Below, piece after piece: positions 1 to 64,000 of a stretch of DNA of 64,000 nucleotides. The stretch comes from an uncultured Eubacteriales bacterium (GTDB taxonomy: Bacteria; Bacillota; Clostridia; Oscillospirales; Oscillospiraceae). The notes beneath the pieces are model-generated. The model did no database searches and was not told where the DNA came from. It worked only from the letters and a program-made list of their open reading frames with translations. Each line of letters starts with the position of its first letter. The first letter of the stretch is position 1. The translations under genes were made by a program, and so were the position numbers. The stretch spans positions 111,049 through 175,048 of the forward strand of contig URDG01000001.1 in assembly GCA_900546515.1 (NCBI GenBank). Direction: 5' to 3'.

Positions 1-719
1 CGGATCTCTCGCTGCATCTCGACACCGGTGACTTCGTGACAATAATCGGGGCAAACGGCGCCGGTAAATCGACGCTTTTCAACGCCATTTCCGGCAGCTT
101 TTTCACCGACTCAGGCAGCATAGAGCTCGACGGCGAGGACGTTACTTTTATGCCGGAGCACAAGCGCGCCAAGCAGATCGGCCGGCTTTTTCAGGACCCC
201 ATGCGCGGCAGCGCTCCGGGAATGACCATAGAAGAAAATCTCGCGCTGGCGGCCGGCAGGGGAGGATGGTTCTCCCACATAACAAAGGCCGACAGAGAGT
301 GCTTCTGTGAGAGGCTGTCGCTTCTCAACATGGGACTTGAGGATCGTCTGCGCCAGCCTGTTGGGCTGCTGTCCGGCGGGCAGCGGCAGGCATTGACGCT
401 GGTGATGGCAACTATGGTGCCGCCAAAGCTTTTGCTGCTTGATGAGCACACCGCGGCTCTTGATCCGGGAACCGCAGAAAAGGTTCTGGAGCTGACAAAA
501 AAGATAGTTGCAGAGGATAAACTCACCTGCCTTATGATAACACATAACATGCAGTCCGCGCTTGAACTTGGAAACCGCACATTGATGATGGATTCCGGGC
601 GCATAATCCTTGATATAGGCGGCAAAGAACGCGATGGGCTTACGGTCGACGATCTGCTTGCCCGTTTCAAGGCCGGCGTCGGCAAAGCGCTCGATAATGA
701 CCGCATGCTTTTGTCGTAA
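1..719 (+). CDS. ABC transporter ATP-binding protein, 5' end cut by window edge
   Basis: The frame is open from nt 3 (DLSLHLDTGDFV...) into the listed ORF. Walker A GANGAGKST, signature LSGGQRQ, Walker B LLLLDEHT and H-loop ITHN are present. A terminator follows. Confidence 0.9.
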   Translation, partial: DLSLHLDTGDFVTIIGANGAGKSTLFNAISGSFFTDSGSIELDGEDVTFMPEHKRAKQIGRLFQDPMRGSAPGMTIEENLALAAGRGGWFSHITKADRECFCERLSLLNMGLEDRLRQPVGLLSGGQRQALTLVMATMVPPKLLLLDEHTAALDPGTAEKVLELTKKIVAEDKLTCLMITHNMQSALELGNRTLMMDSGRIILDIGGKERDGLTVDDLLARFKAGVGKALDNDRMLLS

Positions 720-738
720 ATTCCCTGTGTACGCAGTT

Positions 739-779
739 ATCTGCGGCTTTCCGGTCATCGGTCAGCCGCAGATTTTTTC
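739..779 (+). terminator. Rho-independent terminator after the ABC ATPase gene
   Basis: CTGCGGCT (741-748) pairs with AGCCGCAG (764-771) and is followed by TTTTTT (773-778). Confidence 0.8.
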
Positions 780-799
780 TGTTTCATTCAAAAATTTTA

Positions 800-828
800 T
801 TTACAAGCATTACGAGGTATAGTATACT
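800..828 (+). promoter_or_regulatory. Sigma-A-type promoter candidate for glutamine synthetase gene
   Basis: TTTACA (800-805), 17-nt spacer, TATACT (823-828), about 95 nt upstream of the ATG at 923. Confidence 0.45.
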
Positions 829-856
829 TCATCTGTTAATTTTGTTTTACATGATT

Positions 857-900
857 CCCCTGTATGCGGGAACAACCGCATCAGGGGCACTTGATTTCTT
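857..900 (+). promoter_or_regulatory. 5' UTR hairpin, possible attenuator, ahead of glnA
   Basis: CCCCTG-t-ATGCGG (857-869), loop GAACAA, CCGCAT-c-AGGGG (876-887), then a U-rich CACTTGATTTCTT tract. RBS AAGGAGG sits at 909-915. Confidence 0.45.
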
Positions 901-922
901 CGGCTGTAAGGAGGCTTGAAGC

Positions 923-3025
923 ATGGGGGAGAAAACCAACCGTATCCCTGAACTGTTCGGCTCAATGGTTTTCAATGAGCATAAAATGGAGCAGTACATA
1001 CCCGAGGAGGCAATGAAGGTATGGCGTCAGTGCCTGAAAAGCGGCCAGCCGCTGCCTCTGTCCGTGGCAAATGAGATCGCAGACGGAATGAAGACCTGGG
1101 CGCTGGAGCATGACGCAACGCATTATACGCACTGGTTCCAGCCGATGACAGGCATCACTGCCGAGAAGCATGACAGCTTTATTAAAAGCATAGGCGGCGG
1201 TCAGGTCACCATGGATTTTTCAGGTTCCGAGTTGGTCTGCGGTGAGCCAGATGCATCCAGCTTCCCGACCGGCGGCCTGCGCGCCACATTTGAAGCGCGC
1301 GGTTACAGTGCATGGGATCCAACAGCCTTTGCTTTTTTGAAGGATGGCAGCCTGTGCATCCCGACTGTGTTCTGCTCCTACGGCGGCGCGGCGCTCGACA
1401 AAAAGACTCCGCTGCTTCGTTCGATGGAGGCTGTCAGCCGTGAGGCAGTGCGCGTTTTGCATCTGTTCGGCGATAAAGATGTTGAGAAGGTCACGCCGCA
1501 GGTCGGCCCTGAGCAGGAGTATTTCCTTATTGATAAAGAGATGTTTGAAAAGCGCGAGGATCTGCGTCTCTGCGGCAGGACACTGTTCGGTACAAAGCCG
1601 CCGAAAGGTCAGGAACTCGACGACCACTACTTTGGCGTTATCCGTCCGCGCGTTGCCGAGTATATGAAGGATCTGGATGAAGAACTGTGGAAGCTCGGCG
1701 TTCTGTCCAAAACCAAGCATAACGAGGTCGCCCCGGCCCAGCACGAAATGGCCCCTATCTATACCGACGCCAACACCGCAAATGATCAGAACCAGCTCGT
1801 CATGGAGACGATGAAAAAGGTAGCCGAACGGCATGGCATGGTATGCCTTCTGAGCGAAAAGCCTTTTGCCGGTGTTAACGGCTCCGGTAAGCATATAAAC
1901 TGGTCTCTCTCTACCGATACTGGCAACAATCTTTTCTCTCCCGGCAAAACTCCGAGCCAGAACGCCGAATTTCTGCTGTTCCTTGCTGCGTTTGTAAAGG
2001 GTGTCGACGAATATCAGGAGCTTCTGCGCTGCTCAGTCGCTTTTGCGGGTAATGACCACCGCCTTGGCGCGCAGGAAGCGCCTCCCGCGATCATCTCTAT
2101 TTTCCTTGGAGCGGAGCTTGAGGGAATTGTGGACGCTATCATTGATGAACGGGGATATTCAGAGCTTGAGCATAAGACGCTGCGCATAGGCGTCGATGTG
2201 CTTCCGTCTATCCCTCAGGATACGACTGACCGCAACAGAACTTCGCCTGTCGCTTTTACAGGCAACAAGTTTGAATTTCGTATGCCCGGCTCCAGCCAGT
2301 CCATTGCGGGCCCCGTCACCGTGCTCAATGCTATAATGGCTGATGAGCTCGGCCGCTTCTCTGCGGAGCTTGAGAAGGCTGATGATTTCAATGAGGCCTT
2401 GCACAGACTCATAAAAGACGCGTTCACTGAGCACCGCCGCATAATATTTGACGGCAACGGCTATGATAAAGCATGGGTGCTGGAGGCTGAAAAGCGCGGC
2501 CTTGCAAATCTCAGGAATACCGCCGAGGCTCTCCCAACATACATAATGCCGAAAAATATTGAACTGCTTACCCGGCAGGGGGTGTATACCTATGAGGAGA
2601 TCATGTCCCGCCACGACATCCATATTGAGCAGTACTGCAAAGTGATCCACATTGAGGCCGCTACGCTCGTAGATATTGTACAGCACGGCATTATAAACGC
2701 CGTTTCCGAGTACGAAGCAAAGCTCTGTGATGCAATAATTGCAAAGTACTCTGCAATTCCGGGCTCGACGCATCAGGTGGAGACCTCACTTGTAAATGCG
2801 CTGTGCATACTCAATGATGAGCTTCTTGAAAAAACCGTGGAGCTTAAAACTGCGATCGAGACGGTCAGTCCGAGTGCGAGCCCCGAAGAGCTTCTTGATT
2901 ATTATCACAATCAGGTTGAGAAGAAGACCGAGGCGGTGCGCGCCATTGTTGATAAGCTTGAGCTGCTCACCGCGTCCAAATACTGGCCTTATCCGACTTT
3001 CACGGAATTGCTTTTCTCAGTGTAA
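923..3025 (+). CDS. glnA: Glutamine synthetase, type III
   Basis: The 700-aa length and the N-terminal HYTHWFQPMTGITAEKHDSF block are typical of GSIII. The central NEVAPAQHE..., NGSGKHINWS and C-terminal DGNGYD blocks are also present. RBS AAGGAGG lies upstream. Confidence 0.9.
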   Translation: MGEKTNRIPELFGSMVFNEHKMEQYIPEEAMKVWRQCLKSGQPLPLSVANEIADGMKTWALEHDATHYTHWFQPMTGITAEKHDSFIKSIGGGQVTMDFSGSELVCGEPDASSFPTGGLRATFEARGYSAWDPTAFAFLKDGSLCIPTVFCSYGGAALDKKTPLLRSMEAVSREAVRVLHLFGDKDVEKVTPQVGPEQEYFLIDKEMFEKREDLRLCGRTLFGTKPPKGQELDDHYFGVIRPRVAEYMKDLDEELWKLGVLSKTKHNEVAPAQHEMAPIYTDANTANDQNQLVMETMKKVAERHGMVCLLSEKPFAGVNGSGKHINWSLSTDTGNNLFSPGKTPSQNAEFLLFLAAFVKGVDEYQELLRCSVAFAGNDHRLGAQEAPPAIISIFLGAELEGIVDAIIDERGYSELEHKTLRIGVDVLPSIPQDTTDRNRTSPVAFTGNKFEFRMPGSSQSIAGPVTVLNAIMADELGRFSAELEKADDFNEALHRLIKDAFTEHRRIIFDGNGYDKAWVLEAEKRGLANLRNTAEALPTYIMPKNIELLTRQGVYTYEEIMSRHDIHIEQYCKVIHIEAATLVDIVQHGIINAVSEYEAKLCDAIIAKYSAIPGSTHQVETSLVNALCILNDELLEKTVELKTAIETVSPSASPEELLDYYHNQVEKKTEAVRAIVDKLELLTASKYWPYPTFTELLFSV

Positions 3026-3030
3026 ATAAC

Positions 3031-3062
3031 AAAAATCTCCCGGAGTGTCCGGGAGATTTTTG
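3031..3062. terminator. Bidirectional terminator between convergent glnA and the deacetylase gene
   Basis: AAAAATCTCCCGG (3031-3043) and CCGGGAGATTTTT (3049-3061) form a perfect 13-bp stem with A/T runs on both sides. Confidence 0.85.
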
Positions 3063-3096
3063 TTTGCAGCGCCGTATAAGACGGAGCTTTCTTAAT

Positions 3097-3870
3097 TCAG
3101 CTGCCGGCTTCCGGCAGGCAATGCATCTGCGTTGTGCCCAGCACACGGAAGCCCTCGGCCTGACGGCACAGCATACGCAGTCCGAAATCAGCCGCTCTCA
3201 GCTTTATATATAGGCGGATTGCCTTTCCGTCCGGTGAATCAGGCGGGAACTGGCTGAGGTGGCAGGAAAAAATTGCATCGAGCTGACGGTCAACATAGCC
3301 GTCTGTGCGTATAAACTGGTTGGCTTTTGCGGTCATATAATACGCCAGAGCCTTGACCGGGGCGCTCTCCGCTCCATATCCGGACATTATTCCGCTGTAT
3401 GGAGCGAGATAAGCTGCGCGGCGCACCGCTTCGCCGACGTTCAGGTGGTCAATGTGACATTCACTTGTAACGCACGGATCCGGCGCAAATACCGCCTCGG
3501 GCTTGAATTCGCCCATTACGCGGACTATACCCTTGAAAAGTTCATCCTGCTTATAAAAACCGCCGTCTGTAAGGTTAAGAAAACGTACATCCCTTACGCC
3601 GAGTTTGGCGGCCGATTGGACCGCCTCGTTTTTTCTCAGCGCTGCAAGAGCGTCGCCGCGTATACCGGAAGGTGCGCTGCCGTCGCCGTACCGGCCGTCA
3701 ATACATATGAGAAAGCACACGTCCTTGCCCATATCTGCAAGCTTTGCGGCCGTGGCGCCCGCTCCGATCTCTATATCGTCAGGATGCGGGCCGACAAAGA
3801 GAAAACGCTGCTGCTTTTCAAGTTTCGGCAGCGGTGCCGCAAGCTTCAGCGCGAGTCTTGTGATGCTCAT
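3097..3870 (-). CDS. PIG-L (LmbE-like) family deacetylase
   Basis: The N-terminal FVGPHPDDIEIGAG motif and downstream HxDH-type metal-ligand region (CHIDHLNVG) match the family. It abuts the transporter gene upstream with a 3-nt gap. Confidence 0.8.
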   Translation of the reverse strand: MSITRLALKLAAPLPKLEKQQRFLFVGPHPDDIEIGAGATAAKLADMGKDVCFLICIDGRYGDGSAPSGIRGDALAALRKNEAVQSAAKLGVRDVRFLNLTDGGFYKQDELFKGIVRVMGEFKPEAVFAPDPCVTSECHIDHLNVGEAVRRAAYLAPYSGIMSGYGAESAPVKALAYYMTAKANQFIRTDGYVDRQLDAIFSCHLSQFPPDSPDGKAIRLYIKLRAADFGLRMLCRQAEGFRVLGTTQMHCLPEAGS

Positions 3871-3873
3871 TTC

Positions 3874-5388
3874 TTACCCTCTGCGTGCCTGAAGCTCGCC
3901 GCATATACGCGTATACTCATCCTCATCGAGCTTATAGTGCTTTTTATAAAGAATATATGACACAAACATGAATATAAACGGAACCACCGTGATGCATACA
4001 AGGAGGCCGAGCTTCTGACCGCTCTGTACGTTGGTTATGACCCCGGCGATATTGCTGAGCTTCTGCGCCTCTGTCATCTCGCCCATAGACGTCAGCTGCT
4101 CAAATTTTGAGATCTCATTGGTATAATTGAGAACGCCGAATACGATATAAAAAACATATGTCAGCACGGCGACAAGCGCGGAGGAAAGCTTCGTGAGGAA
4201 GGGACGAAGAGAGGCGATTATAGCTTCGTCACGCTCTCCATGCTTGAGCTCGTTATATTCGACTGTATTGAGTATGGAGATCATCATGATGAGATAAAAG
4301 CTGTACTGTCCGAAGTTCGCAAGCATATATCCCGCTGTGAACAGCCAGCATTTGAGCGAGGCGTTGGCAGACGGCATAAAAGCGCCGATCACAAACATTG
4401 CAATATAGCCGATGGCTGACACAAGGATCATTATAGCCATGAGAGGCTTCCTGTTTATTTTCTGGGAAATTGCCGGATATAACACCATGAGCACGGCTGT
4501 CGCGGCAAGGCCGAATGTGGAGAAGTTTGAGTAGTAGCCGCCCTGGTAGCCAAGGTCGAAATAAATGTAAGTTGAGCCCAAGCCGCCGAGTGCAAGTCCA
4601 TTGCCTATCTGCTGGACAAGGAATATAAGCGCTATCCAAAGGAGCTGATCGTTTCCGCCGATAGTGCCGAATATTTTCTTGAAGCTGACCGGCGGGACCT
4701 TTTCTTTGTTATAATCCCTGTTCTCACGCACGCCGAAAATCGTAAAGCACAAAAATAGGGGCGCAATTATGCAGATGACCAGCGCAATACGTCCGTAAGC
4801 ATAGCTTGCCGAACCGCCGATAGTGCCGGCACCAGTGGTAAAGCGGGGGATGAGGAAGCCTGCGATCGCGCCCCCGATACCGGCAAACAGTGTCGCTCTG
4901 GATGTAAACTGATTGCGAACGTGCGAATCAGTGCCAAGCGAGGGGATCATGCCCCAGTAGGATATATCATGCATTGTGAATGTGATACTGTACATGAAAT
5001 ATATAACGCCGAAAAACCATATAAAGCTCCAGCCCTGCAGGTTCGTGTTGAAGGCCAGATATACAACGATAGACGTTGAGACAATGCCGATAGCGAGCCA
5101 AGGCTTGAATTTGCCACATTTTGTTCTTGTGCGCTCAATGATATTGCCCATTATCGGGTCGTTGAGCGCATCAAATACGCGCGCGCCGACAATTATTGCG
5201 GTTATCGCCGCAAGCTGAGCCGCATCAAGCTTGCGGGTAAAGAGTATAAAGGTCAAAATAAAATTGGTGAAGAGATTGTATATCATATCTCTGCCAATAG
5301 TGCCAAGGGGATACATTATAAGGTTTTTCTTCCTGATTTTCAGTTCTTCGTCCATTGCAGCCGGTCTCCATTCTTTATGATCTTTCAC
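3874..5388 (-). CDS. Glycoside-pentoside-hexuronide (GPH) family cation symporter, MFS superfamily
   Basis: 504 aa, about 12 predicted hydrophobic spans, and an N-terminal MelB/GPH-like pattern (YPLGTIGRDMIYNL..., DALNDPIMGNIIERT). Confidence 0.8.
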   Translation of the reverse strand: MKDHKEWRPAAMDEELKIRKKNLIMYPLGTIGRDMIYNLFTNFILTFILFTRKLDAAQLAAITAIIVGARVFDALNDPIMGNIIERTRTKCGKFKPWLAIGIVSTSIVVYLAFNTNLQGWSFIWFFGVIYFMYSITFTMHDISYWGMIPSLGTDSHVRNQFTSRATLFAGIGGAIAGFLIPRFTTGAGTIGGSASYAYGRIALVICIIAPLFLCFTIFGVRENRDYNKEKVPPVSFKKIFGTIGGNDQLLWIALIFLVQQIGNGLALGGLGSTYIYFDLGYQGGYYSNFSTFGLAATAVLMVLYPAISQKINRKPLMAIMILVSAIGYIAMFVIGAFMPSANASLKCWLFTAGYMLANFGQYSFYLIMMISILNTVEYNELKHGERDEAIIASLRPFLTKLSSALVAVLTYVFYIVFGVLNYTNEISKFEQLTSMGEMTEAQKLSNIAGVITNVQSGQKLGLLVCITVVPFIFMFVSYILYKKHYKLDEDEYTRICGELQARRG

Positions 5389-5454
5389 AGGAAATAAGAT
5401 TTAAATAATTATAACACCATACCGACTGCATGACCAGAACAATTTATCTTCCGC

Positions 5455-6831
5455 TTATAGTTTATGAAAATACTCTTTTGTGAGTCTGGCGACAGTGCCC
5501 GACATCAGCAGCAGGGCGATAAGATTAGGTATGGCCATGAAGCCGTTTAGAGTGTCGGATATATCCCAAACCAGCGTACCTGAACCTGTTGCCCCGGCAA
5601 AGCAGGCAAAAACGAAGAAAAACTTGTAGACAAGTATGGCCGCTTTGTTTTCATGCGCCAGATACGCCCAGCAGCGCTCGCCGTAATAACACCAGCTTAT
5701 TATGCTGGAAACAGCGAAAAAAATTATACTTATCTGTATGATCGTGCCGCCGAAGCTTCTGTGAATTATTGCGTTGAAGGCGGCGGCAGCAGCTGCGCCA
5801 CGAGACGGAAATGCATCCAGTCCGCCCGGTGTATCCAATATCCCGGACAGCAGCACCGTAATTGCCGTGATGGAGCAGATCACTATAGTGTCCATAAAAA
5901 CCTCAAAAACGCCCCACATAGCCTGTTCGCACGGTTCATCAGTAGAAGAGGCCGCATGCACTATCGGCGCAGAACCGAGCCCGGCCTCGTTTGAAAACAC
6001 ACCGCATGCCACACCCTGCCTCACAGAACGCATTATTGCATAGCCGAAAAGACCGCCGCCCACAGAGCGGAAGCTGAATGCACTTTTGGCGATAAGCCGC
6101 AGCATCGCCGGTATGTCCGCAAACCGCACGATAATTATATAAAGTCCGGCGAGCATGAAAAACAGCGACATGAACGGCACCAGAAAGGCTGTGAAGCTTC
6201 CGATACGCTTTACTCCTCCGATCACCACAAAGCCCACCAGCAGTGCAAGGCACAGGCCTGTCACATGTTTATCTACGTTGAAAAGCTCCGTCATTGCTCC
6301 GGCAATCTCACTGCTCTGCGCCATATTTCCAATACCGAAGCTTGCAAGCCCGCCGAACAGAGAGAATATGAGCGCAAGCCAGCGCCATTCTTTACCCAGA
6401 CCGGACTCTATGTAATACATCGGGCCGCCGAGGTTCCGGCCTTCGCCGTCTACTCTGCGGTATTTTACTGCAAGCGCTATTTCAGCATACTTTGTACACA
6501 TTCCGAAGAAGGCTGAAACCCACATCCAGAATACGGCCCCCGGCCCGCCTGTGAATATTGCGCCGGTCACACCTGCGATATTTCCTGTACCCACGGTCCC
6601 GGCCAACGCCGTGGTCATCGCCTGAAACGGCGTGAGGTTTTTGCCATCCGCGCTGTTCTTATCCCTGAACAGTGCGCCGGCTGTATTGCGCATCATATAA
6701 CGGAACCGTGTAAATTGTACAAAACCGGTCCGGAATGACAGAAAAACGCCCGTGCCAACAAACAGAACCAGCATCACTGGCCCCCAGGCAAAGGCGTTTA
6801 ATTTTTCGTTGATATTTATTACCGCGTTCAT
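5455..6831 (-). CDS. Alanine/glycine:cation symporter (AGCS family)
   Basis: 458 aa. LTPFQAMTTALAGTVGTGNIAGVTGAIFTGGPGAVFWMW is the characteristic AGCS block. Confidence 0.9.
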   Translation of the reverse strand: MNAVININEKLNAFAWGPVMLVLFVGTGVFLSFRTGFVQFTRFRYMMRNTAGALFRDKNSADGKNLTPFQAMTTALAGTVGTGNIAGVTGAIFTGGPGAVFWMWVSAFFGMCTKYAEIALAVKYRRVDGEGRNLGGPMYYIESGLGKEWRWLALIFSLFGGLASFGIGNMAQSSEIAGAMTELFNVDKHVTGLCLALLVGFVVIGGVKRIGSFTAFLVPFMSLFFMLAGLYIIIVRFADIPAMLRLIAKSAFSFRSVGGGLFGYAIMRSVRQGVACGVFSNEAGLGSAPIVHAASSTDEPCEQAMWGVFEVFMDTIVICSITAITVLLSGILDTPGGLDAFPSRGAAAAAAFNAIIHRSFGGTIIQISIIFFAVSSIISWCYYGERCWAYLAHENKAAILVYKFFFVFACFAGATGSGTLVWDISDTLNGFMAIPNLIALLLMSGTVARLTKEYFHKL

Positions 6832-6883
6832 TAAATGACCTCACAGCCTTGTAATACATGGGTTATATTACAAGGATATGCGG

Positions 6884-7567
6884 CTACACCGGCTTGATAT
6901 ACACAATGTTGCAGACAAGACGGCTGCTGTATGCCCGGACATACAGCTCATAATCCCTGCGGCTTATATAATACCTGTGTCCCCACGAGGATACCGTGAT
7001 CCAATCGTCGCTGATAGCTGTAACGCTCATATAGTGCGCCTTTACCGCACCGATCCGGCGATAACTTCCGTCGGGAAGTCTGGTGTAAAGTCCGGTTTGA
7101 TTGTTCTGCCAGAATTTTGGGAGATTAGGCCCTACTGCGATTATGACAGGCATATCGCGGTCAAGCATCTCTTCAATACAGCTCCACAGCGAGCTGTATC
7201 TGACGCCCCACTGGGCGCGCAGATCATATCCGTTCTGCCTGAAGAAAAAATTTATCCCGCAGACAAGTCCGACACCGTTTATTCCGAACGGTGGAGTTAT
7301 GGGGAAAAAACGCCGGCAAAGCTTTTTGAGAATATCATTATAGCTATTGACCGGTATGGGCCTGTTTATGCCGAGAGATGAAAAAAGCTCCGCGCTGCAC
7401 CCACGCCTGTATCGGTGCAGATATATGAAGAGATCCGCAGCAGCGACTGCGCCGCAGCCGCATTGTCTTATTGCAGCGCTGTCAGACAGCATTTGGCTTC
7501 CACCGTATGTAAGAAGGCCGTTGTTGTCTTCGGAGGGAAAGCTGTGCCTCAGTCTGTGCTCTGCCAT
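6884..7567 (-). CDS. Hypothetical cytoplasmic protein with papain-like (C39-like) Cys/His signature
   Basis: 227 aa with no signal peptide. It has a QCGCGAVAAADL nucleophile-like motif near the N-terminus and VKAHYMSVTAISDD later. The family assignment is from memory only. Confidence 0.5.
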   Translation of the reverse strand: MAEHRLRHSFPSEDNNGLLTYGGSQMLSDSAAIRQCGCGAVAAADLFIYLHRYRRGCSAELFSSLGINRPIPVNSYNDILKKLCRRFFPITPPFGINGVGLVCGINFFFRQNGYDLRAQWGVRYSSLWSCIEEMLDRDMPVIIAVGPNLPKFWQNNQTGLYTRLPDGSYRRIGAVKAHYMSVTAISDDWITVSSWGHRYYISRRDYELYVRAYSSRLVCNIVYIKPV

Positions 7568-7624
7568 TTTTTCACCGTCCTTTACTTTATTTTAGCCTCC
7601 GTTGATCACAAATGCAAGAAAGAT

Positions 7625-7652
7625 TTGACTTATATGAAGAAAGGCATATAAT
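7625..7652 (+). promoter_or_regulatory. Sigma-A-type promoter candidate for the AAA/vWA gene pair
   Basis: TTGACT (7625-7630), 16-nt spacer, TATAAT (7647-7652). RBS AGAGGGGAGA is at 7671-7680 and the ATG at 7690. Confidence 0.5.
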
Positions 7653-7689
7653 GTGAATAAAGAGTTTTTTAGAGGGGAGACGTATAAAT

Positions 7690-8604
7690 ATGCTTGATTT
7701 TCTGCGCAGCGAGGGCATTGATGAAAGCACTGTCCGCAGAATAATGGAATTCCGGCGCGAATATTCTGTAAATGACGAACAGGCTTACCGCGTGCCGCAC
7801 CCTAAATACAGATACTATGGTACAGAGGTGTGGAGAAAGGCTTTGGCTGCACTGCTTGCAGGGGAGAATCTGCTTCTGGTCGGCCCGAAGGCTACCGGCA
7901 AGAATGTCCTTGCCGAGAACCTTGCTGCGGTGTTCGGCCGCCCTCAGTGGGATATATCATTTTACCTGAACACCGATGCAGCGTCTCTTATAGGCACAGA
8001 TACCTTCAAAAACGGTGAAGTAAGCCTGCGGCGCGGCCCCATATATCAGTGCGCGGTCGAGGGCGGCTTTGGAGTGCTGGACGAGATAAACATGGCTAAG
8101 AATGAGTCTCTTTCCGTCCTGCATGCCACGCTTGATTTCCGCCGTATTATTGACGTTCCCGGCTATGACCGTATTGAGCTTGCACCGTGCACACGCTTCA
8201 TTGCTACGATGAATTACGGCTATGCAGGTACGCGAGAGATAAACGAAGCGCTTGCGTCGCGCTTTATGGTCATAAATATGCCGATAATCTCGGCTGAGAA
8301 TCTTGAAAAGCTCATGCTTGCGCAGTTCCCGAAGCTCAGACAAGAATACGCAAAGCAGCTTGCCGAGCTCTTTCAGGAGCTGCGGAAAAAGTGCGACAGC
8401 TCCGAAATTTCCACAAAGGCGCTTGATCTGCGCGGCCTTCTTGCCGCCGTCAGTCTCACGCGTCAGGGACTTGCTCTTGATGAGGCACTGGAACTGGGCA
8501 TAATAAACAAGAGCTTTGACGATTTTGAACGCCAGCTGGTATCCGACGTTATTGCCGCAAGGATCGAATCCGGGCTGGACGAGAACAGGCTTTTTGAAAA
8601 ATAA
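7690..8604 (+). CDS. AAA_5 (CbbQ/NorQ/MoxR-like) ATPase
   Basis: Walker A-like GPKATGKN, Walker B FGVLDEIN, sensor-1 FIATMNYG and ALASRF are present. The stop overlaps the start of the vWA gene (ATAATG at 8601-8606). Confidence 0.85.
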   Translation: MLDFLRSEGIDESTVRRIMEFRREYSVNDEQAYRVPHPKYRYYGTEVWRKALAALLAGENLLLVGPKATGKNVLAENLAAVFGRPQWDISFYLNTDAASLIGTDTFKNGEVSLRRGPIYQCAVEGGFGVLDEINMAKNESLSVLHATLDFRRIIDVPGYDRIELAPCTRFIATMNYGYAGTREINEALASRFMVINMPIISAENLEKLMLAQFPKLRQEYAKQLAELFQELRKKCDSSEISTKALDLRGLLAAVSLTRQGLALDEALELGIINKSFDDFERQLVSDVIAARIESGLDENRLFEK

Positions 8605-10316
8605 TGGTCACTATATCTGAGCTTCAGAGAAAACGCGCCATAAATATCGTCTGGAACAGTGCCGCACGTTACGATTTTCAACCCGATTTCAAATCCTATG
8701 ACGGCGATGGGCGTGCCGACCTGTACTGGAACTGCATTTTTGGCGCAGCACGGAAGCATTATGACTATGCGCAGTTTGTGCCCTTGTTCCGCGCATTCGA
8801 GCAGTACGAGGATTCAGACACCTATGAGGGGCTGATGTGGCTCGGGCTTGAAAACTGTGTGTACCAGAAAGAACTGCCGGAACGGCCGGCACTTCGCAGT
8901 CTGCGCCAGAAATACGCGCAGGAGATAGTAAAAGAATATGCCGGACATGATGATTTTCATCTCTGCGAGGCGCTCACGTGCGCACATTTTTCTCATGTTC
9001 TGGGCCGCGAGCCTGAAATGAACGGTTATGACCGAAAGCTCCTTGATGAGCTGGAATTCACGCCGGATATGACAACGGAGGAAATAGTCGAGCGTACAAA
9101 AGAGCTTTTCACCCGTTGGTTTCAGATAAGTACAGAGGAACGAAAACGCGCTAAGCGCAGGTTGATCACACCCGCTCTGCATAAACGCGGCAAGCGGCAG
9201 GGGACAAGCTCTCTGCGCCGTTTCGGCCTTGGATTGACAGAACATCCTGAAAACGCATACGGCGGCTCAAGTCAGGGACAGGGGCCGGATGCACAGGTAA
9301 AAACAAAGATGTCTGCGGAAGAACTCCGTTCTTTTATGGAGACAAAATACGGCAAGAGCGCGTTCCCGCAGCGTGAAACAGAGAAAATAGAGCAGAGCTT
9401 ATGCTCCGGCAGCCACGCGGCGTGTCATCTTCTGTTTACTAACGGCGAGAGGGTAGATACTTCTAAGATACAAAACGGCTTTGAGGCTCTCTCTCGCCAG
9501 CGCGAGGCGACGCAAATTGCAAAAAACCGCGCATGCTATGAAGCTGACATATGCCGGAATCGAGCTGCGATCGCGTCGCTTACCGGGAAAATACAGAACT
9601 CCGTTCTGCTTCATCTTCAGCCTGCGCCGGTAAAAGCGAATTCAGGCCGGATAAACGGAAGAATGGCATGGCGTGCGGCAGTGCTGAACGATGAGCGTGT
9701 GTTCATCAAAAATGAGCAGGACGACATGGGTGATCTTGCGGTCGATATTCTGCTTGACGCTTCAACATCACAGAAAAACCGTCAGGAGACCGTATCTGCT
9801 CAGGGCTATATGATAGCGGAAAGTCTGGTCAGATGCGGAATCCCGTGCCGTGTGATGTCTTTCTGCTCAATGACAGGCTACACGATAGTCCGTATTTTCC
9901 GCGACTATGACCGTCCTGCTGACAACAGCAAGATTTTTGAATATGTCTCCAACGGCTGCAACCGGGATGGACTGGCGATAGCGGCGGCGCACTATTTAAT
10001 GAACGGCACGCCGTATGAACACAAGCTGCTGATAGTCCTTTCGGATGTAAAGCCGAACGATGTCGTGAAGATAAATGCCCACGGTTCAGATGAGCCGGTA
10101 CCATATGAGCAGGAAGCCGGGATCACGAATACTGCATTTGAAGTCCGGCGTGCGCGGGCTGACGGGATTTCCGTCGTGTGCGTATTTACCGGTGACGACG
10201 AGGATCTTCCGGCTGCAAAAACAGTTTATGGACGCGACTTTGCGCGCATACAGTCACTGGATATGTTGGCGGACACGGTCGGCAAACTGATACAGAACCA
10301 GATCAAGAATCTATAG
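8604..10316 (+). CDS. vWA-domain protein, NorD/CobT-like partner of the AAA_5 ATPase
   Basis: 570 aa. The C-terminal vWA domain has MIDAS motif DILLDASTSQ (DxSxS) and later LSDVKPND. It is translationally coupled to the upstream ATPase. Confidence 0.8.
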   Translation: MVTISELQRKRAINIVWNSAARYDFQPDFKSYDGDGRADLYWNCIFGAARKHYDYAQFVPLFRAFEQYEDSDTYEGLMWLGLENCVYQKELPERPALRSLRQKYAQEIVKEYAGHDDFHLCEALTCAHFSHVLGREPEMNGYDRKLLDELEFTPDMTTEEIVERTKELFTRWFQISTEERKRAKRRLITPALHKRGKRQGTSSLRRFGLGLTEHPENAYGGSSQGQGPDAQVKTKMSAEELRSFMETKYGKSAFPQRETEKIEQSLCSGSHAACHLLFTNGERVDTSKIQNGFEALSRQREATQIAKNRACYEADICRNRAAIASLTGKIQNSVLLHLQPAPVKANSGRINGRMAWRAAVLNDERVFIKNEQDDMGDLAVDILLDASTSQKNRQETVSAQGYMIAESLVRCGIPCRVMSFCSMTGYTIVRIFRDYDRPADNSKIFEYVSNGCNRDGLAIAAAHYLMNGTPYEHKLLIVLSDVKPNDVVKINAHGSDEPVPYEQEAGITNTAFEVRRARADGISVVCVFTGDDEDLPAAKTVYGRDFARIQSLDMLADTVGKLIQNQIKNL

Positions 10317-10318
10317 TA

Positions 10319-10372
10319 AACAAGTTATGCTCCTGCGAAAATAGCTTTTTTCGCAGGAGCATAACTTGTTTT
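10319..10372. terminator. Bidirectional terminator with a very long perfect stem
   Basis: AACAAGTTATGCTCCTGCGAAA (10319-10340) pairs with TTTCGCAGGAGCATAACTTGTT (10349-10370), a 22-bp perfect stem with an 8-nt loop (ATAGCTTT, 10341-10348). It lies between convergent genes. Confidence 0.85.
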
Positions 10373-10392
10373 GCCTATATGCTTCCAAGTAT

Positions 10393-11022
10393 TTATTTCT
10401 TTTCTGAATACAGCGGGAGTATTTTCATAATGCGCTCCACGCAGCCGTCCTCACCGAGCGCTTCCGAATCAAGGGAGAGGTCATACCCGGCGGCATCGCG
10501 CCATTCTTCACCGGTATAATAGTGATAATATGCTGCACGCCGCTTATCTTCAACGCGTATATGTCTTGATATCTCACGCGGAGACCAGGCTAAAGAGTAG
10601 GACGCAACGCGAGCTTCCCGTGCTTCAAGCGGCGCATGGATGAACACACGTAAAAGATCCTTTCTGTCTGCAAGCAGATAATTTGCGCATCGTCCAAGAA
10701 TAATGCAGCTCTCATTCTGCGCCATCTCCTTGATAACTTTTGCCTGGAAAGCAAACAGATTGGCCGTAGAGATATAGTCGTCGCTGTCCGGCGGAAGTAT
10801 CTCGCCGGTATACACCTTTTCGGCGGCCGAGATCATCTCTTTGAAGCCTATGCGTTCGTCCGCAGCGCCGAAAAGCCTTTCGTTAATGCCGCTTACTTCC
10901 TCTGCGCGGCGCAGCAAATCGCGGTCGTAATAGGGAACGTTCAGCGCCTCGGACAGCTTGCGGGTTATATTGTGACCGCCGCTGCCGGTTTCACGCGCGA
11001 TAGTTATAACAAATTTGTCCAT
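10393..11022 (-). CDS. Cytidylate kinase-like family protein
   Basis: MDKFVITIARETGSGGHNI... is the typical start. I trimmed the listed ORF to Met52 because GAGGTGAAAGC precedes that ATG and livF ends at 11036. Confidence 0.8.
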   Translation of the reverse strand: MDKFVITIARETGSGGHNITRKLSEALNVPYYDRDLLRRAEEVSGINERLFGAADERIGFKEMISAAEKVYTGEILPPDSDDYISTANLFAFQAKVIKEMAQNESCIILGRCANYLLADRKDLLRVFIHAPLEAREARVASYSLAWSPREISRHIRVEDKRRAAYYHYYTGEEWRDAAGYDLSLDSEALGEDGCVERIMKILPLYSEKK

Positions 11023-11035
11023 GCTTTCACCTCGT

Positions 11036-11740
11036 TTATGCGCCAAGATACGCTCTGCGCACTCTGTCGTCCTCTGCAAGCTCCGACGCCTTGCCGGACA
11101 TTGATATTTTGCCGGTCTCCAGAACATATGCTCTGTCTGAAACAGCCAGCGCCATTTTCGCGTTCTGCTCAACAAGAAGTATCGTTATCCCGCTCTCGTG
11201 GAGCTGCTGGATGATGGCAAATATCTCCTTGACAAGCAGGGGAGAGAGGCCCATTGACGGCTCATCCATAAGCACGATCGCCGGATCGGTCATAAGCGCG
11301 CGTCCTGTTGCCAGCATCTGCTGTTCGCCGCCTGAGAGCGTTCCGGCAAGTTGACGCCGGCGTTCCTTGAGCCGCGGAAAATGGCTGTATACCTTTTCGA
11401 GGTTTTCGTTTATCCTGCCTGCATCCTTTATTATATATGCGCCCATACGCAGGTTTTCCTCGACAGTCATGCGTGCAAATACGTGCCTTCCCTCCGGTAC
11501 GTGTGAAAGGCCGAGGGAGATTATTTTATCAGGAGATATTTTTTGCAGGTTCTGTCCCTTGAGCTCGATGCTGCCGGAGGAAACGGGGATAAGTCCTGAT
11601 ACGGCATGCAGAGTCGTGGTCTTTCCTGCACCGTTTGCGCCTATGAGCGACACGAGTTCCCCGTCGCCAACGGTGAGAGAAATGCCCTTGATGGCATGAA
11701 CTGCGCCATAAAACACATTTAGATCTTTTATTTCAAGCAT
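11036..11740 (-). CDS. livF: Branched-chain amino acid ABC transporter ATP-binding protein LivF
   Basis: Walker A GANGAGKTT, signature LSGGEQQ, Walker B VLMDEPS. It is last in the livKHMGF gene order. Confidence 0.9.
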   Translation of the reverse strand: MLEIKDLNVFYGAVHAIKGISLTVGDGELVSLIGANGAGKTTTLHAVSGLIPVSSGSIELKGQNLQKISPDKIISLGLSHVPEGRHVFARMTVEENLRMGAYIIKDAGRINENLEKVYSHFPRLKERRRQLAGTLSGGEQQMLATGRALMTDPAIVLMDEPSMGLSPLLVKEIFAIIQQLHESGITILLVEQNAKMALAVSDRAYVLETGKISMSGKASELAEDDRVRRAYLGA

Positions 11741-11752
11741 TTTTCTCTCTCC

Positions 11753-12529
11753 TTATTCGCCGAGATATGCCGCGATGACTCTGGGATTCTTTGCAATCTC
11801 CTCAGGAAGCCCCGCGGCGATCGTCTGGCCGTAGTCAATGACCTGTATGCGCTGGCAGACGTTCATGACAAGCGACATGTCATGCTCTATCAGCAAAATT
11901 GCAACGCCGAAGGTGTCGCGGATGGTGTTGATGCACTCAAGAAGCTCTGCTGTCTCCGTCGGGTTCATGCCTGCTGCCGGCTCATCGAGCAGCAGCACCT
12001 TCATATCCGTCGCCAGTGCGCGCGCTATTTCAAGCTTGCGCTGGCGGCCATAGGGAAGACCGGCTGCCGGGACGTTGGCAACATCGTCAAGGCGGCAGAG
12101 CTTCAGCAGCTCCATTGCTTTGTCCGTGATCTCCTTTTCAGCCTTCCAGAAGCGCGGCGTGCGGAAACTGGCGTCAAACAGGTTGTAATTTGTGTCTTTT
12201 GTGAATGCCGCCTTGACATTGTCTATGACGCTCATTTCCTTGAACAGCCTTATATTCTGAAACGTGCGCGCTATCCCGGCGTGGACAAACTGATAGGTTT
12301 TCTTTCCGTTGAGCGGTACACCGTTGAGCAGGACCGTACCTTCGGTCGGAACATATACACCGGTAAGCAGATTAAAAACCGTAGTCTTTCCTGCGCCGTT
12401 CGGCCCGATAAGACCGATAAGCTCGCCCTGATATATCTTTATGTTGAAATCATTAACGGCTTTCAGGCCGCCGAAGCTGATGCCAAGCTTTTTCGTTTCA
12501 AGTACGGGAACTCGTTCTGTATCAGCCAT
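11753..12529 (-). CDS. livG: Branched-chain amino acid ABC transporter ATP-binding protein LivG
   Basis: GPNGAGKTT, LPYGRQRKLEIARAL and LLLDEPAAG are present. The start is trimmed to MADTERV..., where GGAGG lies upstream and the ATG overlaps the livM stop (ATGGCTGA). Confidence 0.9.
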   Translation of the reverse strand: MADTERVPVLETKKLGISFGGLKAVNDFNIKIYQGELIGLIGPNGAGKTTVFNLLTGVYVPTEGTVLLNGVPLNGKKTYQFVHAGIARTFQNIRLFKEMSVIDNVKAAFTKDTNYNLFDASFRTPRFWKAEKEITDKAMELLKLCRLDDVANVPAAGLPYGRQRKLEIARALATDMKVLLLDEPAAGMNPTETAELLECINTIRDTFGVAILLIEHDMSLVMNVCQRIQVIDYGQTIAAGLPEEIAKNPRVIAAYLGE

Positions 12530-13673
12530 GATTTGCAGCCTCCTTCCGTTCGGCCTTTGCGGCGGCTCTGGCTGCATGTGCAGCCTTAATATCCGGGATA
12601 AGATTCTGCAATGAGAATTCATAGCTGCCGAATATGCCTTTAGGGCGGAACATGATGACGATTATAAGCACCAGAGCATACACAAGCATCGGATATTCAA
12701 ACACACCGCTGACAGAAGCGGGGAGCGCCGAGACCCATGCGCCGTTTTTTATCTGGTAGTTGACGAATAACATTATCACCGCCGAGACTATCGACCCTGT
12801 CATTGAGCCCATGCCGCCAAGAACGACCATGACAACAACAAACGTGGAGTTGAGAATACCACCGTTTGTGAACGCAAAGGACGCCGTAGAAAGCGTTGCA
12901 TTCGCGCAGGCATAGAGAGCGCCGGCAATACCGGCAAAGAATGCAGAATACGCAAATGTCAATACCTTATAGAACGAGGTGTTGATACCGGATGCGGAAG
13001 CTGCGATCTCATCATCGCGTATGGCACGTATGGCACGCCCGTATTTTGAGCGGACGAACATAAACATCAGAGTCAGGCAGATTATCGTGACGAGCAGAGC
13101 GACCCACAGATATGTTACCTTGCCCTTGCTGCCAAAGCCAAGACCGTTTTTATAAAGCGACGCGGCCGCAGAGCCAAGTGCCAGCCCGTCCTGACCGCAG
13201 AAGGGGAGATTGTTGATAACGTTCACGATTATCATGCCGAAGCCGAGGGTTATTATTGCAAGATAGTCGCCCTTGAGGCGAAGCGCGGGAATGCCGAGCA
13301 GTAAACCGACGATCGCCGTGAGAAGTCCGGCAGCGAGTATGCAGCCGAACAGAACAAGAATAAATGCCGCGCCCTTTTGCTCGTCAAATACGCCAGCGCG
13401 CTCACAGGCAAGGCTTATGAGTGCGGCCGTATATGCGCCGATGGCCATAAAGCCGCAATGTCCAAGCGAGAGCTGTCCAAGGAAACCGAGTACAAGATTC
13501 AGTGAGGACGCTAGGATTATCAGGTAGCAGCACTGCCACAGGCAGGGGGCAAGCACAAGCTTGAATGAGCTGCTGCTTCCGACCGAATCCGTAATGATCT
13601 GGAAGACAGTGAACAGCACAACTATCACAGCTATATTGAGAAAATAACCGCGTGCGGTCTTGCTTTTTTTCAT
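12522..13673 (-). CDS. livM: Branched-chain amino acid ABC transporter permease LivM
   Basis: 383-aa polytopic membrane protein. Its position and similarity pattern match LivM-type permeases. ATGA overlap with the livH stop. Confidence 0.9.
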   Translation of the reverse strand: MKKSKTARGYFLNIAVIVVLFTVFQIITDSVGSSSSFKLVLAPCLWQCCYLIILASSLNLVLGFLGQLSLGHCGFMAIGAYTAALISLACERAGVFDEQKGAAFILVLFGCILAAGLLTAIVGLLLGIPALRLKGDYLAIITLGFGMIIVNVINNLPFCGQDGLALGSAAASLYKNGLGFGSKGKVTYLWVALLVTIICLTLMFMFVRSKYGRAIRAIRDDEIAASASGINTSFYKVLTFAYSAFFAGIAGALYACANATLSTASFAFTNGGILNSTFVVVMVVLGGMGSMTGSIVSAVIMLFVNYQIKNGAWVSALPASVSGVFEYPMLVYALVLIIVIMFRPKGIFGSYEFSLQNLIPDIKAAHAARAAAKAERKEAANHG

Positions 13674-14575
13674 ACCTTTTCACCTGCATTTCTACCCAGA
13701 ATACCAGCGGGCTTGATCACAAGAACGATTATTAATATAAGAAAAACAAATGTATCAGCCATGCTGGAGGATATATAGCTTGTGGTAAACGATTCAACAA
13801 GGCCGATGACGATACCGCCGAGAACAGCCCCCGGTATAATACCGATACCGCCGAGAACGGCAGATACAAAAGCCTTCAGGCCAAGGAGAGAGCCCATTGT
13901 TGTATATACTTTCGGATATTGCGCCATGTACATCAGCGCCGCAACCGCCGCAAGGCCCGAGCCGATGGCAAAGGTGAGCAGGATGGTGCGGTTGACATTG
14001 ATCCCCATAAGCGTTGCCGCAGCCTTATCCTCGGACACACAGCGCATTGCACGCCCAAGTCTGGTTTTCTGCGTGAATTCCCAGAGAACGATCATAACGA
14101 CAGCGCTTATCACTATCGTGATAATGGTCGTATATTCCATGGTCACGGAACCGATGGTTATACCGCCCGCAGCGAAAATCTGACTTGAAACTTTAGGGTT
14201 AGGGCCTATTGCCGGTATGGCCTGCGCGAGGTTCTCAAGAAAGAGGCTCATTGCAATAGCCGTTATAAGCGCGGTCATTGCCGTGCCTTTTTTACGCACA
14301 GGACGATAGGCGATCAGCTCCGTCGCCATACCTACAAGCACACATACTACGATCGCCACGGCGACAGCCGCCCACGCCGGCAGACCAAGAGCAAGTACGG
14401 CGGGCACAGCAAATATCATCGTATAGCCGCCGACCATGATAAAATCACCGTGGGCAAAATTTATAAGTCTTATAATACCGTAGACCATTGTATAGCCGAG
14501 GGCTATCAGGGCATAAATGCTGCCAAGTCTCAGCCCGACTATAAGCGTCTGAAAAAATGTACTCACAGCGCACAT
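13670..14575 (-). CDS. livH: Branched-chain amino acid ABC transporter permease LivH
   Basis: The LRLGSIYALIALGYTMVYG block is typical of LivH. The true start may be the GTG at 14566, which has better RBS spacing. Confidence 0.9.
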   Translation of the reverse strand: MCAVSTFFQTLIVGLRLGSIYALIALGYTMVYGIIRLINFAHGDFIMVGGYTMIFAVPAVLALGLPAWAAVAVAIVVCVLVGMATELIAYRPVRKKGTAMTALITAIAMSLFLENLAQAIPAIGPNPKVSSQIFAAGGITIGSVTMEYTTIITIVISAVVMIVLWEFTQKTRLGRAMRCVSEDKAAATLMGINVNRTILLTFAIGSGLAAVAALMYMAQYPKVYTTMGSLLGLKAFVSAVLGGIGIIPGAVLGGIVIGLVESFTTSYISSSMADTFVFLILIIVLVIKPAGILGRNAGEKV

Positions 14576-14675
14576 CCTCTCTGAATGTTTTTACGGCAGT
14601 GTTCACTGTCTGCCGCTGGATAGAACTTTATAACTCATACAGAGCCGCATGTGCGGCTCTGTATGAAAAAGGGAA

Positions 14676-15887
14676 TCATTCCGGAAGCTCGGTCACTACA
14701 TCAAGAAGCTTGGAGGTCACAGAGCTTCCGTCAGACTCAAATGCGATGATAGCTGCGCCCTTTATCGGCGTGCCGCTCTCATCGAGCGAGAACGTACCGG
14801 TAACGCATTCGTAAACGGCGGACGTATCTGCAAGCGCGTCGCGCACGGCCGAGGACTCAGCAGTGCCGGCAGCTTCGATAGCAGCCTTGTACATGTACAT
14901 GCAGTCATAACCGGTAGCTGCGAATGCGCTGGGGACGGAGCCGTATTTTGCTTCATATGCCTTGACAAAAGAAGATACTATCTCAGACGTATCAGAGGGA
15001 TCGTAGTGGTTCGTCCAGAGGACATTGTTGAACGCCGTCAGGTCAGCGCCGTCGACAACGTAATCGGGAGTAGTGTCGTAGCCGTCAGCACCCATTATTA
15101 CACCGGTATAACCGGCTGCGCGCGCTTGGGGAACAACATAGGGGCCAATAACGTCATAGTAAAACGGAGCGTACACGAAGTCTACGCCTGCCTTTACCAT
15201 AGCTGCGAACTGGTTAGTGTAGTCCTGAACATCAAGAGATGCGGTGGACTGCGAATCAACTACCTCAATGCCGTATTTTTCGCAGGCAGAGCTGAAAGAG
15301 TCATACAGTCCCTTGGAGTAAACATCGGCTGCGCAATAGACAACGCCAACTTTATCGTAGCCGGCCTGTTTTGCATATGCCGCCGCGATGGCGCCTTGAA
15401 AACTGTCGGCATAGCAGGCGCGGAATATGTAGTCATCCTCGGTCGTGATAGAGTCTGCGGTTGCTGTCGGCGCGAGCAGGCATATCTCTTCCTCGTTTGC
15501 CGCATCGGTAATAGCGGAGGTGCAGCCGGAGGTCGCCGAGCCGATTATAAGTCCAACGCCCTGTGCGACCAGAGAGTTGAAAGCATTGAGACATTCTGTC
15601 GGGTCGCTCTGGTCATCGGTTTTTATGACCTCGACCTGACGCCCGAGAATACCGCCGGCCGCATTGATCTGCTCGACCGCGAGATCCACGCCGGTGACAA
15701 TGCCGTTGCCATATGCTGCGAGCGCGCCCGTATTAGGTGAAATAACACCGATCACTATTTTATCATCGGAAGCTGCAACGTCTGACGCGGCGTCTGTTTT
15801 TGCAGCTCCGGCTGAGGAGCCGCAGGCCGCCAGACTCAGCATCATACAAGTGACCAGCAGCAGGCTTAAAAAAGATTTTCTTTTCAT
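14676..15887 (-). CDS. livK: Branched-chain amino acid ABC transporter substrate-binding lipoprotein
   Basis: Lipobox LSLAAC-GSS and a type I periplasmic-binding-fold pattern (IGVISPNTGALAAYG...). RBS AAAGGAGGAAG. First gene of the liv operon. Confidence 0.9.
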   Translation of the reverse strand: MKRKSFLSLLLVTCMMLSLAACGSSAGAAKTDAASDVAASDDKIVIGVISPNTGALAAYGNGIVTGVDLAVEQINAAGGILGRQVEVIKTDDQSDPTECLNAFNSLVAQGVGLIIGSATSGCTSAITDAANEEEICLLAPTATADSITTEDDYIFRACYADSFQGAIAAAYAKQAGYDKVGVVYCAADVYSKGLYDSFSSACEKYGIEVVDSQSTASLDVQDYTNQFAAMVKAGVDFVYAPFYYDVIGPYVVPQARAAGYTGVIMGADGYDTTPDYVVDGADLTAFNNVLWTNHYDPSDTSEIVSSFVKAYEAKYGSVPSAFAATGYDCMYMYKAAIEAAGTAESSAVRDALADTSAVYECVTGTFSLDESGTPIKGAAIIAFESDGSSVTSKLLDVVTELPE

Positions 15888-15950
15888 AATATTTCTTCCT
15901 CCTTTGTTTGTTCTCGCTTTTCCACCGCAGTAAATATCCGGGGATTATCT

Positions 15951-15993
15951 CTAAAAAGAGAAGGGCGCGAGACAACCATTGTCTCGCGCCCTT
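15951..15993 (-). terminator. Rho-independent terminator downstream of pfk
   Basis: AAGGGCGCGAGACAA (15961-15975) pairs with TTGTCTCGCGCCCTT (15979-15993), a 15-bp stem. On the minus strand it is followed by CTCTTTTT. Confidence 0.8.
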
Positions 15994-16106
15994 GCGATGG
16001 ACACATTATATGCACATAGTGCACAAAAGTCAAGGCTTCTATTTAGTGAAAATGCGCATGATATGTATTACGATTTCTCATGGATAAAGGAGATATACAC
16101 GGAAGC

Positions 16107-17345
16107 TTATACCAGAACTTTCTTGAGCCGTGCATATCTGGGGAGAGAGTGTTCGCGCGGAAGCATCGGTTCACCCTGTATGAGAGGAAGAACATAATCT
16201 ATAAATTCATGCGTCACGCCGTTACCGGCCTCATTGATCCACTCTCTGGGAATGACCTTCTCGTAGTTTGCGGCAGACGAAAGGGGAACGAGAGTGCATT
16301 TGCAGCTATATTTCCCATCCGCTGTTTCACGCTCGAAAGCTACCATTTTTCCGCTTTCACCGGCCAGTGCAGCTTCTACAGCGGTCTTTCCGGCCAGAAA
16401 TGCCTCGTCAATATCGGTCTGAGACGCAATATGCGAGCCGCAGCGCTGAAGCAGGCTTAGTTCGATCCCGCGTATTTTTGCGCCGGTTAGTGACTTGAGT
16501 TTTGCGGCCAGTGTGGCAGCCAAGCCTCCAAGCTGGACATGACCAAAGCCGTCCGTCGCAGATATTTTTGCTTCGGCAACATATTTTCCGTCCGCAAAAT
16601 GTATGCCCTCCGATACCGCAATAAATGCCCGGCCTTTACTGTGATAAAGATTGAGAACGTCCTCTATGAAATTATCCATGTCAAAATTGCATTCAGGCAG
16701 ATAGATAAGATCCGGCCCGGAGCCGAATTCCGCCGCAAGAGCGGAGCTGGCAGCAAGCCAGCCTGCGTGACGGCCCATTATTTCCACAAGAGTTATAACG
16801 CCGCTGCCATACACATGCACATCCTTGCTCAGTTCCATGCAGGTGGTGGCGATATACTTTGCTGCACTGCCGTAGCCCGGGCAATGATCGGTCCCGATCA
16901 AATCATTGTCGATAGTTTTCGGTACGCCTATGACCCGGCACTCATAACCCACGCAGTCAAGATAACGGCATATTTTATTGCAGGTGTCCATGGAATCATT
17001 TCCGCCGTTATAGAAGAAATAGCGGACGTTATGCTTTTTGAAAACTTCAAGTATACGTTGATAGTCGGCAGGATTTTCTTCTGGATCTGCCATCTTATAC
17101 CGGCATGAACCGAGCTCGGAAGACGGAGTGTTCATCAAAAGCTTCAGCTCGTCGGGATCTTCTTCGTCCATAATATAAAGTTTGCCTTCAAGCACGCCCT
17201 TTATACCGTTTGCCGCCCCGAAAACCCGGGTGATATTCCCGGCTTCCAGAGCCGTTTTTATAACGCCGTATGCACTTGCGTTGATAACGGCTGTAGGTCC
17301 GCCTGATTGTGCAAATATGCACGAACCGACGAGTTGCTCCATCAT
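16107..17345 (-). CDS. pfk: 6-phosphofructokinase, probably PPi-dependent type
   Basis: FAQSGGPTAVINAS, GGNDS and GVPKTIDNDL are present. Asp in the GGxDS block and Lys in PKTIDND are the residues associated with PPi rather than ATP use. The start is trimmed to the ATG after GGAGGA; the listed ORF starts at an upstream TTG. Confidence 0.85.
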   Translation of the reverse strand: MMEQLVGSCIFAQSGGPTAVINASAYGVIKTALEAGNITRVFGAANGIKGVLEGKLYIMDEEDPDELKLLMNTPSSELGSCRYKMADPEENPADYQRILEVFKKHNVRYFFYNGGNDSMDTCNKICRYLDCVGYECRVIGVPKTIDNDLIGTDHCPGYGSAAKYIATTCMELSKDVHVYGSGVITLVEIMGRHAGWLAASSALAAEFGSGPDLIYLPECNFDMDNFIEDVLNLYHSKGRAFIAVSEGIHFADGKYVAEAKISATDGFGHVQLGGLAATLAAKLKSLTGAKIRGIELSLLQRCGSHIASQTDIDEAFLAGKTAVEAALAGESGKMVAFERETADGKYSCKCTLVPLSSAANYEKVIPREWINEAGNGVTHEFIDYVLPLIQGEPMLPREHSLPRYARLKKVLV

Positions 17346-17399
17346 TTTCCCTGTTCCTCCATATGACAAAAAATTTCAGCTTTTGTTTATTGTGCGTAT

Positions 17400-17428
17400 T
17401 GATTATACCTCTATTTGAGGATATAATA
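17400..17428 (+). promoter_or_regulatory. Sigma-A-type promoter candidate for fba
   Basis: TTGATT (17400-17405), 17-nt spacer, TATAAT (17423-17428). RBS AAAGGAG precedes the ATG at 17494. Confidence 0.5.
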
Positions 17429-17493
17429 TAAATGCTGTTTTGTAAATAGCAAACGTGTTGTTAAATATTTAATTTTTAAAGGAGATCTTAAAT

Positions 17494-18429
17494 ATGCCAC
17501 TGGTAACGACCAAGGAAATGTTTAAAAAAGCTTATGAAGGCGGTTACGCGATCGGTGCTTTTAATGTGAATAACATGGAGATCGTTCAGGGTATTACCGA
17601 GGCTGCCAAGGAAGTCAATGCTCCGCTGATACTTCAGGTTTCCAAGGGCGCGCGCGCATATGCCAACCATACTTATCTCGTGAAGCTCGTTGAAGCGGCC
17701 ATTATTGAGACAGGTCTGCCCATTGCGCTGCATCTTGACCACGGCAGTGACTTTGAGCTCTGCAAGTCATGCATCGACGGCGGCTTTACTTCCGTTATGA
17801 TAGACGCTTCATCCAAGCCATTTGAAGAGAATATTGCCGTCACCCGCAAGGTAGTTGAGTATGCACACGATCACGGTGTTGTCGTCGAGGCAGAGCTCGG
17901 CACTCTTGCCGGAATTGAGGATGAGGTTCAGGTCTCCGCAGAGGACAGCTCCTATACCAGACCCGAGGACGTTCAGGAATTTGTTGAGCGTACCGGCTGC
18001 GATTCCCTTGCAATAGCTATCGGCACTTCACATGGCGCATATAAGTTCAAGCCCGGCACCGATCCTCATCTCAGATTTGATATTCTCGAAGAGGTTGAGA
18101 AGCGTCTGCCCGGCTTCCCGATTGTTCTTCATGGCGCGTCTTCCGTTCCGCAGGAGTTTGTCAAGCTGATAAACGAAAACGGCGGCAAGATGCCCGGTGC
18201 GATAGGCGTTCCCGAGGATCAGCTCCGCAAGGCCGCCTCCATGGCAGTCTGCAAGATCAATATCGACTCCGATCTTCGCCTCGCAATGACCGCTTCCATC
18301 CGCAAGTACTTCAACGAGCATCCCGATCAGTTTGATCCGCGTCAGTACCTTGCTCCGGCGCGCACTGCGATCAAGGACATGGTCAAGCACAAGATCGTTG
18401 ACGTCCTCGGCTGCGACGGGAAGGCTTGA
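17494..18429 (+). CDS. fba: Class II fructose-1,6-bisphosphate aldolase
   Basis: 311 aa with YAIGAFNVNNME, LHLDHG, EAELG and HGASS blocks typical of class II FBA. Confidence 0.92.
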   Translation: MPLVTTKEMFKKAYEGGYAIGAFNVNNMEIVQGITEAAKEVNAPLILQVSKGARAYANHTYLVKLVEAAIIETGLPIALHLDHGSDFELCKSCIDGGFTSVMIDASSKPFEENIAVTRKVVEYAHDHGVVVEAELGTLAGIEDEVQVSAEDSSYTRPEDVQEFVERTGCDSLAIAIGTSHGAYKFKPGTDPHLRFDILEEVEKRLPGFPIVLHGASSVPQEFVKLINENGGKMPGAIGVPEDQLRKAASMAVCKINIDSDLRLAMTASIRKYFNEHPDQFDPRQYLAPARTAIKDMVKHKIVDVLGCDGKA

Positions 18430-18484
18430 TCGCTGCTGAAAGACATATAATATAATCTATAATCCAAGCGGGAGGAGGTAAGAG

Positions 18485-20131
18485 ATGCGTCAAAAATCTG
18501 ATCAGGCAAAACATACTGCCGGCGGGGAAGCAGGGTCGTTTGACACTATCCTCATTATCAGGCTTATCATTGCGTCCATTATTTTCGCAGTATCGCTCAT
18601 CATAAATAAGCTGCCTGGTTTTGTGAGTATTCTGCTGCTTAGTCTCTCGGCCGGCATAGCAGGCTACAACATTTTTCTCGACGCAATTTCTGCTGCCTCG
18701 GAAAAAGACTTTCTATCGACTCCGCTTGTCGTAGTCTTTGTCACTCTGGTCTCATATTTCATTGGCTTCGGCGCCGAAGGGGCAGCGCTCGTGATATTGT
18801 ATCAGATCGGTCTGCTTCTTATCGCTTATGTCGAGGAACGTACTCGCAAGTCTGCGCTTGAGCTGCTGCAATATCAGGATGAGGGTACTATAAACCGTAT
18901 CACGGAGCTTGTCTGCCGCGACAATGCAGGCTCCATGCGCATAGAGGGCGAAATGGGCTACAGTGCAGGCTCTGTGCTCAAGATGGCCATGATATTCGGC
19001 CTTGTCTATGCCGCAGCGCTGCCGATCATCACAAATTACAGCCTGCGTGTATCCATACACAGAGCGCTGACGATAATTCTTATTACGACGCCCATGTCAG
19101 TCGTTATATCCATGCCTTTGACGGGAATATACGCAATGTGCTTCAGCGCAAGGCACGGTGTTGTGTTTGATAACGCTGTGCTTATGGAGACAACTGCCGA
19201 GACTGATATTGCAGTGTTCGACAGTGCGGGTATTTTCAGCGAGGAAAATCCACGTCTGAGTTCGCTCAAATCGGATATTGTCGACGACAATACGTTCATT
19301 ACATTTGCGGCGCATGCGCTGTACTATTCGGATCAGCCTGTCGCAAGGGCGGTCGCCGCTGTGTACACCAATGATTACCGGCTTGAGCTTGTAAAAAACT
19401 TTACTGATATTCCGGGGTATGGCGTTGAGGTCGACATCGGCGGCGCGCATATAGTTCTGGCAACGCGAGAACTTTTCGCAGGGAGGGGAGTGCAGCTTCC
19501 ACCCGAAAAGGCTGTTGACGGTCAGATTTTCTATATGACAGTTGCCGGGAGATATGTCGGCAAGCTTATCACAAGCTCTCAACTGAATTCCGAAGCAGAT
19601 GAGCTTGTCATGGGTATGACCGAGGCCGGTATAAAACGCTGCGTGCTTCTCACGGAAGAGGGCGGCACCGAAAGCCGCAGGATCGCTGAGGAAATGAACT
19701 TCGGCGAGGTTTACGGCGAATGTGATACAGCCAAGAAGCTTCGCGTTGTTTCTGATTTGAAAACCAGCGCAAAAGGTGCAGTGCTGTTTGTTTATTCTTC
19801 GGGAGTAGAGACGCACAGCGCCGCCGACGTGGACATCCGTGTAAACAGGCGCGGAAAATTTGCCGATGTCCTGATTTCTCCGGATTATCTTGCAAACCTT
19901 CCGTTTGCGGTTCAGATATGCCGGCGCATGCGTGAGATCGCGATAGAAAATGCAATTTTTGCATTCGTTGTAAAGGCAATTCTGGTGTTCCTCAGCATAA
20001 TAGGCTACTGCAACATCTGGTTTGCGATATTCATTGACATGGTAGCAGCGGTTGCCACAATTCTGAATTCTGTCCGCGTTACAAGCGAATCACTTATAAG
20101 TGCGTTTCTTTATAAAACCGGCCAGCGCTGA
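18485..20131 (+). CDS. P1B-type ATPase homolog with degenerate catalytic motifs (membrane protein)
   Basis: The transmembrane layout and P/N-domain colinearity match heavy-metal P-type ATPases. However, DKTGT reads DSAGI (19220-19234), the CPC position reads TPM, the HP motif reads DQP, the GDGxND region reads SSGVET, and the actuator domain is reduced to about 30 aa. Confidence 0.6.
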   Translation: MRQKSDQAKHTAGGEAGSFDTILIIRLIIASIIFAVSLIINKLPGFVSILLLSLSAGIAGYNIFLDAISAASEKDFLSTPLVVVFVTLVSYFIGFGAEGAALVILYQIGLLLIAYVEERTRKSALELLQYQDEGTINRITELVCRDNAGSMRIEGEMGYSAGSVLKMAMIFGLVYAAALPIITNYSLRVSIHRALTIILITTPMSVVISMPLTGIYAMCFSARHGVVFDNAVLMETTAETDIAVFDSAGIFSEENPRLSSLKSDIVDDNTFITFAAHALYYSDQPVARAVAAVYTNDYRLELVKNFTDIPGYGVEVDIGGAHIVLATRELFAGRGVQLPPEKAVDGQIFYMTVAGRYVGKLITSSQLNSEADELVMGMTEAGIKRCVLLTEEGGTESRRIAEEMNFGEVYGECDTAKKLRVVSDLKTSAKGAVLFVYSSGVETHSAADVDIRVNRRGKFADVLISPDYLANLPFAVQICRRMREIAIENAIFAFVVKAILVFLSIIGYCNIWFAIFIDMVAAVATILNSVRVTSESLISAFLYKTGQR

Positions 20132-20157
20132 CAGATATACTATCATAAAATAAAGAG

Positions 20158-20199
20158 AAAACCGCGAGGTTATGGTTACATAATCTTCGCGGTTTTTCT
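20158..20199 (+). terminator. Rho-independent terminator after the ATPase-like gene
   Basis: AAAACCGCGA (20158-20167) pairs with TCGCGGTTTT (20187-20196). The T-run runs on through 20197. Confidence 0.7.
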
Positions 20200-20334
20200 A
20201 TAGATAAAAACAGAGAGGGAATTGATAAACCGGTATCCTTGATAAATCGCATCGGCAAGTTTGGTTATGTGCGCACACGCGCAACTTCGCATAATATCAA
20301 TTTAACGAAGTTTACACTTGATTTTAGAGACCGG

Positions 20335-20363
20335 TTGACATATAATTATATTGAAATTATGTT
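20335..20363 (+). promoter_or_regulatory. Sigma-A-type promoter candidate for the recombinase gene
   Basis: TTGACA (20335-20340), 17-nt spacer, TATGTT (20358-20363). Confidence 0.45.
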
Positions 20364-20386
20364 TACTCATTTCCGGAGGGTTTCCA

Positions 20387-21376
20387 ATGAATCTTGACCA
20401 GATCAATGACGTCCCAGACATTCTCATGGAGTTTCTTGAATATCACTCGACCGTGCGCGGTCATTCTGACAAAACCGTATTTGCGTATTACACGGATCTC
20501 AAAATTCTTTTTCGTTATCTCAAACGCCGCCGTCATAATGTCCCGGCAGATACGCCCTTTAATGAGATCGATATTACCGACGTTGACCTTGATTTCATCA
20601 AGGCTATCAAAATTGAGGAGCTTTACAGATACCAGAGCTTTTCTCCAGAATCCGACAGTTCCCTTTCCGCTGCCAGCCGCTGCCGCCGTACTTCGTCAGT
20701 CAAATCTTTTTTTAATTATCTCACGGTAAAACGGCATCTTCTGGAAAATAACGTTTGTCAAGAACTTGACATGCCGAAACGTCAGGCGTCTCTGCCTAAA
20801 TATCTTGAAGAATCCGAATGTGAACGGCTGTTGTCAGCATGCGACGGTAAATATGCATATCGTGATTATGCGATACTGATGCTGTTTCTTTCGTGCGGAC
20901 TGCGCGTGTCGGAGCTTGTGTCTCTCAATCTAACGGATATTTATGACGATCATGTGCGCGTTATCGGCAAAGGCAATAAAGAGCGCGTCGTGTTCTTTGC
21001 GGACGGCTGCCGCGAGGCGCTGGACGATTATCTCGCTGTACGTGACAACGGGAAAATACGCCCTGAAGATAAGAATGCGCTCTTTATAAGCAGCGTCAAT
21101 AGACGCATTACAAGCCGCGGTGTTGAGCAGATGGTGGATAAAAAACTGCTCATTGCCGGGCTGGATGCTTCTAGGTATTCGCCTCATAAACTGCGCCACA
21201 CGGCTGCGACACTCATGCTCAAAAACGGCGTGGATACACGCGCGTTGCAGGAGGTACTCGGCCACAGCAATCTTAATACCACGCAGATATACACCCATCT
21301 TGACAATGCACAGCTGCACGAGGCCGCAATGGCAAATCCCATAGGCCGGAAAAAGAAATCGGAGATCGAGGAGTAA
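20387..21376 (+). CDS. Tyrosine site-specific recombinase, XerC-like
   Basis: The C-terminal catalytic pattern is LRVSE...HKLRHTAATLML...LGHSNLNTTQIYTH. The start is trimmed to MNLDQ..., preceded by GGAGGG. Confidence 0.85.
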   Translation: MNLDQINDVPDILMEFLEYHSTVRGHSDKTVFAYYTDLKILFRYLKRRRHNVPADTPFNEIDITDVDLDFIKAIKIEELYRYQSFSPESDSSLSAASRCRRTSSVKSFFNYLTVKRHLLENNVCQELDMPKRQASLPKYLEESECERLLSACDGKYAYRDYAILMLFLSCGLRVSELVSLNLTDIYDDHVRVIGKGNKERVVFFADGCREALDDYLAVRDNGKIRPEDKNALFISSVNRRITSRGVEQMVDKKLLIAGLDASRYSPHKLRHTAATLMLKNGVDTRALQEVLGHSNLNTTQIYTHLDNAQLHEAAMANPIGRKKKSEIEE

Positions 21377-21381
21377 GCTTT

Positions 21382-23160
21382 TTACAGGACGACGCTTTCT
21401 CCGTCAGCGTTTATATAACCGTTGCGCTCTGCCTTAAGGGCTGCTGTGTCACGTTTTCCGCTCGGCTTCACAGCAAATCCGGTCCGGCATTTATATACAG
21501 CAGGAACTGCATAGTCTTCAAGCAAAGCACGGCAGTTTTCATCTACCCTCTTCACGACAGTTTCAAAGCTTTCAGAGTTGGTGTCATTCAGGATCATGTG
21601 TGCCGCAGGTACAGTAATGCCGTTTATGCTGATGTCAACGACTTCGCAGTCTTTTACCGCCTTGTCCTGTAATATCACGTTTTCTATGTCAAAGTTATAA
21701 ACCGTGGTGTTGTCTGGCGCTATGTAGCAATCAGATGTGCGGCCGAGTACATATACCCATCCGTCCTCATCCACATAGCCAATATCACCTGTGCAGCCCC
21801 ACCGCTTTCCATCCTCAGCAGTGTGGAAGAAAAGTTCTGTTGCAGCGGAATTATTATAGTACATCGCCATTGCAGACGGCGAGACAACGCGCAGCTCCCC
21901 GCGTTCGCCATATTTGAGTTCTTTCCCGGTGTCAGTGTCAAACGCACTCACGGTTACAAACGGCAGTGGAATTCCGGTCGAACCCTGTTTTTCTATGTAT
22001 TCTTCTGCCGTCATATTATTTGTTGTGGTAGTAACTGTTGCTCCAAGCTCACACATTCCCCAGCCTTTGGTCAAAAACTTTTTGCAGTTATGCTCACGCA
22101 GGAACGCATTTATTGCATCCTCAGTTTGAGATAGCAGCTGCTCCCCGCCGGTTATCGGGTAAATCAGGAATGATAGATCCATCTTCTGCAGCGGTTTATA
22201 ATTGACCGAGTGCAGCCACAGGCTTGTTGCTCCAAGCGTAAAATTTGGTTTGAAACGTGCAAGATCATACGCAAAAGTCTCAGGGCTGAATACAGGATCA
22301 AGGATAACAGTCATGCCCATATAAAGCGGCATGAGCATACACACAACATTTCCTGTAGAAAACCACACCGGAACAATGTGCAGGAAACGGCTTTGCCTTG
22401 ACAGCTCTCTTGTCATATATTTATACTGCGTCAGGGTCGCGTTGATTCCATGATTTGTTAGCACAATACCCTTGGATGCACCTGTGGTCCCGGATGAATA
22501 TACCATAACAAACGGCGACGCGGCGTCTCCGGAAACCAATGCTTTTGTGTTTTCTGCACCGTGCTTTATAAAATCGCTCCAGAGTACATACGCTTCTGTT
22601 TTCATTGCTGCGCTCAGTTTATTATCAGGCTTTTCTTTGACGGCTGAAATTATTTTCACCGGAAGCGAGAGCGAATTTGCAGCCGGAATAACTACAATTT
22701 TCTCAATTCCGGTCTGTGATATAACGTCAGAAATGTAAATATACATTTTGTCAAGAACAAAGAGCAGCGTTGCTTTCGTATCATTTATGCGATCCTGAAT
22801 CTGTTCTTTTTCAAAAAGCGGGTTGATAAAGTTCGCTATAGCGCCTATCCTGCTGCACGCCAGCAGCAGATAAACGACCTCCGGCACACCCGCTACGCAG
22901 AAGGCTGCGCACTCTCCTTTTTTCAGTCCATAGGACACAAGCGCATGTGCACAACGTTCGACCTGTTCAAAAAGCTTTTTATACGTTATCTTGCGGCCGT
23001 AGTATTCCAGTGCGATCTCGTCAAGGTGCTCTCTGTTGTTTTCCCAAATATTTTGGTAGACCGTGCAGTCCGGTATCCTTGCGTTGATTGCTTCTTCATC
23101 ATAATACTTCAGCCAGGGCTTGTCTATTGAGGGGTATCCTGTGGTTGTGCATTCACTCAT
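21382..23160 (-). CDS. AMP-dependent synthetase/ligase (acyl-CoA ligase family)
   Basis: AMP-binding motif VYSSGTTGASKGI and later TGDIGYVDEDGWVYVLGR are present. The start is trimmed to MSECTT... (ATG at 23160) because the upstream part of the listed ORF runs through a terminator hairpin. Confidence 0.85.
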   Translation of the reverse strand: MSECTTTGYPSIDKPWLKYYDEEAINARIPDCTVYQNIWENNREHLDEIALEYYGRKITYKKLFEQVERCAHALVSYGLKKGECAAFCVAGVPEVVYLLLACSRIGAIANFINPLFEKEQIQDRINDTKATLLFVLDKMYIYISDVISQTGIEKIVVIPAANSLSLPVKIISAVKEKPDNKLSAAMKTEAYVLWSDFIKHGAENTKALVSGDAASPFVMVYSSGTTGASKGIVLTNHGINATLTQYKYMTRELSRQSRFLHIVPVWFSTGNVVCMLMPLYMGMTVILDPVFSPETFAYDLARFKPNFTLGATSLWLHSVNYKPLQKMDLSFLIYPITGGEQLLSQTEDAINAFLREHNCKKFLTKGWGMCELGATVTTTTNNMTAEEYIEKQGSTGIPLPFVTVSAFDTDTGKELKYGERGELRVVSPSAMAMYYNNSAATELFFHTAEDGKRWGCTGDIGYVDEDGWVYVLGRTSDCYIAPDNTTVYNFDIENVILQDKAVKDCEVVDISINGITVPAAHMILNDTNSESFETVVKRVDENCRALLEDYAVPAVYKCRTGFAVKPSGKRDTAALKAERNGYINADGESVVL

Positions 23161-23175
23161 ATTTCTTTTCTCCCA

Positions 23176-23205
23176 ATAAAAAAGTGCGCAGCCGAAGCTG
23201 CGCAC
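23176..23205 (-). terminator. Leader terminator immediately upstream of the ligase start codon
   Basis: On the minus strand, GUGCGCAGC-UUCG-GCUGCGCAC is followed by UUUUUUAUU. It ends about 16 nt before the RBS (GGGAGAAAAG) and ATG. Confidence 0.75.
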
Positions 23206-23226
23206 GAAAAACGCAGTCTCAGTTGC

Positions 23227-23341
23227 GCCACACAACCATCTGACAATTCGTAAATGCGAATGCAGAAATAGAGCCTGCATTTTTACCAAAAGTAAAAAAC
23301 ACAGCACTCGCTACGAATTGTCCAATATTAGGTTGTGTGGC
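23227..23341 (-). promoter_or_regulatory. Highly structured 5' leader element (riboswitch/attenuator candidate)
   Basis: Two nested perfect 11-bp helices: GCCACACAACC/GGUUGUGUGGC (23331-23341 with 23227-23237) and GACAAUUCGUA/UACGAAUUGUC (23312-23322 with 23242-23252). They enclose two hairpins (UUUUUAC/GUAAAAA and AUGCAG/CUGCAU). The element sits between a promoter and a terminator. Confidence 0.5.
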
Positions 23342-23347
23342 AGAATA

Positions 23348-23376
23348 ATATTATCAAATCCACAGGGAAAAATCAA
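23348..23376 (-). promoter_or_regulatory. Sigma-A-type promoter with extended -10 driving the structured leader
   Basis: Minus strand: TTGATT (23371-23376), 17-nt spacer ending in TGA, TAATAT (23348-23353). Confidence 0.5.
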
Positions 23377-23425
23377 TAGAAAAGTGCGGTCCGAAGTGTT
23401 GTATCTTCGGACCGCACTTATTTTT
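23372..23425 (-). terminator. Rho-independent terminator after the radA-coupled gene
   Basis: AAGTGCGGTCCGAAG (23382-23396) pairs with CTTCGGACCGCACTT (23405-23419), a 15-bp stem. The minus strand continues with UUUUCUAUUGAUUUUU. Confidence 0.8.
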
Positions 23426-23427
23426 AG

Positions 23428-24198
23428 TCAATGCCGCTCAATATTTTCAATTATCTGTATCGCGCTGCCTATATCAAACACCGGCAAGCCGGTCAGATAC
23501 ACGGCATGTACACCGCGTTCTTCGAGGAAATCTAATATACGCGCCTTATCAGAATGCGCATCAAGAGTCCCGGTAAATGCCAAGGCGTCTGTAGACAGCT
23601 TGAAGCCCGCGCCGCCGAGAAATCCGTACTCGAAGCCGTCGAGTGAAACAAAGCCATTGCCTATCAACAGCACGTCAAGCCCGGCAGCCATAGCCGCAGC
23701 AGCAATTCCCCTGTCCTGCGTAATTATCGAGTGCTCGTCAATGGGTAAAACCGAACATTTTGAATAGCCCTGCTTAACAGGCACACCGTAAAAACCGCGG
23801 CCATTCGTTAAACAATCGACAACACGCTTATACGCTGTTTTCTGCCCGTATATAAGGTGTTTTCCGACGGCAGCAATGTTTAGCTGCGCATCGTCCGGGT
23901 ATTTCAAGGATTGTGCGATGTCCGCATAGTGCAGCGAGACGCCAAACGATTCAAGCTGCGCGGCGAACGCTGTCCCGCGCAGATATGGCGCGAGACATAC
24001 CGTCTTCCCGCCAGCATGAAAAACCGACAGATCCGCATGTCCGGACAGTCTGGGATCGACATGCGGATTATCAGGCACATACAGGGGGAAGATACCGCAC
24101 TTCTTTACCGCTTTATCAAGCGCTTTTGAATATTTTTCGCCGATTATAACCACTTTTGCTTTTGACGGGAGGTTAGGCAAATGTACAAACTCAGCCAT
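23428..24198 (-). CDS. Conserved hypothetical protein, possibly a guanidino-modifying-enzyme (GME) fold
   Basis: 256 aa and cytoplasmic. The start overlaps the radA stop by 8 nt. The RLSGHADLSVFH motif recalls amidinotransferase-like folds. The family name is recalled, not verified. Confidence 0.5.
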   Translation of the reverse strand: MAEFVHLPNLPSKAKVVIIGEKYSKALDKAVKKCGIFPLYVPDNPHVDPRLSGHADLSVFHAGGKTVCLAPYLRGTAFAAQLESFGVSLHYADIAQSLKYPDDAQLNIAAVGKHLIYGQKTAYKRVVDCLTNGRGFYGVPVKQGYSKCSVLPIDEHSIITQDRGIAAAAMAAGLDVLLIGNGFVSLDGFEYGFLGGAGFKLSTDALAFTGTLDAHSDKARILDFLEERGVHAVYLTGLPVFDIGSAIQIIENIERH

Positions 24199-25567
24199 TT
24201 TTGCCCAGCACCGCGCGTATAGCTTCTCTTACATTCTTTACGGGTATTACGTCCATTCCGTCAAATTGTTTTACCTCATCCCGTACATGCGCAGGGATAA
24301 CACAGCGCTTGAAGCCCAACCGGGATATTTCTGTGAGCCGCTGATTGAGCGCACTGACAGAACGTACCTCGCCCGAAAGGCCGACCTCGCCGATCGCGGC
24401 AAGGTCAGCGCCCAGCGGACGGTCAAGGTAGCTGGAGGCAATGGCGAGTATCGTCGCAAGGTCTGCTGCAGGCTCATCAAGAAAAAGCCCGCCGATGACG
24501 TTTATGTATGAGTCGCAGTTGGAGACCGGCAGCCCGCCGCGCTTCTCCAGCACTGCCAGCAGCATTGCCGTGCGGTTATAGTCGATGCCGTTGCTGCGCC
24601 GCGCGGCGGAATTGTAACCGGCCTGACACAGAAGCGCCTGAACCTCGGCCAATATCGGCCTGGTTCCCTCTATAACGCAGGCCACGCAAGTCCCCGGACT
24701 ATTCTCGGGCCGGCCTGAGAGCAGCATTTCTGACGGGTTTTCAACGCACCTCAGGCCGTTGTCTGCCATTTCAAAAACGCCGATCTCATTTGTTGAGCCA
24801 AATCTGTTCTTTGCCGCGCGCAGTATTCTGAAGCTGGTGCTGCGCTCGCCTTCGAAGTAAAGCACACAGTCCACCATGTGCTCGAGCACCTTGGGACCTG
24901 CTATACTTCCCTCCTTGTTTATGTGTCCGACCACAAACATGGTCAAACCCTTATCCTTTGTCACACGCATCAGACGCATCGTGCATTCACGTACCTGCGT
25001 GATACTTCCCGGCGCAGAGCTGACCTCCGCGTCGGAGACGGTCTGTATAGAGTCAATGATAACGACGTCAGGCGCGACCTCTCCGATACAGGCTATTATG
25101 CTGTCAATATCAGTCTCTGCGAGCACGTATATATCCCCGCCGATGCCAAGCCTCGTCGCGCGCAGCTTGAGCTGACGCTCGCTCTCTTCGCCTGTGATAT
25201 ACAGCACACGCCGTCCTTTGTCGATCATGCCGCACATTTGCAGCAGCAGCGTAGATTTACCTATGCCCGGCGCGCCGCCCACAAGAACAAGAGCGCCGAC
25301 AACCGCCCCGCCTCCGAGAACACGGTCAAACTCCGAAATGCCGGTAGAGAATCTTATTTCGGCGCTTGTGTCAAGCTCGGATATTTTCTTAGCCGACGGA
25401 ACGGCTGCTCGTGCACCGCGCGCACCTCGTCCTTTTGTGCCGGCGCTGTCGAGCTTGAGCTCCACAAGCGTGTTCCACGCGCCGCAGGCCGGACATTTCC
25501 CGGCCCAGTTCGGCGTTTCATTGCCGCACTCCGAGCAGCAATATACTGTCTTTTGTTTTGCAGCCAT
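24191..25567 (-). CDS. radA: DNA repair protein RadA
   Basis: N-terminal zinc finger CSECGNETPNWAGKCPACGAWN, Walker A GAPGIGKST, KNRFG motif and a C-terminal Lon-like domain. Confidence 0.95.
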   Translation of the reverse strand: MAAKQKTVYCCSECGNETPNWAGKCPACGAWNTLVELKLDSAGTKGRGARGARAAVPSAKKISELDTSAEIRFSTGISEFDRVLGGGAVVGALVLVGGAPGIGKSTLLLQMCGMIDKGRRVLYITGEESERQLKLRATRLGIGGDIYVLAETDIDSIIACIGEVAPDVVIIDSIQTVSDAEVSSAPGSITQVRECTMRLMRVTKDKGLTMFVVGHINKEGSIAGPKVLEHMVDCVLYFEGERSTSFRILRAAKNRFGSTNEIGVFEMADNGLRCVENPSEMLLSGRPENSPGTCVACVIEGTRPILAEVQALLCQAGYNSAARRSNGIDYNRTAMLLAVLEKRGGLPVSNCDSYINVIGGLFLDEPAADLATILAIASSYLDRPLGADLAAIGEVGLSGEVRSVSALNQRLTEISRLGFKRCVIPAHVRDEVKQFDGMDVIPVKNVREAIRAVLGKNG

Positions 25568-25585
25568 TGTTTTTTTCTCCGATTT

Positions 25586-26308
25586 TTATGTATGTTGATT
25601 TCCGTTTACAAATTGCAGATACGTACCCATGAGCACTGTTGAGAGCGCTGTCTGATACCGGCTGTCTGTGAGCTTCGTTATATCCGAATGATTGGACACA
25701 AAACCACATTCAACAAGTATCGCCGGACAGCTGACATTTGAGAGAATGTAGAGATGATTTTTGTCCGGTTCCGCGACGCGCCTGTTCTGCGGGTCAAGGC
25801 AGTTTACAAGATTCGCATGCATCAGCTTGCCGAGAACTTCGCTTTGACCGTTTGACGAATAGAGCACCTGTGCACCGCTCGGCTGCGCCGTCGGATAGCA
25901 GTTCTGGTGTATACTCAGCAATACGGCGTTCGGAGTGGCGTTGACCACATCCGCCCTGTACACGAGCTCGTCGTGCTCGCTGTAAGTCAGGGCGTTTGAA
26001 CCGCGGCTGTCATCCGTGCGTGTCATTACAGCGTTTTTTCCGCAGAATGCAGATACGGCCTGAAGTCTCAGCGCGATGGCAAGGTTTATGTCGCTTTCCT
26101 TTGAACCGTCTGCGCCTATCGCGCCCCCGTCTATGCCGCCGTGTCCCGCATCTATCACAAGCGTGCTCTCTTCCGCGCTGCCTGAGACCGTCTCAGCCTT
26201 AGAGAGGTCAAGGTTCGCGGCAAACGCGGACAGCGCTATAAAAACGGCAAGCGCCGTCACAGCAGCAATGACTTGCTTTTTGTTCACAACAACAAATGAT
26301 CTGGACAT
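25586..26308 (-). CDS. cwlD: N-acetylmuramoyl-L-alanine amidase, CwlD-like
   Basis: An N-terminal membrane anchor is followed by an Amidase_3 pattern: VIDAGHGGIDGGA...ESDINL...SIHQN...VECGF. Confidence 0.8.
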   Translation of the reverse strand: MSRSFVVVNKKQVIAAVTALAVFIALSAFAANLDLSKAETVSGSAEESTLVIDAGHGGIDGGAIGADGSKESDINLAIALRLQAVSAFCGKNAVMTRTDDSRGSNALTYSEHDELVYRADVVNATPNAVLLSIHQNCYPTAQPSGAQVLYSSNGQSEVLGKLMHANLVNCLDPQNRRVAEPDKNHLYILSNVSCPAILVECGFVSNHSDITKLTDSRYQTALSTVLMGTYLQFVNGNQHT

Positions 26309-26394
26309 ATTTTCACCCCACTTAAAGATTGGTGAGGTATGGCTTTATTATATATGCTCTGCCGGTTTTAGTCAAACAAAATGCCTCCGCCGCA

Positions 26395-27873
26395 TCAGAG
26401 CAAGATACAGATAAGCCCACCGCTTCCCTCATTTATTATCCGCTGTAAGGTCTCCTGAAGCTTTGTCTTTGCGCTGTCCGGCAGTGCTTCTATCTTGTTT
26501 GTCAGCCCCTCCTCCGCAATATCGTTCAACGATTTGCCGAATATATTGGACTGCCATATACGATTGACATCGCCGTCAAAGCCTTGGAGCAGGAAATTTA
26601 TTATATCTTCTGACGCCGATTCACCGCCTATTGCCGGCGTTACCTCTGTCTCTACATTTGTCATGAGCATATGTATTGCAGGAGCGCTCGCTTTCAGCTT
26701 TACACTGTATTTTCCGCCCTGACGTACTATCTGCGGCTCTTCGAGATGCATTTGCGCCGAGTCGGGCATAACAACGCCGTAGCCCTTGGTCCGCACGTCT
26801 TCAAGCGCAGCCCGCAGCTTGTCGTAATCGAGTTTTACCGCGCTCATTTCCGCAAGCGTGGAAATAAGGTCACCGTCATTTTTGACCTCAATTCCTGTCT
26901 GTTCACTTATTGTCTTATAATACAGGCCGCGCGGCAGCTGCACCGAGACCGTGACAGCACCTGTGCCGAGATCACTCTTCTGAATTTTTACGCTGCTGAT
27001 ATTTTCAAGTTCGGAAAGCTTTTCGGCCGCCGCATAGCAGTCCTTGATTTTTGCCGCTCCTTCGCTGCTTGCAAGGATTCCGGCAAACATATCGGCTTTC
27101 AGCTCATTGCCGTCCGGCAGCGCGTCAAGCCACTCCGGCAGGAAAAATCCGATGGAACGCAGCGGAAATTCCTCCAGAACCGAGTGCATTATATCCGCGA
27201 TGACCGCTTCATCAAGCTCAAGGCAGTTTACCGGCATGCATTTCACACCGTACTGCGAAGAAATCTCTGCTGCAAGCTGCTGCGTATCTTCTGACTGCGG
27301 CTCCGCGCTGTTGAGCAGCACCACGAACGGCTTGCCGATGGATTGAAGCTCTGTAATGACTCTGGCCTCAGGCGCAACGTATTTTTCGCGCGGTATGTCG
27401 CAGATCGTTCCGTCACATGTGACAACAATGCCTATTGTCGAGTGCTCAGCGATAACCTTGTGCGTCCCCTTTTCAGCAGCGTCAGTCATGGTCACCTCAT
27501 GGTCAAACCACGGTGTTGTAACAAGGCGCTCGACTCCTTCCTCAAATTGCCCCGCTGCGCCGTCCACCATGTAGCCAACGCAGTCGACAAGGCGCACGGA
27601 GAGCTCCGTATTATCCGCAATGTTTATCGTAACGGCATCTTCCGGTACAAACTTTGGTTCTGCCGTCATTATCGTCCTGCCGGAGCCGCTCTGCGGCAGC
27701 TCATCCTTCGCACGCTCCCGCATATAGGTGTTGTCTATCTGCGGAATGACCAGCTTCTCCATAAAGCGTTTGATAAACGTGGATTTACCTGTCCGCACCG
27801 GCCCAACGACGCCGAGCATGAAAGCTCCGTTCGTGCGTGCCGCAATATCCCGATATATATTCGTATCAGTCAT
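26395..27873 (-). CDS. spoIVA: Stage IV sporulation protein A
   Basis: IYRDIAARTNGAFMLGVVGPVRTGKSTFIKRFME is the hallmark SpoIVA Walker A region. The protein is 492 aa after trimming to the Met preceded by GGAGG. Confidence 0.93.
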   Translation of the reverse strand: MTDTNIYRDIAARTNGAFMLGVVGPVRTGKSTFIKRFMEKLVIPQIDNTYMRERAKDELPQSGSGRTIMTAEPKFVPEDAVTINIADNTELSVRLVDCVGYMVDGAAGQFEEGVERLVTTPWFDHEVTMTDAAEKGTHKVIAEHSTIGIVVTCDGTICDIPREKYVAPEARVITELQSIGKPFVVLLNSAEPQSEDTQQLAAEISSQYGVKCMPVNCLELDEAVIADIMHSVLEEFPLRSIGFFLPEWLDALPDGNELKADMFAGILASSEGAAKIKDCYAAAEKLSELENISSVKIQKSDLGTGAVTVSVQLPRGLYYKTISEQTGIEVKNDGDLISTLAEMSAVKLDYDKLRAALEDVRTKGYGVVMPDSAQMHLEEPQIVRQGGKYSVKLKASAPAIHMLMTNVETEVTPAIGGESASEDIINFLLQGFDGDVNRIWQSNIFGKSLNDIAEEGLTNKIEALPDSAKTKLQETLQRIINEGSGGLICILL

Positions 27874-27909
27874 AATAAAAGCCTCCGCTCTCATGTTCTC
27901 GTTTGTACG

Positions 27910-27938
27910 AGTCTATGAGCCCGGAGGCTGAAATATGC
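27910..27938 (-). promoter_or_regulatory. Sigma-E-type sporulation promoter candidate for spoIVA
   Basis: Minus strand: GCATATT (27932-27938), 14-nt spacer, CATAGACT (27910-27917). Compare the B. subtilis sigma-E consensus ZHATAxx-N14-CATACAHT. Confidence 0.5.
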
Positions 27939-27943
27939 ACAAG

Positions 27944-28696
27944 CTATATGAATGAGATCACCTGTCCGTGGCGGGCGGAAACAGTAAAGCACACGTCCGG
28001 AAATTCATGCCGGAGTTTTTCGCAAAGCGAAGGTATCACCGGATTTTCGGTGCAGAAATGATCGCCGTCGATCAGATTGATCCCAAGCTCTTTTGCTTCA
28101 AGGAACTGATGGTACTTAATATCTGCCGTGACATAGGTGTCGCAGCCCTTTTCGACCGCACATCCTATATAGTCGCCGCCTGAGCCGCCCATCACAGCCA
28201 GCCGTTTCACAGGCCGTCCAGCATCATAATAACGCAGTCCTTTGGAATCCAACGCAGTCTTGCAGAAGCGCAGGAAGCTATCAAACTGCTGCGCCTCGGG
28301 CAGCTCCCCTACCCGTCCGCAATTATCCGGGTCAAGCGGGCCGTCCGCTCTGGCTCCAAGAAGCGTTATAAGCACATCGTTCACACCGCCGGCGGCTATA
28401 TCAAGATTCGTATGCATGGATATGACGGCGATTCTGTTCTCGGCAAGCCTCAGGAGCTTTGTATCCATTATGCTTCGGAGCTTGCTGAATATGAGCGGGT
28501 GGTGTGAAATGATAAGCTGTGCGCCAAGCTCGATAGCCTCGCCGACGACTTCTTCTGTCACATCAAGCGCCAGCAGCGCCCTATTTACCTCTGCATCAAG
28601 CCGTCCCAGCTGAAATCCGGAATTATCAAAATCCATCTGAAGCTCAAGCGGAGCGAGCTCTTTCAGATAATCGTAAATCTCCCCTGCTCTTCTCAT
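27944..28696 (-). CDS. Nif3-like dinuclear metal center protein
   Basis: 250 aa with GAQLIISHHPLIF and ISMHTNLD motifs. It overlaps the trmK stop, matching the conserved trmK-nif3 pair. Confidence 0.85.
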   Translation of the reverse strand: MRRAGEIYDYLKELAPLELQMDFDNSGFQLGRLDAEVNRALLALDVTEEVVGEAIELGAQLIISHHPLIFSKLRSIMDTKLLRLAENRIAVISMHTNLDIAAGGVNDVLITLLGARADGPLDPDNCGRVGELPEAQQFDSFLRFCKTALDSKGLRYYDAGRPVKRLAVMGGSGGDYIGCAVEKGCDTYVTADIKYHQFLEAKELGINLIDGDHFCTENPVIPSLCEKLRHEFPDVCFTVSARHGQVISFI

Positions 28697-29382
28697 TTGT
28701 ACTCACCTTCACCGTCTCTCATTTTATAAAGCTGGCCAAGTATTCTGCGGTTGACGTTCAGCCAACCGACGGCTCCACGCGCCCGGTCCATGCCGTCTAC
28801 GGCTTTTTCAAAGCGCTTGATAAGCGATTCCAGCTGCTCATCGAAAAGCTCATTTTTTACCGCAAGCTTATATTCACCGGTGAAAAGCTCCGCATCCGTC
28901 AGAGGAGTATTTCCTCCGAAGCGCGCACCTATTATTTGATACCGTTCGCCGGCATCGCGCACTATCTTCTCGTCGGTTATTCCGAACTCGTTGTTTGTGA
29001 GCCAGTACCTGAGCACCTCGGCCTTTGTCATCGGCTGTAGGATCAGCAGGAACTTTTCATCCATGCACCATTCAGCACGGTCGAGTATGCCGCATATCGT
29101 GTCTCCGCCCATACCGGCAATGACGATAGTATCTATATCATCCCTGCTGCAGCCGTCGAGCCCGTCGCACAGCCGGAAGCTTATACGCTCTTCAACACCG
29201 CTTTCGCGCGCAGAGGCAACAGCAGTATGCAGCGGGCCGGGGCGTATGTCGGACGCAATGATATTTCCGCTGTAGCCATGCAGCGCCATATATACCGGCA
29301 GATAGCCATGATCCGTGCCGACGTCGGAAAAACCTTCGCCGTCAGGGATCATTGAAGAGATCAGTTCAAGGCGTTTATTCAT
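28693..29382 (-). CDS. trmK: tRNA (adenine22-N1)-methyltransferase TrmK
   Basis: RLELISSMIP...DVGTDHGYLP...IAGMGG pattern, with synteny to the Nif3 family gene. Confidence 0.85.
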   Translation of the reverse strand: MNKRLELISSMIPDGEGFSDVGTDHGYLPVYMALHGYSGNIIASDIRPGPLHTAVASARESGVEERISFRLCDGLDGCSRDDIDTIVIAGMGGDTICGILDRAEWCMDEKFLLILQPMTKAEVLRYWLTNNEFGITDEKIVRDAGERYQIIGARFGGNTPLTDAELFTGEYKLAVKNELFDEQLESLIKRFEKAVDGMDRARGAVGWLNVNRRILGQLYKMRDGEGEYK

Positions 29383-29410
29383 CTGATACGCTCCGTAATA
29401 AAAGTAAAAT

Positions 29411-29435
29411 AAAAGCCGGAGCTAGTCCGGCTTTT
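29411..29435. terminator. Hairpin terminator between the DUF1858 gene and trmK
   Basis: AAAAGCCGGA-gctag-TCCGGCTTTT, flanked by A/T runs on both strands. Confidence 0.75.
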
Positions 29436-29456
29436 CAGTGACTGAATAAAGTCAAA

Positions 29457-29666
29457 TCAAAGGGTCTCAAGATATGCCTTGAGGCTGACAAGGAACTCGT
29501 CGGGATCGACGCCGTGTGCAGCGCAGGCCTCTTCAAGGGATTCACCGCTTGCAAGTGCGCAGCCCATGCAGTGCATACCGATGGCCTGGAATGCGGGCAT
29601 TGCCTCAGGGCAGTTGTTGACGATCTCAGAAATTAAAGTCTCTCTCGTGATTTCCATAGCTTTCAC
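29457..29666 (-). CDS. DUF1858 / hybrid-cluster-associated redox disulfide domain protein
   Basis: 69 aa. The GMHCMGCALA CxxC motif and overall pattern are typical of this small family. Confidence 0.7.
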   Translation of the reverse strand: MKAMEITRETLISEIVNNCPEAMPAFQAIGMHCMGCALASGESLEEACAAHGVDPDEFLVSLKAYLETL

Positions 29667-29684
29667 CTTTCAAAAAAACTTCAG

Positions 29685-29721
29685 AATAGATAAAGATTGG
29701 GACGCCGCAGCGCCCCAATCT
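29685..29721 (-). terminator. Hairpin terminator after the zinc-ribbon gene
   Basis: AGATTGGG..CGC (29694-29705) pairs with GCG..CCCAATCT (29710-29721). The minus strand continues with UUAUCUAUU. Confidence 0.6.
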
Positions 29722-29735
29722 CTTTGTCAGGCGAA

Positions 29736-30014
29736 TCAGGCCTGCTCTCTCATCTTAGCAAAGCACTCGCTGCAGTATACAGGACGATCGGACTTGGGCT
29801 CAAAGGGAACCTTTGCCTCTCCGCCGCATGCGGCGCAGACTGCGGTGTAGAACTCACGAGGTCCACGGGCAGCGTTCTTGCGAGCGTCGCGGCATGCCTT
29901 GCAGCGCTGGGGCTCATTCTGGAAGCCGCGCTCTGCGTAGAACTCCTGCTCACCTGCGGTGAAAACGAACTCCTTACCACACTCTTTGCAAACTAAGGTC
30001 TTGTCTTCGTACAT
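29736..30014 (-). CDS. Small zinc-ribbon protein (CxxC pairs)
   Basis: 92 aa with CKECG...CKACR and CAACG...CSEC pairs. The FVFTAGEQEFYAERGF block is typical of a widespread zinc-ribbon family. RBS AGAGAGGA. Confidence 0.75.
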   Translation of the reverse strand: MYEDKTLVCKECGKEFVFTAGEQEFYAERGFQNEPQRCKACRDARKNAARGPREFYTAVCAACGGEAKVPFEPKSDRPVYCSECFAKMREQA

Positions 30015-30394
30015 TTCGAATCCTCTCTTTTGATAAATGTGCCGTAATTGGCTGTATTTGCGAACAGCTCTTCACTGTTGTCGCTGAAATAAAATGCTCC
30101 GCACAGGAGTACACAGATCTCGAAGCCTGTCATGTATGACACTGCGCGCAATCCGCGCGTATCGTGCGAATATTATTATCTGTTCAAGTGCTGACGGGCT
30201 CCAAGAAATCGCATCGTAGCTTCCATGCTCTCCGGGCAGAACCAAAGCCACGCAAAAGCGTTAACCGTAGTAATAAGCCGATAACCAAAAGAGGGTATCC
30301 GAGAGTTGCTCAACACACAAATGAGCGGGAAATGCAATACGGGAGATGCGGGGTTACTTAGTAAACGAATACAAAATTTACCTTAAACCATTAC
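30015..30394 (-). other. About 380-nt untranslated leader or independent ncRNA candidate
   Basis: I found no credible ORF with an RBS on either strand. A near-consensus promoter lies at its 5' end, and several local hairpins are present, for example GCGCG-cggatt-GCGCGC around 30142-30165. Confidence 0.35.
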
Positions 30395-30401
30395 ACCTAA
30401 T

Positions 30402-30429
30402 ATTATACAACAACAGCACTCAAAGTCAA
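30402..30429 (-). promoter_or_regulatory. Near-consensus sigma-A promoter downstream of ruvB
   Basis: Minus strand: TTGACT (30424-30429), 16-nt spacer, TATAAT (30402-30407). Confidence 0.5.
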
Positions 30430-30493
30430 CAATTTTTTTACTTAGAAATCGAAAAAATTTACTATAATGCCAGATTGCCCAAAAATACGGTCG

Positions 30494-31534
30494 TCACAGA
30501 TCTATCTGCTGCTGGCCAATATACTCTATTCCGAGATGCTCATATGCCTTGCGCGTAACACAACGGCCGCGCGGTGTGCGTGTGAGAAAGCCTTTTTGCA
30601 GCAGATAGGGCTCGTAGACGTCTTCGATTGTGACTGAGTCCTCATTTATAGTGGCTGCCAGCGTCTCAAGCCCTACCGGCCCGCCGTTATAATATTCAAT
30701 GATGCTTCTGAGCATGCGTCTGTCAAGCGCGTCAAGCCCGAGCTCATCAACTTCCAGTCCCTTCAGCGCTCTGTTTGCAACATCCTTTGTTATAACACCG
30801 CCGGCCATGACCTGAGCATAATCCCTTACGCGCCGCAGCAGGCGGTTAGCGATACGCGGTGTTCCGCGTGAACGGGATGCGATCTCATACGCGCCATCAG
30901 GCTCAATAGCCACATTAAGAATACCGGCTGAACGCACAACAATGCGCTTGAGCTCTTCGGAGGAATAAAGCTCAAGCCGCAGGGTCACCCCGAAACGATC
31001 ACGCAGCGGTGCTGTGAGCTGTCCTGAGCGTGTCGTCGCGCCGATAAGCGTGAAATGCGGCAGATCAAGATGGATAGAGTTTGCCGAAGGGCCCTTGCCG
31101 AGAATAATGTCAATGGCATAGTCTTCCATTGCGGGATACAGTATTTCCTCATACGCACGATTGAGCCGGTGTATCTCGTCAACAAACAAGATGTCGCCTT
31201 CATTGAGATTTGTGAGCATTGCCACAAGATCACCGGGCTTCTCTATCGCCGGTCCAGAGGTTATGCGCATATTCACGCCCATCTCGTTTGCAATGACCGC
31301 CGCCAGCGTTGTCTTGCCCAGTCCCGGGGGGCCGTGGAGAAGAACGTGGTCAAGCGGCTCATTGCGCATTTTTGCTGCATTTATAAAAATATAGAGATTA
31401 TCTTTCGCTTTTTCCTGTCCTATGTACTCGGCTATAGTTTTGGGGCGCAAAGAACCCTCCGCCCTGTCCTCAGGCAGACTTGCAGCGGTGGTTATTATTT
31501 CTTCATTCGCGTCCTCTGAAAAATTGATACTCAT
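30494..31534 (-). CDS. ruvB: Holliday junction branch migration helicase RuvB
   Basis: [29 protein letters not shown] and the arginine-finger region PLRDRFG are present. Confidence 0.95.
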
Positions 31535-31547
31535 CTTATACTCCCGC

Positions 31548-32153
31548 TTATTTTACCATGTGTTTGAGAACAGCCTTTATTATCTTCTCCGCAGACATTT
31601 CGTTTATATCGATATTTCTGAGCACCGGTGAAATTTCAGACGTGCTGTATCCGAGCATGGCAAGTGCCGTCAATGCATCGTTTACGGGGCCGCTATCCGC
31701 AGTGCTGGCCGCATACTGAACTGCCGGTAAGCCGGACTCCTGCCCGCCCATTTCTTTTTTCAGCTTGTCCTTGAGCTCAAGAATGACGCGCTGCGCTATT
31801 TTTTTACCTACCCCCGGCGCGACGGTCAGCGCCTTCTCGTCGTTATTCATCACAGCAAGCGCCAGTCCCTCCGGAGTGTTGTACGAGAGAATGGACAGCG
31901 CCGCCTTGGGACCGATACCGGACACGGAAACCAGCATTTCAAAGCATCTGCGCTCACTTTTGCCGGCAAAACCATACAGGTCAAAATTATTGTCCCCTAT
32001 TGCCTCGGAGACATAAAGCTTTGACCTTTCGCCGAGCTTAAGAGATGTCAGTGTATTTGCCGTTACATTAAGCCCAAATCCGACGCCGCAGCAGTCGATT
32101 ACAGCAAAATTTTGTTCGAGCTCAGCGACTTTGCCTTCTATATGGTGGAACAT
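31548..32153 (-). CDS. ruvA: Holliday junction DNA-binding protein RuvA
   Basis: MFHHIEGKV..., HhH motifs ([13 protein letters not shown] and [11 protein letters not shown]), position upstream of ruvB. Confidence 0.93.
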
Positions 32154-32650
32154 TCGTCTCTTTCTCCCTTATAAAGTAATGATGTTGAACTTCTGGCATG
32201 GCACAGAGCCAGAGCCACGGCATCGGCCGCATCATCCGGTCTCGGCGGGGCAGGCAGCGAGCATATACGCTTGACCATATCCATTACCTGCTTCTTCTCC
32301 GCTCTTCCATAGCCCACAACGGCCTGTTTGACCTGCAGCGGAGTATATTCGAAAATATCGACGCCGGCCTTCCTGCATGCGAGAAGTATGACTCCCCTGC
32401 CGTGCGCCACGGCAATGCCGGTAGTTATATTCGTATTGAAAAAAAGTTCTTCGATTGAAACCGCGTCCGGCTTGAAAATCTCCAGCAGGCTGCACATATC
32501 ATCGTAGATCTGCTCAAGCCGTGATGAGAGGCTTGTGTGCGCAGGCGTGGTTATCACTCCGCATTTCAGGAGTTTATAATCCCGGTTTGATGAATCGACA
32601 ACGCCAAAGCCTATCGTAGCAATGCCGGGGTCAATGCCCAGAATCCGCAT
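32138..32650 (-). CDS. ruvC: Crossover junction endodeoxyribonuclease RuvC
   Basis: MRILGIDPG...EELFF...DAADAVALALCH catalytic acidic pattern. It overlaps the ruvA start. Confidence 0.93.
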   Translation of the reverse strand: MRILGIDPGIATIGFGVVDSSNRDYKLLKCGVITTPAHTSLSSRLEQIYDDMCSLLEIFKPDAVSIEELFFNTNITTGIAVAHGRGVILLACRKAGVDIFEYTPLQVKQAVVGYGRAEKKQVMDMVKRICSLPAPPRPDDAADAVALALCHARSSTSLLYKGERDECSTI

Positions 32651-32706
32651 TAAATCACATCCTTAGTGAATTTTAGCATAATTTCCGGCCAATAGCAACT
32701 CAAAAT

Positions 32707-32737
32707 GAAAAACCGGCGTATTGTACGCCGGTTTTTC
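32707..32737. terminator. Bidirectional hairpin terminator after xerD
   Basis: GAAAAACCGGCGTA (32707-32720) pairs with TACGCCGGTTTTTC (32724-32737). Confidence 0.8.
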
Positions 32738-32770
32738 ATGGAGGAGGAAAAGTAGATGTATTATTAAGGA

Positions 32771-33661
32771 TCATGCTCTTGGATGCGCTTTGTTATAAAC
32801 GTCCTTGAGCTGTTTTTTGATAAGGTGGGAATAAACCTGCGTGGATGAAATATCTGCGTGACCAAGCATTTCCTGAATTGCATGTATATCTGCGCCGTTT
32901 TCAAGCAGATGGGCGGCAAACGAATGGCGCAGCGTGTGCGGAGTGATGTCCTTTTCTATACCGGCTTTCTTCTGATAGAACTTTATTATCTTCCAGAAGC
33001 CTTGACGTGACATGCGTTCGCCGCTCACATTGACGAACAGTGATTGTTCGTCGGGCGTTGCGATCATCTGGGGCCTGACAAGAGTTATATACTCGCTCAC
33101 AGCTTTCACCGCCGCCGGATACATCGGAATAAAGCGCTCTTTATTTCGGCTCTGGCAGCGGATAACGCCCGCAGTCAGATTCACGTCGGTTATATCAAGA
33201 TCAATAAGCTCAGTTACTCTTATTCCTGTAGCATACAGCAGCTCAAGCATGGCTTTGTCTCTGTAGCCCTTTGCGTCGATGCACTGCGGCTGATCAAGCA
33301 GGAGCTCAACTTCTTTGCTTGTAAGAATCTGCGGCAGCTTCTGTGTGCTTTTGTCCGGCACGAGCTTCAGCGCCGGGTTTACCTGAAGGATCTGCTTTAT
33401 GCACAAATGCGTGTACAGGCACTTGAGTGAAGCAATGCTTCTTGACACAGTCGCGACAGATTTGCCTGCCGCACGGAGATAATCAATATAATCTCCGACT
33501 TCTTCATCTGTCGCTGTCGCAATTGTCGCATCCGTGTGAGTATCGAGATATTCGCAGAATTGACGGATGTCACGAAGATATGAACTGAGGGTGTTAGCAG
33601 ACGCCTTTTTGTCCTCTGTCAGGTATTTCTGGAATATTTCAATGATCTCTGCGTTCTGCAT
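32771..33661 (-). CDS. xerD: Tyrosine recombinase XerD-like
   Basis: N-terminal SAM-like domain (YLRDIRQFCEYL). Catalytic residues appear in GIRVTEL...HTLRHSFAAHLL...LGHADISSTQVYSH. The start is trimmed to MQNAEII... Confidence 0.85.
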   Translation of the reverse strand: MQNAEIIEIFQKYLTEDKKASANTLSSYLRDIRQFCEYLDTHTDATIATATDEEVGDYIDYLRAAGKSVATVSRSIASLKCLYTHLCIKQILQVNPALKLVPDKSTQKLPQILTSKEVELLLDQPQCIDAKGYRDKAMLELLYATGIRVTELIDLDITDVNLTAGVIRCQSRNKERFIPMYPAAVKAVSEYITLVRPQMIATPDEQSLFVNVSGERMSRQGFWKIIKFYQKKAGIEKDITPHTLRHSFAAHLLENGADIHAIQEMLGHADISSTQVYSHLIKKQLKDVYNKAHPRA

Positions 33662-33800
33662 TATAAATGCCCTCTCTAAAAAAAGATTTGATTTATATAA
33701 AAGCATTTACCGCAACCGGATTATGTATAAGATCTTATGCTGCGGAATGCCGGATTTACTGCGTTTTTTCGCTGCCCTATGCTCTGAAAAATAAATTTTC

Positions 33801-34021
33801 AATTAACATAACTGTTCACTGGTAACAATATATTACACCGCAGTAAAAAAATCAAGTCTTTTTTTACTTTTTTGCAAAATATTTTTTCTTTATGTTAACT
33901 CTTGTTTCTTGCAAGACGCTAATATTAGTGGTCATTTGATTCTAACAAGGCTAAAAGCACAATATATAGCTAAAAAATAATTTCAAAAATAAACAAAATT
34001 ATTTTTGGAATTATGTTAACT
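33801..34021. repeat. Three copies of TTATGTTAA(C/T)T, matching the dif XerD-arm consensus
   Basis: TTATGTTAACT occurs at 33890-33900 (+) and 34011-34021 (+). TTATGTTAATT occurs on the minus strand at 33801-33811. All three lie in the AT-rich 370-nt spacer upstream of xerD. Confidence 0.6.
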
Positions 34022-34033
34022 AAAAGCTCGATG

Positions 34034-34450
34034 TCATCTTCTTCTGCCTGATGCAGTTGATTTGCCCTTTTTTCCGGTTCCCGGGAAAAATACGCTGCCT
34101 GTAAGTCCGCCTGCAAGCGTAAAAGTCACTACGCTCAGAACACCGTCGAGCTCTATATCATTGCCTGCAATAATAAATCCAAGCGTCAACGCAAGTGTTG
34201 TTATGGTAACGCCGGCAACAAGCCCGGTAAAAATTGCACCGCGCTTTCTGATGTGCATTGCTCTTGCCCCAGCAAAAACAGCCGTCATAAAGCTGAGCGC
34301 AGAGCTGATATAGCCTATCGCTTCAGCTTCGGCATTCAGCAGGCTTACGGCAACACTGGCAAGCAGCACCAAAACCGTCGCAGATATGAGCCATGCAGCT
34401 ATTGCGGACACGACAAAGCGGGCATCCGGCGTTTCTATGTGTTTATTCAA
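34034..34450 (-). CDS. Small integral membrane protein, YrzE-like (TIGR04086-type)
   Basis: 138 aa with four hydrophobic spans. The tgt-yajC-yrzE order matches Bacillus synteny. Confidence 0.6.
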   Translation of the reverse strand: MNKHIETPDARFVVSAIAAWLISATVLVLLASVAVSLLNAEAEAIGYISSALSFMTAVFAGARAMHIRKRGAIFTGLVAGVTITTLALTLGFIIAGNDIELDGVLSVVTFTLAGGLTGSVFFPGTGKKGKSTASGRRR

Positions 34451-34502
34451 TAAAACGACCCCCTGTTAATAAGATTTAATACATCCTATTAGCAGGGGGG
34501 TC
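34445..34502 (-). terminator. Hairpin, possibly a partial terminator, between yajC and the membrane protein gene
   Basis: GACCCCCTG (34457-34465) pairs with CAGGGGGTC (34494-34502 region). The minus strand continues with GUUUUAUU. Confidence 0.5.
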
Positions 34503-34526
34503 AATAAATTCAGAATATGAATTTAA

Positions 34527-34868
34527 TTATTTCTTCTTGGACTTGCTTGCTCTGGCCTCGGCTTCAGCCGCTTCCATCTTGGCGGTGGTGGATATAGACC
34601 ACTTCTTGGCCTGAATGCGGACTCTGTCCTCTCCGGTCTCAAAAGTGATGGTGTCTTCGGTGACCTGCACTATCTTGCCGGTCAGACCGCCGATAGTGGT
34701 GATCTCATCGCCGAGGGAAAGAGAATTGCGCATCTCTTCCGTCTTTTTCTTTTTCTTATTCTCGGGACGGATTATAAGAAAATAGAAAATGGCGAACATC
34801 AGTACGAGCATTACGATCATAGAACCGCTGCCGCTCGCTGCGCTTGCATCTGCTGTGAGAAATAACAT
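34527..34868 (-). CDS. yajC: Preprotein translocase subunit YajC
   Basis: A single N-terminal TM span, then RPENKKKKK...GDEITTIGGLTGKIVQV, typical of YajC. Confidence 0.85.
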   Translation of the reverse strand: MLFLTADASAASGSGSMIVMLVLMFAIFYFLIIRPENKKKKKTEEMRNSLSLGDEITTIGGLTGKIVQVTEDTITFETGEDRVRIQAKKWSISTTAKMEAAEAEARASKSKKK

Positions 34869-34934
34869 TTAGGGTATACCTCCAAAAAACAAAGTATTTA
34901 TATTATACATGCATAATATGACAAATTCAAGATT

Positions 34935-36065
34935 TTATATTCGTTTATCTAAAATTTCTGTGTACTCTCGTCTGAACTCGCCGAAAGAGCCTGCGTCGAG
35001 GCTGTCCCGGATCTTTTTAGTCAGGCTGTTATAGAAATAGAGGTTATGCATCACAGCAAGACGCATTGCCAGCATCTCTTCAGCTTTGAAAAGATGACGG
35101 ACATATGCGCGCGAGTACCTGCGGCATACCGGGCAATCGCATTGAGGGTCTACCGGCAGTGAATCTTTTGCATATTTCTCGTTTTTAATATTTATGATTC
35201 CGCTCCACGTAAAAAGATGACCGTGCCTGCCGTTGCGCGCCGGCATAACGCAATCAAAGAAATCCACGCCGCGGTATACGCTCTCTATAATATTCCCCGG
35301 CGTACCGACGCCCATTAAGTAGCGCGGCTTATCCTTGGGCATATATTCCTCAACCGCCTCTATAGTGTCATACATCTCCTGATGCGTCTCCCCGACCGCA
35401 AGGCCGCCGATAGCATAGCCCGGAAGATCGAGCTCGGCGATTTTCTTCATATGCTCTATGCGAATATCATGGTAAACCGCCCCCTGATTAATGCCAAAAA
35501 GCATCTGCCCGGGATTTACCGCATCATCGCGGCTGTTATACTCTGCCAGCGCCTTCTTGCAACGCTCCAGCCAGCGGACTGTGCGGGCGCATGACTTTTC
35601 CACATAGTCTCTCGGCGACGGTATCTTTATACACTCATCGAACGCCATTGCGATGTCTGAACCGAGATTTGACTGGATACGCATGCTCTCTTCCGGCCCC
35701 ATGAATATATGCCGGCCGTCTACGTGTGAATTGAATTTCACGCCTTCTTCAGTTATTTTTCGCAGCTTTGCCAGAGAAAATATCTGGAATCCGCCACTGT
35801 CGGTGAGTATGGGGCCGTCCCATGTCATGAACTTATGCAGTCCTCCCATCTCCTTGACGAGCTCGTCACCGGGTCTGACATGAAGATGATAGGTGTTGGA
35901 AAGCTCGACCTGACACCCTATCTCTTTGAGGTCGCGCGCTGATAACGCGCCCTTTATGGCCCCCTGTGTGCCGACGTTCATGAATACAGGGGTCTGAACT
36001 ATTCCATGCGGAGTCTCCAGTTCCCCGCGTCGTGCGTGCCCCTCCTGCTTGATAAGCTTGTACAT
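34935..36065 (-). CDS. tgt: tRNA-guanine transglycosylase
   Basis: TPVFMNVGT, LTDSGGFQ, AFDEC and the zinc site CDCPVC...H are present. Confidence 0.95.
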   Translation of the reverse strand: MYKLIKQEGHARRGELETPHGIVQTPVFMNVGTQGAIKGALSARDLKEIGCQVELSNTYHLHVRPGDELVKEMGGLHKFMTWDGPILTDSGGFQIFSLAKLRKITEEGVKFNSHVDGRHIFMGPEESMRIQSNLGSDIAMAFDECIKIPSPRDYVEKSCARTVRWLERCKKALAEYNSRDDAVNPGQMLFGINQGAVYHDIRIEHMKKIAELDLPGYAIGGLAVGETHQEMYDTIEAVEEYMPKDKPRYLMGVGTPGNIIESVYRGVDFFDCVMPARNGRHGHLFTWSGIINIKNEKYAKDSLPVDPQCDCPVCRRYSRAYVRHLFKAEEMLAMRLAVMHNLYFYNSLTKKIRDSLDAGSFGEFRREYTEILDKRI

Positions 36066-36127
36066 TATTTACCTCTCTAAGAACGGTTGGTTATATAGTT
36101 ACTGTCTATATGTACAATAACTGATTA

Positions 36128-36156
36128 TATTTTACCTAAACGCAGCGCAGCCGTCA
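36128..36156 (-). promoter_or_regulatory. Sigma-A-type promoter candidate for tgt
   Basis: Minus strand: TTGACG (36151-36156), 17-nt spacer, TAAAAT (36128-36133). Confidence 0.45.
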
Positions 36157-36205
36157 AGCCTGCTGTGCGATTTATTGAATATGCTTATCAAATTTATAAT
36201 ATACA

Positions 36206-36249
36206 GTCAAAAACAAAAAGGAGCTGCGCTGTATGCAGCACAACTCCTT
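36206..36249 (-). terminator. Second (distal) terminator after the 2494-aa gene
   Basis: An imperfect stem AAAGGAG...CTCCTTT (36216-36249) is followed on the minus strand by UUUUUGUUUUU. Confidence 0.7.
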
Positions 36250-36302
36250 TCTGATATTCTGCGTTTTCTATTTGTCTGTATAGAACCGCAAAACAATTTT
36301 CG

Positions 36303-36340
36303 CCCAATACATGCCGCAATGCGGCATGTATTGGATTTTT
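36303..36340. terminator. Bidirectional terminator 13 nt after the stop of the 2494-aa gene
   Basis: CCAATACATGCCGC (36303-36316) pairs with GCGGCATGTATTGG (36320-36333). TTTTTT follows on the plus strand and an interrupted U-tract on the minus strand. Confidence 0.8.
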
Positions 36341-36346
36341 TGAGTT

Positions 36347-37290
36347 TTACTCGACGACCATCTTACCGTCTGCACCAAACTCATAACTTGCTTCCTTCAT
36401 CAAGCCATTAGTCTTGGTAATCCAATATTTCTGGCCGTGGACAACTTCTCCGCTTGTCTTGACATAGTAGTAGCTGCCTTTGATATTGATCAGGCCTGCA
36501 TAATATCTGCTGCCGTCCTTGTAGTAGTACAGGCTGCCATCTTCTTCAACTATGCCGTCTTTTACCAAATCTCTGAGGATCATCTTGCCATCGTTGTCGA
36601 ACTGATATGTACCCTGCTTTATTGGCACACCATTTATTGTTATACCGTTGGTCTCCGTGATCCAGTAGCTCATACCGCAGACAAGCTTTCCGCTTAAAGT
36701 TCTCGCATAATAATAGCTGCCATCATATTCAAATAATCCACGTCCGGTCTTAACGCCATCAACAAAGTAATACAGTCCGTCAGCGCTGTCAGCCTGCTGA
36801 ATACCTTGTTTATCAGTATCCTTATCATGGACAATTATACCGTCATCTCCGGGGACATACCAGATGTTTGCGGGCAAATTAAGTCCGTTTCTATATTCTT
36901 CAGTGAATCTTAATATCTGACGATTTTCACTGTAAACAACTGCTTTACCCTCATCTTCACTATCGAAGAAGTAGTAGTCCTTAACGCCATCCGTTATCAC
37001 AAGCTGGAGTCCGGCATTGACATTGACTTTGCCGTTTTCCACCCAATAGATAGCGCTGCCGTCATTGATGGGGCCGGTATGATCGCTCTTGAAGGAACCT
37101 GTATTCTCGTCAAACAGATAGCGTCCCGTTGCTGCGGAACCATCCTGTGCGGGTATCTCGCCCGACAGGCCCTTAACAACATAGCTGCTCTCATCGAAAT
37201 AGTACCACGCGCCGTCTATCTGTTTCCAACCGGGGACGGCCTTTATGCCATCAGCCAGATACGTTCTGCCGTTGGCATCATCAAGCCAGC
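36347..37290 (-). repeat. C-terminal cell-wall-binding (choline-binding-type) repeat region of the 2494-aa protein
   Basis: Repeated GW/YYY aromatic motifs: GWKQIDGAWYYFDESS, LYYFVDGVKTG, GSYYYARTLSGKLVCGMSYWITETNG and GSLYYYKDGSRYYAGLINIKGSYYYVKTSGEVVHGQKYWITKTNGL. Confidence 0.75.
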
Positions 37291-40200
37291 CGGTGAAAAC
37301 ATACTGTGCGGTATATTCGGTGCCCTGTGCCGGGGTCTTGTTGGGAAGCTCGGGGCTCCAGCCAGTGAACTTGAATACGCCGGTATAGCTTGCGCCGTCA
37401 AGCTGCTTGGCACTTATGCTGATCTCTGTGGGAATCACGGGAACGTCAATCGCAGCATCGCACTTCGACGTGATGGTTGCACTTGCATCTTCATAATCTG
37501 CGTCCTTGTAATTGAAGGTCAGGGTTATATCATTCGCAGAATAGTGTGCGTACAGCGTCAACGCGGCCTTGGGCATCACATATCCATCAAGGTCGATCGC
37601 TTCGCCGTCGCCAAGCGCACCCGTGCGCCATTCAAGCGTGTAGCCGGGTTTGGATTCCTGCGCAGATATATATGACTTGAGCAGACTGCCCCAAGGCACA
37701 TTGATGCCATCGCTTATATACGCGCTGCCATCGTCAGTCAGCAGTGTCAGTTTATATTCTGCATTTTTCCACTGAGCAACAACTGAAAGATCATGCGCAG
37801 GCATTGTAACATTTGCGGATGCGGCCAGCGTAGGATACTTAGTATCACTGCTGTCCACCCAGCCATCGAAAACATAGTCAGCTCTCGCGGGATCTTCAAC
37901 ATCTATGACGCTGCCGAATGTTACATTGCTCTCCCTGCTCTTAGAACCGTCACCATAGTCGAGCACGAGCCTGAAAGTCTTCGGGGTCTCGGTGTAATAT
38001 GCCGTGTAGACCGCTTCACCGGAAACTGTGGCGCCATCTGCAAGGATATTGCCACTTGCATCCTTCCATCCGGCGAATGTGTAGCTGTAGCCGTCACCGT
38101 CGGGTCTCGTCGGAGTAACACCGGTGTATTTGAGCGTAGAGCCATACTCTGCATTTTCCCGCTCGATCACAGTTCCATCATAGTTATTCCATGTAATCAG
38201 GCATGTATCCGGGATCCATTTTGCCGTGAGCATAAGATCTTCAGCAGGCATGGTATTGCTCTCAAACCTGGTCTCTTCGATATACCAGCCGCCGAAGGTA
38301 TAACCGGTCCTGCTTGGACTCGGAAGAGTGATCGTCGAATTATAGTCTGCTGTAATACTTTCAGTCATCGGGCCTCCGTTGCCGTTAAAGCTTATCGTAT
38401 ACTTATTGACCGTCCAGAAACCGTACAACTCAATATTTCCGGCAGGCATGGTATCCGGCAGAGTATAAGACTTTGTATATTCTGCATCGCTATACCAACC
38501 CTTGAAAGTATAGCCGGTCTTATCGGCACGTATATTTACATCAGCTATATTAGCGCCATACGTGACAGAATACGTCTCAAGGTCATTTATCCTGCCGTGA
38601 ACCGTTATCGTGTAGGTATTGATCACAAATTTGGCATTCAGCTCAATATTTCCAGCAGGCATGAGTCCGCCAGCCGGAATGCCGTCCCATCCGGTGAATG
38701 TATAGCCTTCAAGCACAGGTGTATATTCTTCTATGCTGCTGTTGATCTCAGCACCGCAGTGTAATTCAACAGTGTGCCAAACAGCCCCATTAACCTTCAG
38801 CGTTACCGCAAAGTTTATAGCGCTGAACTTTGCGTTTATGGTGATATCCTCAGCGGGCATGTGTATAAGATCTGTATCCCAGCCGGTAAAGTTGTACCCC
38901 TCCTTGGAAGGAGCTGCGGGCGCAGGTATTGGCTGGCCATATGTCACATCTTTTTCTTCATACACTTTACCGTCAACATAGAACGTAGCCTTATAGGTGT
39001 TCGGCGTCATCTTTGCATAAAGGACAATGTCGCTTGCCGGCATGGTATCGGGATAGGTATATTTGTCTCCGGTGCAGCCGCTATTATCATACCAGCCGCC
39101 GAACGTATGTCCGGTAATTTCAGGAGTACCCGTGTACTTATCGTCATCGCTTATATTATCACCGAAGTGCTTGACACCAGACTCATGTATCTTTTCGCCG
39201 TTTACCATATATATGATACGGTACTCTTTTTGCGTCCAGCTGGCATAAAGTGTGAGGTCTTTGCTTGCACTAAACTTAACGCCGGGAAGATATACAAGTT
39301 TACCGTCTCCATCGACCCAGCCGTTGAAGGTCCAGCCTTCCTTTGTGAGTGTCGGCGCAGTAACTGTATCACCGTGAGAATATGTGCCGCCCTCAACCTC
39401 CGTGTCATTATCCATAAACTTCAGGCTGTATTGATTAGATCTCCACTTTGCGGCCAGAGTGAGGTTTTCGGCAGGCATTGTTTCGGGGATTTCAGCATAG
39501 GTCGTTTCGTTTTCGCCTGTTATCATCCAGCCGTCGAAGGTGTATCCCTCTCTCACGCCGCAGTCGAACTGACTGCTGTCTATCGTGTCGCCAAACTTAA
39601 GACCGGTTATTACAGTGGACACACCTTCCTCGCGTACAACAGTTATCGTGAAGTAACGTGTTGTCTCCTCATACTGTGCTGTATATGTACGCTCGCTTGC
39701 ATCTTCTATTTTCTCCGGTACAGGATTCCAGCCGGTGAATGTATAAACCGTGGTTGCTGTCGGGGCCTTTGACGGAGTACCCGTATATTGGGGTATTGTG
39801 CCGTAGTCAACGTAGGCTACTACGTTCTTCTCCGGGTCATTTTCATCAATTACCCATGTAACCTTGTGCTGCGTGGTGCTCTCATTGAACACTGCCGTAT
39901 AGGTCGTATCAGCATCAGCAGCAGTGGGTTCAGGCTGCCAGTGATCAAAGGTATACGTACGTTTCACGGTTACTTCCACAAGACTATCGGTATTGGAATA
40001 CGCAGGAATAGAGCCCTTTGTAACATAAACAACTTCTGATGTAGTTTCCTTACTGGAAGGCCAAGTTATTTCCCAAGTGATCTTTACGCCTGTACGCGGG
40101 ATCTCCTCGCCCTTCTTAAGAAGAGTGTTGCACACTGAGCAGTAAGTATCGCCGGTATAACCGTTCTCAGAAAGGGTCGCTTCTTTCGCGTTACGAATTT

Positions 40201-43200
40201 CCTCCGTGTGACCCTTTGCGGGAACCACGGTCTGAGCGACGAGAACCTCGTTGCAGACGGAGCAGTGCTTGCCCTCGGTCTTGCCCGTCTCCGTGCACGT
40301 TGCTTCTACCGCCGCGTCTATGACTTCCGTGTGACCCGTTGCGGGAATCTCAGTCTGAGCGACGAGAACTTTGTTGCAGACAGAGCAGTGCTTGCCCTCA
40401 GTCTTGCCCGGCTTCGTGCACGTTGCTTCTACCGCCGCGTCTGTCACTGTAACATGACCCTTTTTGGGGATAACGGTCAAGCCGGAAAGAGTGGCACCGC
40501 AGACTGAGCATTTTGTTCCGGCTTCATAACCGGCCTCAGTGCAAGTAGCAGGCTTCCCAGGCACCTCAACTGAAGTATGGCCTGTTGCCGAGATTGCTTC
40601 AGTTTTTGTTTCATTGCACACTGTGCATGTGTAGGTCTTTACGCCGTCCTCGGTGCAGGTCGCAGCCGTTGTAACCTTACCTTCGTCCCAAGAGTGACCC
40701 TTTGCGGGAATCTCAGTCTGAACAACGATAACCTCATTGCAGACGGAGCAGTGCTTGCCCTCGGTCTTGCCCGGAGTTGTGCATGTTGCTTCTACTGCCG
40801 GGTCTATCACTTCCGTATGGCCCGTTGCGAGGATGCCCTCGCCATCAGCAATTTTTTCGCCGCAAGTCTTGCAGTAAGTATCACCAGTGTAGCCTTTTTC
40901 GGTGCAGGTTGCAGCCTTGGCACCACGGACTTCGGTCTCACCATGTGCACATTTCCACTGTGCATAGAGGGTAATATTTTCCGTTAAAGCAACTTTAGTT
41001 CCAGCAGCATAAGCTGTACCGGGATTATCAGTGGTCGGTGCTGCCGCAGTGTTCCATCCGGTAAATGTATAGCCCTCGCGTGTGAAGGTATTGGCGCTGA
41101 TGGTTACTTCAGTTCCCTTTTTAACCGTCTGCGCATCCATAGTGCCGGTGCCGCCGTTTGCGCCATAGGTAACAGTTACAGCCTCAGCCCAATTTGCATA
41201 AAGGGTAATATGAATTCCTTTTTCCTCGAGCTGGCCAGCGGTAAGTGTGAAGCGGTCTTTATCAAGGAAATCATCTGTACCGCTGTCTACAGAAAATGCC
41301 CAGCCGGTAAACATGTACCCATCTTTTGTGAATGTGCATGCAGGCAGAGAATTATCGGCTGCCGGAACTACACCGTTTACGATATCATAAACCACAGGCT
41401 CCATAGCATCGGCGCCGCCGTTTGCGTCAAACGAGACCTCGACCGCCTGTTTCCACAGCGCATAAAGATCTATAGAGCTGTTATACTTCTCGCCCTCATT
41501 CGCTTTGAAGATATCCTCTGTTATCTCCGCGCCGTCGGCAAGATCCGCCTTTTCAGCGGTATCCGACTTGCCCCAGCCAACAAAAAGCTGATATTCTCCA
41601 TCTCTATTAAACGGGGATACGCCATTTGTAGTTGTTTCTTTCTGAATAGTCGCGATAGTATCGAGTTTTGCACCCTTAAAGTCTGTTATCTCCTGCTTAT
41701 AAACATTATCAACAGGTGCTCCGCCTTTTTCATAGTTTGCATGGAAAATCACGCTCCATGCTTCTCCGCCCCAGAAGCCATTGACATAGTTAATGGTATC
41801 GCCGGCGCTTGCGGTCGCGGTTTCGGTGTAGGTTCCGTTTGCATTATGCAGCTTGGCAGCGGTGATGGGGATGGTCACCGCACTATTGCCATTTGCATTA
41901 TACTGATAGGTTGCGGTCGCCGTGCCAGGTGTGCCCTGCTGAATGTACTTGCCGGTGCCATTGCTGGAGCAGATATCTGCACTGCCATTGGTAGTGTAGA
42001 TGGCGCCAATAGCCGTTACGCTGCCGTTCACATCCATCTTCGCATCAACCAAGTCTTTATCGGAGCGGTTGTATGCCTTACCCGGCGCATAGGCCACAGA
42101 CTTAAACTTGCAAGGACCCCAGACGAAGTTGTCGGAGTTCCACTCATCGCTGTCATAGAAATAGATATTCTTCCCGCTTGCAACCGTCAGACCAGCGCCC
42201 TCCGCAATATTGACCTCAACGCCCGCCAGCAGTGCCGCGTCCTGATTGATGGTCACATTTCCGGACTGGATATTGATGGTGATGTTGTTGGTGATAGGCA
42301 GTACGTAGCTTGCAGAGTTGACATTCATGCTCGCAAGCTTTAGCGACAACGTGTTCAATGCCGCCTCGCCGTTTACTGTGAATACAAGGCGATCCGTCTT
42401 TTCATCGTAATCCTTAGTAAAGCTACCGGATTCCACTTTGAACATACCGGTGTCGCCAATGAAATTAATAGCAGTAGTATATGTGCTCTTCATTGCATAA
42501 ACGCCGCTATAAACCTGTTCGTTAGCGCCGGCATTCAACGTCAAGGGAACTTCGATGTTTTGTACGAAGTACTGCGAAAATGGGAACACCCCATGGCCCA
42601 TGCCGGAAGATGCGCCGCCGCCGCGGAAGTCTGCAATCTGATAGAATTCGTACACCGTAGCGCCGGATTCCGCCAGAACAGAGCCGCTGCCGGAGATAAA
42701 GCCCCATGCATAGAGATTACCGCCGTTCTTGACCGTGATGGAACTATTGTCCGCCATTTTGATGTATCCATAATCACCAACGGGACGTCCCTGCTCACTA
42801 CCGCCAGCAGCAAAATATCTGCCGCCCAGGCTGATGGCGCCATTGACGGTAATGGACGTGCCTTCGCTCATCGTCAGCGTCCGGAAAGGATTAGACGCGG
42901 GAGTCGTCCGAATCGCCGCAGGAGCATCCGTATACAGTGTCCCTGCCGCGTCGAAGGGGATCAACAGCGTGATTCCCGCCGGGATGGTATAAGTACCGCT
43001 GATTGAGCCATCAGTAGCCAAGGTAATCTTGGACTGGCCGTTTGCCTGTGCATAGGAAACCGCATCACCCAAATCGTCAAACCGCTGGCCGCCGGTTTCA
43101 AACAGGGCCGCCGTTTTACTTGCGAACCGCGCTGTGATGGTGCAGTCGCTTTCAATGTTCAGCGCAGCCTTTGCAGACGTGCTGATATATTTCCCGTTAG

Positions 43201-43831
43201 AAGCATTATACCAGCCCATGAACTGATAACCAGCCGCCGGGGTTGCTACCACATTATAAGCAGTCATGGCGCTTTGCGTTTTGCTGTATTCCTCGGTAAT
43301 GGTGTTTCCGTCTACTGTATAAGTACCGTTTTCAGCAGGCTGGAAAGTCACAGTCGCAGTAACGTCGCTTACCAGAACCACATTGGTAAGGGTAATCTTA
43401 GTGGCAACAGTACTGCCGGATTTGATGTATACTTTAACGGACTCGTTTGCTGCCAGTTCCTTGGTAAAACTGGCACCCGAAGAAACTTCTTTACCATCCA
43501 CCTGAATCGTTCCGCTATTTTGCTCAATAGCATAGTCAAAGGAAAGGGTCGCTGTTGTCGACTTCTTATTTATAATTGTCAGTGTGGATATATAGGATGT
43601 ATCGCTGCATGTTCCGCCTGTGCTGGTAACTGAACCGGTAATGGTTGTACCCGTGGCCGTCCATGCATCATCTGCGTCACCAGTAAAACTTAGTCCAATG
43701 TTCTCATCGGCCAGACCGGTCACGGTGCCGCTGATCACTGCATAGGCCGGAATCTCAAATGCAGGCAGAAGTGACAGCACCATGAGAAATGCAAGGGTAA
43801 GTGACAGAAAACGCTTTATAACAGTTTTCAT
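36347..43831 (-). CDS. Giant secreted, wall-binding, multi-repeat surface protein (2494 aa)
   Basis: SPase I signal peptide (LLPAFEIPAYA-V). The roughly 680-aa N-terminal region is Gly/Asn/Thr-rich and beta-helix-like. Listeria-Bacteroides-type B repeats (GYTFTGW..LYAxW) are followed by seven Cys-rich repeats and about 13 more B repeats. The C-terminus carries aromatic cell-wall-binding repeats (GWxxxDGxWYYF, YYYV...YWITKTNG). Confidence 0.85.
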   Translation of the reverse strand: MKTVIKRFLSLTLAFLMVLSLLPAFEIPAYAVISGTVTGLADENIGLSFTGDADDAWTATGTTITGSVTSTGGTCSDTSYISTLTIINKKSTTATLSFDYAIEQNSGTIQVDGKEVSSGASFTKELAANESVKVYIKSGSTVATKITLTNVVLVSDVTATVTFQPAENGTYTVDGNTITEEYSKTQSAMTAYNVVATPAAGYQFMGWYNASNGKYISTSAKAALNIESDCTITARFASKTAALFETGGQRFDDLGDAVSYAQANGQSKITLATDGSISGTYTIPAGITLLIPFDAAGTLYTDAPAAIRTTPASNPFRTLTMSEGTSITVNGAISLGGRYFAAGGSEQGRPVGDYGYIKMADNSSITVKNGGNLYAWGFISGSGSVLAESGATVYEFYQIADFRGGGASSGMGHGVFPFSQYFVQNIEVPLTLNAGANEQVYSGVYAMKSTYTTAINFIGDTGMFKVESGSFTKDYDEKTDRLVFTVNGEAALNTLSLKLASMNVNSASYVLPITNNITINIQSGNVTINQDAALLAGVEVNIAEGAGLTVASGKNIYFYDSDEWNSDNFVWGPCKFKSVAYAPGKAYNRSDKDLVDAKMDVNGSVTAIGAIYTTNGSADICSSNGTGKYIQQGTPGTATATYQYNANGNSAVTIPITAAKLHNANGTYTETATASAGDTINYVNGFWGGEAWSVIFHANYEKGGAPVDNVYKQEITDFKGAKLDTIATIQKETTTNGVSPFNRDGEYQLFVGWGKSDTAEKADLADGAEITEDIFKANEGEKYNSSIDLYALWKQAVEVSFDANGGADAMEPVVYDIVNGVVPAADNSLPACTFTKDGYMFTGWAFSVDSGTDDFLDKDRFTLTAGQLEEKGIHITLYANWAEAVTVTYGANGGTGTMDAQTVKKGTEVTISANTFTREGYTFTGWNTAAAPTTDNPGTAYAAGTKVALTENITLYAQWKCAHGETEVRGAKAATCTEKGYTGDTYCKTCGEKIADGEGILATGHTEVIDPAVEATCTTPGKTEGKHCSVCNEVIVVQTEIPAKGHSWDEGKVTTAATCTEDGVKTYTCTVCNETKTEAISATGHTSVEVPGKPATCTEAGYEAGTKCSVCGATLSGLTVIPKKGHVTVTDAAVEATCTKPGKTEGKHCSVCNKVLVAQTEIPATGHTEVIDAAVEATCTETGKTEGKHCSVCNEVLVAQTVVPAKGHTEEIRNAKEATLSENGYTGDTYCSVCNTLLKKGEEIPRTGVKITWEITWPSSKETTSEVVYVTKGSIPAYSNTDSLVEVTVKRTYTFDHWQPEPTAADADTTYTAVFNESTTQHKVTWVIDENDPEKNVVAYVDYGTIPQYTGTPSKAPTATTVYTFTGWNPVPEKIEDASERTYTAQYEETTRYFTITVVREEGVSTVITGLKFGDTIDSSQFDCGVREGYTFDGWMITGENETTYAEIPETMPAENLTLAAKWRSNQYSLKFMDNDTEVEGGTYSHGDTVTAPTLTKEGWTFNGWVDGDGKLVYLPGVKFSASKDLTLYASWTQKEYRIIYMVNGEKIHESGVKHFGDNISDDDKYTGTPEITGHTFGGWYDNSGCTGDKYTYPDTMPASDIVLYAKMTPNTYKATFYVDGKVYEEKDVTYGQPIPAPAAPSKEGYNFTGWDTDLIHMPAEDITINAKFSAINFAVTLKVNGAVWHTVELHCGAEINSSIEEYTPVLEGYTFTGWDGIPAGGLMPAGNIELNAKFVINTYTITVHGRINDLETYSVTYGANIADVNIRADKTGYTFKGWYSDAEYTKSYTLPDTMPAGNIELYGFWTVNKYTISFNGNGGPMTESITADYNSTITLPSPSRTGYTFGGWYIEETRFESNTMPAEDLMLTAKWIPDTCLITWNNYDGTVIERENAEYGSTLKYTGVTPTRPDGDGYSYTFAGWKDASGNILADGATVSGEAVYTAYYTETPKTFRLVLDYGDGSKSRESNVTFGSVIDVEDPARADYVFDGWVDSSDTKYPTLAASANVTMPAHDLSVVAQWKNAEYKLTLLTDDGSAYISDGINVPWGSLLKSYISAQESKPGYTLEWRTGALGDGEAIDLDGYVMPKAALTLYAHYSANDITLTFNYKDADYEDASATITSKCDAAIDVPVIPTEISISAKQLDGASYTGVFKFTGWSPELPNKTPAQGTEYTAQYVFTGWLDDANGRTYLADGIKAVPGWKQIDGAWYYFDESSYVVKGLSGEIPAQDGSAATGRYLFDENTGSFKSDHTGPINDGSAIYWVENGKVNVNAGLQLVITDGVKDYYFFDSEDEGKAVVYSENRQILRFTEEYRNGLNLPANIWYVPGDDGIIVHDKDTDKQGIQQADSADGLYYFVDGVKTGRGLFEYDGSYYYARTLSGKLVCGMSYWITETNGITINGVPIKQGTYQFDNDGKMILRDLVKDGIVEEDGSLYYYKDGSRYYAGLINIKGSYYYVKTSGEVVHGQKYWITKTNGLMKEASYEFGADGKMVVE
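37291..40084 (-). repeat. Array of about 13 Listeria-Bacteroides-type B-repeat domains
   Basis: Units of about 70 aa recur, ending in (Y/F)xFxGW...(L)YAxW or similar. Examples: FTGWNP, FDGWMI, FNGWVD, FGGWYD, FTGWDT, FTGWDG, FKGWYS, FGGWYI, FAGWKD, FDGWVD, FTGWSP. Confidence 0.75.
40085..40951 (-). repeat. Seven tandem 39-41-aa Cys3-His repeats
   Basis: Unit consensus: GH-x8-9-ATCTxxG-x5-6-C-x2-C-x11-13-GH. Three units are near-identical at DNA level with a 123-nt period (40204-40326, 40327-40449, about 40690-40812). Confidence 0.85.
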
Positions 43832-44517
43832 TTTCTTCTTTCCTTCCCAAGTTTATTTTTCTTTGCCGTAAATTCAAAATATATGCTCAATCCTAACGCG
43901 AGGGAAATTAGCGACCATATATGTGCCGGATGAATTCCCGAATAACTCGACTGCCTGAACCATTCGATAATAAAGCGGAATACACCGTATGCAATCATGT
44001 AGAGCGGGTATGCCGTACCCGGCGCTTTTGTCTTTAAAATTCTGCCGCCAAGCCATATAAGGAGCACGACGTAAAATACGATCTCAAGCTCACGCGTCGG
44101 CCAATAAAGCGTTGTGCCTTTAATTAGCAGGCCAGAACAGCAGCCGGAAATAAGGCAATTTATACGCGCACACATGAGTGTGAAAATTATACAGACTGTA
44201 AAAACATCAAAAACATCAGCCATTTTTCTCTTTGTCAGTTTCGCAAAGAGAAAATAGTAAAGCGGCATAAAAAACACACCGCCAAAGAGGCTCATATTTC
44301 CTGCGTTTGACATATCAAACCCAGTCTCAGCAACAGCAAACACTTTAACGCAAAGCACACCGCACGCAGTATGCAGAACGCTTGCCAATAGTGCAGTTAT
44401 GCGGTCGATTTTCAAGCGGTTGTTAAGCTTATACAGCCAGATATAGCCAGCAACGGTTGCAGTAGCAAGGAGCAGGACAAGCGTATGCTCACCTAGCCAC
44501 GAAAGCAGCGCAGTCAA
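43828..44517 (-). CDS. Prolipoprotein diacylglyceryl transferase (Lgt) family paralog
   Basis: 229-aa polytopic membrane protein. ARINCLISGCCSG, WPTRELE and YGVFRFIIEWFR correspond to the Lgt motifs GRIGxF..., PTQLYE and YxxxRFxxExxR. TTG start after GAGGAAG. The stop overlaps the ATG of the 2494-aa gene (ATGA). Confidence 0.7.
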   Translation of the reverse strand: MTALLSWLGEHTLVLLLATATVAGYIWLYKLNNRLKIDRITALLASVLHTACGVLCVKVFAVAETGFDMSNAGNMSLFGGVFFMPLYYFLFAKLTKRKMADVFDVFTVCIIFTLMCARINCLISGCCSGLLIKGTTLYWPTRELEIVFYVVLLIWLGGRILKTKAPGTAYPLYMIAYGVFRFIIEWFRQSSYSGIHPAHIWSLISLALGLSIYFEFTAKKNKLGKERRK

Positions 44518-44626
44518 AGGCAGTCACTTCCTCACGTATGGTCACTAAAGTTTTCTCCGCGGCGACAACTGCCCATTGAAGGAGAGAGGGCAGCTGCTGC
44601 CGGGAGAATTTAAAAGGAGTGTAGAA

Positions 44627-46200
44627 TCACAGAATTATTTTGCCATCGTCGGCAAAAGTATAGCTTTTTTCAGGCAGCAGTCCATTGGTCTTTGAGATCC
44701 AGTAATTTTTACCATGGATAACTTCGCATGATGAATTGACATAGTAATAATCATTATCTATTTTTATCAACCCAGCATAGGTCAGCTTGCCGTTCTCGTA
44801 GTAATACAGGCTGCCGTTCTCTGCAACTATACCGTTCTTTACTTCAGGAATGGGCGTCGGATCTACCGGCGTCGTCGGCACAGGTGTCGGATCTACCGGG
44901 GTCACAGGATCCGGGTCAAGTATCTTACCTGTCTCATCGAAGGTATAGCTCTTCTCCTTGAGCAGACCGTTGGTTTTCGTGATCCAGTATTTGCGTCCGT
45001 TTACGATCTCACCGCTGGTCTTTGCATAATAATAATTTCCGTCGATCTGGATAACACCGGCATAGGTCAGCTTGCCATTCACGTAGTAATACAGGCTGCC
45101 GTTCTCTGCAACTATACCGTTCTTTACCTCAGGAGTCGGCGTCGGGTCTACCGGGGTCGTCGGCACAGGTGTCGGAGTCGGCGTCGGCGTGCTGCCGAGA
45201 ACCATCTTACCGTCTTCATCGAACTCATAGCTGCCTTCCGGCATCAGGCCGTTAGTCTTGCTGATCCAATACTTCTGATTATGAATTACTTCGCAATTTG
45301 ATTTTACATAGTAGTAGCTGCCGTTGATCTCAATCAGGCCTGCATATGTCTTCACGCCGTCAACATAGTAATACCACGTTGTCTCGGTCTCTTTGACTAT
45401 TCCGTTTTTCGCCGGATCGGCAATTTCAGGATTTGTCATCCTTCCCTCTTCGTCAAAGTGATAGCTCTTTTCAGGCATCAGACCATTGGTCTTGCTGATC
45501 CAATAATCACGGTTTTTGATCATGTAATGATTGCTTGTAAAGTAATAGTAATAATCGCCAATCTTTACAAGTCCCGGAGAATCAACGCGCACACCATTAT
45601 TCACCAGGTATGTATAACCGTCTGTATGCGTATAAATGCCATCAACGTCCTTGAGCCATACACCGTTTTCGTCAAAGAGATATGTGCGAACCTCTCCGCC
45701 GTTCATGCCGATCACGCGGGCATTGTGGAACCCAGTGGCAAAGTATGCATCTCTGTCCGCATAGTAATTATTGCCGTCGAGTTCGATCCATCTGTTGCGT
45801 ACCCAATCCATTGCCCATCTGTATCTTGTGCCCTTTTCATTAGTGACAAGATCACCGCGCGTAAGCACCTTATTCACAAACAGGAAATGGAAAGACGAAA
45901 TCGTCTGTTCGCCATCTACCGCCTCAAACGTTTTTTCATTAAAGTAATAATAGTTGTCGCTGCCGTTTTCCGTGATCATGCGCCATCCGCTCTTGAGTTG
46001 GCCTTTATACGCATAATAGGTATTGCCGTCATACTCAAAGAGCCCTGTCACTTTGCCGATACAGTCACCGTTATTATCAAACCTGTACCAATATTTGGTT
46101 TCAGGATCTTCATGTCCCGGAACCTCGTTTATACCCGTAACCGGCTTATTGTTTACAAAATAGTACAGGGCCTCCCCTGCGCTCCACCAGCCTTCTCTGG
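44627..46200 (-). repeat. Cell-wall-binding repeat region with Pro/Thr linkers
   Basis: Four modules of about 65 aa (KNGIV.E.GSLYYY.NGKLTYAG.I.I...YYY....GE...G..YWI.KTNGL..E.SY.F...GK) are separated by TPVDPTPVPTTPVDPTP-type linkers. A DNA direct repeat, 44776-44895 versus 45061-45180, is roughly 90% identical by eye. Confidence 0.8.
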
Positions 46201-49200
46201 CCTTGCCATAGAGGTTAAACTCATCTTTGAAGCTGGCATAGGTCGAATAGAAGTGTCCGCCTTTAGGGTGCGTCGTATTCTCCGGCTCTTCATAAGGATA
46301 TATGCCATACTGCTCCTGGAAGTTTGTCTGGCTGGCCATGCTGTAAAGCGCATTTGCGCCGAGATATACGTCATAGCTGACAGAGCCTTCATTGATTATT
46401 GCAAGCAGGCCGTCTTTCCACTCGGCATCCTCTTTTGCAACAGCCTTAATACCACTGAGTATACAAATCGGATTCGCAGTCGCCGGATCAATTGCCTGAG
46501 ACTGTTTTACCCAGTTGCAAATAACGGTAATGTGATTTGTTGTCTCGTCAAGTGTGCAGCTTGTCAGCCGGAAATAATCATTGGAGACGTTTATATTGGA
46601 AACATCGACTTTCAGAGACGGGTCAATATCCAGCTCTATCTTGACCTCTGTTTTGCCGCTGACGCGCTCCGCCAATTGGAGCAGAAGATCCCAAGCTGTA
46701 ACATTGCTGATATCTCCGCCGGCAACCATTTTCAGGAGCGGCAGCAGCGAATCCGGGAACTTAATTTCCTTCATGTCGAGTGCAAAGACATATGAAATGT
46801 CCATCACGCCATTCGGGTCGTCAATGTAATAGGTTATATCATCGCTCGTTGTAGAGTTAGTGACCTCCCTGCGCCATGCAAGAGATCTGTCTCCGGAAGT
46901 GGCTGAGTCGAAGTCAAATACAGCCTCTCCATTTTTATAGAGATTCACATTGAGCTTTGCCGAGATGGAATAATCAGTCGCTATTGCAGCCGTAATCGTA
47001 ACCGATCTTATACCGGACGTCTCGTCGCCGGTAAATGCGAAACCATCAATCGTGCCGGCCGAAACACTGCTGAGAGTGAACTTGATATCTGCAGGATTGA
47101 TAGCGACAGGATTCCCGTTATAGGAAGCCGCAATGGGCAGTCCGGTCGATACACCATATATTGCACTTATGGTTTCTTTTGTAAAGGAGAGCTTGTCAGG
47201 CACAACGACGTTCAAAGTCTTGCTGCCAAGAGTTTTGCCGTCGGCCACAAGCATGACATCAGTGCTTCCCGTCTTTGCCGCAGTAAACACGCCCTCAGAA
47301 GTAACGCTGCCTATAGCAGGATCGCTGACCTGCCATACAGCATTTTCGGGAATATCTGCCGCGTTGCCGGACGTACTGACACCGACCGCAGTCAGACTGA
47401 CACTGCTGCCAACAGTGAGGTAATCACTGCCGGCGGAGATAACTGCATGGTCGAATTCTCTGGAAACAAAAGCTGTAGATGCGATCACAAGAGAGGAACT
47501 GACAGAACGCTCATATCCGTCTGACGGACGGTTTACAACAACTACACTGTCGCTGCCCTCAGGCTTTGCGTCAAAGGTCGACGAGCCGCCGCCGTCAAGG
47601 TTTATTGCGGTGACGCAGCCGGCTTCATACATGATCTGCGCCATTTCGGGGGCACTGCCGCCGGCAGAGAATGGTTCCTGTCTTCCATCAAGAACCATGA
47701 GTATGACCTTACCTTCGGCAGTTATACCGACACATGTGCGTGAGGCTCTGCTGTTATAATAGTCAGCAGTAGAATCAACGACTATCTCGCCATTTTTTAC
47801 AAGAAATACACTTCCGCCGACAGCCTCTTTAATGTTGTCCTTATTGGCATAATATTCCGACGGACTGCCAATGATAGGTGTACCATCCTTGAGTATGCCG
47901 AAAAAGTTCTCATTGCTTGCCGGGCTGTATTCATGTCCATTCATAACGAGCGCGCCGACCGGTTCGCCGGTACTCATGTTATAAAAGTCCGCATTCACGC
48001 CGACTATAGCTTTGAAGTTCTCTATATAATTTTCCTCATTCGTCGAGTCAGAGTGTTTTGCTTCAAGCGCAGCCATCTGATCGGATACACGAGCCATGGC
48101 CCAGCCTGAACCGGGCTCAGCATTATGATAGTTAGCGTAGATATTGACATCGTCTCTTGCAACATCCGCTGATGCGATATAATAAACGATCTGCTTGTCA
48201 TCGGCGGTCATCGCATAATTTATAGTCTGCTCAATGCCTGGTGCAAGAACAGAGCTTGTGCTGGAAAAAACTGAGTAGAACTTATTGTCGGGCTCCTCTG
48301 GATCGGGACTGGGACTGGGACCGGGATCCGGAGTCGGTGTCGGGTCTACTTCGCCTTTAAGCTTGTCCTTGCCGTTTTCATAGCACCAATCCGCAAAGAC
48401 ATTGCAGCATGCTTCACGCAGGCTCGACTCACCGCTTATTCCCCGGTCTGCCTCGAGCGTCTGGCATCCTAGGTCAACACTGTATGTATCAAAAATGACT
48501 TTACGCACATCGTCGGCACTGCTGAATACGCTTGTGCTGAAACGATTATTGAGGAAATATGCCGCACGCGTCTCATCATTAAGCGCCGCTGTAAAATATC
48601 CGGCGAAAATATCGCTTAAGTTTGCGCCGGAGTTTGCCTTAATCGCAGCATAAATATAGAAAGAATCAAAATCTCCGTACAGATCTATTACGCCAAAGGA
48701 ATGTGCGCTCGGATCATCGACCAGAAAGTACTTTTCACGTACTTCGGCTGTCAGCGCTTCAGTTTCTGCTGCACTAGTCCCTTTATTATGCGAATATTCC
48801 ATGAGATCGCAGATATCGCCTGCCCAGCTTCCAAGGTCAATATTGTTGGCATTGTAGAGCGACATGTTAAGCGAACCGAACATATGCGCAAAATCAGCCG
48901 TATTGCCATTAGGCAGCACGAACTCCGGCAGGCTCCTCAACGCCTGACCGGCATTAGTTTTGTTCACTTCATCCTGCTCAGCAACATAGTTTATAAAGTC
49001 CGTGTTTGGTGCGCCAGCCATGACATTCCATTTATCGGTCGTATATTTTTCAACGCCGGTACGGATATAGTTGACGACAAGCAACACGGGATCTCCGCCG
49101 TACTGCTCAGCAAAAGAAGCTGCATAGACTTCAAGCTTCTGCAGACAATACATAAAGCTCTCATAGCTGTTGACGCTAACGCTCTCTGTTACAGCCTCCG

Positions 49201-49498
49201 CTTCATCTTCGCCGGCATCAAGAATATCCGCGTCTTCTTCAACGGAACCATCGTCAATAGTGCCGTCGGGCGTAGCAACAGGTTCCGTGGTAGGCTCAAG
49301 AGTCGGTTCGGGAGTTACCTCCGGTGTCGGCTCTACATCCGGCGTGACCTCCGGTACCTCAACTTCAGGTACGGGAGTGGCCACAATTTCGTCATTCGGC
49401 ACATCGTCCGCAAATGCCGATGCCGGGGCAACAACGCTCAACATCAGCACAAGGGCGAGAAATGCAGAAAGACGTCTTATGGCTTTCTTACTACTCAT
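44627..49498 (-). CDS. Secreted wall-binding protein with phosphodiester glycosidase (NAGPA-like) domain (1623 aa)
   Basis: Signal peptide ...VAPASA-FA and a Pro/Glu/Thr-rich linker precede an unassigned domain of about 300 aa. The NAGPA-like core includes NADFYN..., LVMNGHEY and TAINLDGGGSSTF. A Big_2-like Ig domain (VWQVSDPAIGSVTSEGVFTAAKTGSTDV) follows. The C-terminal ~525 aa are wall-binding repeats with PT linkers. Confidence 0.85.
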   Translation of the reverse strand: MSSKKAIRRLSAFLALVLMLSVVAPASAFADDVPNDEIVATPVPEVEVPEVTPDVEPTPEVTPEPTLEPTTEPVATPDGTIDDGSVEEDADILDAGEDEAEAVTESVSVNSYESFMYCLQKLEVYAASFAEQYGGDPVLLVVNYIRTGVEKYTTDKWNVMAGAPNTDFINYVAEQDEVNKTNAGQALRSLPEFVLPNGNTADFAHMFGSLNMSLYNANNIDLGSWAGDICDLMEYSHNKGTSAAETEALTAEVREKYFLVDDPSAHSFGVIDLYGDFDSFYIYAAIKANSGANLSDIFAGYFTAALNDETRAAYFLNNRFSTSVFSSADDVRKVIFDTYSVDLGCQTLEADRGISGESSLREACCNVFADWCYENGKDKLKGEVDPTPTPDPGPSPSPDPEEPDNKFYSVFSSTSSVLAPGIEQTINYAMTADDKQIVYYIASADVARDDVNIYANYHNAEPGSGWAMARVSDQMAALEAKHSDSTNEENYIENFKAIVGVNADFYNMSTGEPVGALVMNGHEYSPASNENFFGILKDGTPIIGSPSEYYANKDNIKEAVGGSVFLVKNGEIVVDSTADYYNSRASRTCVGITAEGKVILMVLDGRQEPFSAGGSAPEMAQIMYEAGCVTAINLDGGGSSTFDAKPEGSDSVVVVNRPSDGYERSVSSSLVIASTAFVSREFDHAVISAGSDYLTVGSSVSLTAVGVSTSGNAADIPENAVWQVSDPAIGSVTSEGVFTAAKTGSTDVMLVADGKTLGSKTLNVVVPDKLSFTKETISAIYGVSTGLPIAASYNGNPVAINPADIKFTLSSVSAGTIDGFAFTGDETSGIRSVTITAAIATDYSISAKLNVNLYKNGEAVFDFDSATSGDRSLAWRREVTNSTTSDDITYYIDDPNGVMDISYVFALDMKEIKFPDSLLPLLKMVAGGDISNVTAWDLLLQLAERVSGKTEVKIELDIDPSLKVDVSNINVSNDYFRLTSCTLDETTNHITVICNWVKQSQAIDPATANPICILSGIKAVAKEDAEWKDGLLAIINEGSVSYDVYLGANALYSMASQTNFQEQYGIYPYEEPENTTHPKGGHFYSTYASFKDEFNLYGKAREGWWSAGEALYYFVNNKPVTGINEVPGHEDPETKYWYRFDNNGDCIGKVTGLFEYDGNTYYAYKGQLKSGWRMITENGSDNYYYFNEKTFEAVDGEQTISSFHFLFVNKVLTRGDLVTNEKGTRYRWAMDWVRNRWIELDGNNYYADRDAYFATGFHNARVIGMNGGEVRTYLFDENGVWLKDVDGIYTHTDGYTYLVNNGVRVDSPGLVKIGDYYYYFTSNHYMIKNRDYWISKTNGLMPEKSYHFDEEGRMTNPEIADPAKNGIVKETETTWYYYVDGVKTYAGLIEINGSYYYVKSNCEVIHNQKYWISKTNGLMPEGSYEFDEDGKMVLGSTPTPTPTPVPTTPVDPTPTPEVKNGIVAENGSLYYYVNGKLTYAGVIQIDGNYYYAKTSGEIVNGRKYWITKTNGLLKEKSYTFDETGKILDPDPVTPVDPTPVPTTPVDPTPIPEVKNGIVAENGSLYYYENGKLTYAGLIKIDNDYYYVNSSCEVIHGKNYWISKTNGLLPEKSYTFADDGKIIL

Positions 49499-49531
49499 CT
49501 ACTTTTTCCTCGCTTTCCTTAAAAAAACAAA

Positions 49532-50023
49532 TTATTTTAAATGATCGAGTACAAAATTGACATCCTCTTGCATCGCATAGAGGCGGTTTATCTGATCCTC
49601 GGTCAATGCATTGCCTGGATCAACTTCTTGCAGCGAAACAAGCACCTCGCGCTGCACTCCATCCGGTCCGGTCAATTTTCCGGACTCAGCACCGGAGCCG
49701 CTCCCAACCGAAACAGTAAAGAGTGGGAAGTCGGTTTTATTTATGTTCGCAATAAAGCGTACTTCCACGCTGTTATCAGTCTCTTCGATCTCGGTCTTCA
49801 TAAATTCAGACCACTGTTCATTGTAGTAGAGCGTTCCGAACTTGGTTTCAACCGGGACAAGCTCCGGATCCAACGGCTCTTCAGTCTGCTGGACATCCGC
49901 CGGAGAATCAGTCTGGGCAGCTGGCTGTGCCGTCGGCTGTGCATCTGCCTTCTGCTGACCGCATCCGGTAAGGCATGATACAAGGATCAGTGCGCAAACC
50001 GCAGTAAGTAAAAATTTTTTCAT
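49532..50023 (-). CDS. Lipoprotein of unknown function
   Basis: MKKFLLTAVCALILVSCLTGC-GQQ has a lipobox, followed by a low-complexity Q/A/P linker. The start is trimmed to the Met after GGAGAA. Confidence 0.7.
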   Translation of the reverse strand: MKKFLLTAVCALILVSCLTGCGQQKADAQPTAQPAAQTDSPADVQQTEEPLDPELVPVETKFGTLYYNEQWSEFMKTEIEETDNSVEVRFIANINKTDFPLFTVSVGSGSGAESGKLTGPDGVQREVLVSLQEVDPGNALTEDQINRLYAMQEDVNFVLDHLK

Positions 50024-50050
50024 GTTTTCTCCTTCCATTTAAGTCATTAA

Positions 50051-50944
50051 CTATCTGATACTGCGCGTAAGCACACTAAATTTCATACTTCGCTGCAGCT
50101 CAATGTATTTTTCATACGAATTATGCAGATCAACTATTTCGCCGTGGACCTTTTTTTCTCGCTGGGCCGCCGGCGGCAGAGTCATATAATCTCCGTACAG
50201 GCGGGTGAGCAGTTCAGTATAATGTGAACTGACAGGAAAACTCGCATCCTCAAAGCCGATTAACACGCTTTCAGTCAGCCATCTGCGTGGGAATATACTT
50301 TTTTTATATTTTGACGACGCCGCAAAGAAACTGTGAACCATTGCAGAGTCTGCTTCCTGCCTATTCAAAACGAACTCATGGAGTTTCTTTGTAGGAAACG
50401 GGGCAGCTAAAAGAATGAAAAGCTTCTTTACCAGACTTTTCGTGATATATCCTCGCGCATTCAGACATTTTGCTATAACCAGCTTAGAAGCTATAAACTG
50501 CAATTTTCTTTTCAATATATTATCTGCGAGATTGTCGCATGGGAATATATCTACATATATTCCCTGATGCTGCTTAATGTCCTTAGGATGAGTACGCTCA
50601 ATGCACGCTGTATTATTTTTTCGCAGCTTTGAAAAAAACATCGGCCAATGCTCCGAAAACTCGCATTGCAAGTAGTACACATCAGTATCGAGTTCTTTTT
50701 CAGCAACAGAAAGAAAGCGTTCATATTCCGGCCGCATCATCACCACATCCAGATCATCATCCCATGGAATAAAGCCGCCGTGCCGTACAGCGCCAAGTGC
50801 AGTACCCGCAAAGAGCATATATTTTATGTCGTATTTTTTGCATATTCGGTCTATATTCTTGAGCATGTCCAAAAGAACAAGCTGATGCTCACGGAGAGTA
50901 TATGAATTAATAGCTGCTTCTCGTTTGTCCATGTCTCTTTTCAT
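50051..50944 (-). CDS. licD: LicD family phosphotransferase
   Basis: LFAGTALGAVRHGGFIPWDDDLDVVM and DIFPCD motifs are typical of LicD/fukutin-type nucleotidyl/phospho-alcohol transferases. It overlaps the upstream GT2 stop. Confidence 0.85.
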   Translation of the reverse strand: MKRDMDKREAAINSYTLREHQLVLLDMLKNIDRICKKYDIKYMLFAGTALGAVRHGGFIPWDDDLDVVMMRPEYERFLSVAEKELDTDVYYLQCEFSEHWPMFFSKLRKNNTACIERTHPKDIKQHQGIYVDIFPCDNLADNILKRKLQFIASKLVIAKCLNARGYITKSLVKKLFILLAAPFPTKKLHEFVLNRQEADSAMVHSFFAASSKYKKSIFPRRWLTESVLIGFEDASFPVSSHYTELLTRLYGDYMTLPPAAQREKKVHGEIVDLHNSYEKYIELQRSMKFSVLTRSIR

Positions 50945-51699
50945 AAAGCATATTTCTTAAGTCCGGCCCACGCATATGCTGTCATATATTTTATACTGTC
51001 CCACAACGGAAGATGAAGAGCATCTCTATAAATTTTCCACCTATTGCACGCACTCTTTAATTTGTCATCGGAGCGTGATCCCCTAAGTCTTCTATACTGC
51101 GCAAGGACCTCACTTGTTCCAACAGCACAGTGACCATCCTTGAGAAGTTGAAGCCACAAATAATAATCTTCATGGTATATATCCTCACGGAACTTGTATT
51201 TCAAAAGCAAGTCCCTCTTAATCATTACTGTCGAGCAACTCATCACGCTTTTTCTCAGCATATCGTTGAAGCTCACTTTTTCTTCAACAATAAAATCCGG
51301 CCTGCACTTAATGCCATCACTGTCTATAATTCCGTAAGAACAATACACGATATCTGCTTCTGCTTTTTTTATAAATTTCAGTTGATGCTCAAGTTTTGAA
51401 GGTAACCATATGTCGTCAGAATCAAGAAGCGCAATATATTCCCCGCAGCAAAAGTTCAATGCAATGTTTCTGCTATGAGCTGCCCCCATATTTTTTTCAT
51501 TAAATATTTTTTTTATCCTGCTATCTGTTTCTGCAAACTCGCTGATTATAGATGGTGTATTATCTGTCGACCGATCATCGATAATTATCAGCTCCCAGTT
51601 CTCGTATGTTTGGGCTAAAACAGATTTGATCGCATCTTTAATATAGTCCTCCGCATTGTACGCAGGCATCAATACCGAGATCAAGGGATCGTTATACAT
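50941..51699 (-). CDS. Glycosyltransferase family 2
   Basis: ISVLMPAYNAEDYI...IIDDRSTDNT...LDSDD is the GT-A DxD pattern. Confidence 0.88.
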   Translation of the reverse strand: MYNDPLISVLMPAYNAEDYIKDAIKSVLAQTYENWELIIIDDRSTDNTPSIISEFAETDSRIKKIFNEKNMGAAHSRNIALNFCCGEYIALLDSDDIWLPSKLEHQLKFIKKAEADIVYCSYGIIDSDGIKCRPDFIVEEKVSFNDMLRKSVMSCSTVMIKRDLLLKYKFREDIYHEDYYLWLQLLKDGHCAVGTSEVLAQYRRLRGSRSDDKLKSACNRWKIYRDALHLPLWDSIKYMTAYAWAGLKKYAL

Positions 51700-51777
51700 T
51701 TACTGTTCTCCATCATCAGTCTATAAATATATATACTATTTTTTGGTGCAGTAAAAACTCACTACATGCTGCGTAGA

Positions 51778-52434
51778 CTAAAAAGCACCATCGTGGGTAA
51801 ATATCACCTTAACTGTTCGAATTATACATTTTATATCAAAAGAAAATGATCTTTTATTTATATATTCAAGATCGTAATGTAATTTCTCTTCTGGAGTTAA
51901 TCTATACCCTCCATTGACCTGTGCCCATCCTGTTATACCCGGTGTAACTGCAAGCCGCTTAGAAAAACCATTTATGTATTCTGAAAATTCGTTATAAAAA
52001 AACTCTCGCTCAGGTCTTGGGCCAACAAGACTCATCTCCCCCTTTATTACATTTATGAGTTGCGGGAGTTCATCTAAATGTCTTTTTCTAATAAAACGCC
52101 CAAATTTTGTGCATCTACAGTCATTCACCTGTGCCCACTGCGGCCCAGAAACTTCTGCATTTAAATGCATTGACCTGAATTTATATAATGTAAAAGGAAT
52201 TCCATAGCGCCCAAGCCGCTCCTGCTTGTATATTCCAGCACCAGGAGAATCCAGCTTAATAATCACATCCAAAATAATCATTGGCACAATCAAAATCACG
52301 AGAAGCAGCACTGATACCACAACATCAAATAATCTTTTGACAGCTTCGTACATGGCCTTATCATCATATGTATCCTGAGATGTGCCCGTAATATCAGCAT
52401 AATATTTTTCTTTTACCGCATTCCCTGTAGCCAT
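51778..52434 (-). CDS. Undecaprenyl-phosphate sugar phosphotransferase (small bacterial sugar transferase, priming enzyme)
   Basis: KRLFDVVVS...YKQERLG..FTLYKFRSM...DELPQLINVIKGEMSLVGPRP are present. The start is trimmed to MATGN... because the upstream part of the listed ORF contains two palindromic hairpins. Confidence 0.85.
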   Translation of the reverse strand: MATGNAVKEKYYADITGTSQDTYDDKAMYEAVKRLFDVVVSVLLLVILIVPMIILDVIIKLDSPGAGIYKQERLGRYGIPFTLYKFRSMHLNAEVSGPQWAQVNDCRCTKFGRFIRKRHLDELPQLINVIKGEMSLVGPRPEREFFYNEFSEYINGFSKRLAVTPGITGWAQVNGGYRLTPEEKLHYDLEYINKRSFSFDIKCIIRTVKVIFTHDGAF

Positions 52435-52687
52435 CGTCGATAAAACCTTTCGCAATCGTAAAACACAAAATCCAAGGAGAAAATAAGCTTTACTGTCTTT
52501 CGTCATAGACGAAAGACAGTCTGTCCGGACAGACTGCGCATCCATAAAGTAACATATTTTGTATGTGTAGACTATAACATTTGCTTCTCAACTAGTCAAT
52601 ATATTAATTCAACTTTTTGCCTATTTACAGCCGTAAGCCTATTTTATTGATTGAAAAAATACATTATGTAAACAGGCAGGCATCCGG

Positions 52688-53989
52688 TTATCTAAAAGAG
52701 ATCGCGTCAATCATCAGCTTCACATTTGGCCTTAAATCTCTTATAAACATAGGGAAAACAAGAATAGTAGATATTTGAGTTATAAGTGATGCTGCTGCAG
52801 CACCTGAGGCTCCCCACAATGGAATCATCAGCATATTTAACCCTACATTCAAGACTGCCGCGCCAACATAAAGATATTTCAAATAGTTCTGCTTCCGATA
52901 GCAAACAACCCATGCATTCCTTGCCACTCCAAGGTATGAAAATGCTGTATACCACGTAATGACCCGAAGAGGCGCCGCAGCCGGTAAATAGTCGTTCCCA
53001 TAGAGAATATATACTATAGGTTCAGCAAAGACAGAAAGCAGGCATGAGGCTATGATTGAAACATAAAACACAATAGCGTACAGCTGTTTATTTTTTTTCT
53101 CAAAAATATTCTTGTCACTGTTAAATGACTGTAAAATGTCCGGATATATGGAATCAGTAATCGCCGAAAGGACAAACACCCATGCACTGCATACAGATAC
53201 TGCCGTGGAGTAATAGCCGACCTCTGCCTCATTCAGCAGTTGTTTGAGCATGAACCTGTCCGTGCTGGCATATATAGATACCATCAACCCGGCTAAAATA
53301 AAATGATAGCTGCTGCTGAAAAGCTCTTTCGCTTTTGTGATAGAAAAAATGAACTTCGGTCCATTATTTTTTTTGTATATTATCAGAAGGACGAGCGCAA
53401 TCACAGCATAATCAATAGACGTGGATATTGCAAACCACACTACACTTTTTCCGGTAACAAGGAGCCATACCTTATAGATTGAGACCATCGTACATGAGAT
53501 CATAGCTGCAATTGCAGCATACTTTGACTGGAGCCTCGACTGAAACCAATAGTTCAATGTATCCATTACCTGGAATATGACGCCAATTCCGCACAAAAGC
53601 ACTACTACATGAGTTATAGTCTCGCCCTTGTCCGCAATCAGTGTGATACAAAGTATCATGATAACGGATAAAACGCTGGAAATAGCTCTCAGAACGATTG
53701 CGGAACCAATAGTCTCCCCTTCTTCTTCAGGATGATCCACAAAGTTCTTTACTATAATTGAGTTTATTCCAAGGGTACAGAAAGAAGAAAAAAAAGAAGC
53801 ATACGTTGCCGCATAATTTATCAGGCCATAGTTGCTTGGCCCAAGGTATCTGGCTGTCAAAAGTCCAACAATGAAAGCCAAAACCATATGATAAATTCGC
53901 CCGGCAATCAACCATCCCGCATTCTTCGCTATTTTGTTGGCAAGCAGCTTTCTTATCATAGCCGGTTCCTTCTGGTTAATATTAATCAA
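52688..53989 (-). CDS. wzx: Oligosaccharide flippase (Wzx, MOP superfamily)
   Basis: 433 aa with about 12-14 hydrophobic spans, an N-terminal pattern typical of polysaccharide-biosynthesis flippases, and locus context. Confidence 0.85.
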   Translation of the reverse strand: MININQKEPAMIRKLLANKIAKNAGWLIAGRIYHMVLAFIVGLLTARYLGPSNYGLINYAATYASFFSSFCTLGINSIIVKNFVDHPEEEGETIGSAIVLRAISSVLSVIMILCITLIADKGETITHVVVLLCGIGVIFQVMDTLNYWFQSRLQSKYAAIAAMISCTMVSIYKVWLLVTGKSVVWFAISTSIDYAVIALVLLIIYKKNNGPKFIFSITKAKELFSSSYHFILAGLMVSIYASTDRFMLKQLLNEAEVGYYSTAVSVCSAWVFVLSAITDSIYPDILQSFNSDKNIFEKKNKQLYAIVFYVSIIASCLLSVFAEPIVYILYGNDYLPAAAPLRVITWYTAFSYLGVARNAWVVCYRKQNYLKYLYVGAAVLNVGLNMLMIPLWGASGAAAASLITQISTILVFPMFIRDLRPNVKLMIDAISFR

Positions 53990-54491
53990 GCATACGTATT
54001 ATCTTTGCCGGCACGCCGCCAAGCAGTGAATTATCTGGGGCATCACTAACAACACATGCACAAGCAGCAACAACACAGCCAGCGCCAATTGTTACGTTAT
54101 TGACAATTGTGGCACGAACGCCAATCCACGTTCCTGCACCAACACTTTGATGGCAGCTTATCCCCTCTCCTGCTCTGCGTTTATACCCGCCTATTTTGTG
54201 ACCACCGGTCTGAAATGTAACTTCCGGTGCAACATCACAGTTGTCTCCAATAACAACAGTTCCGTTTCCGTTTATCCTCAGATTTTTGCCTATCCAGCAA
54301 TTGGCCCCGACGCACAGACTTCCCTGAACATAGACCGGACCAACAACTTTGCTTCCCTCTCCTATTGAAAAACTATCAATTGAATTAAGCAGTTTTCTTT
54401 TTAGTTCGAAGAAGCACGGTCTTGTCCCTGAAAACAAATGATTTACAAGAAAAATCGATATCTTTCTCCAAATTTTCTTAAAAACAACCAT
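53982..54491 (-). CDS. Hexapeptide-repeat (LbH) O-acetyltransferase
   Basis: Left-handed beta-helix hexapeptide repeats run through IGKNLRINGNGTVVIGDNCDVAPEV...GAGTWIGVRATIVNNVTIGAGCVV. Confidence 0.85.
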   Translation of the reverse strand: MVVFKKIWRKISIFLVNHLFSGTRPCFFELKRKLLNSIDSFSIGEGSKVVGPVYVQGSLCVGANCWIGKNLRINGNGTVVIGDNCDVAPEVTFQTGGHKIGGYKRRAGEGISCHQSVGAGTWIGVRATIVNNVTIGAGCVVAACACVVSDAPDNSLLGGVPAKIIRMLD

Positions 54492-54497
54492 GTTTCT

Positions 54498-55676
54498 CTA
54501 AACCTCATTTTCTCTGAACCACTCATTTTCCAGACGTTCTGCAATACTGCACGGTCCATCTGTATACCTCTCAAATCGCGCTGAGGAGTCCAGGTGCCAT
54601 GACGCAAGCTCTATAAAGCGATCTGCCGCTATTTGCGGGTTCCACAGCTTCTGTACAGATGTATAGGCACTATATCCAAGCTTTCTGCGCACCTCGGTAT
54701 TGTCCAGAAGAAATGCAGTTTTTTCTATGAGTCCTGCGGTATCCCCATTTTCATATATCAATCCATTTACTTTGTTTTCCAACATGAAAGGTACTGAACC
54801 GACGGCATGACTTGCCACTACAGCACAGCCGCTGTTCATCGCTTCGTTCAGGACTGCACCCCACCCTTCATTGAAATCGCTGGTGAAAAGAAAAATGTCC
54901 GCTGCCTCCATATAATGCCGAACCTTCTGCGGCGGCATAGCTCCAAGAAACTCAACATAATTGGACAGGCCGCTTTTTTCCGCCATCTTTTTTAATTCCG
55001 GTTCAAGTTCGCCGCATCCAATAATTTTCAAACTGAAGCTGTATCCTCGCCGCTTTAATTCTTCTGCCGTAAGAATTGCCGTTTCCGGATGCTTCCATTC
55101 AATAAGTCTCCCTGCCCACACGATCATGGGTCTATCATTCAGCGACTTTCTTTGCATGAGCAACTCCGGATCGTATTCAATATTTTCCGGAAAATACCCC
55201 CACTTATAGGCTTTGTCAACAAAGCTGCGCGTCATAGCGTAGTCTCTGGAGGCATAAGCACTGGCGCATAGCAAATAGTCATTTGCATGCCGGCCAAAAC
55301 GCCAATAGTTCTTTACAAATCGAAGCGGCATCTGCCATCTGGATGGATCCCCTCTTTTGTACATGCGTTCACTGTAACGGAACACAAGCTTTCTTTTCCT
55401 GTGGCGTTCATTTAACAAATTATCAGGCGCACTGCCAAAGATCACTGCATCGGCCTCATTTATAAGATAAATCTGTTCTTCTTTTTCTATCTTATTTTTT
55501 GCTGCCGGAAGAACATACGACGGAAGCCCCTTTGTTCCCCAGCCGAGCTCTTTTCTGTCTTCAGGCATCTCCGAAGTCTCAATAAAACAATAATCATTAC
55601 CCAATAGAGTATAAAACGATTCTGACAGAAAATGCTGATGATGATTAAAGAAATTTGATATAAAAACAATCTTCAT
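54498..55676 (-). CDS. Glycosyltransferase, GT-B fold (family 4-like)
   Basis: The C-terminal half (GRLIEWKH...FLFTSDFNEGWGAVLNEAMNSGCAVV) matches the GT4 E-x7-E region. Confidence 0.8.
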   Translation of the reverse strand: MKIVFISNFFNHHQHFLSESFYTLLGNDYCFIETSEMPEDRKELGWGTKGLPSYVLPAAKNKIEKEEQIYLINEADAVIFGSAPDNLLNERHRKRKLVFRYSERMYKRGDPSRWQMPLRFVKNYWRFGRHANDYLLCASAYASRDYAMTRSFVDKAYKWGYFPENIEYDPELLMQRKSLNDRPMIVWAGRLIEWKHPETAILTAEELKRRGYSFSLKIIGCGELEPELKKMAEKSGLSNYVEFLGAMPPQKVRHYMEAADIFLFTSDFNEGWGAVLNEAMNSGCAVVASHAVGSVPFMLENKVNGLIYENGDTAGLIEKTAFLLDNTEVRRKLGYSAYTSVQKLWNPQIAADRFIELASWHLDSSARFERYTDGPCSIAERLENEWFRENEV

Positions 55677-55681
55677 AAAAA

Positions 55682-56857
55682 CTAACTGTCTTTAAGCCGG
55701 CTGTTGGCTATTGCCAAAAATATGCCGGCATGCAAATATATTCCCAGTCCGCCCGAAAATATTGCTGCTTCGCCAATGCCTAACAGAAATGTACAAATAA
55801 ATGCAATAAATGCGATCTGATCATAATTCTCACGATTTTTTATTCGCTGCATAATACTATATATATAATAACAGAACACCGCAAATGCAACCACGCCATA
55901 CGATACCAAAATATCCAAATGACTATTATGCATTTGTGATTCTCCTGTGCCGTCACTTATCTGAAAATATGCGCCGAATAAAGGAGACTGTCGGAAAGCG
56001 TCAAGCGCTGGTTTCCAGATTTTCACGCGAGATGACAACTGTTTTCCTTCACCCACCATAAATGAGAATAATTCGTTTATTCCATCCAAGTCTATAACCA
56101 GCATATAAACAATTACAAATATAAGAGGGAAAAGCACCACTATTATCGACGCGGTTTTCCCCATTCTAAGTTTTGTTACAAAACCGGTCTTTCTTAAAAT
56201 AATTACAGTGAAGAATACCACCAGAGCTAATAAAACATTTCTGGATTCTGTTTCGCTTACGAAAAAAATTTCAACTGCGGCAAACATAAAGCAGCAGATT
56301 TTCCATAGGACCTTCTTTTCATAGCTCCCAACAAGTGCGAAAAACATTATCATACACCCAAGGAACAGAGCCGTAAGGTTAGGATTGCTGAAGCCGAACG
56401 TCAAATATGTTGAAATCCGTCCATTAATCATATACATTCTGGATGTTTGTGTAAAAAAAAGGAACACCAGCAGAGCGCCTATAACCATATATATTATTTT
56501 TAATAATGAAAGCGTTTTTTTGTCTATTTCTATTTTGGACATAACGCAGAAATAAAGCAAGGTCGTACAGAACATCATCCATTTTTTCATATATTGAAAT
56601 GAAAAATCCGCGTTCTCCAGAACCCCGTTTACCAGAATATTCACGAGCGAAAGTGCAGCAACAGACAGCATCAGCAGGTCAAGTCTGTCCATCCTTTCGA
56701 CCGCTGCCATTATCCACAAGAAAAAAGTCACAAAGAAAGTTCCGTAGAACAGCCAGCTGGACATTTTCTGCATGGAAAAGAGTTGGCATATCACTATAGC
56801 CGCGCCCAAAAAATATTCCAGTTTTAGCAGTCCTATCCTTATTTTCTCTGTTCGCAT
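55682..56857 (-). CDS. wzy: O-antigen polymerase/ligase-like membrane protein (Wzy)
   Basis: 391 aa with about 10-11 hydrophobic spans, a large late loop containing SHLDILVSYG (H-containing Wzy_C-like region), and locus context. Confidence 0.75.
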   Translation of the reverse strand: MRTEKIRIGLLKLEYFLGAAIVICQLFSMQKMSSWLFYGTFFVTFFLWIMAAVERMDRLDLLMLSVAALSLVNILVNGVLENADFSFQYMKKWMMFCTTLLYFCVMSKIEIDKKTLSLLKIIYMVIGALLVFLFFTQTSRMYMINGRISTYLTFGFSNPNLTALFLGCMIMFFALVGSYEKKVLWKICCFMFAAVEIFFVSETESRNVLLALVVFFTVIILRKTGFVTKLRMGKTASIIVVLFPLIFVIVYMLVIDLDGINELFSFMVGEGKQLSSRVKIWKPALDAFRQSPLFGAYFQISDGTGESQMHNSHLDILVSYGVVAFAVFCYYIYSIMQRIKNRENYDQIAFIAFICTFLLGIGEAAIFSGGLGIYLHAGIFLAIANSRLKDS

Positions 56858-58071
56858 TGCAAACCCCTATAAATCTGTTCATACTGCAACAGCATACTCT
56901 TTTGCGAGTAAACCTTATGAGCCTTTTCAGAAATCAATTCGGGCGATACTCTTCTTTTCAGTTTAATTAGCTCACGCGCCGCTCGCTCAAGCTCATCCAC
57001 GTCCCCGTATGAGACAAAACTGCTGAACTCTTTCATAGATATCTGTTCCGGTCCGCCCGCACGAAAGCCTGCAACAGGCGTCCCACAGCAAAGGCTTTCG
57101 GCGCAAATCATAGAGAATGTCTCACGTTTACTTGATATAACCGTAATATCTGCCGCAGAATAAAGTTCGGCCAGCAACCGCTGGTCCTGCACTTCGCCAA
57201 GGAAAAAAACATTATCCGGCGCGGACCGGCTTAATTTATATTTTCCGGCAACAATGAAAATAAATTCCGTCATTCTTTCTGCAAGCTTGAGTACGTATTC
57301 ACCACCCTTTATATCATCGGGTGTATCCCTGAACATCGCTGTCGCATGAAACACTATACCATCTTTTTCAGCGCTTGCCAGATACTCGTAAACACGCTTT
57401 TTATTGTTTCTATAATAAAAAACCGAGGTATCTACTGCGTTCAGGATGACCGAATGCATCTTATCTTTTAAAATCGGAGATTGTTTGGCTCTGCACATGA
57501 GCCACGGTGATACAGAAACAACTCGCAGTCTGTCATTAAAGCCGGAAAATGCCCGCTTCATTCTTATAAAGCTGTCATGTGTACGGTCAAAAAAATAGCT
57601 CTTATCGGCATAATACGGGTCTGGGCACATACTGCAGCCGTTCAGCCATCTATTGCACTCAAGCGAATGTCCGCAATTTGCAGTATACATAAACTCAGCA
57701 TGCAAAGTCAAAACAACCGCTATACGGTTGTCATTCAACCATTTAATAAGCCGATATATATTTACAAAGTTTCCGTTTATACACTGAATATGAACAACGT
57801 CAGGCTTTTCTTTTTTTATAATTGAAATGATTTTGATTGTTGATATAAAACAGCCTCCATACGGAATACCACATAATCTTGATATGAAGCTATTAAACTT
57901 TCCGTATAGGTTGCCGCAGACTCTGTACAGGTTTTTATCTTCCTCACTTGCCCCCCGTCCATATATCACAACGGATGAGTATCCATCGCTCATTAATCCA
58001 TGATGTATTGCCTTTGTCAGCTTTCCAGTGCTGCCTACGCCATAGACGTTATTAATTTGAAGAATTTTCAT
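56839..58071 (-). CDS. Glycosyltransferase family 4
   Basis: MKILQINNVYGVGSTGK... at the N-terminus; C-terminal SKRETFSMICAESLCCGTPV E-x7-E region. Confidence 0.8.
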   Translation of the reverse strand: MKILQINNVYGVGSTGKLTKAIHHGLMSDGYSSVVIYGRGASEEDKNLYRVCGNLYGKFNSFISRLCGIPYGGCFISTIKIISIIKKEKPDVVHIQCINGNFVNIYRLIKWLNDNRIAVVLTLHAEFMYTANCGHSLECNRWLNGCSMCPDPYYADKSYFFDRTHDSFIRMKRAFSGFNDRLRVVSVSPWLMCRAKQSPILKDKMHSVILNAVDTSVFYYRNNKKRVYEYLASAEKDGIVFHATAMFRDTPDDIKGGEYVLKLAERMTEFIFIVAGKYKLSRSAPDNVFFLGEVQDQRLLAELYSAADITVISSKRETFSMICAESLCCGTPVAGFRAGGPEQISMKEFSSFVSYGDVDELERAARELIKLKRRVSPELISEKAHKVYSQKSMLLQYEQIYRGLQCEQRK

Positions 58072-58072
58072 C

Positions 58073-59383
58073 TTATATATGCTTATCCGTCGTCACAGCC
58101 TTGCGAAAAATTTCTCTTAGCAGCTTATCATTCTTTTCCTTATTGTGACATTCATTTGCAAGCTTCTGTGCATTTTCAACCAACTGTTCTCGAATCATGG
58201 GATCATGTTCCAGCTTTAGAATAGCACTCGGGAAATCTTCCGCACTTTCCAATATAAACGCAGAACTATTTCTCTTCAAATATTCAATTGATGATATGTC
58301 CTTTGGACCATAGGCAAGTAAGCACGCCCCACTGCAAAGGCTCTCGCCAATCTTAGTGGACAGAGAATATCTGGTACGTGCTTTTGCTGTTTCATCAAAA
58401 GCTTCCACGTGCAAAAGATATTTAGCACGTCCTATGATCTCCGGCACCTTTGCCCCAGATATTCCGCCATGAAATCTGATTCCATTCTCCTCGGTAAGCT
58501 GAGCAAGAGTGCTCTCTTTTTTGTCATTTGAATATACATCGATATATTCGAATCCGCTGATACTCGCAGCATTAAGAGCGCGCCCAAGCTCCACCAGCGG
58601 CTTAACGCGATTAACGCCAAGTCCTCCTGCATACACAATTCCGCTTCTTTCATGTGATGGCAAAGAATAAGGATTTTTTTTTGCTGCAATTCTGATTGTG
58701 TGAATCGGTTGAGTAAATATCTTTCTGTAATCCTCAGCCATCTTATCGCTTATAACGACAATCTCCTTAGTGTTGCTGCTGACTGCGCTTACACACTTCA
58801 TCAGTTTTTTATAGTATATCGCCTCAAACGGGTTCTTTTTACGCCAACGGCCAAGATAGTAATCGTCACAGCAATATAGCACAATTGGAATATTAAAGCT
58901 GTCAGAAATATGTTTAGCTATCTTATATGAAAACGTATAGTCTCCTGATGCAAAAAAAATAACGTCGGGATTTTGCTCTTTTATCCAGCTCCTAAGTTGT
59001 GCGCTGTCCCATTTACCCACTGCCCACAACAATTCTCTCATCAGATAAATAAATGGTGTGCGTTTTCTGGCAAGTTGATATACTTTTGCCAAGAAACCAC
59101 TGTCTACTCTCGACCGTGGAGCATCGGTCTTTATATCATCACTTGTAAATATGCGATAACTCGTTTTTCCCGTGTATATAGAACGCAAAACATCAACGTC
59201 GGTAACACGAAAATAATTTTCGCACATACTTACCGTGGGGATTTCAGTGTGAAAATACAGCTGAGACAAATTTCCGGGTGATATGAGGGAGAGCATGCTT
59301 GCAAGAGTTTTCCCCATAGCGTTCTCCCTTCCGAACACATTATGACTTATAACAAGAACTTTTATGTCAGTTTTAGCCTCCAT
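58073..59383 (-). CDS. Glycosyltransferase, GT-B fold
   Basis: N-terminal VLVISHNVF... and C-terminal LSTKIGESLCSGACLL region, plus position in the locus. Confidence 0.7.
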   Translation of the reverse strand: MEAKTDIKVLVISHNVFGRENAMGKTLASMLSLISPGNLSQLYFHTEIPTVSMCENYFRVTDVDVLRSIYTGKTSYRIFTSDDIKTDAPRSRVDSGFLAKVYQLARKRTPFIYLMRELLWAVGKWDSAQLRSWIKEQNPDVIFFASGDYTFSYKIAKHISDSFNIPIVLYCCDDYYLGRWRKKNPFEAIYYKKLMKCVSAVSSNTKEIVVISDKMAEDYRKIFTQPIHTIRIAAKKNPYSLPSHERSGIVYAGGLGVNRVKPLVELGRALNAASISGFEYIDVYSNDKKESTLAQLTEENGIRFHGGISGAKVPEIIGRAKYLLHVEAFDETAKARTRYSLSTKIGESLCSGACLLAYGPKDISSIEYLKRNSSAFILESAEDFPSAILKLEHDPMIREQLVENAQKLANECHNKEKNDKLLREIFRKAVTTDKHI

Positions 59384-59389
59384 ATTTGC

Positions 59390-60406
59390 TCAATGTATCC
59401 CCTCATAGATCGATTCAAAAAGATGCTTGTTATTTACCTCATAATCCGGCTGCGCATATGCATTTCCATCACTTGAGCTGGTATACGCTCCATCGAGCGG
59501 GATCCTGTCAGATATGGTTTTATAGTTCAATAATTCGTCTGATTTATCCAAAAGCGCAAAAAGCTCGCTCGCACTCAGGTCGGTATCAACTTCCTTAAAA
59601 AATGCATTCGCAAAATCGATCAATTCCGAATGGCTCATCTTTTTCAGCTTATCCATTATCTGTCCGACGACATACCTTGCGCGTATGGTGCGTCCGACAT
59701 CATCACGCGTACTTGACGGTCTTATACGCAGATATGCCGCTGTCTGGACACCGTTCATCATATGAACCCCTGTGTCTTCGACATCTATAATATTAGAGCC
59801 GGCCTCCGCCCCAACGAGCTTATTTATATTGTTTATCTTAGGTATCATCGCCCATATCTCATCGCGGGACAGTTCTGCCTCAATACCTCCAAGCGAGTCT
59901 ATAATATCTACTATATCCAAATAATTAACAAGGACATAACTTGTTACCGGTATTTCAAAGTTTAGCTCAAACACCTCTCGGAGAAGAGGGACTCCACCTT
60001 TGTGATATGTAGTTGTAAGCTTTGTATCGTAAGCATTCGGAACCCTGACTCTTGTATCGCGCAGGAAAGAAGTAAGTATAATTTCCTCCGTCTTGTTGTT
60101 TACAGTCAGGAGCATAACTCCGTCGGCGTTGCCAAGATCGTTCATCCCGGCCAGATAATCATTATCCACGCCTATCAGTAAAATATTGATTACTTCATCA
60201 AGTGTTTCAGCGCTTCCGGTCTTTTCTCTGACGATTTCCCGCACTTGCCGGCTCACGTTTGAAGTCGGCTCTGCATGCTGAGCCGTCCCCGCCTCTTCAG
60301 GGATATCCTCGGCAAGTTTTTTCTCCGCAGTCAGAATGAAAAATACAACAGCCGCTATCAAAATTATGCAGACCGCGATCAGTATGGATTTAGTAGATTT
60401 CTTCAT
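59390..60406 (-). CDS. cpsA: LytR-CpsA-Psr (LCP) family polymer-to-wall ligase
   Basis: N-terminal TM anchor, then INILLIGVDN...ADGVMLLTVN...SFLRDTRV, the LCP core. Confidence 0.88.
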   Translation of the reverse strand: MKKSTKSILIAVCIILIAAVVFFILTAEKKLAEDIPEEAGTAQHAEPTSNVSRQVREIVREKTGSAETLDEVINILLIGVDNDYLAGMNDLGNADGVMLLTVNNKTEEIILTSFLRDTRVRVPNAYDTKLTTTYHKGGVPLLREVFELNFEIPVTSYVLVNYLDIVDIIDSLGGIEAELSRDEIWAMIPKINNINKLVGAEAGSNIIDVEDTGVHMMNGVQTAAYLRIRPSSTRDDVGRTIRARYVVGQIMDKLKKMSHSELIDFANAFFKEVDTDLSASELFALLDKSDELLNYKTISDRIPLDGAYTSSSDGNAYAQPDYEVNNKHLFESIYEGIH

Positions 60407-61113
60407 AGTCTGTCACCTACAAAGGAGTAAACCCTTTTATTAAATCTGGCAAAATCAGCACTTCTGCCTGCGCGAAATATGGATTCTGCCGCCGCGCCGA
60501 GATTAGGCGCTCTTGACGTTGTATTATGGCAGTCGGAACCAATAAAGTGTATTTTACCCTTATTCATAAGCTCAATTGAATAATCAGCAGTATCATTATG
60601 AATAAAGAAGCTGGCGTTTACCTGCACGAGGAGCCTGCGATCTTTTACCCGGTCTACAAGCTTCCTGTCAGAAAGCATGCGCATATATCTATCTATATGC
60701 GCAATAACAGGTATGCAGCCAAAGTTCCGTCCGGTCTCCTCAATTTCGTCGAGCATAGAATCTGACCACTGCATCATCGGCGGCTCTATCAGAATGCATT
60801 TAAGATCGCCCATAAAGAGCTTTTTGACCTCGACAGCGCCGCTTATTCCCGGGAAATAGAGCACCTCTGCTCCAAGTCTGATTTCCGGGTATTTCCCTGT
60901 GGAAGCATCGATCGCCTCATGCAACTGCCGGTACGCTTCATTGCGCCGCTCAATGAACGATGCCGGGTCTTCCTGATCTGCATAGAAATGCGGCGTAGCA
61001 AATATTATATCAACGCCCTGTTTCCAGCTTTCCGACAGCATCTCAAGACTCTGTTCAACGCTCTGCGATCCGTCGTCAATTCCGGGCAAAATGTGAGAAT
61101 GAAAATCAACCAT
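60403..61113 (-). CDS. cpsB: PHP-family tyrosine-protein phosphatase CpsB
   Basis: MVDFHSHILPGIDDGS..., ATPHF, AHIDRY and GSDCHN metal-ligand motifs. Confidence 0.9.
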   Translation of the reverse strand: MVDFHSHILPGIDDGSQSVEQSLEMLSESWKQGVDIIFATPHFYADQEDPASFIERRNEAYRQLHEAIDASTGKYPEIRLGAEVLYFPGISGAVEVKKLFMGDLKCILIEPPMMQWSDSMLDEIEETGRNFGCIPVIAHIDRYMRMLSDRKLVDRVKDRRLLVQVNASFFIHNDTADYSIELMNKGKIHFIGSDCHNTTSRAPNLGAAAESIFRAGRSADFARFNKRVYSFVGDRL

Positions 61114-61118
61114 ATTGA

Positions 61119-61859
61119 TCAGCGATAATAATAGTAGTTATTGTACTGATATTTCTTGCCTGCGCCCTCAAGTGTGCCATTCATTACAAACCCCAGTATT
61201 TTTGCGTTTGCATATCTCAGCTGATCAACACACTCTCTGAAAACATTCTGCGGGCAGCTATTCTCACGCAGAACCACAATCATACCATCCGTATACCTTG
61301 AAACGGCAACAGCGTCGGTCACCGCTCCAACGGGCGGCAGATCAATTATGATATAATCGTAGCTTGTGGCCAAAGCCTTGATAAGCTTTTCCGCTCGAAG
61401 TGAATTCAGCAATTCAGAAGGATTTGGCGGAATATCTCCGCCCGGAATAATGCTGAGACTGACCGTTCCATCCGAACTTGTATACTTCCTCATACCAACA
61501 GAGACTGAATTTATGTCCAGCAGCAGATTACTAAGTCCCGGGCTTTGTACAACACCCGTTTTAATATGCAGTGAAGGCCTGCGCAAATCAGCATCAATAA
61601 GAAGAACTTTTTTATCCAATTCGGCAATAGAATATGCCAGATTAAGCGCGACCGTACTTTTCCCCTCACTGGGCTGCGCGCTTGTTATTCCAATGACGTG
61701 GCAGCTCTTGTCATGCTGAAAAGATATAAGAACGTTTGTGCGAAGGCGCTTGAATGCCTCTTTTGCGGCAAAGCTCAGACTCTCGCACTGTGGAACTGCC
61801 TTGCTGTTTTCCGAAGTCCCATAGATTTTGTTTTCTCTGTCAGTTCTTTTCTCGCTCAT
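61119..61859 (-). CDS. cpsD: Tyrosine-protein kinase (BY-kinase catalytic subunit) CpsD
   Basis: Walker A SAQPSEGKST, Walker A' LLIDADLRRP, Walker B IIIDLPP and a C-terminal Tyr cluster YQYNNYYYYR. Confidence 0.9.
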   Translation of the reverse strand: MSEKRTDRENKIYGTSENSKAVPQCESLSFAAKEAFKRLRTNVLISFQHDKSCHVIGITSAQPSEGKSTVALNLAYSIAELDKKVLLIDADLRRPSLHIKTGVVQSPGLSNLLLDINSVSVGMRKYTSSDGTVSLSIIPGGDIPPNPSELLNSLRAEKLIKALATSYDYIIIDLPPVGAVTDAVAVSRYTDGMIVVLRENSCPQNVFRECVDQLRYANAKILGFVMNGTLEGAGKKYQYNNYYYYR

Positions 61860-62629
61860 TGTTTGCCGCCCCCTTCGCCGTAATACGAGGAATAGTAGTA
61901 CCCTTTCTTGCCGGAAATCCGCATATCAGGTATAAGTGCAAGAACAGGAATATCCGGGTACATATCTTTCAGATCATCCACCGACCTGATATCAACATTT
62001 CTCTTCTCTGATGTAACAAACACAGCAAGAACAACTGCCGAGCACAGTATGCCGCCTATCAATGCTCCGATCAAAGTATTTTTTATGTAGCTGGGTGAGG
62101 ATCTATGTGCCGGGATAATTGCATAATCCACGATACGCACCGAGCTGCCGTCAACTATTTCCGCTATGCGGTCGGGAAGTATCTTTGCAATCGTATTCGC
62201 AACAAGCTCCGCCTCGACCGGATTTTCACTCTCAACGGTAACATCAAATGCCGCAGTATCTGATACTGCCCGTGCGTCTATCATTTTCTCAAGGTCTTCA
62301 TATGTATAACTGAGCCCTGCTTCCGATATGACCTCTTCAAGCGTGGTGCGCGATTCAAGAATGTATATATATGTGCTGACGAGCGTATTTGACGCAGACA
62401 GTTCCGAAGACGTTATTGAGAAGCTTGTAGCGCCGAAAGAAAAGGAACTGTTGTTAACATACATTGAAGTTGTTGCCTTGTACTTGGGACTGATAAAAAA
62501 GAATGTTCCCGCGAAAGATGCTGCCCCGAAAATAGACGCAGCAAGAATTATTATAAGCGCTTTTTGCCAAAGAATGTTTACGACCTGAAACAAATCAAGC
62601 TCTATTTCCTTTTTTTGACTTGCCGCCAT
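61856..62629 (-). CDS. cpsC: Chain-length determinant / BY-kinase transmembrane activator CpsC (Wzz family)
   Basis: Two TM spans flank an extracellular domain. The N-terminal ELDLFQVVNILWQK pattern is present. It overlaps the cpsD start. Confidence 0.85.
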   Translation of the reverse strand: MAASQKKEIELDLFQVVNILWQKALIIILAASIFGAASFAGTFFFISPKYKATTSMYVNNSSFSFGATSFSITSSELSASNTLVSTYIYILESRTTLEEVISEAGLSYTYEDLEKMIDARAVSDTAAFDVTVESENPVEAELVANTIAKILPDRIAEIVDGSSVRIVDYAIIPAHRSSPSYIKNTLIGALIGGILCSAVVLAVFVTSEKRNVDIRSVDDLKDMYPDIPVLALIPDMRISGKKGYYYSSYYGEGGGKQ

Positions 62630-62657
62630 ACATGCCCTCCGAAAATATTAATAAAAC

Positions 62658-63980
62658 TCAGCCGTACAGATTTCCCGTATTCAGCGCATTGAATGTTCTT
62701 GTGAAATAATCCGGATCATCCTTGAGCAGCTGTTTTTTTGTTTCTTCTATGCACAATTCTTTTTTGATCTCATCGAAGTAGCCCAATTTCTCCATGCGGT
62801 CATATACCAGTTTGCCGATCAGCATATATGCCTTACCGCTAAGCTCCGCATCTCCTCTGGGACTTCTGAGGCTCTCCGGGACTATCCCTCGCTGCATATT
62901 GCTCACATCATTATCAGTAGGCGTGATTCCCGCATCACTCAGTCCGTCCGTGCACAGATATTTACGGACATTTATATAATGTTCCCCGAACGCCTGTGAC
63001 ATTGCGGTATCAACAACATCGAGGTTCACAGCGCTGCCGTAATTCCAGAATCCATTACTTGAGCACAGCCCGATGACAATATATCTGTCTTTGTTCGCAG
63101 TCTGCCGCGAAGCAAGCTCTTTTGTCAATTGGACAAGTTCATCTGTCGAACTGTACCCACCATAGGTGCCGATGCATATCACATGTATGTAATCCAGATA
63201 TTCATCTGATGCGGCCGTCTTTATCGGCGTCCCTACAGCTACAGTCTTTTCTTCACCGGCCTCACAGCGTGTGAAGTAGTATCTATTCAAATTGAGGCGC
63301 TTATAGGAATCCGGATCAATTGAAAGGACGCCCTCGATCCCGTCTATAGATACATTATTTACACCGGCTCCGCCATCTGTAAGAGGAGTTACGGCCTTGC
63401 CGTTCTGAGAAGTAAAATTGATCTCCACGCTCTGGGTATCCGCGGGTATGGTGAATTCAGAACTGACAATATAGGGAACCACCCCGCTTCGTCCCAAAAT
63501 CGTATTTACATCCTCTTCCCCGGCTCCCATATTTACAACAGGAATGGAGACTTTGTAATCGTCCCACTTCAGACGTGAATAATCACTTGCATTTTCAATA
63601 GTGCTTCTGAAATCATAAATATCACATATATACGCATTGATGTACTTCTGCAGCACATCCGGGTATGAAACGTTTCCGGACGATCCAGCAGTAAGATTAT
63701 CTCCCCAGCACACAATGCCCGGCATATATTCTGCGATTGTATTCAAATCTGCCTCATATTGCGCCTCTATTGCATCAACTGCCTCACGTCGAGCCTCAGT
63801 CTGTTCCTTCTGCTGCTGCCCGTACACCTCCACCAGCTGCGCATCCTGCGCTTTGGTTTCTCTATGAACGGTACACATTGCCAAGGCAAGAGCGGCTAAA
63901 ATCAAAACAATAACGACGGCCAGAATGATATTGCGTACCAGCGTTTTTTTATAGTTATCCTGCCACATATTTTTCTCCAA
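62658..63980 (-). CDS. Membrane-anchored hypothetical protein with degenerate SGNH/GDSL-like block
   Basis: A single N-terminal TM span and a coiled, charged linker are followed by GIVCWGDNLTAG, which resembles SGNH block I with Asn where the Ser nucleophile sits. It is the first visible gene of the envelope island. Confidence 0.5.
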   Translation of the reverse strand: MEKNMWQDNYKKTLVRNIILAVVIVLILAALALAMCTVHRETKAQDAQLVEVYGQQQKEQTEARREAVDAIEAQYEADLNTIAEYMPGIVCWGDNLTAGSSGNVSYPDVLQKYINAYICDIYDFRSTIENASDYSRLKWDDYKVSIPVVNMGAGEEDVNTILGRSGVVPYIVSSEFTIPADTQSVEINFTSQNGKAVTPLTDGGAGVNNVSIDGIEGVLSIDPDSYKRLNLNRYYFTRCEAGEEKTVAVGTPIKTAASDEYLDYIHVICIGTYGGYSSTDELVQLTKELASRQTANKDRYIVIGLCSSNGFWNYGSAVNLDVVDTAMSQAFGEHYINVRKYLCTDGLSDAGITPTDNDVSNMQRGIVPESLRSPRGDAELSGKAYMLIGKLVYDRMEKLGYFDEIKKELCIEETKKQLLKDDPDYFTRTFNALNTGNLYG

Positions 63981-64000
63981 TTAATTATGCAAACTGTTTT

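Follow-up and report, generated by a model that had tools for sequence, protein, structure and literature searches.

The window analysed here, a stretch of 64 kb, carries on its minus strand a gene (21382..23160) for a 592-residue acyl- or aryl-CoA ligase of the ANL family, recognised by PF00501 with an E-value of 1.4e-62. All NCBIfam matches of this protein fall far below their cut-offs. The nearest solved structure is that of FadD-1 (3g7s, 4e-32), and MenE was also retrieved; both solved relatives are of low similarity and indicate no particular substrate. One relative is 99% identical to the ligase and the next are at most 58% identical. The minus-strand genes upstream comprise a DUF6873 gene, radA, a cwlD-like gene and spoIVA, a set from which the host can be recognised as a spore-forming bacterium of the Clostridium type. 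Sequencing runs place this host in the pig gut. The ligase gene is adjoined by a gene for a tyrosine recombinase, which scores as XerC/D-like.

The gene upstream has a terminator of its own, found by a terminator scan at 23419-23382 on the minus strand. On the same strand, a promoter of the sigma-A type (23348..23376) follows, with a -35 box TTGATT (23376-23371), a 17-nt spacer, a TG (23356-23355) and a -10 box TAATAT (23353-23348). This extended -10 promoter, already proposed in a preliminary description of the locus, can be read directly from the DNA; a simple promoter scan left it off its list because only 8 of 12 positions match. Its position is nevertheless a family trait, as the extended -10 motif TGnTAnnnT ends 4-6 nt before the first helix of the leader in 70 of 88 family representatives.

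The transcript would begin with a rod of approximately 115 nt that contains three helices, P1, P2 and P3, all read on the minus strand. P1 pairs the strand GCCACACAACC (segment a, 23331..23341) with GGUUGUGUGGC (23237-23227); the latter, together with the tail GCAACU, forms segment h (23221..23237), which is also the 5' strand of the antiterminator considered below. Above P1 lies an asymmetric internal loop, UAAUAUUG (23323..23330), which is conserved and has the family consensus nAAUAU in alignment A3. The 5' strand of P2 (23304..23322) is made up of P2a, GACAAUUCGUA (23322-23312), and P2b, GCGAGUGC (23311-23304), and its 3' strand (23242..23263) of GCAUUCGC (23263-23256), a bulge and UACGAAUUGUC (23252-23242). 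The P3 hairpin (23280..23299) consists of the arm UUUUUUAC (23299-23292), a UUUUG loop and the arm GUAAAAA (23286-23280), and is followed by UGCAGGCUCU (23279-23270), which is left single-stranded in the comparative fold. In the window copy both P1 (GCCACACAACC/GGUUGUGUGGC) and P2a (GACAAUUCGUA/UACGAAUUGUC) are perfect helices of 11 bp, and the GCGA/UCGC extension ascribed to them is present as well. The two hairpins that had been placed in the junction fared differently: the one formed by UUUUUAC and GUAAAAA is P3 and is conserved in the family, whereas AUGCAG-N9-CUGCAU occurs in the window copy only and is not conserved.

Between the tail of P1 and the ligase gene lies an intrinsic terminator (23178..23205, minus strand), in which a hairpin of nine pairs, seven of them G-C, closed by a UUCG loop (GUGCGCAGC-UUCG-GCUGCGCAC, 23205-23184), is followed by U6 (23183-23178). 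It was found by the terminator scan just where it had been described, and its hairpin has a predicted energy of -17.4 kcal/mol. The RBS GGGAG (23174-23170) begins 4 nt after the terminator and leads to the ligase ATG (23160-23158; 23158..23174 in all), so that a G+C-rich hairpin and U-tract (23205-23178) stand right before the ORF. The stretch at issue thus encodes a folded leader RNA, about 165 nt long, that is served by a promoter and a terminator of its own. With the upstream gene terminating separately, it forms a distinct regulatory unit, as the preliminary description had held.

The minimum free energy of the 186-nt leader is -75.9 kcal/mol, as against -46.0 +/- 4.0 kcal/mol for 200 shuffles (z = -7.4). 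A covariance model of the leader, R1, has one match in the 64-kb window (130 bits, E = 7e-23); the 11-mer arm does not recur in the window, and no sequence complementary to the leader that might act as a partner in trans was found elsewhere in it. A search of the whole window against Rfam 15 at the gathering score gave no match, and at E <= 10 the region 23000-23500 returned only chance matches to miRNA and plastid families. Among related loci, nothing in Rfam 15 covered the leader in 20 loci, and in 10 others no match at E <= 1 fell on it. The literature searched, both by topic and with exact conserved strings, contains no description of the leader, and no matching RNA was found in papers dealing with catalogues of structured RNAs from the gut, with 50 bacterial genomes and with the AcrIIA22 hypervariable islands. 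The remark in the preliminary description that no motif could be named therefore agrees with the Rfam check, and the leader family is new in that it is absent from Rfam 15 and from the literature searched.

A scan of genomes with the single ligase protein gave no match. With an alignment of ligase homologues, 80 orthologue loci were collected from species-representative genomes, and R1 detected the leader at 17 of them. These 17 loci are titled Acutalibacteraceae, Ruminococcaceae, Ruminococcus, Oscillospiraceae, Candidatus Avispirillum, Eubacteriales and unclassified Clostridia or Clostridiales; none of the Lachnospiraceae-titled loci among the 80 carries a leader, and it is absent from the three closest ligase homologues (58, 56 and 55% identity). 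At four loci the leader stands upstream at a greater distance from the ligase gene, with an acyltransferase gene (by Pfam) between the two in three of them (L061, L062 and L066) and no ORF called in the gap in the fourth (L067).

Many more copies were recovered without reference to the ligase. At least 120 metagenome stretches match a DNA pattern derived from the 3' module, which is conserved; nearly all of these stretches have the whole architecture, and among the matches listed only 2 of about 120 copies precede ligases. The invariance of the 3' module in this metagenome set is partly forced by the search pattern, but the module is the same in the unbiased ligase-linked set and in the set found with an aptamer-only pattern. 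Viral contigs yielded 19 copies by the 3'-module pattern and three more by the aptamer-only pattern, all 22 of which are full-length R1 matches. Two unannotated faecal contigs in a phage collection carry a match, and a plasmid collection gave no match to the leader. Some copies of the family are degenerate.

The genes that follow the leaders are unrelated to each other and represent at least 45 Pfam families. Among the matches listed, BspA-type LRR proteins were the most frequent (8), followed by SHOCT (5) and XRE-type HTH proteins (4), and then by WG repeats, acyltransferases and SLH proteins (3 each); ABC ATPases, Zn-ribbon proteins, an Ltp lipoprotein, SPFH, ricin lectin, CotH, DnaJ and CHAP proteins are also found, and many downstream proteins have no Pfam domain. 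Secreted or membrane proteins are only mildly enriched (40/94 vs 16/53). An ORF in the same orientation starts within 60 nt of the leader (median 20 nt) in 115 of 134 copies, the other 19 having none within that distance; given that the positions of promoter and ORF are both conserved, each copy can be regarded as a complete promoter/leader/terminator/RBS unit. Leaders occur in tandem at three loci (L093, L125 and L172), by tandem duplication in L125; in L093 the next promoter and leader apparently follow the first leader without a credible ORF in between. Compared across loci, flanks and leaders form a mosaic. No candidate protein consistently adjoins the leader in the gene neighbourhoods examined. 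Metatranscriptome contigs span the terminator and run into the coding sequence both at the window locus (23027-23238) and at L099; as these contigs are of low depth and may contain DNA, we say only that read-through molecules seem to exist.

The leader is therefore conserved yet not tied to the ligase. The preliminary description had implied a link to this gene and named fatty or aromatic acids and acyl-CoAs as candidate ligands, a proposal that does not survive the presence of the leader at only 17 of 80 orthologue loci and before dozens of unrelated genes. What emerges looks like a large multi-gene leader family in gut Clostridia, and a general on/off switch instead of a ligase-tied sensor.

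Covariation had been put forward in the preliminary description as a check on the element, and it bears the structure out. Alignment A3 was built with MAFFT from 46 non-redundant short-type members. RNAalifold applied to A3 recovers P1, P2b and the terminator, with compensatory changes in 16 of 26 predicted pairs. When P1, P2b, P3 and the terminator are considered together on the 46 sequences, 94.4% of cells are paired and 18 pairs have changed on both sides; each of these structure measures lies above all 500 shuffles (0/500 as high), and slid controls reach 29-59%. In a larger alignment of 100 distinct sequences, which was fitted to the covariance model and hence leans towards it, 25 of 32 pairs show compensatory changes. 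The P1 pairs are 97-99% paired with compensatory changes in 6-7 of 8, all eight pairs of P2b covary, and 89-91% of cells are paired in P3. The comparative data extend the rod by P2b, GCGAGUGC/GCAUUCGC (23311-23304 with 23263-23256), for which the family form is GUGYGC with GCAUAC, and leave YGCAGGCUCU single-stranded.

The conserved loops AAUAU, UUGGU, AUUUUG and AGCAA stand beside a variable peripheral stem, and in P1, the core and the linker (the latter two defined below) sequence conservation exceeds what pairing needs. The family falls into two subtypes, A with P1 of the GCSACRCAA type and B with P1 of the GCCAAAC type. Subtype B lacks the first U-run and presents the AUAAAAAUG element in a hairpin loop, and it has GA in place of the GG in the P3 loop UUGG. 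Several readings of the conserved features were discarded. A U.A-U triple helix of U-run, A-run and U-run is not universal, given the missing first U-run of subtype B. A leader peptide was set aside, as the transcript starts at P1 and the frames from a 5' NUG have no conserved length or stop. The Rfam search, in which no T-box model matched, speaks against a T-box leader, as do downstream genes that have nothing to do with amino-acid metabolism and the GA that stands for GG in subtype B.

Two alternative pairings could compete with this fold. As both involve segments that are mostly conserved in sequence, column-wise covariation is modest, and the case for them is built mainly on conserved complementarity and on comparisons of cognate with non-cognate strands. 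In the first, the P1 3' strand and its tail mimic the 5' arm of the terminator and can pair with the terminator 3' arm, with a predicted energy of -11.5 kcal/mol in the window. The preliminary description had suggested such an antiterminator, between GUGGCGCA and UGCGCAC, and the idea gains from co-variation across the whole family: cognate strands pair at -10.75 kcal/mol and non-cognate strands at -9.3 kcal/mol (permutation p < 2e-4), an effect also seen within subtype A (p = 4e-4) and within subtype B (p < 2e-4). On sequence and energy grounds, then, an alternative pairing that uses one strand of the terminator is predicted, as in an attenuator. The mirror image of this pairing, in which the 5' strand of P1 would join the 5' arm of the terminator, was dropped as an antiterminator because it is weak overall and does not occur in subtype B. 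This asymmetry fits selection for the antiterminator, and the same selection would explain why the sequence of the terminator stem is conserved, also in sets that were not chosen by the terminator pattern.

The second alternative pairing involves the core AAAAAYGCAGGCUCU, that is, the P3 3' arm and the nucleotides following it, which is complementary to the linker GGAGCUUGCGUUUUU between P1 and the terminator. In the window the 5' strand of this helix is AAAAAUGCAGGCUCU (23270..23284, minus strand), which overlaps the P3 3' arm, and the 3' strand is GAGACUGCGUUUUU (23207..23220), which lies between the P1 tail and the terminator and includes GAGACUGC (23220-23213); they form 13 pairs with one internal mismatch (-14.6 kcal/mol). 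A helix of 14-15 bp can be drawn in 88 of 88 representatives, and 89% of its cells pair in A3. In its variable part, cognate strands pair better than non-cognate ones (-7.7 vs -6.0 kcal/mol, p < 1e-4), and individual loci show how the strands change together, with CUUC/GAAG in L029, CUUGA/UCAAG in L068 and a matched deletion of one nucleotide in L059. The leader of the 99% ligase relative (L001) is identical to that of the window except for C23213 to U, which turns a G-C pair of the alternative helix into G.U and so keeps the pairing.

In each of the 88 representatives, four or more nucleotides of the 5' strand that would enter the alternative helix are sequestered by local structure, by different means in the two subtypes: in subtype A the A-run is hidden in P3, and in subtype B the A-run is shown in a loop and the following segment is hidden. 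That one competition is achieved by two means speaks, as judged from the predicted pairings, for a switch over a static fold. The linker follows P1 at a median of 4 nt (IQR 4-5), regardless of the size of the 5' half, or rod, which varies between 31 and 145 nt. If the alternative helix is forced into a nested structure, it costs approximately 20 kcal/mol by the thermodynamics of naked RNA, and a nested helix without a pseudoknot was on this account ruled out as the ground state.

From the parts and their conservation, the covariation, the alternative pairings and the distribution among genes, we infer an order of events and the kind of sensor, and we give about even chances to the reading that the leaders constitute a new family of multi-state transcription attenuators which are OFF by default and respond to a signal common to all copies. 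The transcript would start a few nucleotides before P1 and fold into the rod, made up of P1, the AAUAU loop, P2, which is variable, and P3, which is rich in A and U. As long as P1 is closed, the GUGCG...CGCAC hairpin and U6 would terminate transcription before the RBS; this outcome is taken as the default because rod and terminator are by far the most stable structures for naked RNA. For read-through, the P1 3' strand would have to use its likeness to the terminator 5' arm and pair, as an antiterminator, with the 3' arm. The choice would be made by the core, which could remain in P3 and its neighbouring structure or pair with the linker 4-5 nt after P1. Given the geometry and the median linker distance of 4 nt, the helix of 14-15 bp is presumably incompatible with a fully closed, straight rod, so that it might start at an exposed toehold or loop, displace P3, loosen P1 and thereby make the 3' strand of P1 available to the antiterminator. 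The balance would be tipped by a signal that all copies share and, because naked RNA strongly favours rod and terminator (a forced nested alternative helix costs ~20 kcal/mol), the ON state should depend on a factor or on kinetics.

As to the sensor, we slightly favour a small ligand, of the second-messenger type, that would act at the conserved loops and junction, over a protein; we lean towards direct sensing of a small signal because of the large conserved domain, the variable stem, the conserved loops and a spread among genes like that of c-di-GMP riboswitches. A dedicated RNA-binding protein or a small RNA is nearly as likely. More specifically, and tentatively, the leaders could be a riboswitch-like class that senses a second messenger, a nucleotide or an ion, in which toehold displacement (P3 against the 15-bp helix) frees the P1 strand and which controls a large regulon of accessory and surface-protein genes, carried by gut Clostridia of the Oscillospirales type and by viral contigs of the same habitats.

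The same RNA architecture could also be governed by a macromolecule, an antiterminator protein or a small RNA acting in trans, whose binding, either to the GGUAAAAAYGC element or to the AAUAU loop and the 5' strand of P1 as it emerges, would keep P1 open and let the antiterminator form. We regard this as possible at rather less than even chances. The default-OFF thermodynamics demand an active factor, conservation of P1, core and linker beyond the needs of pairing would suit a binding site, as would the exposure of AUAAAAAUG in a hairpin loop in subtype B, and the heterogeneous regulon is what a global regulator might control. A domain of ~115 nt with a variable stem and conserved junctions is, on the other hand, more like an aptamer than like RAT, ANTAR or PyrR sites, and neither a consistently adjoining protein nor a complementary sequence elsewhere in the window came to light. 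If the leader were instead a small RNA gene, with a product of ~165 nt acting in trans or as a sponge, expression downstream would be incidental read-through; the complete promoter and strong terminator of each copy, the high sequence conservation, the 19 of 134 copies without an ORF within 60 nt and the first leader of L093, apparently without one, could all be understood in this way. We think it unlikely all the same, since in 115 of 134 copies an RBS and a same-orientation ORF follow, a mere terminator would have no use for a P1 3' strand that co-varies with its 3' arm, the tandem arrangements resemble tandem riboswitches and RNA contigs span the terminator. A constitutive leader devoid of sensing, that is, a 5' stabiliser, insulator or damping cassette spread by recombination before accessory genes, is very unlikely in our view. 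Its P1 would sit at the 5' end of the transcript like that of stabiliser hairpins, and the mosaic of flanks and leaders, the tandem duplication in L125 and the copies in viral contigs would be natural for it, but two mutually exclusive sets of pairings have been kept in two subtypes by different implementations. Neither the small RNA gene nor the stabiliser or insulator accounts for the conserved competing helices.

For a riboswitch that serves the ligase pathway and senses an acyl-CoA or a fatty or aromatic acid, one may cite the place of the leader directly upstream of the ligase gene and the loci in which an acyltransferase and then the ligase (L061, L062 and L066), or a gap and then the ligase (L067), come after it. 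As 63 of the 80 orthologue loci have no leader, the three closest homologues also lack it, only 2 of the roughly 120 pattern-found copies among the matches listed stand before ligases, and at least 45 Pfam families are found downstream, we regard this reading as scarcely credible. Equally improbable, to an extreme degree, is a repeat at the level of DNA, whether a MITE, a REP-like palindrome or an attC-like site near a Xer-type recombinase. The arms of P1 do resemble terminal inverted repeats, a tyrosine recombinase gene adjoins the ligase gene, and the element is multi-copy, to the point that in pig-gut metagenomes the terminator module reaches ~16 times the depth of its flanks and contigs break there. 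The preliminary description had foreseen that the inverted repeats might prove to be a scattered MITE-like element; the multi-copy family is real, but its members act like an RNA under selection and unlike a MITE, for the copies have a fixed orientation to the ORFs, with promoter, U-tail and RBS all on one strand, and they differ by many compensatory changes (25 of 32 pairs) and are not near-identical. Together with the same-strand ORF of 115 of 134 copies and the single copy in 64 kb, this led us to reject a MITE or REP-like repeat. G.U pairs, moreover, are valid on one strand, and the reverse strand scores ~30 bits versus 137. An integron attC site was likewise rejected, as the arms GCCACACAACC/GGUUGUGUGGC lack GTTRRRY, no GTTRRRY/RYYYAAC boxes are present and each copy has its own promoter; the neighbouring recombinase, XerC/D-like, scores 86 bits against the integron-integrase model TIGR02249, for which the cut-off is 265.

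The preferred reading, a family of default-OFF attenuators that answer to a common signal, has consequences beyond this locus. Oscillospirales-type Clostridia are dominant and poorly tractable commensals of the gut, and one conserved leader before dozens of unrelated genes points to an undescribed regulon and signal, the genes including those for BspA-type LRR, SLH and CHAP wall proteins, Ltp-type lipoproteins, XRE regulators and Zn-ribbon or SHOCT membrane proteins. The family adds a new orphan regulatory RNA to those for which ligands or proteins can be sought, and it corrects the natural but wrong inference, which a single locus invites, that the element senses the substrate of the ligase. 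As an annotation feature, the leader accounts for assembly breaks at the repeated 3' module. It is easily tested, having a defined promoter, terminated and read-through products and mutations with compensatory partners, and could potentially serve as a portable default-off expression cassette for non-model Clostridia.

The closest parallels are found among attenuators and riboswitches that act through terminators. As in the B. subtilis pyr leader, an upstream structure (here P1) would sequester the antiterminator strand, the antiterminator shares a strand with the terminator, and the default outcome hangs on the stabilisation of the first structure; unlike the pyr leader, the present one lacks a PyrR site, the PyrR model of Rfam finding no match, its predicted antiterminator imitates the 5' arm of the terminator and so pairs with the 3' arm, it has the additional alternative helix of 14-15 bp, and its downstream genes are functionally unrelated. 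Terminator-type riboswitches such as the purine and SAM-I classes also have an aptamer-like domain closed by P1, the 3' strand of which switches into the antiterminator, together with conserved loops and junctions flanked by variable peripheral stems, a terminator that comes after a U-run immediately downstream, and tandem copies. The differences are that the present leader has no match in Rfam 15, that its helices are unusually long and stable and its terminator is conserved in sequence, and that its gene associations point to no metabolite.

The GEMM-I and GEMM-II riboswitches for c-di-GMP occur in Clostridia in many copies before heterogeneous surface, envelope and accessory genes. The leader family also precedes heterogeneous genes, as would be expected for a global signal, although the likeness is one of gene spread alone, with no similarity in sequence or structure and no covariance-model match. 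With the ZTP/pfl riboswitch and the kissing loop of cobalamin riboswitches it shares a 3' segment, just before the terminator, that pairs with a loop or strand of the sensing domain; here the pairing extends over 14-15 bp and competes with a local hairpin, which suggests strand displacement and not a short tertiary pseudoknot. The lambdoid PR'-tR' region with Q or put is similar in its strong constitutive promoter, short structured transcript and strong terminator, in that the genes beyond the terminator need antitermination, and in the occurrence on phage or prophage contigs, whereas the conserved antiterminator pairing of the leader favours a local RNA switch over a modified polymerase. Taken together, these comparisons suggest that the leader family probably embodies a known logic, that of anti-antiterminator, antiterminator and terminator, in an unusual implementation, and that its input is probably global.

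The leader and its ligase gene (window 21382-23160, minus strand) lie between a recombinase gene and a probable two-gene operon. Downstream, the ligase gene converges with that of a Xer-type tyrosine recombinase (window 20351-21376, plus strand), such that the two stop codons are 5 nt apart; the recombinase scores below the XerC/XerD equivalog cut-offs. Upstream, radA and a DUF6873 gene (window 23428-25567, minus strand) look like a single operon because they overlap by 8 nt, and this operon is closed by a 15-bp terminator (window 23419-23382) located immediately before the leader's promoter. We also note that several genomes carry, 130-500 nt before the start of the leader-ligase unit, either a tRNA gene or an M-box riboswitch that lies on the opposite strand (L055:2012-2185, L006:2032-2105, L017:1815-1903, and L029:1990-2069).

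Elsewhere in the window, two genes on the minus strand encode giant predicted surface proteins: one of 2494 aa (window 36347-43831), with at least seven Listeria-Bacteroides (Flg_new) repeats as well as InlB B-repeats, and one of 1623 aa (window 44627-49498), with an NAGPA phosphodiester glycosidase domain. Both have C-terminal DNA repeats of the same families (D1, D3, and D6), and there is no leader copy upstream of either gene. The longest inverted repeat of the window is a palindrome at 10305-10384, whose 40-nt arms are 83% complementary and abut with a spacer of 0.

Leader copies can occur in pairs. On contig L125 (498-914), a leader is followed by only the 5' part of an XRE gene, then by a second leader and the full XRE gene, an arrangement that is a tandem duplication and that apparently arose by leader-leader recombination. 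Two leaders also lie 234 nt apart at L093:1-280, the second with its own promoter. On one metagenome contig, two leader copies flank a Gut-1 RNA (RF01706; L172:1905-1980), which scores 54 bits where the family's gathering score is 50.

Other copies are degenerate. At L134:1525-1609 and L180:176-269, only the linker, the 3' strand of the alternative helix, and the terminator remain, and the copy at L160:1525-1642 has retained P1 and lost the A-run core. At the end of contig L094 (near 1379-1436), the sequence adjoining the leader's 3' module is Illumina adapter, a metagenome assembly artefact of no biological meaning.

The nearest non-identical homologue of the ligase (58% identity) shares its operon (L224:1-4782) with genes for two acyltransferases, both PlsC-type, and the operon also encodes a hexapeptide transferase and a WG-repeat protein. 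At loci L061, L062, and L066, acyltransferases are likewise encoded upstream of the ligase, and these acyltransferase neighbours, taken with those at L224, hint at a role for the ligase family in lipid or envelope acylation.

What the first reader, a model, noticed from the sequence alone, without database searches (positions are those of the whole stretch)
36347..63980. About 27.6-kb co-directional envelope island: a polysaccharide locus running directly into two wall-binding megaproteins
All 21 genes from 63980 down to 36347 are on the minus strand. Most junctions are overlaps or gaps under 35 nt. Only two gaps exceed 75 nt: 52546-52687 by the listed ORF (52435-52687 after my trimming of the sugar-transferase start) and 51700-51777. 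I saw no convincing terminator until 36333. The order is: SGNH-like, CpsC, CpsD, CpsB, LCP, three GTs and Wzy, acetyltransferase, Wzx, priming transferase, GT2, LicD, lipoprotein, the 1623-aa NAGPA protein, the Lgt paralog and the 2494-aa protein. Standard Wzx/Wzy capsule loci end with the sugar genes. Here the locus continues into proteins whose only visible anchoring device is a choline-binding-type repeat. My inference is that the locus makes the wall polymer that these proteins dock on, so ligand and adhesin would be encoded as one unit.
Basis: partly seen in the sequence, partly recalled or inferred. Interest (0 to 1): 0.7.

Follow-up and report, generated by a model that had tools for sequence, protein, structure and literature searches.

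The report
Polysaccharide locus fused to two giant wall proteins
A cell-surface sugar-polymer gene cluster in an uncultured gut Clostridium is permanently linked, across at least dozens of species, to genes for two giant wall-attached proteins. One of them is an enzyme that probably cuts the kind of bond the cluster makes, so polymer, anchor and processing enzyme appear to be inherited as one unit.

Summary
There are 18 minus-strand genes (not 21) and three gaps over 75 nt (not two). Co-directionality means little, because the minus-strand run continues to about 21.4 kb.

Comparative genomics does support the link. In 48 species-level loci with enough flank, 47 pair the NAGPA giant with a Flg_new giant and 46 carry at least three kinds of glycan gene. 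The giants often sit in the middle of the polysaccharide locus. Four species fuse both giants into one ORF. Five of six LicD homologues lead back to the giants; one locus lacks them.

Both giants end in the same ~70-aa choline-binding-type repeat. The two sets of repeats co-evolve within genomes. The same repeat is inserted into Wzy_C membrane proteins in two representatives.

The 1623-aa protein is not merely an adhesin. It has an invariant NAGPA DGGGS motif and an N-terminal domain that weakly matches the TelC aspartate-rich site. This architecture has been published as a putative toxin.

Best reading: a conserved unit that synthesises, docks and processes a wall polymer. The ligand of the repeats is untested. 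I class it as a new variant of a known kind. Interest 0.62.

The parts
62658..63980 (-). First gene of the locus in the window.
   Evidence: No Pfam or NCBIfam hit. PHROG tail protein E 7e-43 and tail fibre E 9e-28. About 30% identity to phage minor tail proteins.
59390..62629 (-). CpsC (Wzz) 61856-62629, CpsD BY-kinase 61119-61859, CpsB phosphatase 60403-61113 and LCP ligase 59390-60406.
   Evidence: Pfam: Wzz 59.5 bits, AAA_31/ParA, CpsB_CapC 145 bits, LytR_cpsA_psr 87.6 bits. Tyrosine-rich tails seen in the sequence.
52688..59383 (-). Variable block: GT4 58073-59383, GT4/GT1 56839-58071, Wzy 55682-56857, GT1 54498-55676, hexapeptide acyltransferase 53982-54491, Wzx 52688-53989. G+C is about 0.40.
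   Evidence: Pfam. G+C profile. In other species this block lies downstream of the giant genes, or between LicD and the lipoprotein gene.
52546..52687 (-). 142-nt gap with a promoter-like site (52599-52571), followed by two small hairpins in the leader of the priming-transferase gene.
   Evidence: Consensus scan: 10 of 12 matches plus an extended -10 TG. Sequence. The fold is not significant, z = -1.4.
50051..52545 (-). Conserved glycan core: small polyprenyl-phosphate sugar-phosphate transferase 51778-52545, TuaG-like GT2 50941-51699 and LicD-family phosphotransferase 50051-50944.
   Evidence: Pfam: Bac_transf 216 bits, Glycos_transf_2 139 bits, LicD 140 bits. NCBIfam. Present in 30, 41 and 40 of 48 loci.
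49532..50038 (-). p168: lipoprotein (lipobox LTGC) with a conserved C-terminal domain of about 105 aa and unknown fold.
   Evidence: Sequence. Orthologues carry a lipobox or a TM anchor. Found in 36 of 48 loci. No Pfam or PDB relative.
44627..49498 (-). 1623-aa secreted two-enzyme protein. It has a signal peptide, a TelC-like all-alpha domain (res 95-405 = 48284-49216), a NAGPA phosphodiester glycosidase domain (res 496-672 = 47483-48013), an Ig-like region, a conserved middle region and four ~70-aa wall-binding repeats (44633-45643).
   Evidence: Pfam NAGPA 137 bits. DGGGS (D635-S639) and D272/D276/D278 are invariant in 20 homologues. The top PDB profile hit is TelC 5ukh_A, E 0.042. Repeat coordinates.
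44518..44626 (-). Long hairpin without a U tract between the two giant-protein units, ending just before the ribosome-binding site of the Lgt-like gene.
   Evidence: -41.9 kcal/mol, z = -4.7. The same position is structured in 40 of 48 loci against 2 of 48 controls. None has a T-rich tail.
43828..44517 (-). Lgt-like 7-TM protein, a divergent paralogue. It overlaps the start of the next gene by 4 nt.
   Evidence: Pfam LGT 63.7 bits. NCBIfam lgt 35 bits against a cut-off of 118.9. Compared with E. coli Lgt, R143, Y235, R239 and E243 are kept while H103, N146 and E151 are replaced. It lies directly upstream of Flg_new in 21 of 23 loci.
36347..43831 (-). 2494-aa secreted protein. It has a strain-variable N-terminal 700-aa domain (41732-43831), Flg_new repeats, seven CxxC units, more Flg_new repeats and ~70-aa wall-binding repeats (36356-36811, with a weaker one at 37103-37264).
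   Evidence: Pfam Flg_new 296 bits and Flg_new_2 109 bits. Choline_bind_3 34.9 bits on the C-terminus. Repeat coordinates. Allele swap relative to L001.
36214..36334 (-). End of the unit: two strong hairpins. The second (36253-36214) has an 18-bp stem and a T run.
   Evidence: Terminator scan. Sequence. Fold -70.7 kcal/mol, z = -11.8.

Best explanation
This is one copy of a widespread, conserved envelope locus of gut Clostridia. It has two parts.

Part 1 is a Wzx/Wzy-type wall or capsular polysaccharide pathway. It comprises a small priming transferase, a TuaG-like GT2, a LicD phosphotransferase, a variable GT/Wzy/Wzx/acetyltransferase block, the CpsBCD regulators and an LCP ligase.

Part 2 is a four-gene protein set welded to it. 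It comprises a membrane-anchored 168-aa protein, a secreted two-enzyme giant (TelC-like domain plus NAGPA phosphodiester glycosidase), an Lgt-like membrane protein and a giant, strain-variable Flg_new protein.

Shown: the linkage, the gene fusions, the shared repeats that co-evolve, and the intact NAGPA motif.

Inferred:
(i) Both giants are exported by Sec and held on the cell's own wall by their ~70-aa choline-binding-type repeats. The likeliest ligand is the polymer made by this locus, or the phospho-group that LicD adds to it.
(ii) The NAGPA giant is a processing enzyme rather than an adhesin. It would cut sugar-1-phosphate and pyrophosphate linkages, which are the bonds made by the priming transferase, LCP and LicD. 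This would trim, release or recycle the polymer or its lipid-linked intermediates.
(iii) The Flg_new giant is the outward-facing binding protein. Its N-terminal domain is exchanged between strains and species.
(iv) p168 is a membrane-proximal partner, or possibly an inhibitor, of the TelC-like domain.
(v) Expression is probably sub-structured, by an internal promoter before the priming transferase and a hairpin between the two giant genes. It need not be one uniform transcript.
For: Linkage:
- 80 species-representative loci were fetched with a profile of the NAGPA giant; 214 of 255 candidate stretches encode a relative.
- Of 48 loci with at least 6 kb upstream and 2.5 kb downstream, 47 have a Flg_new giant. 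In 46 it lies within 1.5 kb.
- The same 48 loci hold LicD in 40, GT2 in 41, p168 in 36, the priming transferase in 30, Wzy in 28, Wzx in 27 and the Lgt-like gene in 23. At least three kinds of glycan gene occur in 46.
- The neighbouring Flg_new protein shares the whole 700-aa N-terminal domain, not just repeats.
- In L002, L006, L007, L009, L015, L016, L017, L030 and L083, glycosyltransferase, Wzy or Wzx genes follow the giants, so the giants lie inside the locus.
- In L026-L028, L038 and L039 the variable block sits between LicD and p168.

Fusions: single stop-free frames of 3073-4078 aa join the Flg_new N-domain to the TelC-like/NAGPA protein in L045, L051, L073 and L074.

Strain level: every contig carrying the identical TGT protein and enough upstream DNA carries the pair.

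The Bac_transf gene is the only priming transferase in the window's locus, so the two halves depend on each other.

Repeats:
- The same unit occurs 1-8 times in NAGPA orthologues and 3-6 times in most Flg_new orthologues, and in no other ORF of the loci or the window.
- Identity between the two proteins' repeats is 0.62 within a genome against 0.50 between genomes (Wilcoxon p = 3e-6).
- Homologous repeats reach Choline_bind_3 at E 1e-20.
- The repeat is inserted in the outer loop of Wzy_C proteins in two representatives.
- An SLH-anchored Flg_new variant shows that the anchor module can be swapped.

Enzyme:
- NAGPA scores 137 bits, and DGGGS is invariant. This motif binds GlcNAc-1-P in human NAGPA (PMC13474241).
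- The N-domain profile's best PDB hit is TelC 5UKH, on its aspartate-rich calcium site.
- D272 and D278 are six residues apart, as in the TelC signature (PMC12419801).

Precedent for wall-polymer genes lying next to the genes of proteins anchored on that polymer: C. difficile AP locus/PSII and the CWB2 proteins (PMC4973711).
Against: - No experiment or computation here identifies the ligand of the repeats. Repeats of this class bind different ligands in different organisms.
- No CDP-choline genes (licA/B/C) are in the window or in the contexts seen, so the group LicD transfers is unknown.
- One locus with a close LicD homologue has no giants within 10 kb (L091).
- An SLH-anchored Flg_new relative with its Lgt-like gene has no polysaccharide genes in the DNA available (L084).
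- L088/L089 have the NAGPA giant but no Flg_new protein in view.
- The TelC relationship is marginal by sequence (E 0.042) and was not recovered by Foldseek, even though the model is confident (pLDDT 89).
- The higher repeat similarity within genomes could reflect gene conversion rather than a shared ligand.
- G+C changes at about 50 kb (0.39-0.43 for the glycan genes, 0.47-0.51 for the giants), so the two parts may have different histories in this genome.
- p168 and the Lgt-like gene are present in only 36 and 23 of 48 loci.
Confidence: 0.55

Rival explanations
1. Conflict system. The TelC-like/NAGPA giant is a secreted antibacterial toxin that attacks lipid II and wall polymers of competitors. 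p168 is its immunity protein. Its position beside capsule genes is incidental, because capsule loci are recombination hotspots.
For: - Burroughs et al. 2025 (PMC12419801) describe this architecture (prok-TelC + NAGPA + cell-wall-binding hairpins + Ig domains in large proteins of spore-forming Bacillota) and read it as a conflict system.
- TelC is a proven lipid II phosphatase toxin, and its cognate immunity protein TipC counters it outside the cytoplasm (PMC5555719; PMC12419801).
- A small membrane-anchored protein is encoded directly upstream.
- Repeat number varies between strains, and alleles are exchanged in the neighbouring giant.
Against: - The gene lies next to or inside polysaccharide loci in 46 of 48 species, often mid-locus.
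- The enzyme core is N-terminal and evenly conserved (about 45-55% identity over 1150 aa with many invariant residues). It is not a variable C-terminal toxin tip.
- Export is by a Sec signal peptide, and the wall-binding repeats would keep the protein on the producer. No T7SS or LXG features were seen.
- p168 is missing in a quarter of the loci and has no detectable similarity to a solved structure.
- No PADLOC hit.
- It is fused to the Flg_new protein in four species.
Confidence: 0.15
2. Enzymatic link only. The giants act on, or are regulated with, the locus polymer, but their repeats dock on a different, general wall component such as a teichoic acid made elsewhere in the genome.
For: - In pneumococcus the choline-binding proteins dock on teichoic acid rather than on capsule, and their genes are not in the capsule locus (own knowledge; P-Cho on teichoic acid as the anchor is stated in the abstract of PMC4649388).
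- The repeat also occurs on other surface proteins, including cohesin, LRR_5 and others.
- In L001 the N-terminal allele of the Flg_new protein changes while both the cps block and the repeats stay the same.
Against: - The repeat family is small (1153 of 1.84 billion representatives) and is dominated by these two protein types.
- It is inserted into Wzy_C proteins in two representatives.
- LicD is in 40 of 48 loci.
Confidence: 0.15
3. Glycoprotein system. The locus builds a glycan on undecaprenyl phosphate that is transferred onto the two giants themselves, as in S-layer protein O-glycosylation. The Wzy_C protein would act as the oligosaccharyltransferase.
For: - Both giants have Pro/Thr-rich linkers.
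- The Wzy_C family includes O-antigen ligases and, by own knowledge, O-oligosaccharyltransferases (Pfam name).
- The Wzx protein gives a weak hit to an 'O-glycosylation flippase' model, 43.5 bits against a cut-off of 720.
Against: - CpsC/CpsD chain-length regulators and an LCP ligase are present, which points to a polymer attached to peptidoglycan.
- Wzy_C is within reach in only 28 of 48 loci.
- This reading does not explain the NAGPA and TelC-like catalytic domains.
Confidence: 0.08
4. No functional link. The genes are merely neighbours on the leading strand.
For: The minus-strand run extends 42 kb through unrelated housekeeping genes. G+C differs between the glycan genes and the giants.
Against: Synteny across 48 species-level loci, gene fusions, the reverse test and constancy at strain level.
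Confidence: 0.03

Closest known systems
Clostridioides difficile anionic-polymer (PSII) locus next to the S-layer/cwp gene cluster (Willing et al. 2015, PMC4973711)
   Same: Genes for a wall glycopolymer lie directly beside genes for proteins that are held non-covalently on that polymer by tandem repeats. Ligand and docked proteins are therefore inherited together.
   Different: The anchor there is CWB2, not a choline-binding-type repeat, and no CWB2 match occurs here. The proteins there form a separate upstream cluster, whereas here they are embedded in the locus and in some species fused. That system has no NAGPA/TelC-like enzyme, no Lgt-like gene and no LicD. Its flippase is an MviN type rather than Wzx/Wzy.
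Large prok-TelC + NAGPA proteins of spore-forming Bacillota (Burroughs, Nicastro and Aravind 2025, PMC12419801)
   Same: The architecture is the same as that of the 1623-aa protein: TelC-like domain, NAGPA domain, Ig-like domain and cell-wall-binding hairpin repeats.
   Different: That paper proposes a toxin acting against rival bacteria. The passages I read do not mention polysaccharide loci. Here the gene is a fixed component of Wzx/Wzy-type loci, with a lipoprotein, an Lgt-like protein and a Flg_new giant as partners.
Pneumococcal phosphocholine system: licABCD, teichoic acid and choline-binding proteins (PspA, PspC, LytA)
   Same: A LicD-family phosphotransferase occurs together with proteins that end in choline-binding-type repeats. 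LicD puts phosphocholine on glycans (PMC10434233), and that phosphocholine anchors the choline-binding proteins (PMC4649388 abstract).
   Different: No licA, licB or licC here. The repeat unit here is a ~70-aa composite that only partly reaches the Pfam thresholds. The genes for the binding proteins are inside the polymer locus rather than scattered. The polymer is made by a Wzy-type pathway.
Streptococcal-type Wzx/Wzy capsule loci (cpsA-D, priming transferase, GTs, wzy, wzx)
   Same: All the gene families are present.
   Different: The order differs: CpsC-D-B-LCP, with the priming transferase after wzx. The locus also carries a LicD gene and four protein genes, which standard capsule loci do not contain.
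Eukaryotic mannose-6-phosphate 'uncovering enzyme' NAGPA
   Same: Same catalytic domain family with an invariant DGGGS motif.
   Different: This is a bacterial, secreted, wall-tethered protein with a different, unknown substrate. Human and bacterial enzymes are less than 20% identical according to PMC13474241.

Membership tests
Wzx/Wzy-dependent capsule/wall polysaccharide locus | Priming polyprenyl-phosphate sugar-phosphate transferase | tested here: met
   Bac_transf 216 bits. EPS_sugtrans 280.6 bits, just under the subfamily cut-off of 295.55.
Wzx/Wzy-dependent capsule/wall polysaccharide locus | Wzx flippase and Wzy polymerase | tested here: met
   Polysacc_synt 103.7 bits. Wzy_C 46.4 bits.
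Wzx/Wzy-dependent capsule/wall polysaccharide locus | CpsB/CpsC/CpsD phosphoregulatory module and LCP ligase | tested here: met
   CpsB_CapC 145 bits, Wzz 59.5 bits, AAA_31 47 bits with a C-terminal YYYY tail, LytR_cpsA_psr 87.6 bits.
Choline-binding (CW_binding_1-type) repeat proteins | Tandem aromatic-rich repeats that match the Pfam choline-binding models above threshold | tested here: inconclusive
   2494-aa protein: Choline_bind_3 34.9 bits (cut-off 27) and Choline_bind_1 22 bits (cut-off 20.5). 1623-aa protein: 21.7 and 18 bits, below threshold. Homologous repeats in other proteins reach E 1e-20.
Choline-binding (CW_binding_1-type) repeat proteins | Binding to phosphocholine on a wall polymer, with a CDP-choline pathway (licA/B/C) present | tested here: not met
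   No licA/B/C in the 64-kb window or in the contexts seen. The rest of the genome could not be searched, and binding cannot be tested with these tools.
NAGPA / phosphodiester glycosidase (PF09992) | Domain match and the DGGGS sugar-phosphate motif with its catalytic Asp | tested here: met
   137 bits against a cut-off of 25. D635-G-G-G-S639 is invariant in 20 homologues. The role of the motif is from PMC13474241.
prok-TelC (Lipocone) lipid II phosphatase domain | Sequence or structure similarity to TelC, including the aspartate-rich calcium site | tested here: inconclusive
   The best PDB profile hit is TelC 5ukh_A, E 0.042 over 75 residues covering the D-rich motif. D272 and D278 are six residues apart and invariant. 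Foldseek with a pLDDT-89 model found no PDB match.
Prolipoprotein diacylglyceryl transferase (Lgt) | Family match plus the key residues of E. coli Lgt | tested here: not met
   Pfam LGT 63.7 bits, but NCBIfam lgt only 35 bits against 118.9. H103 is replaced by F, N146 by C and E151 by C, while R143, Y235, R239 and E243 are kept. The list of key residues is from my own knowledge. This is a divergent paralogue, not a canonical Lgt.
Polymorphic toxin / immunity conflict system | Variable toxin tip, dedicated secretion route and an adjacent, always-present immunity gene | tested here: not met
   The enzyme core is conserved and N-terminal. Export is by a Sec signal peptide. p168 is found in 36 of 48 loci. 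No PADLOC hit.
CWB2/PSII-type or SLH-type wall anchoring | CWB2 or SLH domains in the docked proteins | tested here: not met
   No such Pfam hits in either giant. An SLH-bearing relative of the Flg_new protein exists elsewhere (L084).

The most novel reading that the evidence does not exclude
The locus is a self-contained system to synthesise, decorate, dock and process a wall polymer, and it is widespread in gut Clostridia.
- LicD installs a phospho-group on a Wzy-made wall polymer.
- The ~70-aa repeats of both giants read that group.
- The TelC-like/NAGPA giant is the polymer's dedicated extracellular maturation or release enzyme, a bacterial counterpart of the eukaryotic 'uncovering' step. 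It would cut the sugar-1-phosphate and pyrophosphate bonds that tie the polymer to peptidoglycan or to its lipid carrier.
- p168 is its membrane-proximal inhibitor.

If so, a protein family currently read as an inter-bacterial toxin would be a housekeeping enzyme of the cell's own envelope.
Probability: 0.25. Interest if true: 0.8.

Novelty: new variant of a known kind. Interest (0 to 1): 0.62.

Why it matters
- Gut Oscillospiraceae, Acutalibacteraceae and Lachnospiraceae are abundant, but their envelopes are almost unstudied.
- This locus type was found in at least 214 species-representative genomes. It gives a concrete, testable model for how these bacteria hold giant surface proteins on the wall.
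- It suggests a physiological substrate for bacterial NAGPA-family enzymes, whose function is unknown.
- It offers an alternative to the published 'toxin' reading of TelC-NAGPA proteins.
- The strain-variable Flg_new domain, exchanged between species at a fixed chromosomal site, behaves like a surface antigen or receptor-binding cassette. This is relevant to strain typing, phage-host interactions and host-microbe interactions.
- Three cultured species carry the locus (Flintibacter porci, Brotocaccenecus cirricatena, Fusibacillus kribbianus), so experiments are feasible.

Tried and rejected
- Structure route for the TelC-like domain. The AlphaFold model was confident (pLDDT 89), but Foldseek against the PDB gave nothing below E 0.7. 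TelC similarity rests only on a marginal profile hit.
- Structure route for the Flg_new N-terminal 700 aa. The model was mediocre (pLDDT 66). Foldseek gave only weak beta-sandwich (carbohydrate-binding-module-like) hits with E of 0.007 or more. I assigned no function.
- p168 as a TipC-like immunity protein. The profile search of the PDB matched only the signal-peptide region, so this is not supported.
- Correlating LicD presence with repeat presence. Nearly all NAGPA orthologues have repeats, so there was no variance to test.
- Covariation in the hairpin after the NAGPA gene. The sequences cannot be aligned and RNAalifold predicted no pairs. Only per-sequence z-scores support the element.
- Rfam at gathering thresholds and a tRNA scan of the whole window found nothing. 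The leader before the priming transferase does not fold significantly (z = -1.4).
- PADLOC defence models gave no hits.
- A search for licA/B/C or other CDP-alcohol genes in the window found none.
- Naming the organism. The exact-sequence look-up gave no names. The 99%-identical contig L003 is labelled Oxalobacter, which is not credible for a genome with spoIVA.
- The literature searches found no description of this locus type.

Full report
**1. What is in the window**

Eighteen minus-strand ORFs tile 36347-63980. The junctions are overlaps or gaps of 33 nt or less, with three exceptions: 142 nt (52546-52687), 78 nt (51700-51777) and 109 nt (44518-44626).

Pfam confirms the named functions:

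| Coordinates | Assignment |
|---|---|
| 61856-62629 | CpsC (Wzz) |
| 61119-61859 | CpsD |
| 60403-61113 | CpsB |
| 59390-60406 | LCP |
| 58073-59383, 56839-58071, 54498-55676 | three GT4/GT1 glycosyltransferases |
| 55682-56857 | Wzy_C |
| 53982-54491 | hexapeptide acyltransferase |
| 52688-53989 | Wzx |
| 51778-52545 | Bac_transf priming transferase |
| 50941-51699 | GT2 |
| 50051-50944 | LicD |
| 44627-49498 | 1623-aa protein with a NAGPA domain |
| 43828-44517 | 229-aa LGT-family protein |
| 36347-43831 | 2494-aa Flg_new protein |

- The 168-aa protein (49532-50038) has a lipobox, LTGC.
- The first gene (62658-63980) has no Pfam or NCBIfam match. It does match phage tail and tail-fibre families.
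- Two strong hairpins follow the last gene.

Co-directionality itself says little. The minus-strand run continues through tgt, yajC, xerC, ruvCAB, trmK, spoIVA, an amidase and radA down to 21382, and GC skew is negative over the whole stretch. This is the usual leading-strand bias of a spore-forming Firmicute.

**2. Signals inside the region**

- The 142-nt gap before the priming transferase holds the best minus-strand promoter-like site of the region: TTGACT, 17 nt, TATAGT, preceded by TG (52599-52571).
- The 109-nt gap between the NAGPA gene and the Lgt-like gene folds into a long hairpin (-41.9 kcal/mol, z = -4.7) with no U tract.
- This hairpin is a conserved feature of the locus. The 110 nt after the NAGPA stop codon are strongly structured (z below -2.5) in 40 of 48 species-level loci, against 2 of 48 control windows inside the gene. 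None of the 48 has a T-rich tail.
- The hairpin sequences cannot be aligned, so covariation could not be assessed.
- 'One transcript with no punctuation' is therefore doubtful. An internal promoter plus an attenuating or stabilising hairpin is at least as likely.

**3. Is the link between glycan genes and giant proteins real?**

Yes.

*Forward test.* A profile of the non-repeat part of the NAGPA giant (A1) found relatives in 214 of 255 candidate stretches among species-representative genomes. Eighty loci were fetched. They come from Oscillospiraceae, Acutalibacteraceae, Faecousia and Lachnospiraceae, and include the cultured Flintibacter porci, Brotocaccenecus cirricatena and Fusibacillus kribbianus. 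I searched all ORFs of these loci with the window's proteins. The 48 loci with at least 6 kb upstream and 2.5 kb downstream of the NAGPA gene gave these counts:

| Feature | Loci (of 48) |
|---|---|
| Flg_new giant | 47 (46 within 1.5 kb: 41 downstream, 5 upstream) |
| GT2 | 41 |
| LicD | 40 |
| p168 | 36 |
| Priming transferase | 30 |
| Wzy | 28 |
| Wzx | 27 |
| Lgt-like | 23 (21 directly upstream of the Flg_new gene) |
| At least three kinds of glycan gene | 46 |

- The neighbouring Flg_new protein shares the full 700-aa N-terminal domain (32-89% identity), not merely repeats.
- In many species the variable GT/Wzy/Wzx genes follow the giants (L002, L006, L007, L009, L015, L016, L017, L030, L083). 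In others they sit between LicD and p168 (L026-L028, L038, L039). The giant genes are therefore inside the polysaccharide locus.
- The window's order, with the variable block first, is one of several permutations.

*Fusions.* In four species a single stop-free frame of 3073-4078 aa joins the Flg_new N-domain and its repeats to the TelC-like/NAGPA protein (L045, L051, L073, L074).

Five have the NAGPA giant a few kb downstream, and four of those also have the Lgt-like and Flg_new genes. One of the five comes from a 64% G+C genome labelled Atopobiaceae/Olsenella. The sixth locus (L091) has a full polysaccharide gene set but no giants.

*Strain level.* Every contig that encodes the identical TGT protein and has enough upstream DNA carries the pair beside tgt. 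The Flg_new protein is 2494 to 2946 aa long in these strains, and one strain has the two giant genes in the opposite order.

*Dependence.* The Bac_transf gene is the only priming transferase in the window's locus, so the upstream Wzx/Wzy block needs the downstream core.

**4. The anchor repeats**

- Both giants end in a ~70-aa unit of the form KNGIV.E.G.LYYY..G...YAGLI.I.G.YYYV...GEVV.G..YWI.KTNGL....SY.F..DGKM. It occurs four times in the 1623-aa protein and two to three times in the 2494-aa protein.
- Pfam's choline-binding models pass threshold only on the larger protein. Homologous repeats elsewhere reach Choline_bind_3 at E 1e-20, and both proteins give weak hits to PspC/PspA choline-binding forms.
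- In the fetched loci and in the window, the unit occurs in these two protein types and in no other ORF.
- The two proteins' repeats are more alike within a genome (mean best identity 0.62) than between genomes (0.50; Wilcoxon p = 3e-6). For paralogous modules that predate these species, this indicates concerted evolution. The cause could be a shared ligand or gene conversion.
- The repeat pair is rare overall: 1153 of 1.84 billion representative proteins.
- Among 57 shorter carriers, the partner domains are Flg_new, NAGPA, cohesin and LRR_5. Twice the partner is a Wzy_C membrane protein. In P0417, six repeats are inserted in the large outer loop.
- A close relative of the Flg_new N-domain uses SLH domains instead (L084), so the anchor module can be swapped.
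- Neither giant has an LPXTG, SLH, CWB2 or LysM match.
- All this fits a wall- or polymer-binding role, but it does not identify the ligand.

**5. The 1623-aa protein is an enzyme**

- Its family is conserved along the whole 1150-aa non-repeat part, at about 45-60% identity with many invariant residues.
- The invariant residues include DGGGS (635-639). In human NAGPA this motif holds the GlcNAc-1-phosphate and contains the catalytic Asp (PMC13474241).
- The N-terminal domain (residues 95-405) is predicted with high confidence as all-alpha (pLDDT 89).
- A profile of this domain finds TelC (PDB 5UKH) as its best PDB hit, E 0.042. The match lies exactly on TelC's aspartate-rich calcium site.
- D272 and D278, six residues apart, are invariant. 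This spacing is a TelC signature according to PMC12419801.
- Foldseek did not recover TelC, so membership is unproven.
- Burroughs et al. already described 'prok-TelC + NAGPA + cell-wall-binding hairpins' proteins of spore-forming Bacillota and proposed a role against rival bacteria. The passages I read do not mention polysaccharide loci.
- TelC cleaves undecaprenyl-pyrophosphate-linked precursors. NAGPA enzymes cleave sugar-1-phosphodiesters. These are the bond types made by priming transferases, LCP ligases and LicD. A processing, release or recycling role on the locus product is therefore the most economical reading. This is inference.

**6. The other conserved genes**

- p168 is a small outward-facing protein. 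It is anchored by a lipobox or, in some species, a TM helix, and has a conserved domain of about 105 aa with no known relative.
- The Lgt-like protein overlaps the Flg_new start codon by 4 nt, both here and in L084. It keeps R143, Y235, R239 and E243 of E. coli Lgt but has lost H103, N146 and E151. It scores far below NCBI's lgt cut-off.
- The Flg_new protein has no lipobox. The role of the Lgt-like protein is unexplained.
- The Flg_new N-terminal 700 aa behave as an exchangeable cassette.
  - A strain whose cps genes and NAGPA gene are 98.7% identical, and whose Flg_new C-terminus is 99% identical, has only 66% identity in this domain. There is no nucleotide match over window 41170-42518.
  - More than 100 protein clusters from elsewhere are 83-90% identical to it. 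These include loci whose NAGPA gene is only 51% identical (L010, L007).
- The fold of this domain could not be assigned.

**7. Comparison with what is known**

- The principle that genes for a wall polymer lie beside genes for proteins docked on it is established for C. difficile (AP locus/PSII and the CWB2 proteins; PMC4973711).
- LicD together with choline-binding proteins is the pneumococcal paradigm. That system needs licA/B/C, which are absent from this window.
- Several things are new relative to the literature I could search:
  - the conserved composition of this module;
  - its embedding inside Wzx/Wzy-type loci;
  - the fusions;
  - the hairpin;
  - the allele exchange;
  - the implication that TelC-NAGPA proteins belong to the cell's own envelope biogenesis.
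- I therefore class it as a new variant of a known kind.

**8. Verdict**

- Confidence in the best explanation is 0.55.
- The main rivals are a conflict toxin (0.15), docking on another wall polymer (0.15), glycosylation of the giants (0.08) and coincidence (0.03).
- Interest is 0.62.

Noticed in passing
window 44518-44626 (and the same position in L002-L080): A long hairpin without a U tract sits right after the stop codon of the NAGPA gene and ends just before the ribosome-binding site of the next gene. It is strongly structured in 40 of 48 species, yet the sequences cannot be aligned. It may be an attenuator, a 3'-end stabiliser or a processing site.
   Followed up: partly
window 41170-43831 (N-terminal 700 aa of the 2494-aa protein): Allele exchange. 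A same-species strain (L001) is 98.7% identical over the cps and NAGPA genes but only 66% identical (protein) in this domain. More than 100 protein clusters from other contexts, some with SLH anchors, are 83-90% identical to it.
   Followed up: partly
window 62658-63980: The first gene of the locus has no Pfam or NCBIfam hit. It matches phage tail-protein families (PHROG E 7e-43) and is about 30% identical to minor tail proteins of Arthrobacter, Bacillus and Gordonia phages. It has an N-terminal membrane anchor. It may be a surface-glycan-modifying domain shared with phages.
   Followed up: partly
window 44633-45643; protein clusters; loci L093-L100: Repeat-number polymorphism within the species. 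The NAGPA giant is 1623, about 1718 or 1813 aa long, in steps of about 95 aa. The Flg_new giant ranges from 2494 to 2946 aa. One strain (L100) has the two giant genes in the opposite order, with two unknown genes before tgt.
   Followed up: partly
protein P0417 and one further member of alignment A6: The same ~70-aa repeat is inserted, six copies in P0417, into the large outer loop of a Wzy_C-family membrane protein. This is a domain fusion between the anchor repeat and polysaccharide-assembly machinery.
   Followed up: partly
window 40080-40905 (about residues 975-1250 of the 2494-aa protein): Seven tandem ~45-aa units, each with two CxxC-like pairs (for example GKHCSVCNEVLVAQTEIPA.GH), which looks like a metal-binding repeat. 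The only Pfam trace is a sub-threshold RNase_II_C_S1 match.
   Followed up: no
window 50000-60000 compared with 36000-50000: G+C drops to 0.39-0.43 across the glycan genes, including the conserved priming transferase, GT2 and LicD. The giant-protein genes are at 0.47-0.51. The boundary falls at the LicD/p168 junction.
   Followed up: no
L085: A complete copy of the module (priming transferase, GT2, LicD, GT, small protein, NAGPA giant, Lgt-like, Flg_new giant) lies on a 673-kb contig of 64% G+C. Its LicD protein is labelled Atopobiaceae/Olsenella by NCBI. This may be a copy outside the Firmicutes, but the taxonomy was not verified.
   Followed up: no
L003: The contig that is 99% identical to the window is deposited as an 'uncultured Oxalobacter sp.' MAG. 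This is almost certainly a binning error, because the window encodes SpoIVA and other Firmicute genes.
   Followed up: no
window 20351-21376 (+) and 32771-33706 (-): Two tyrosine-recombinase genes. The second lies between yajC/DUF3792 and ruvC and is conserved at that position in all strains, so it is probably a housekeeping XerC/D rather than a mobile-element integrase.
   Followed up: no
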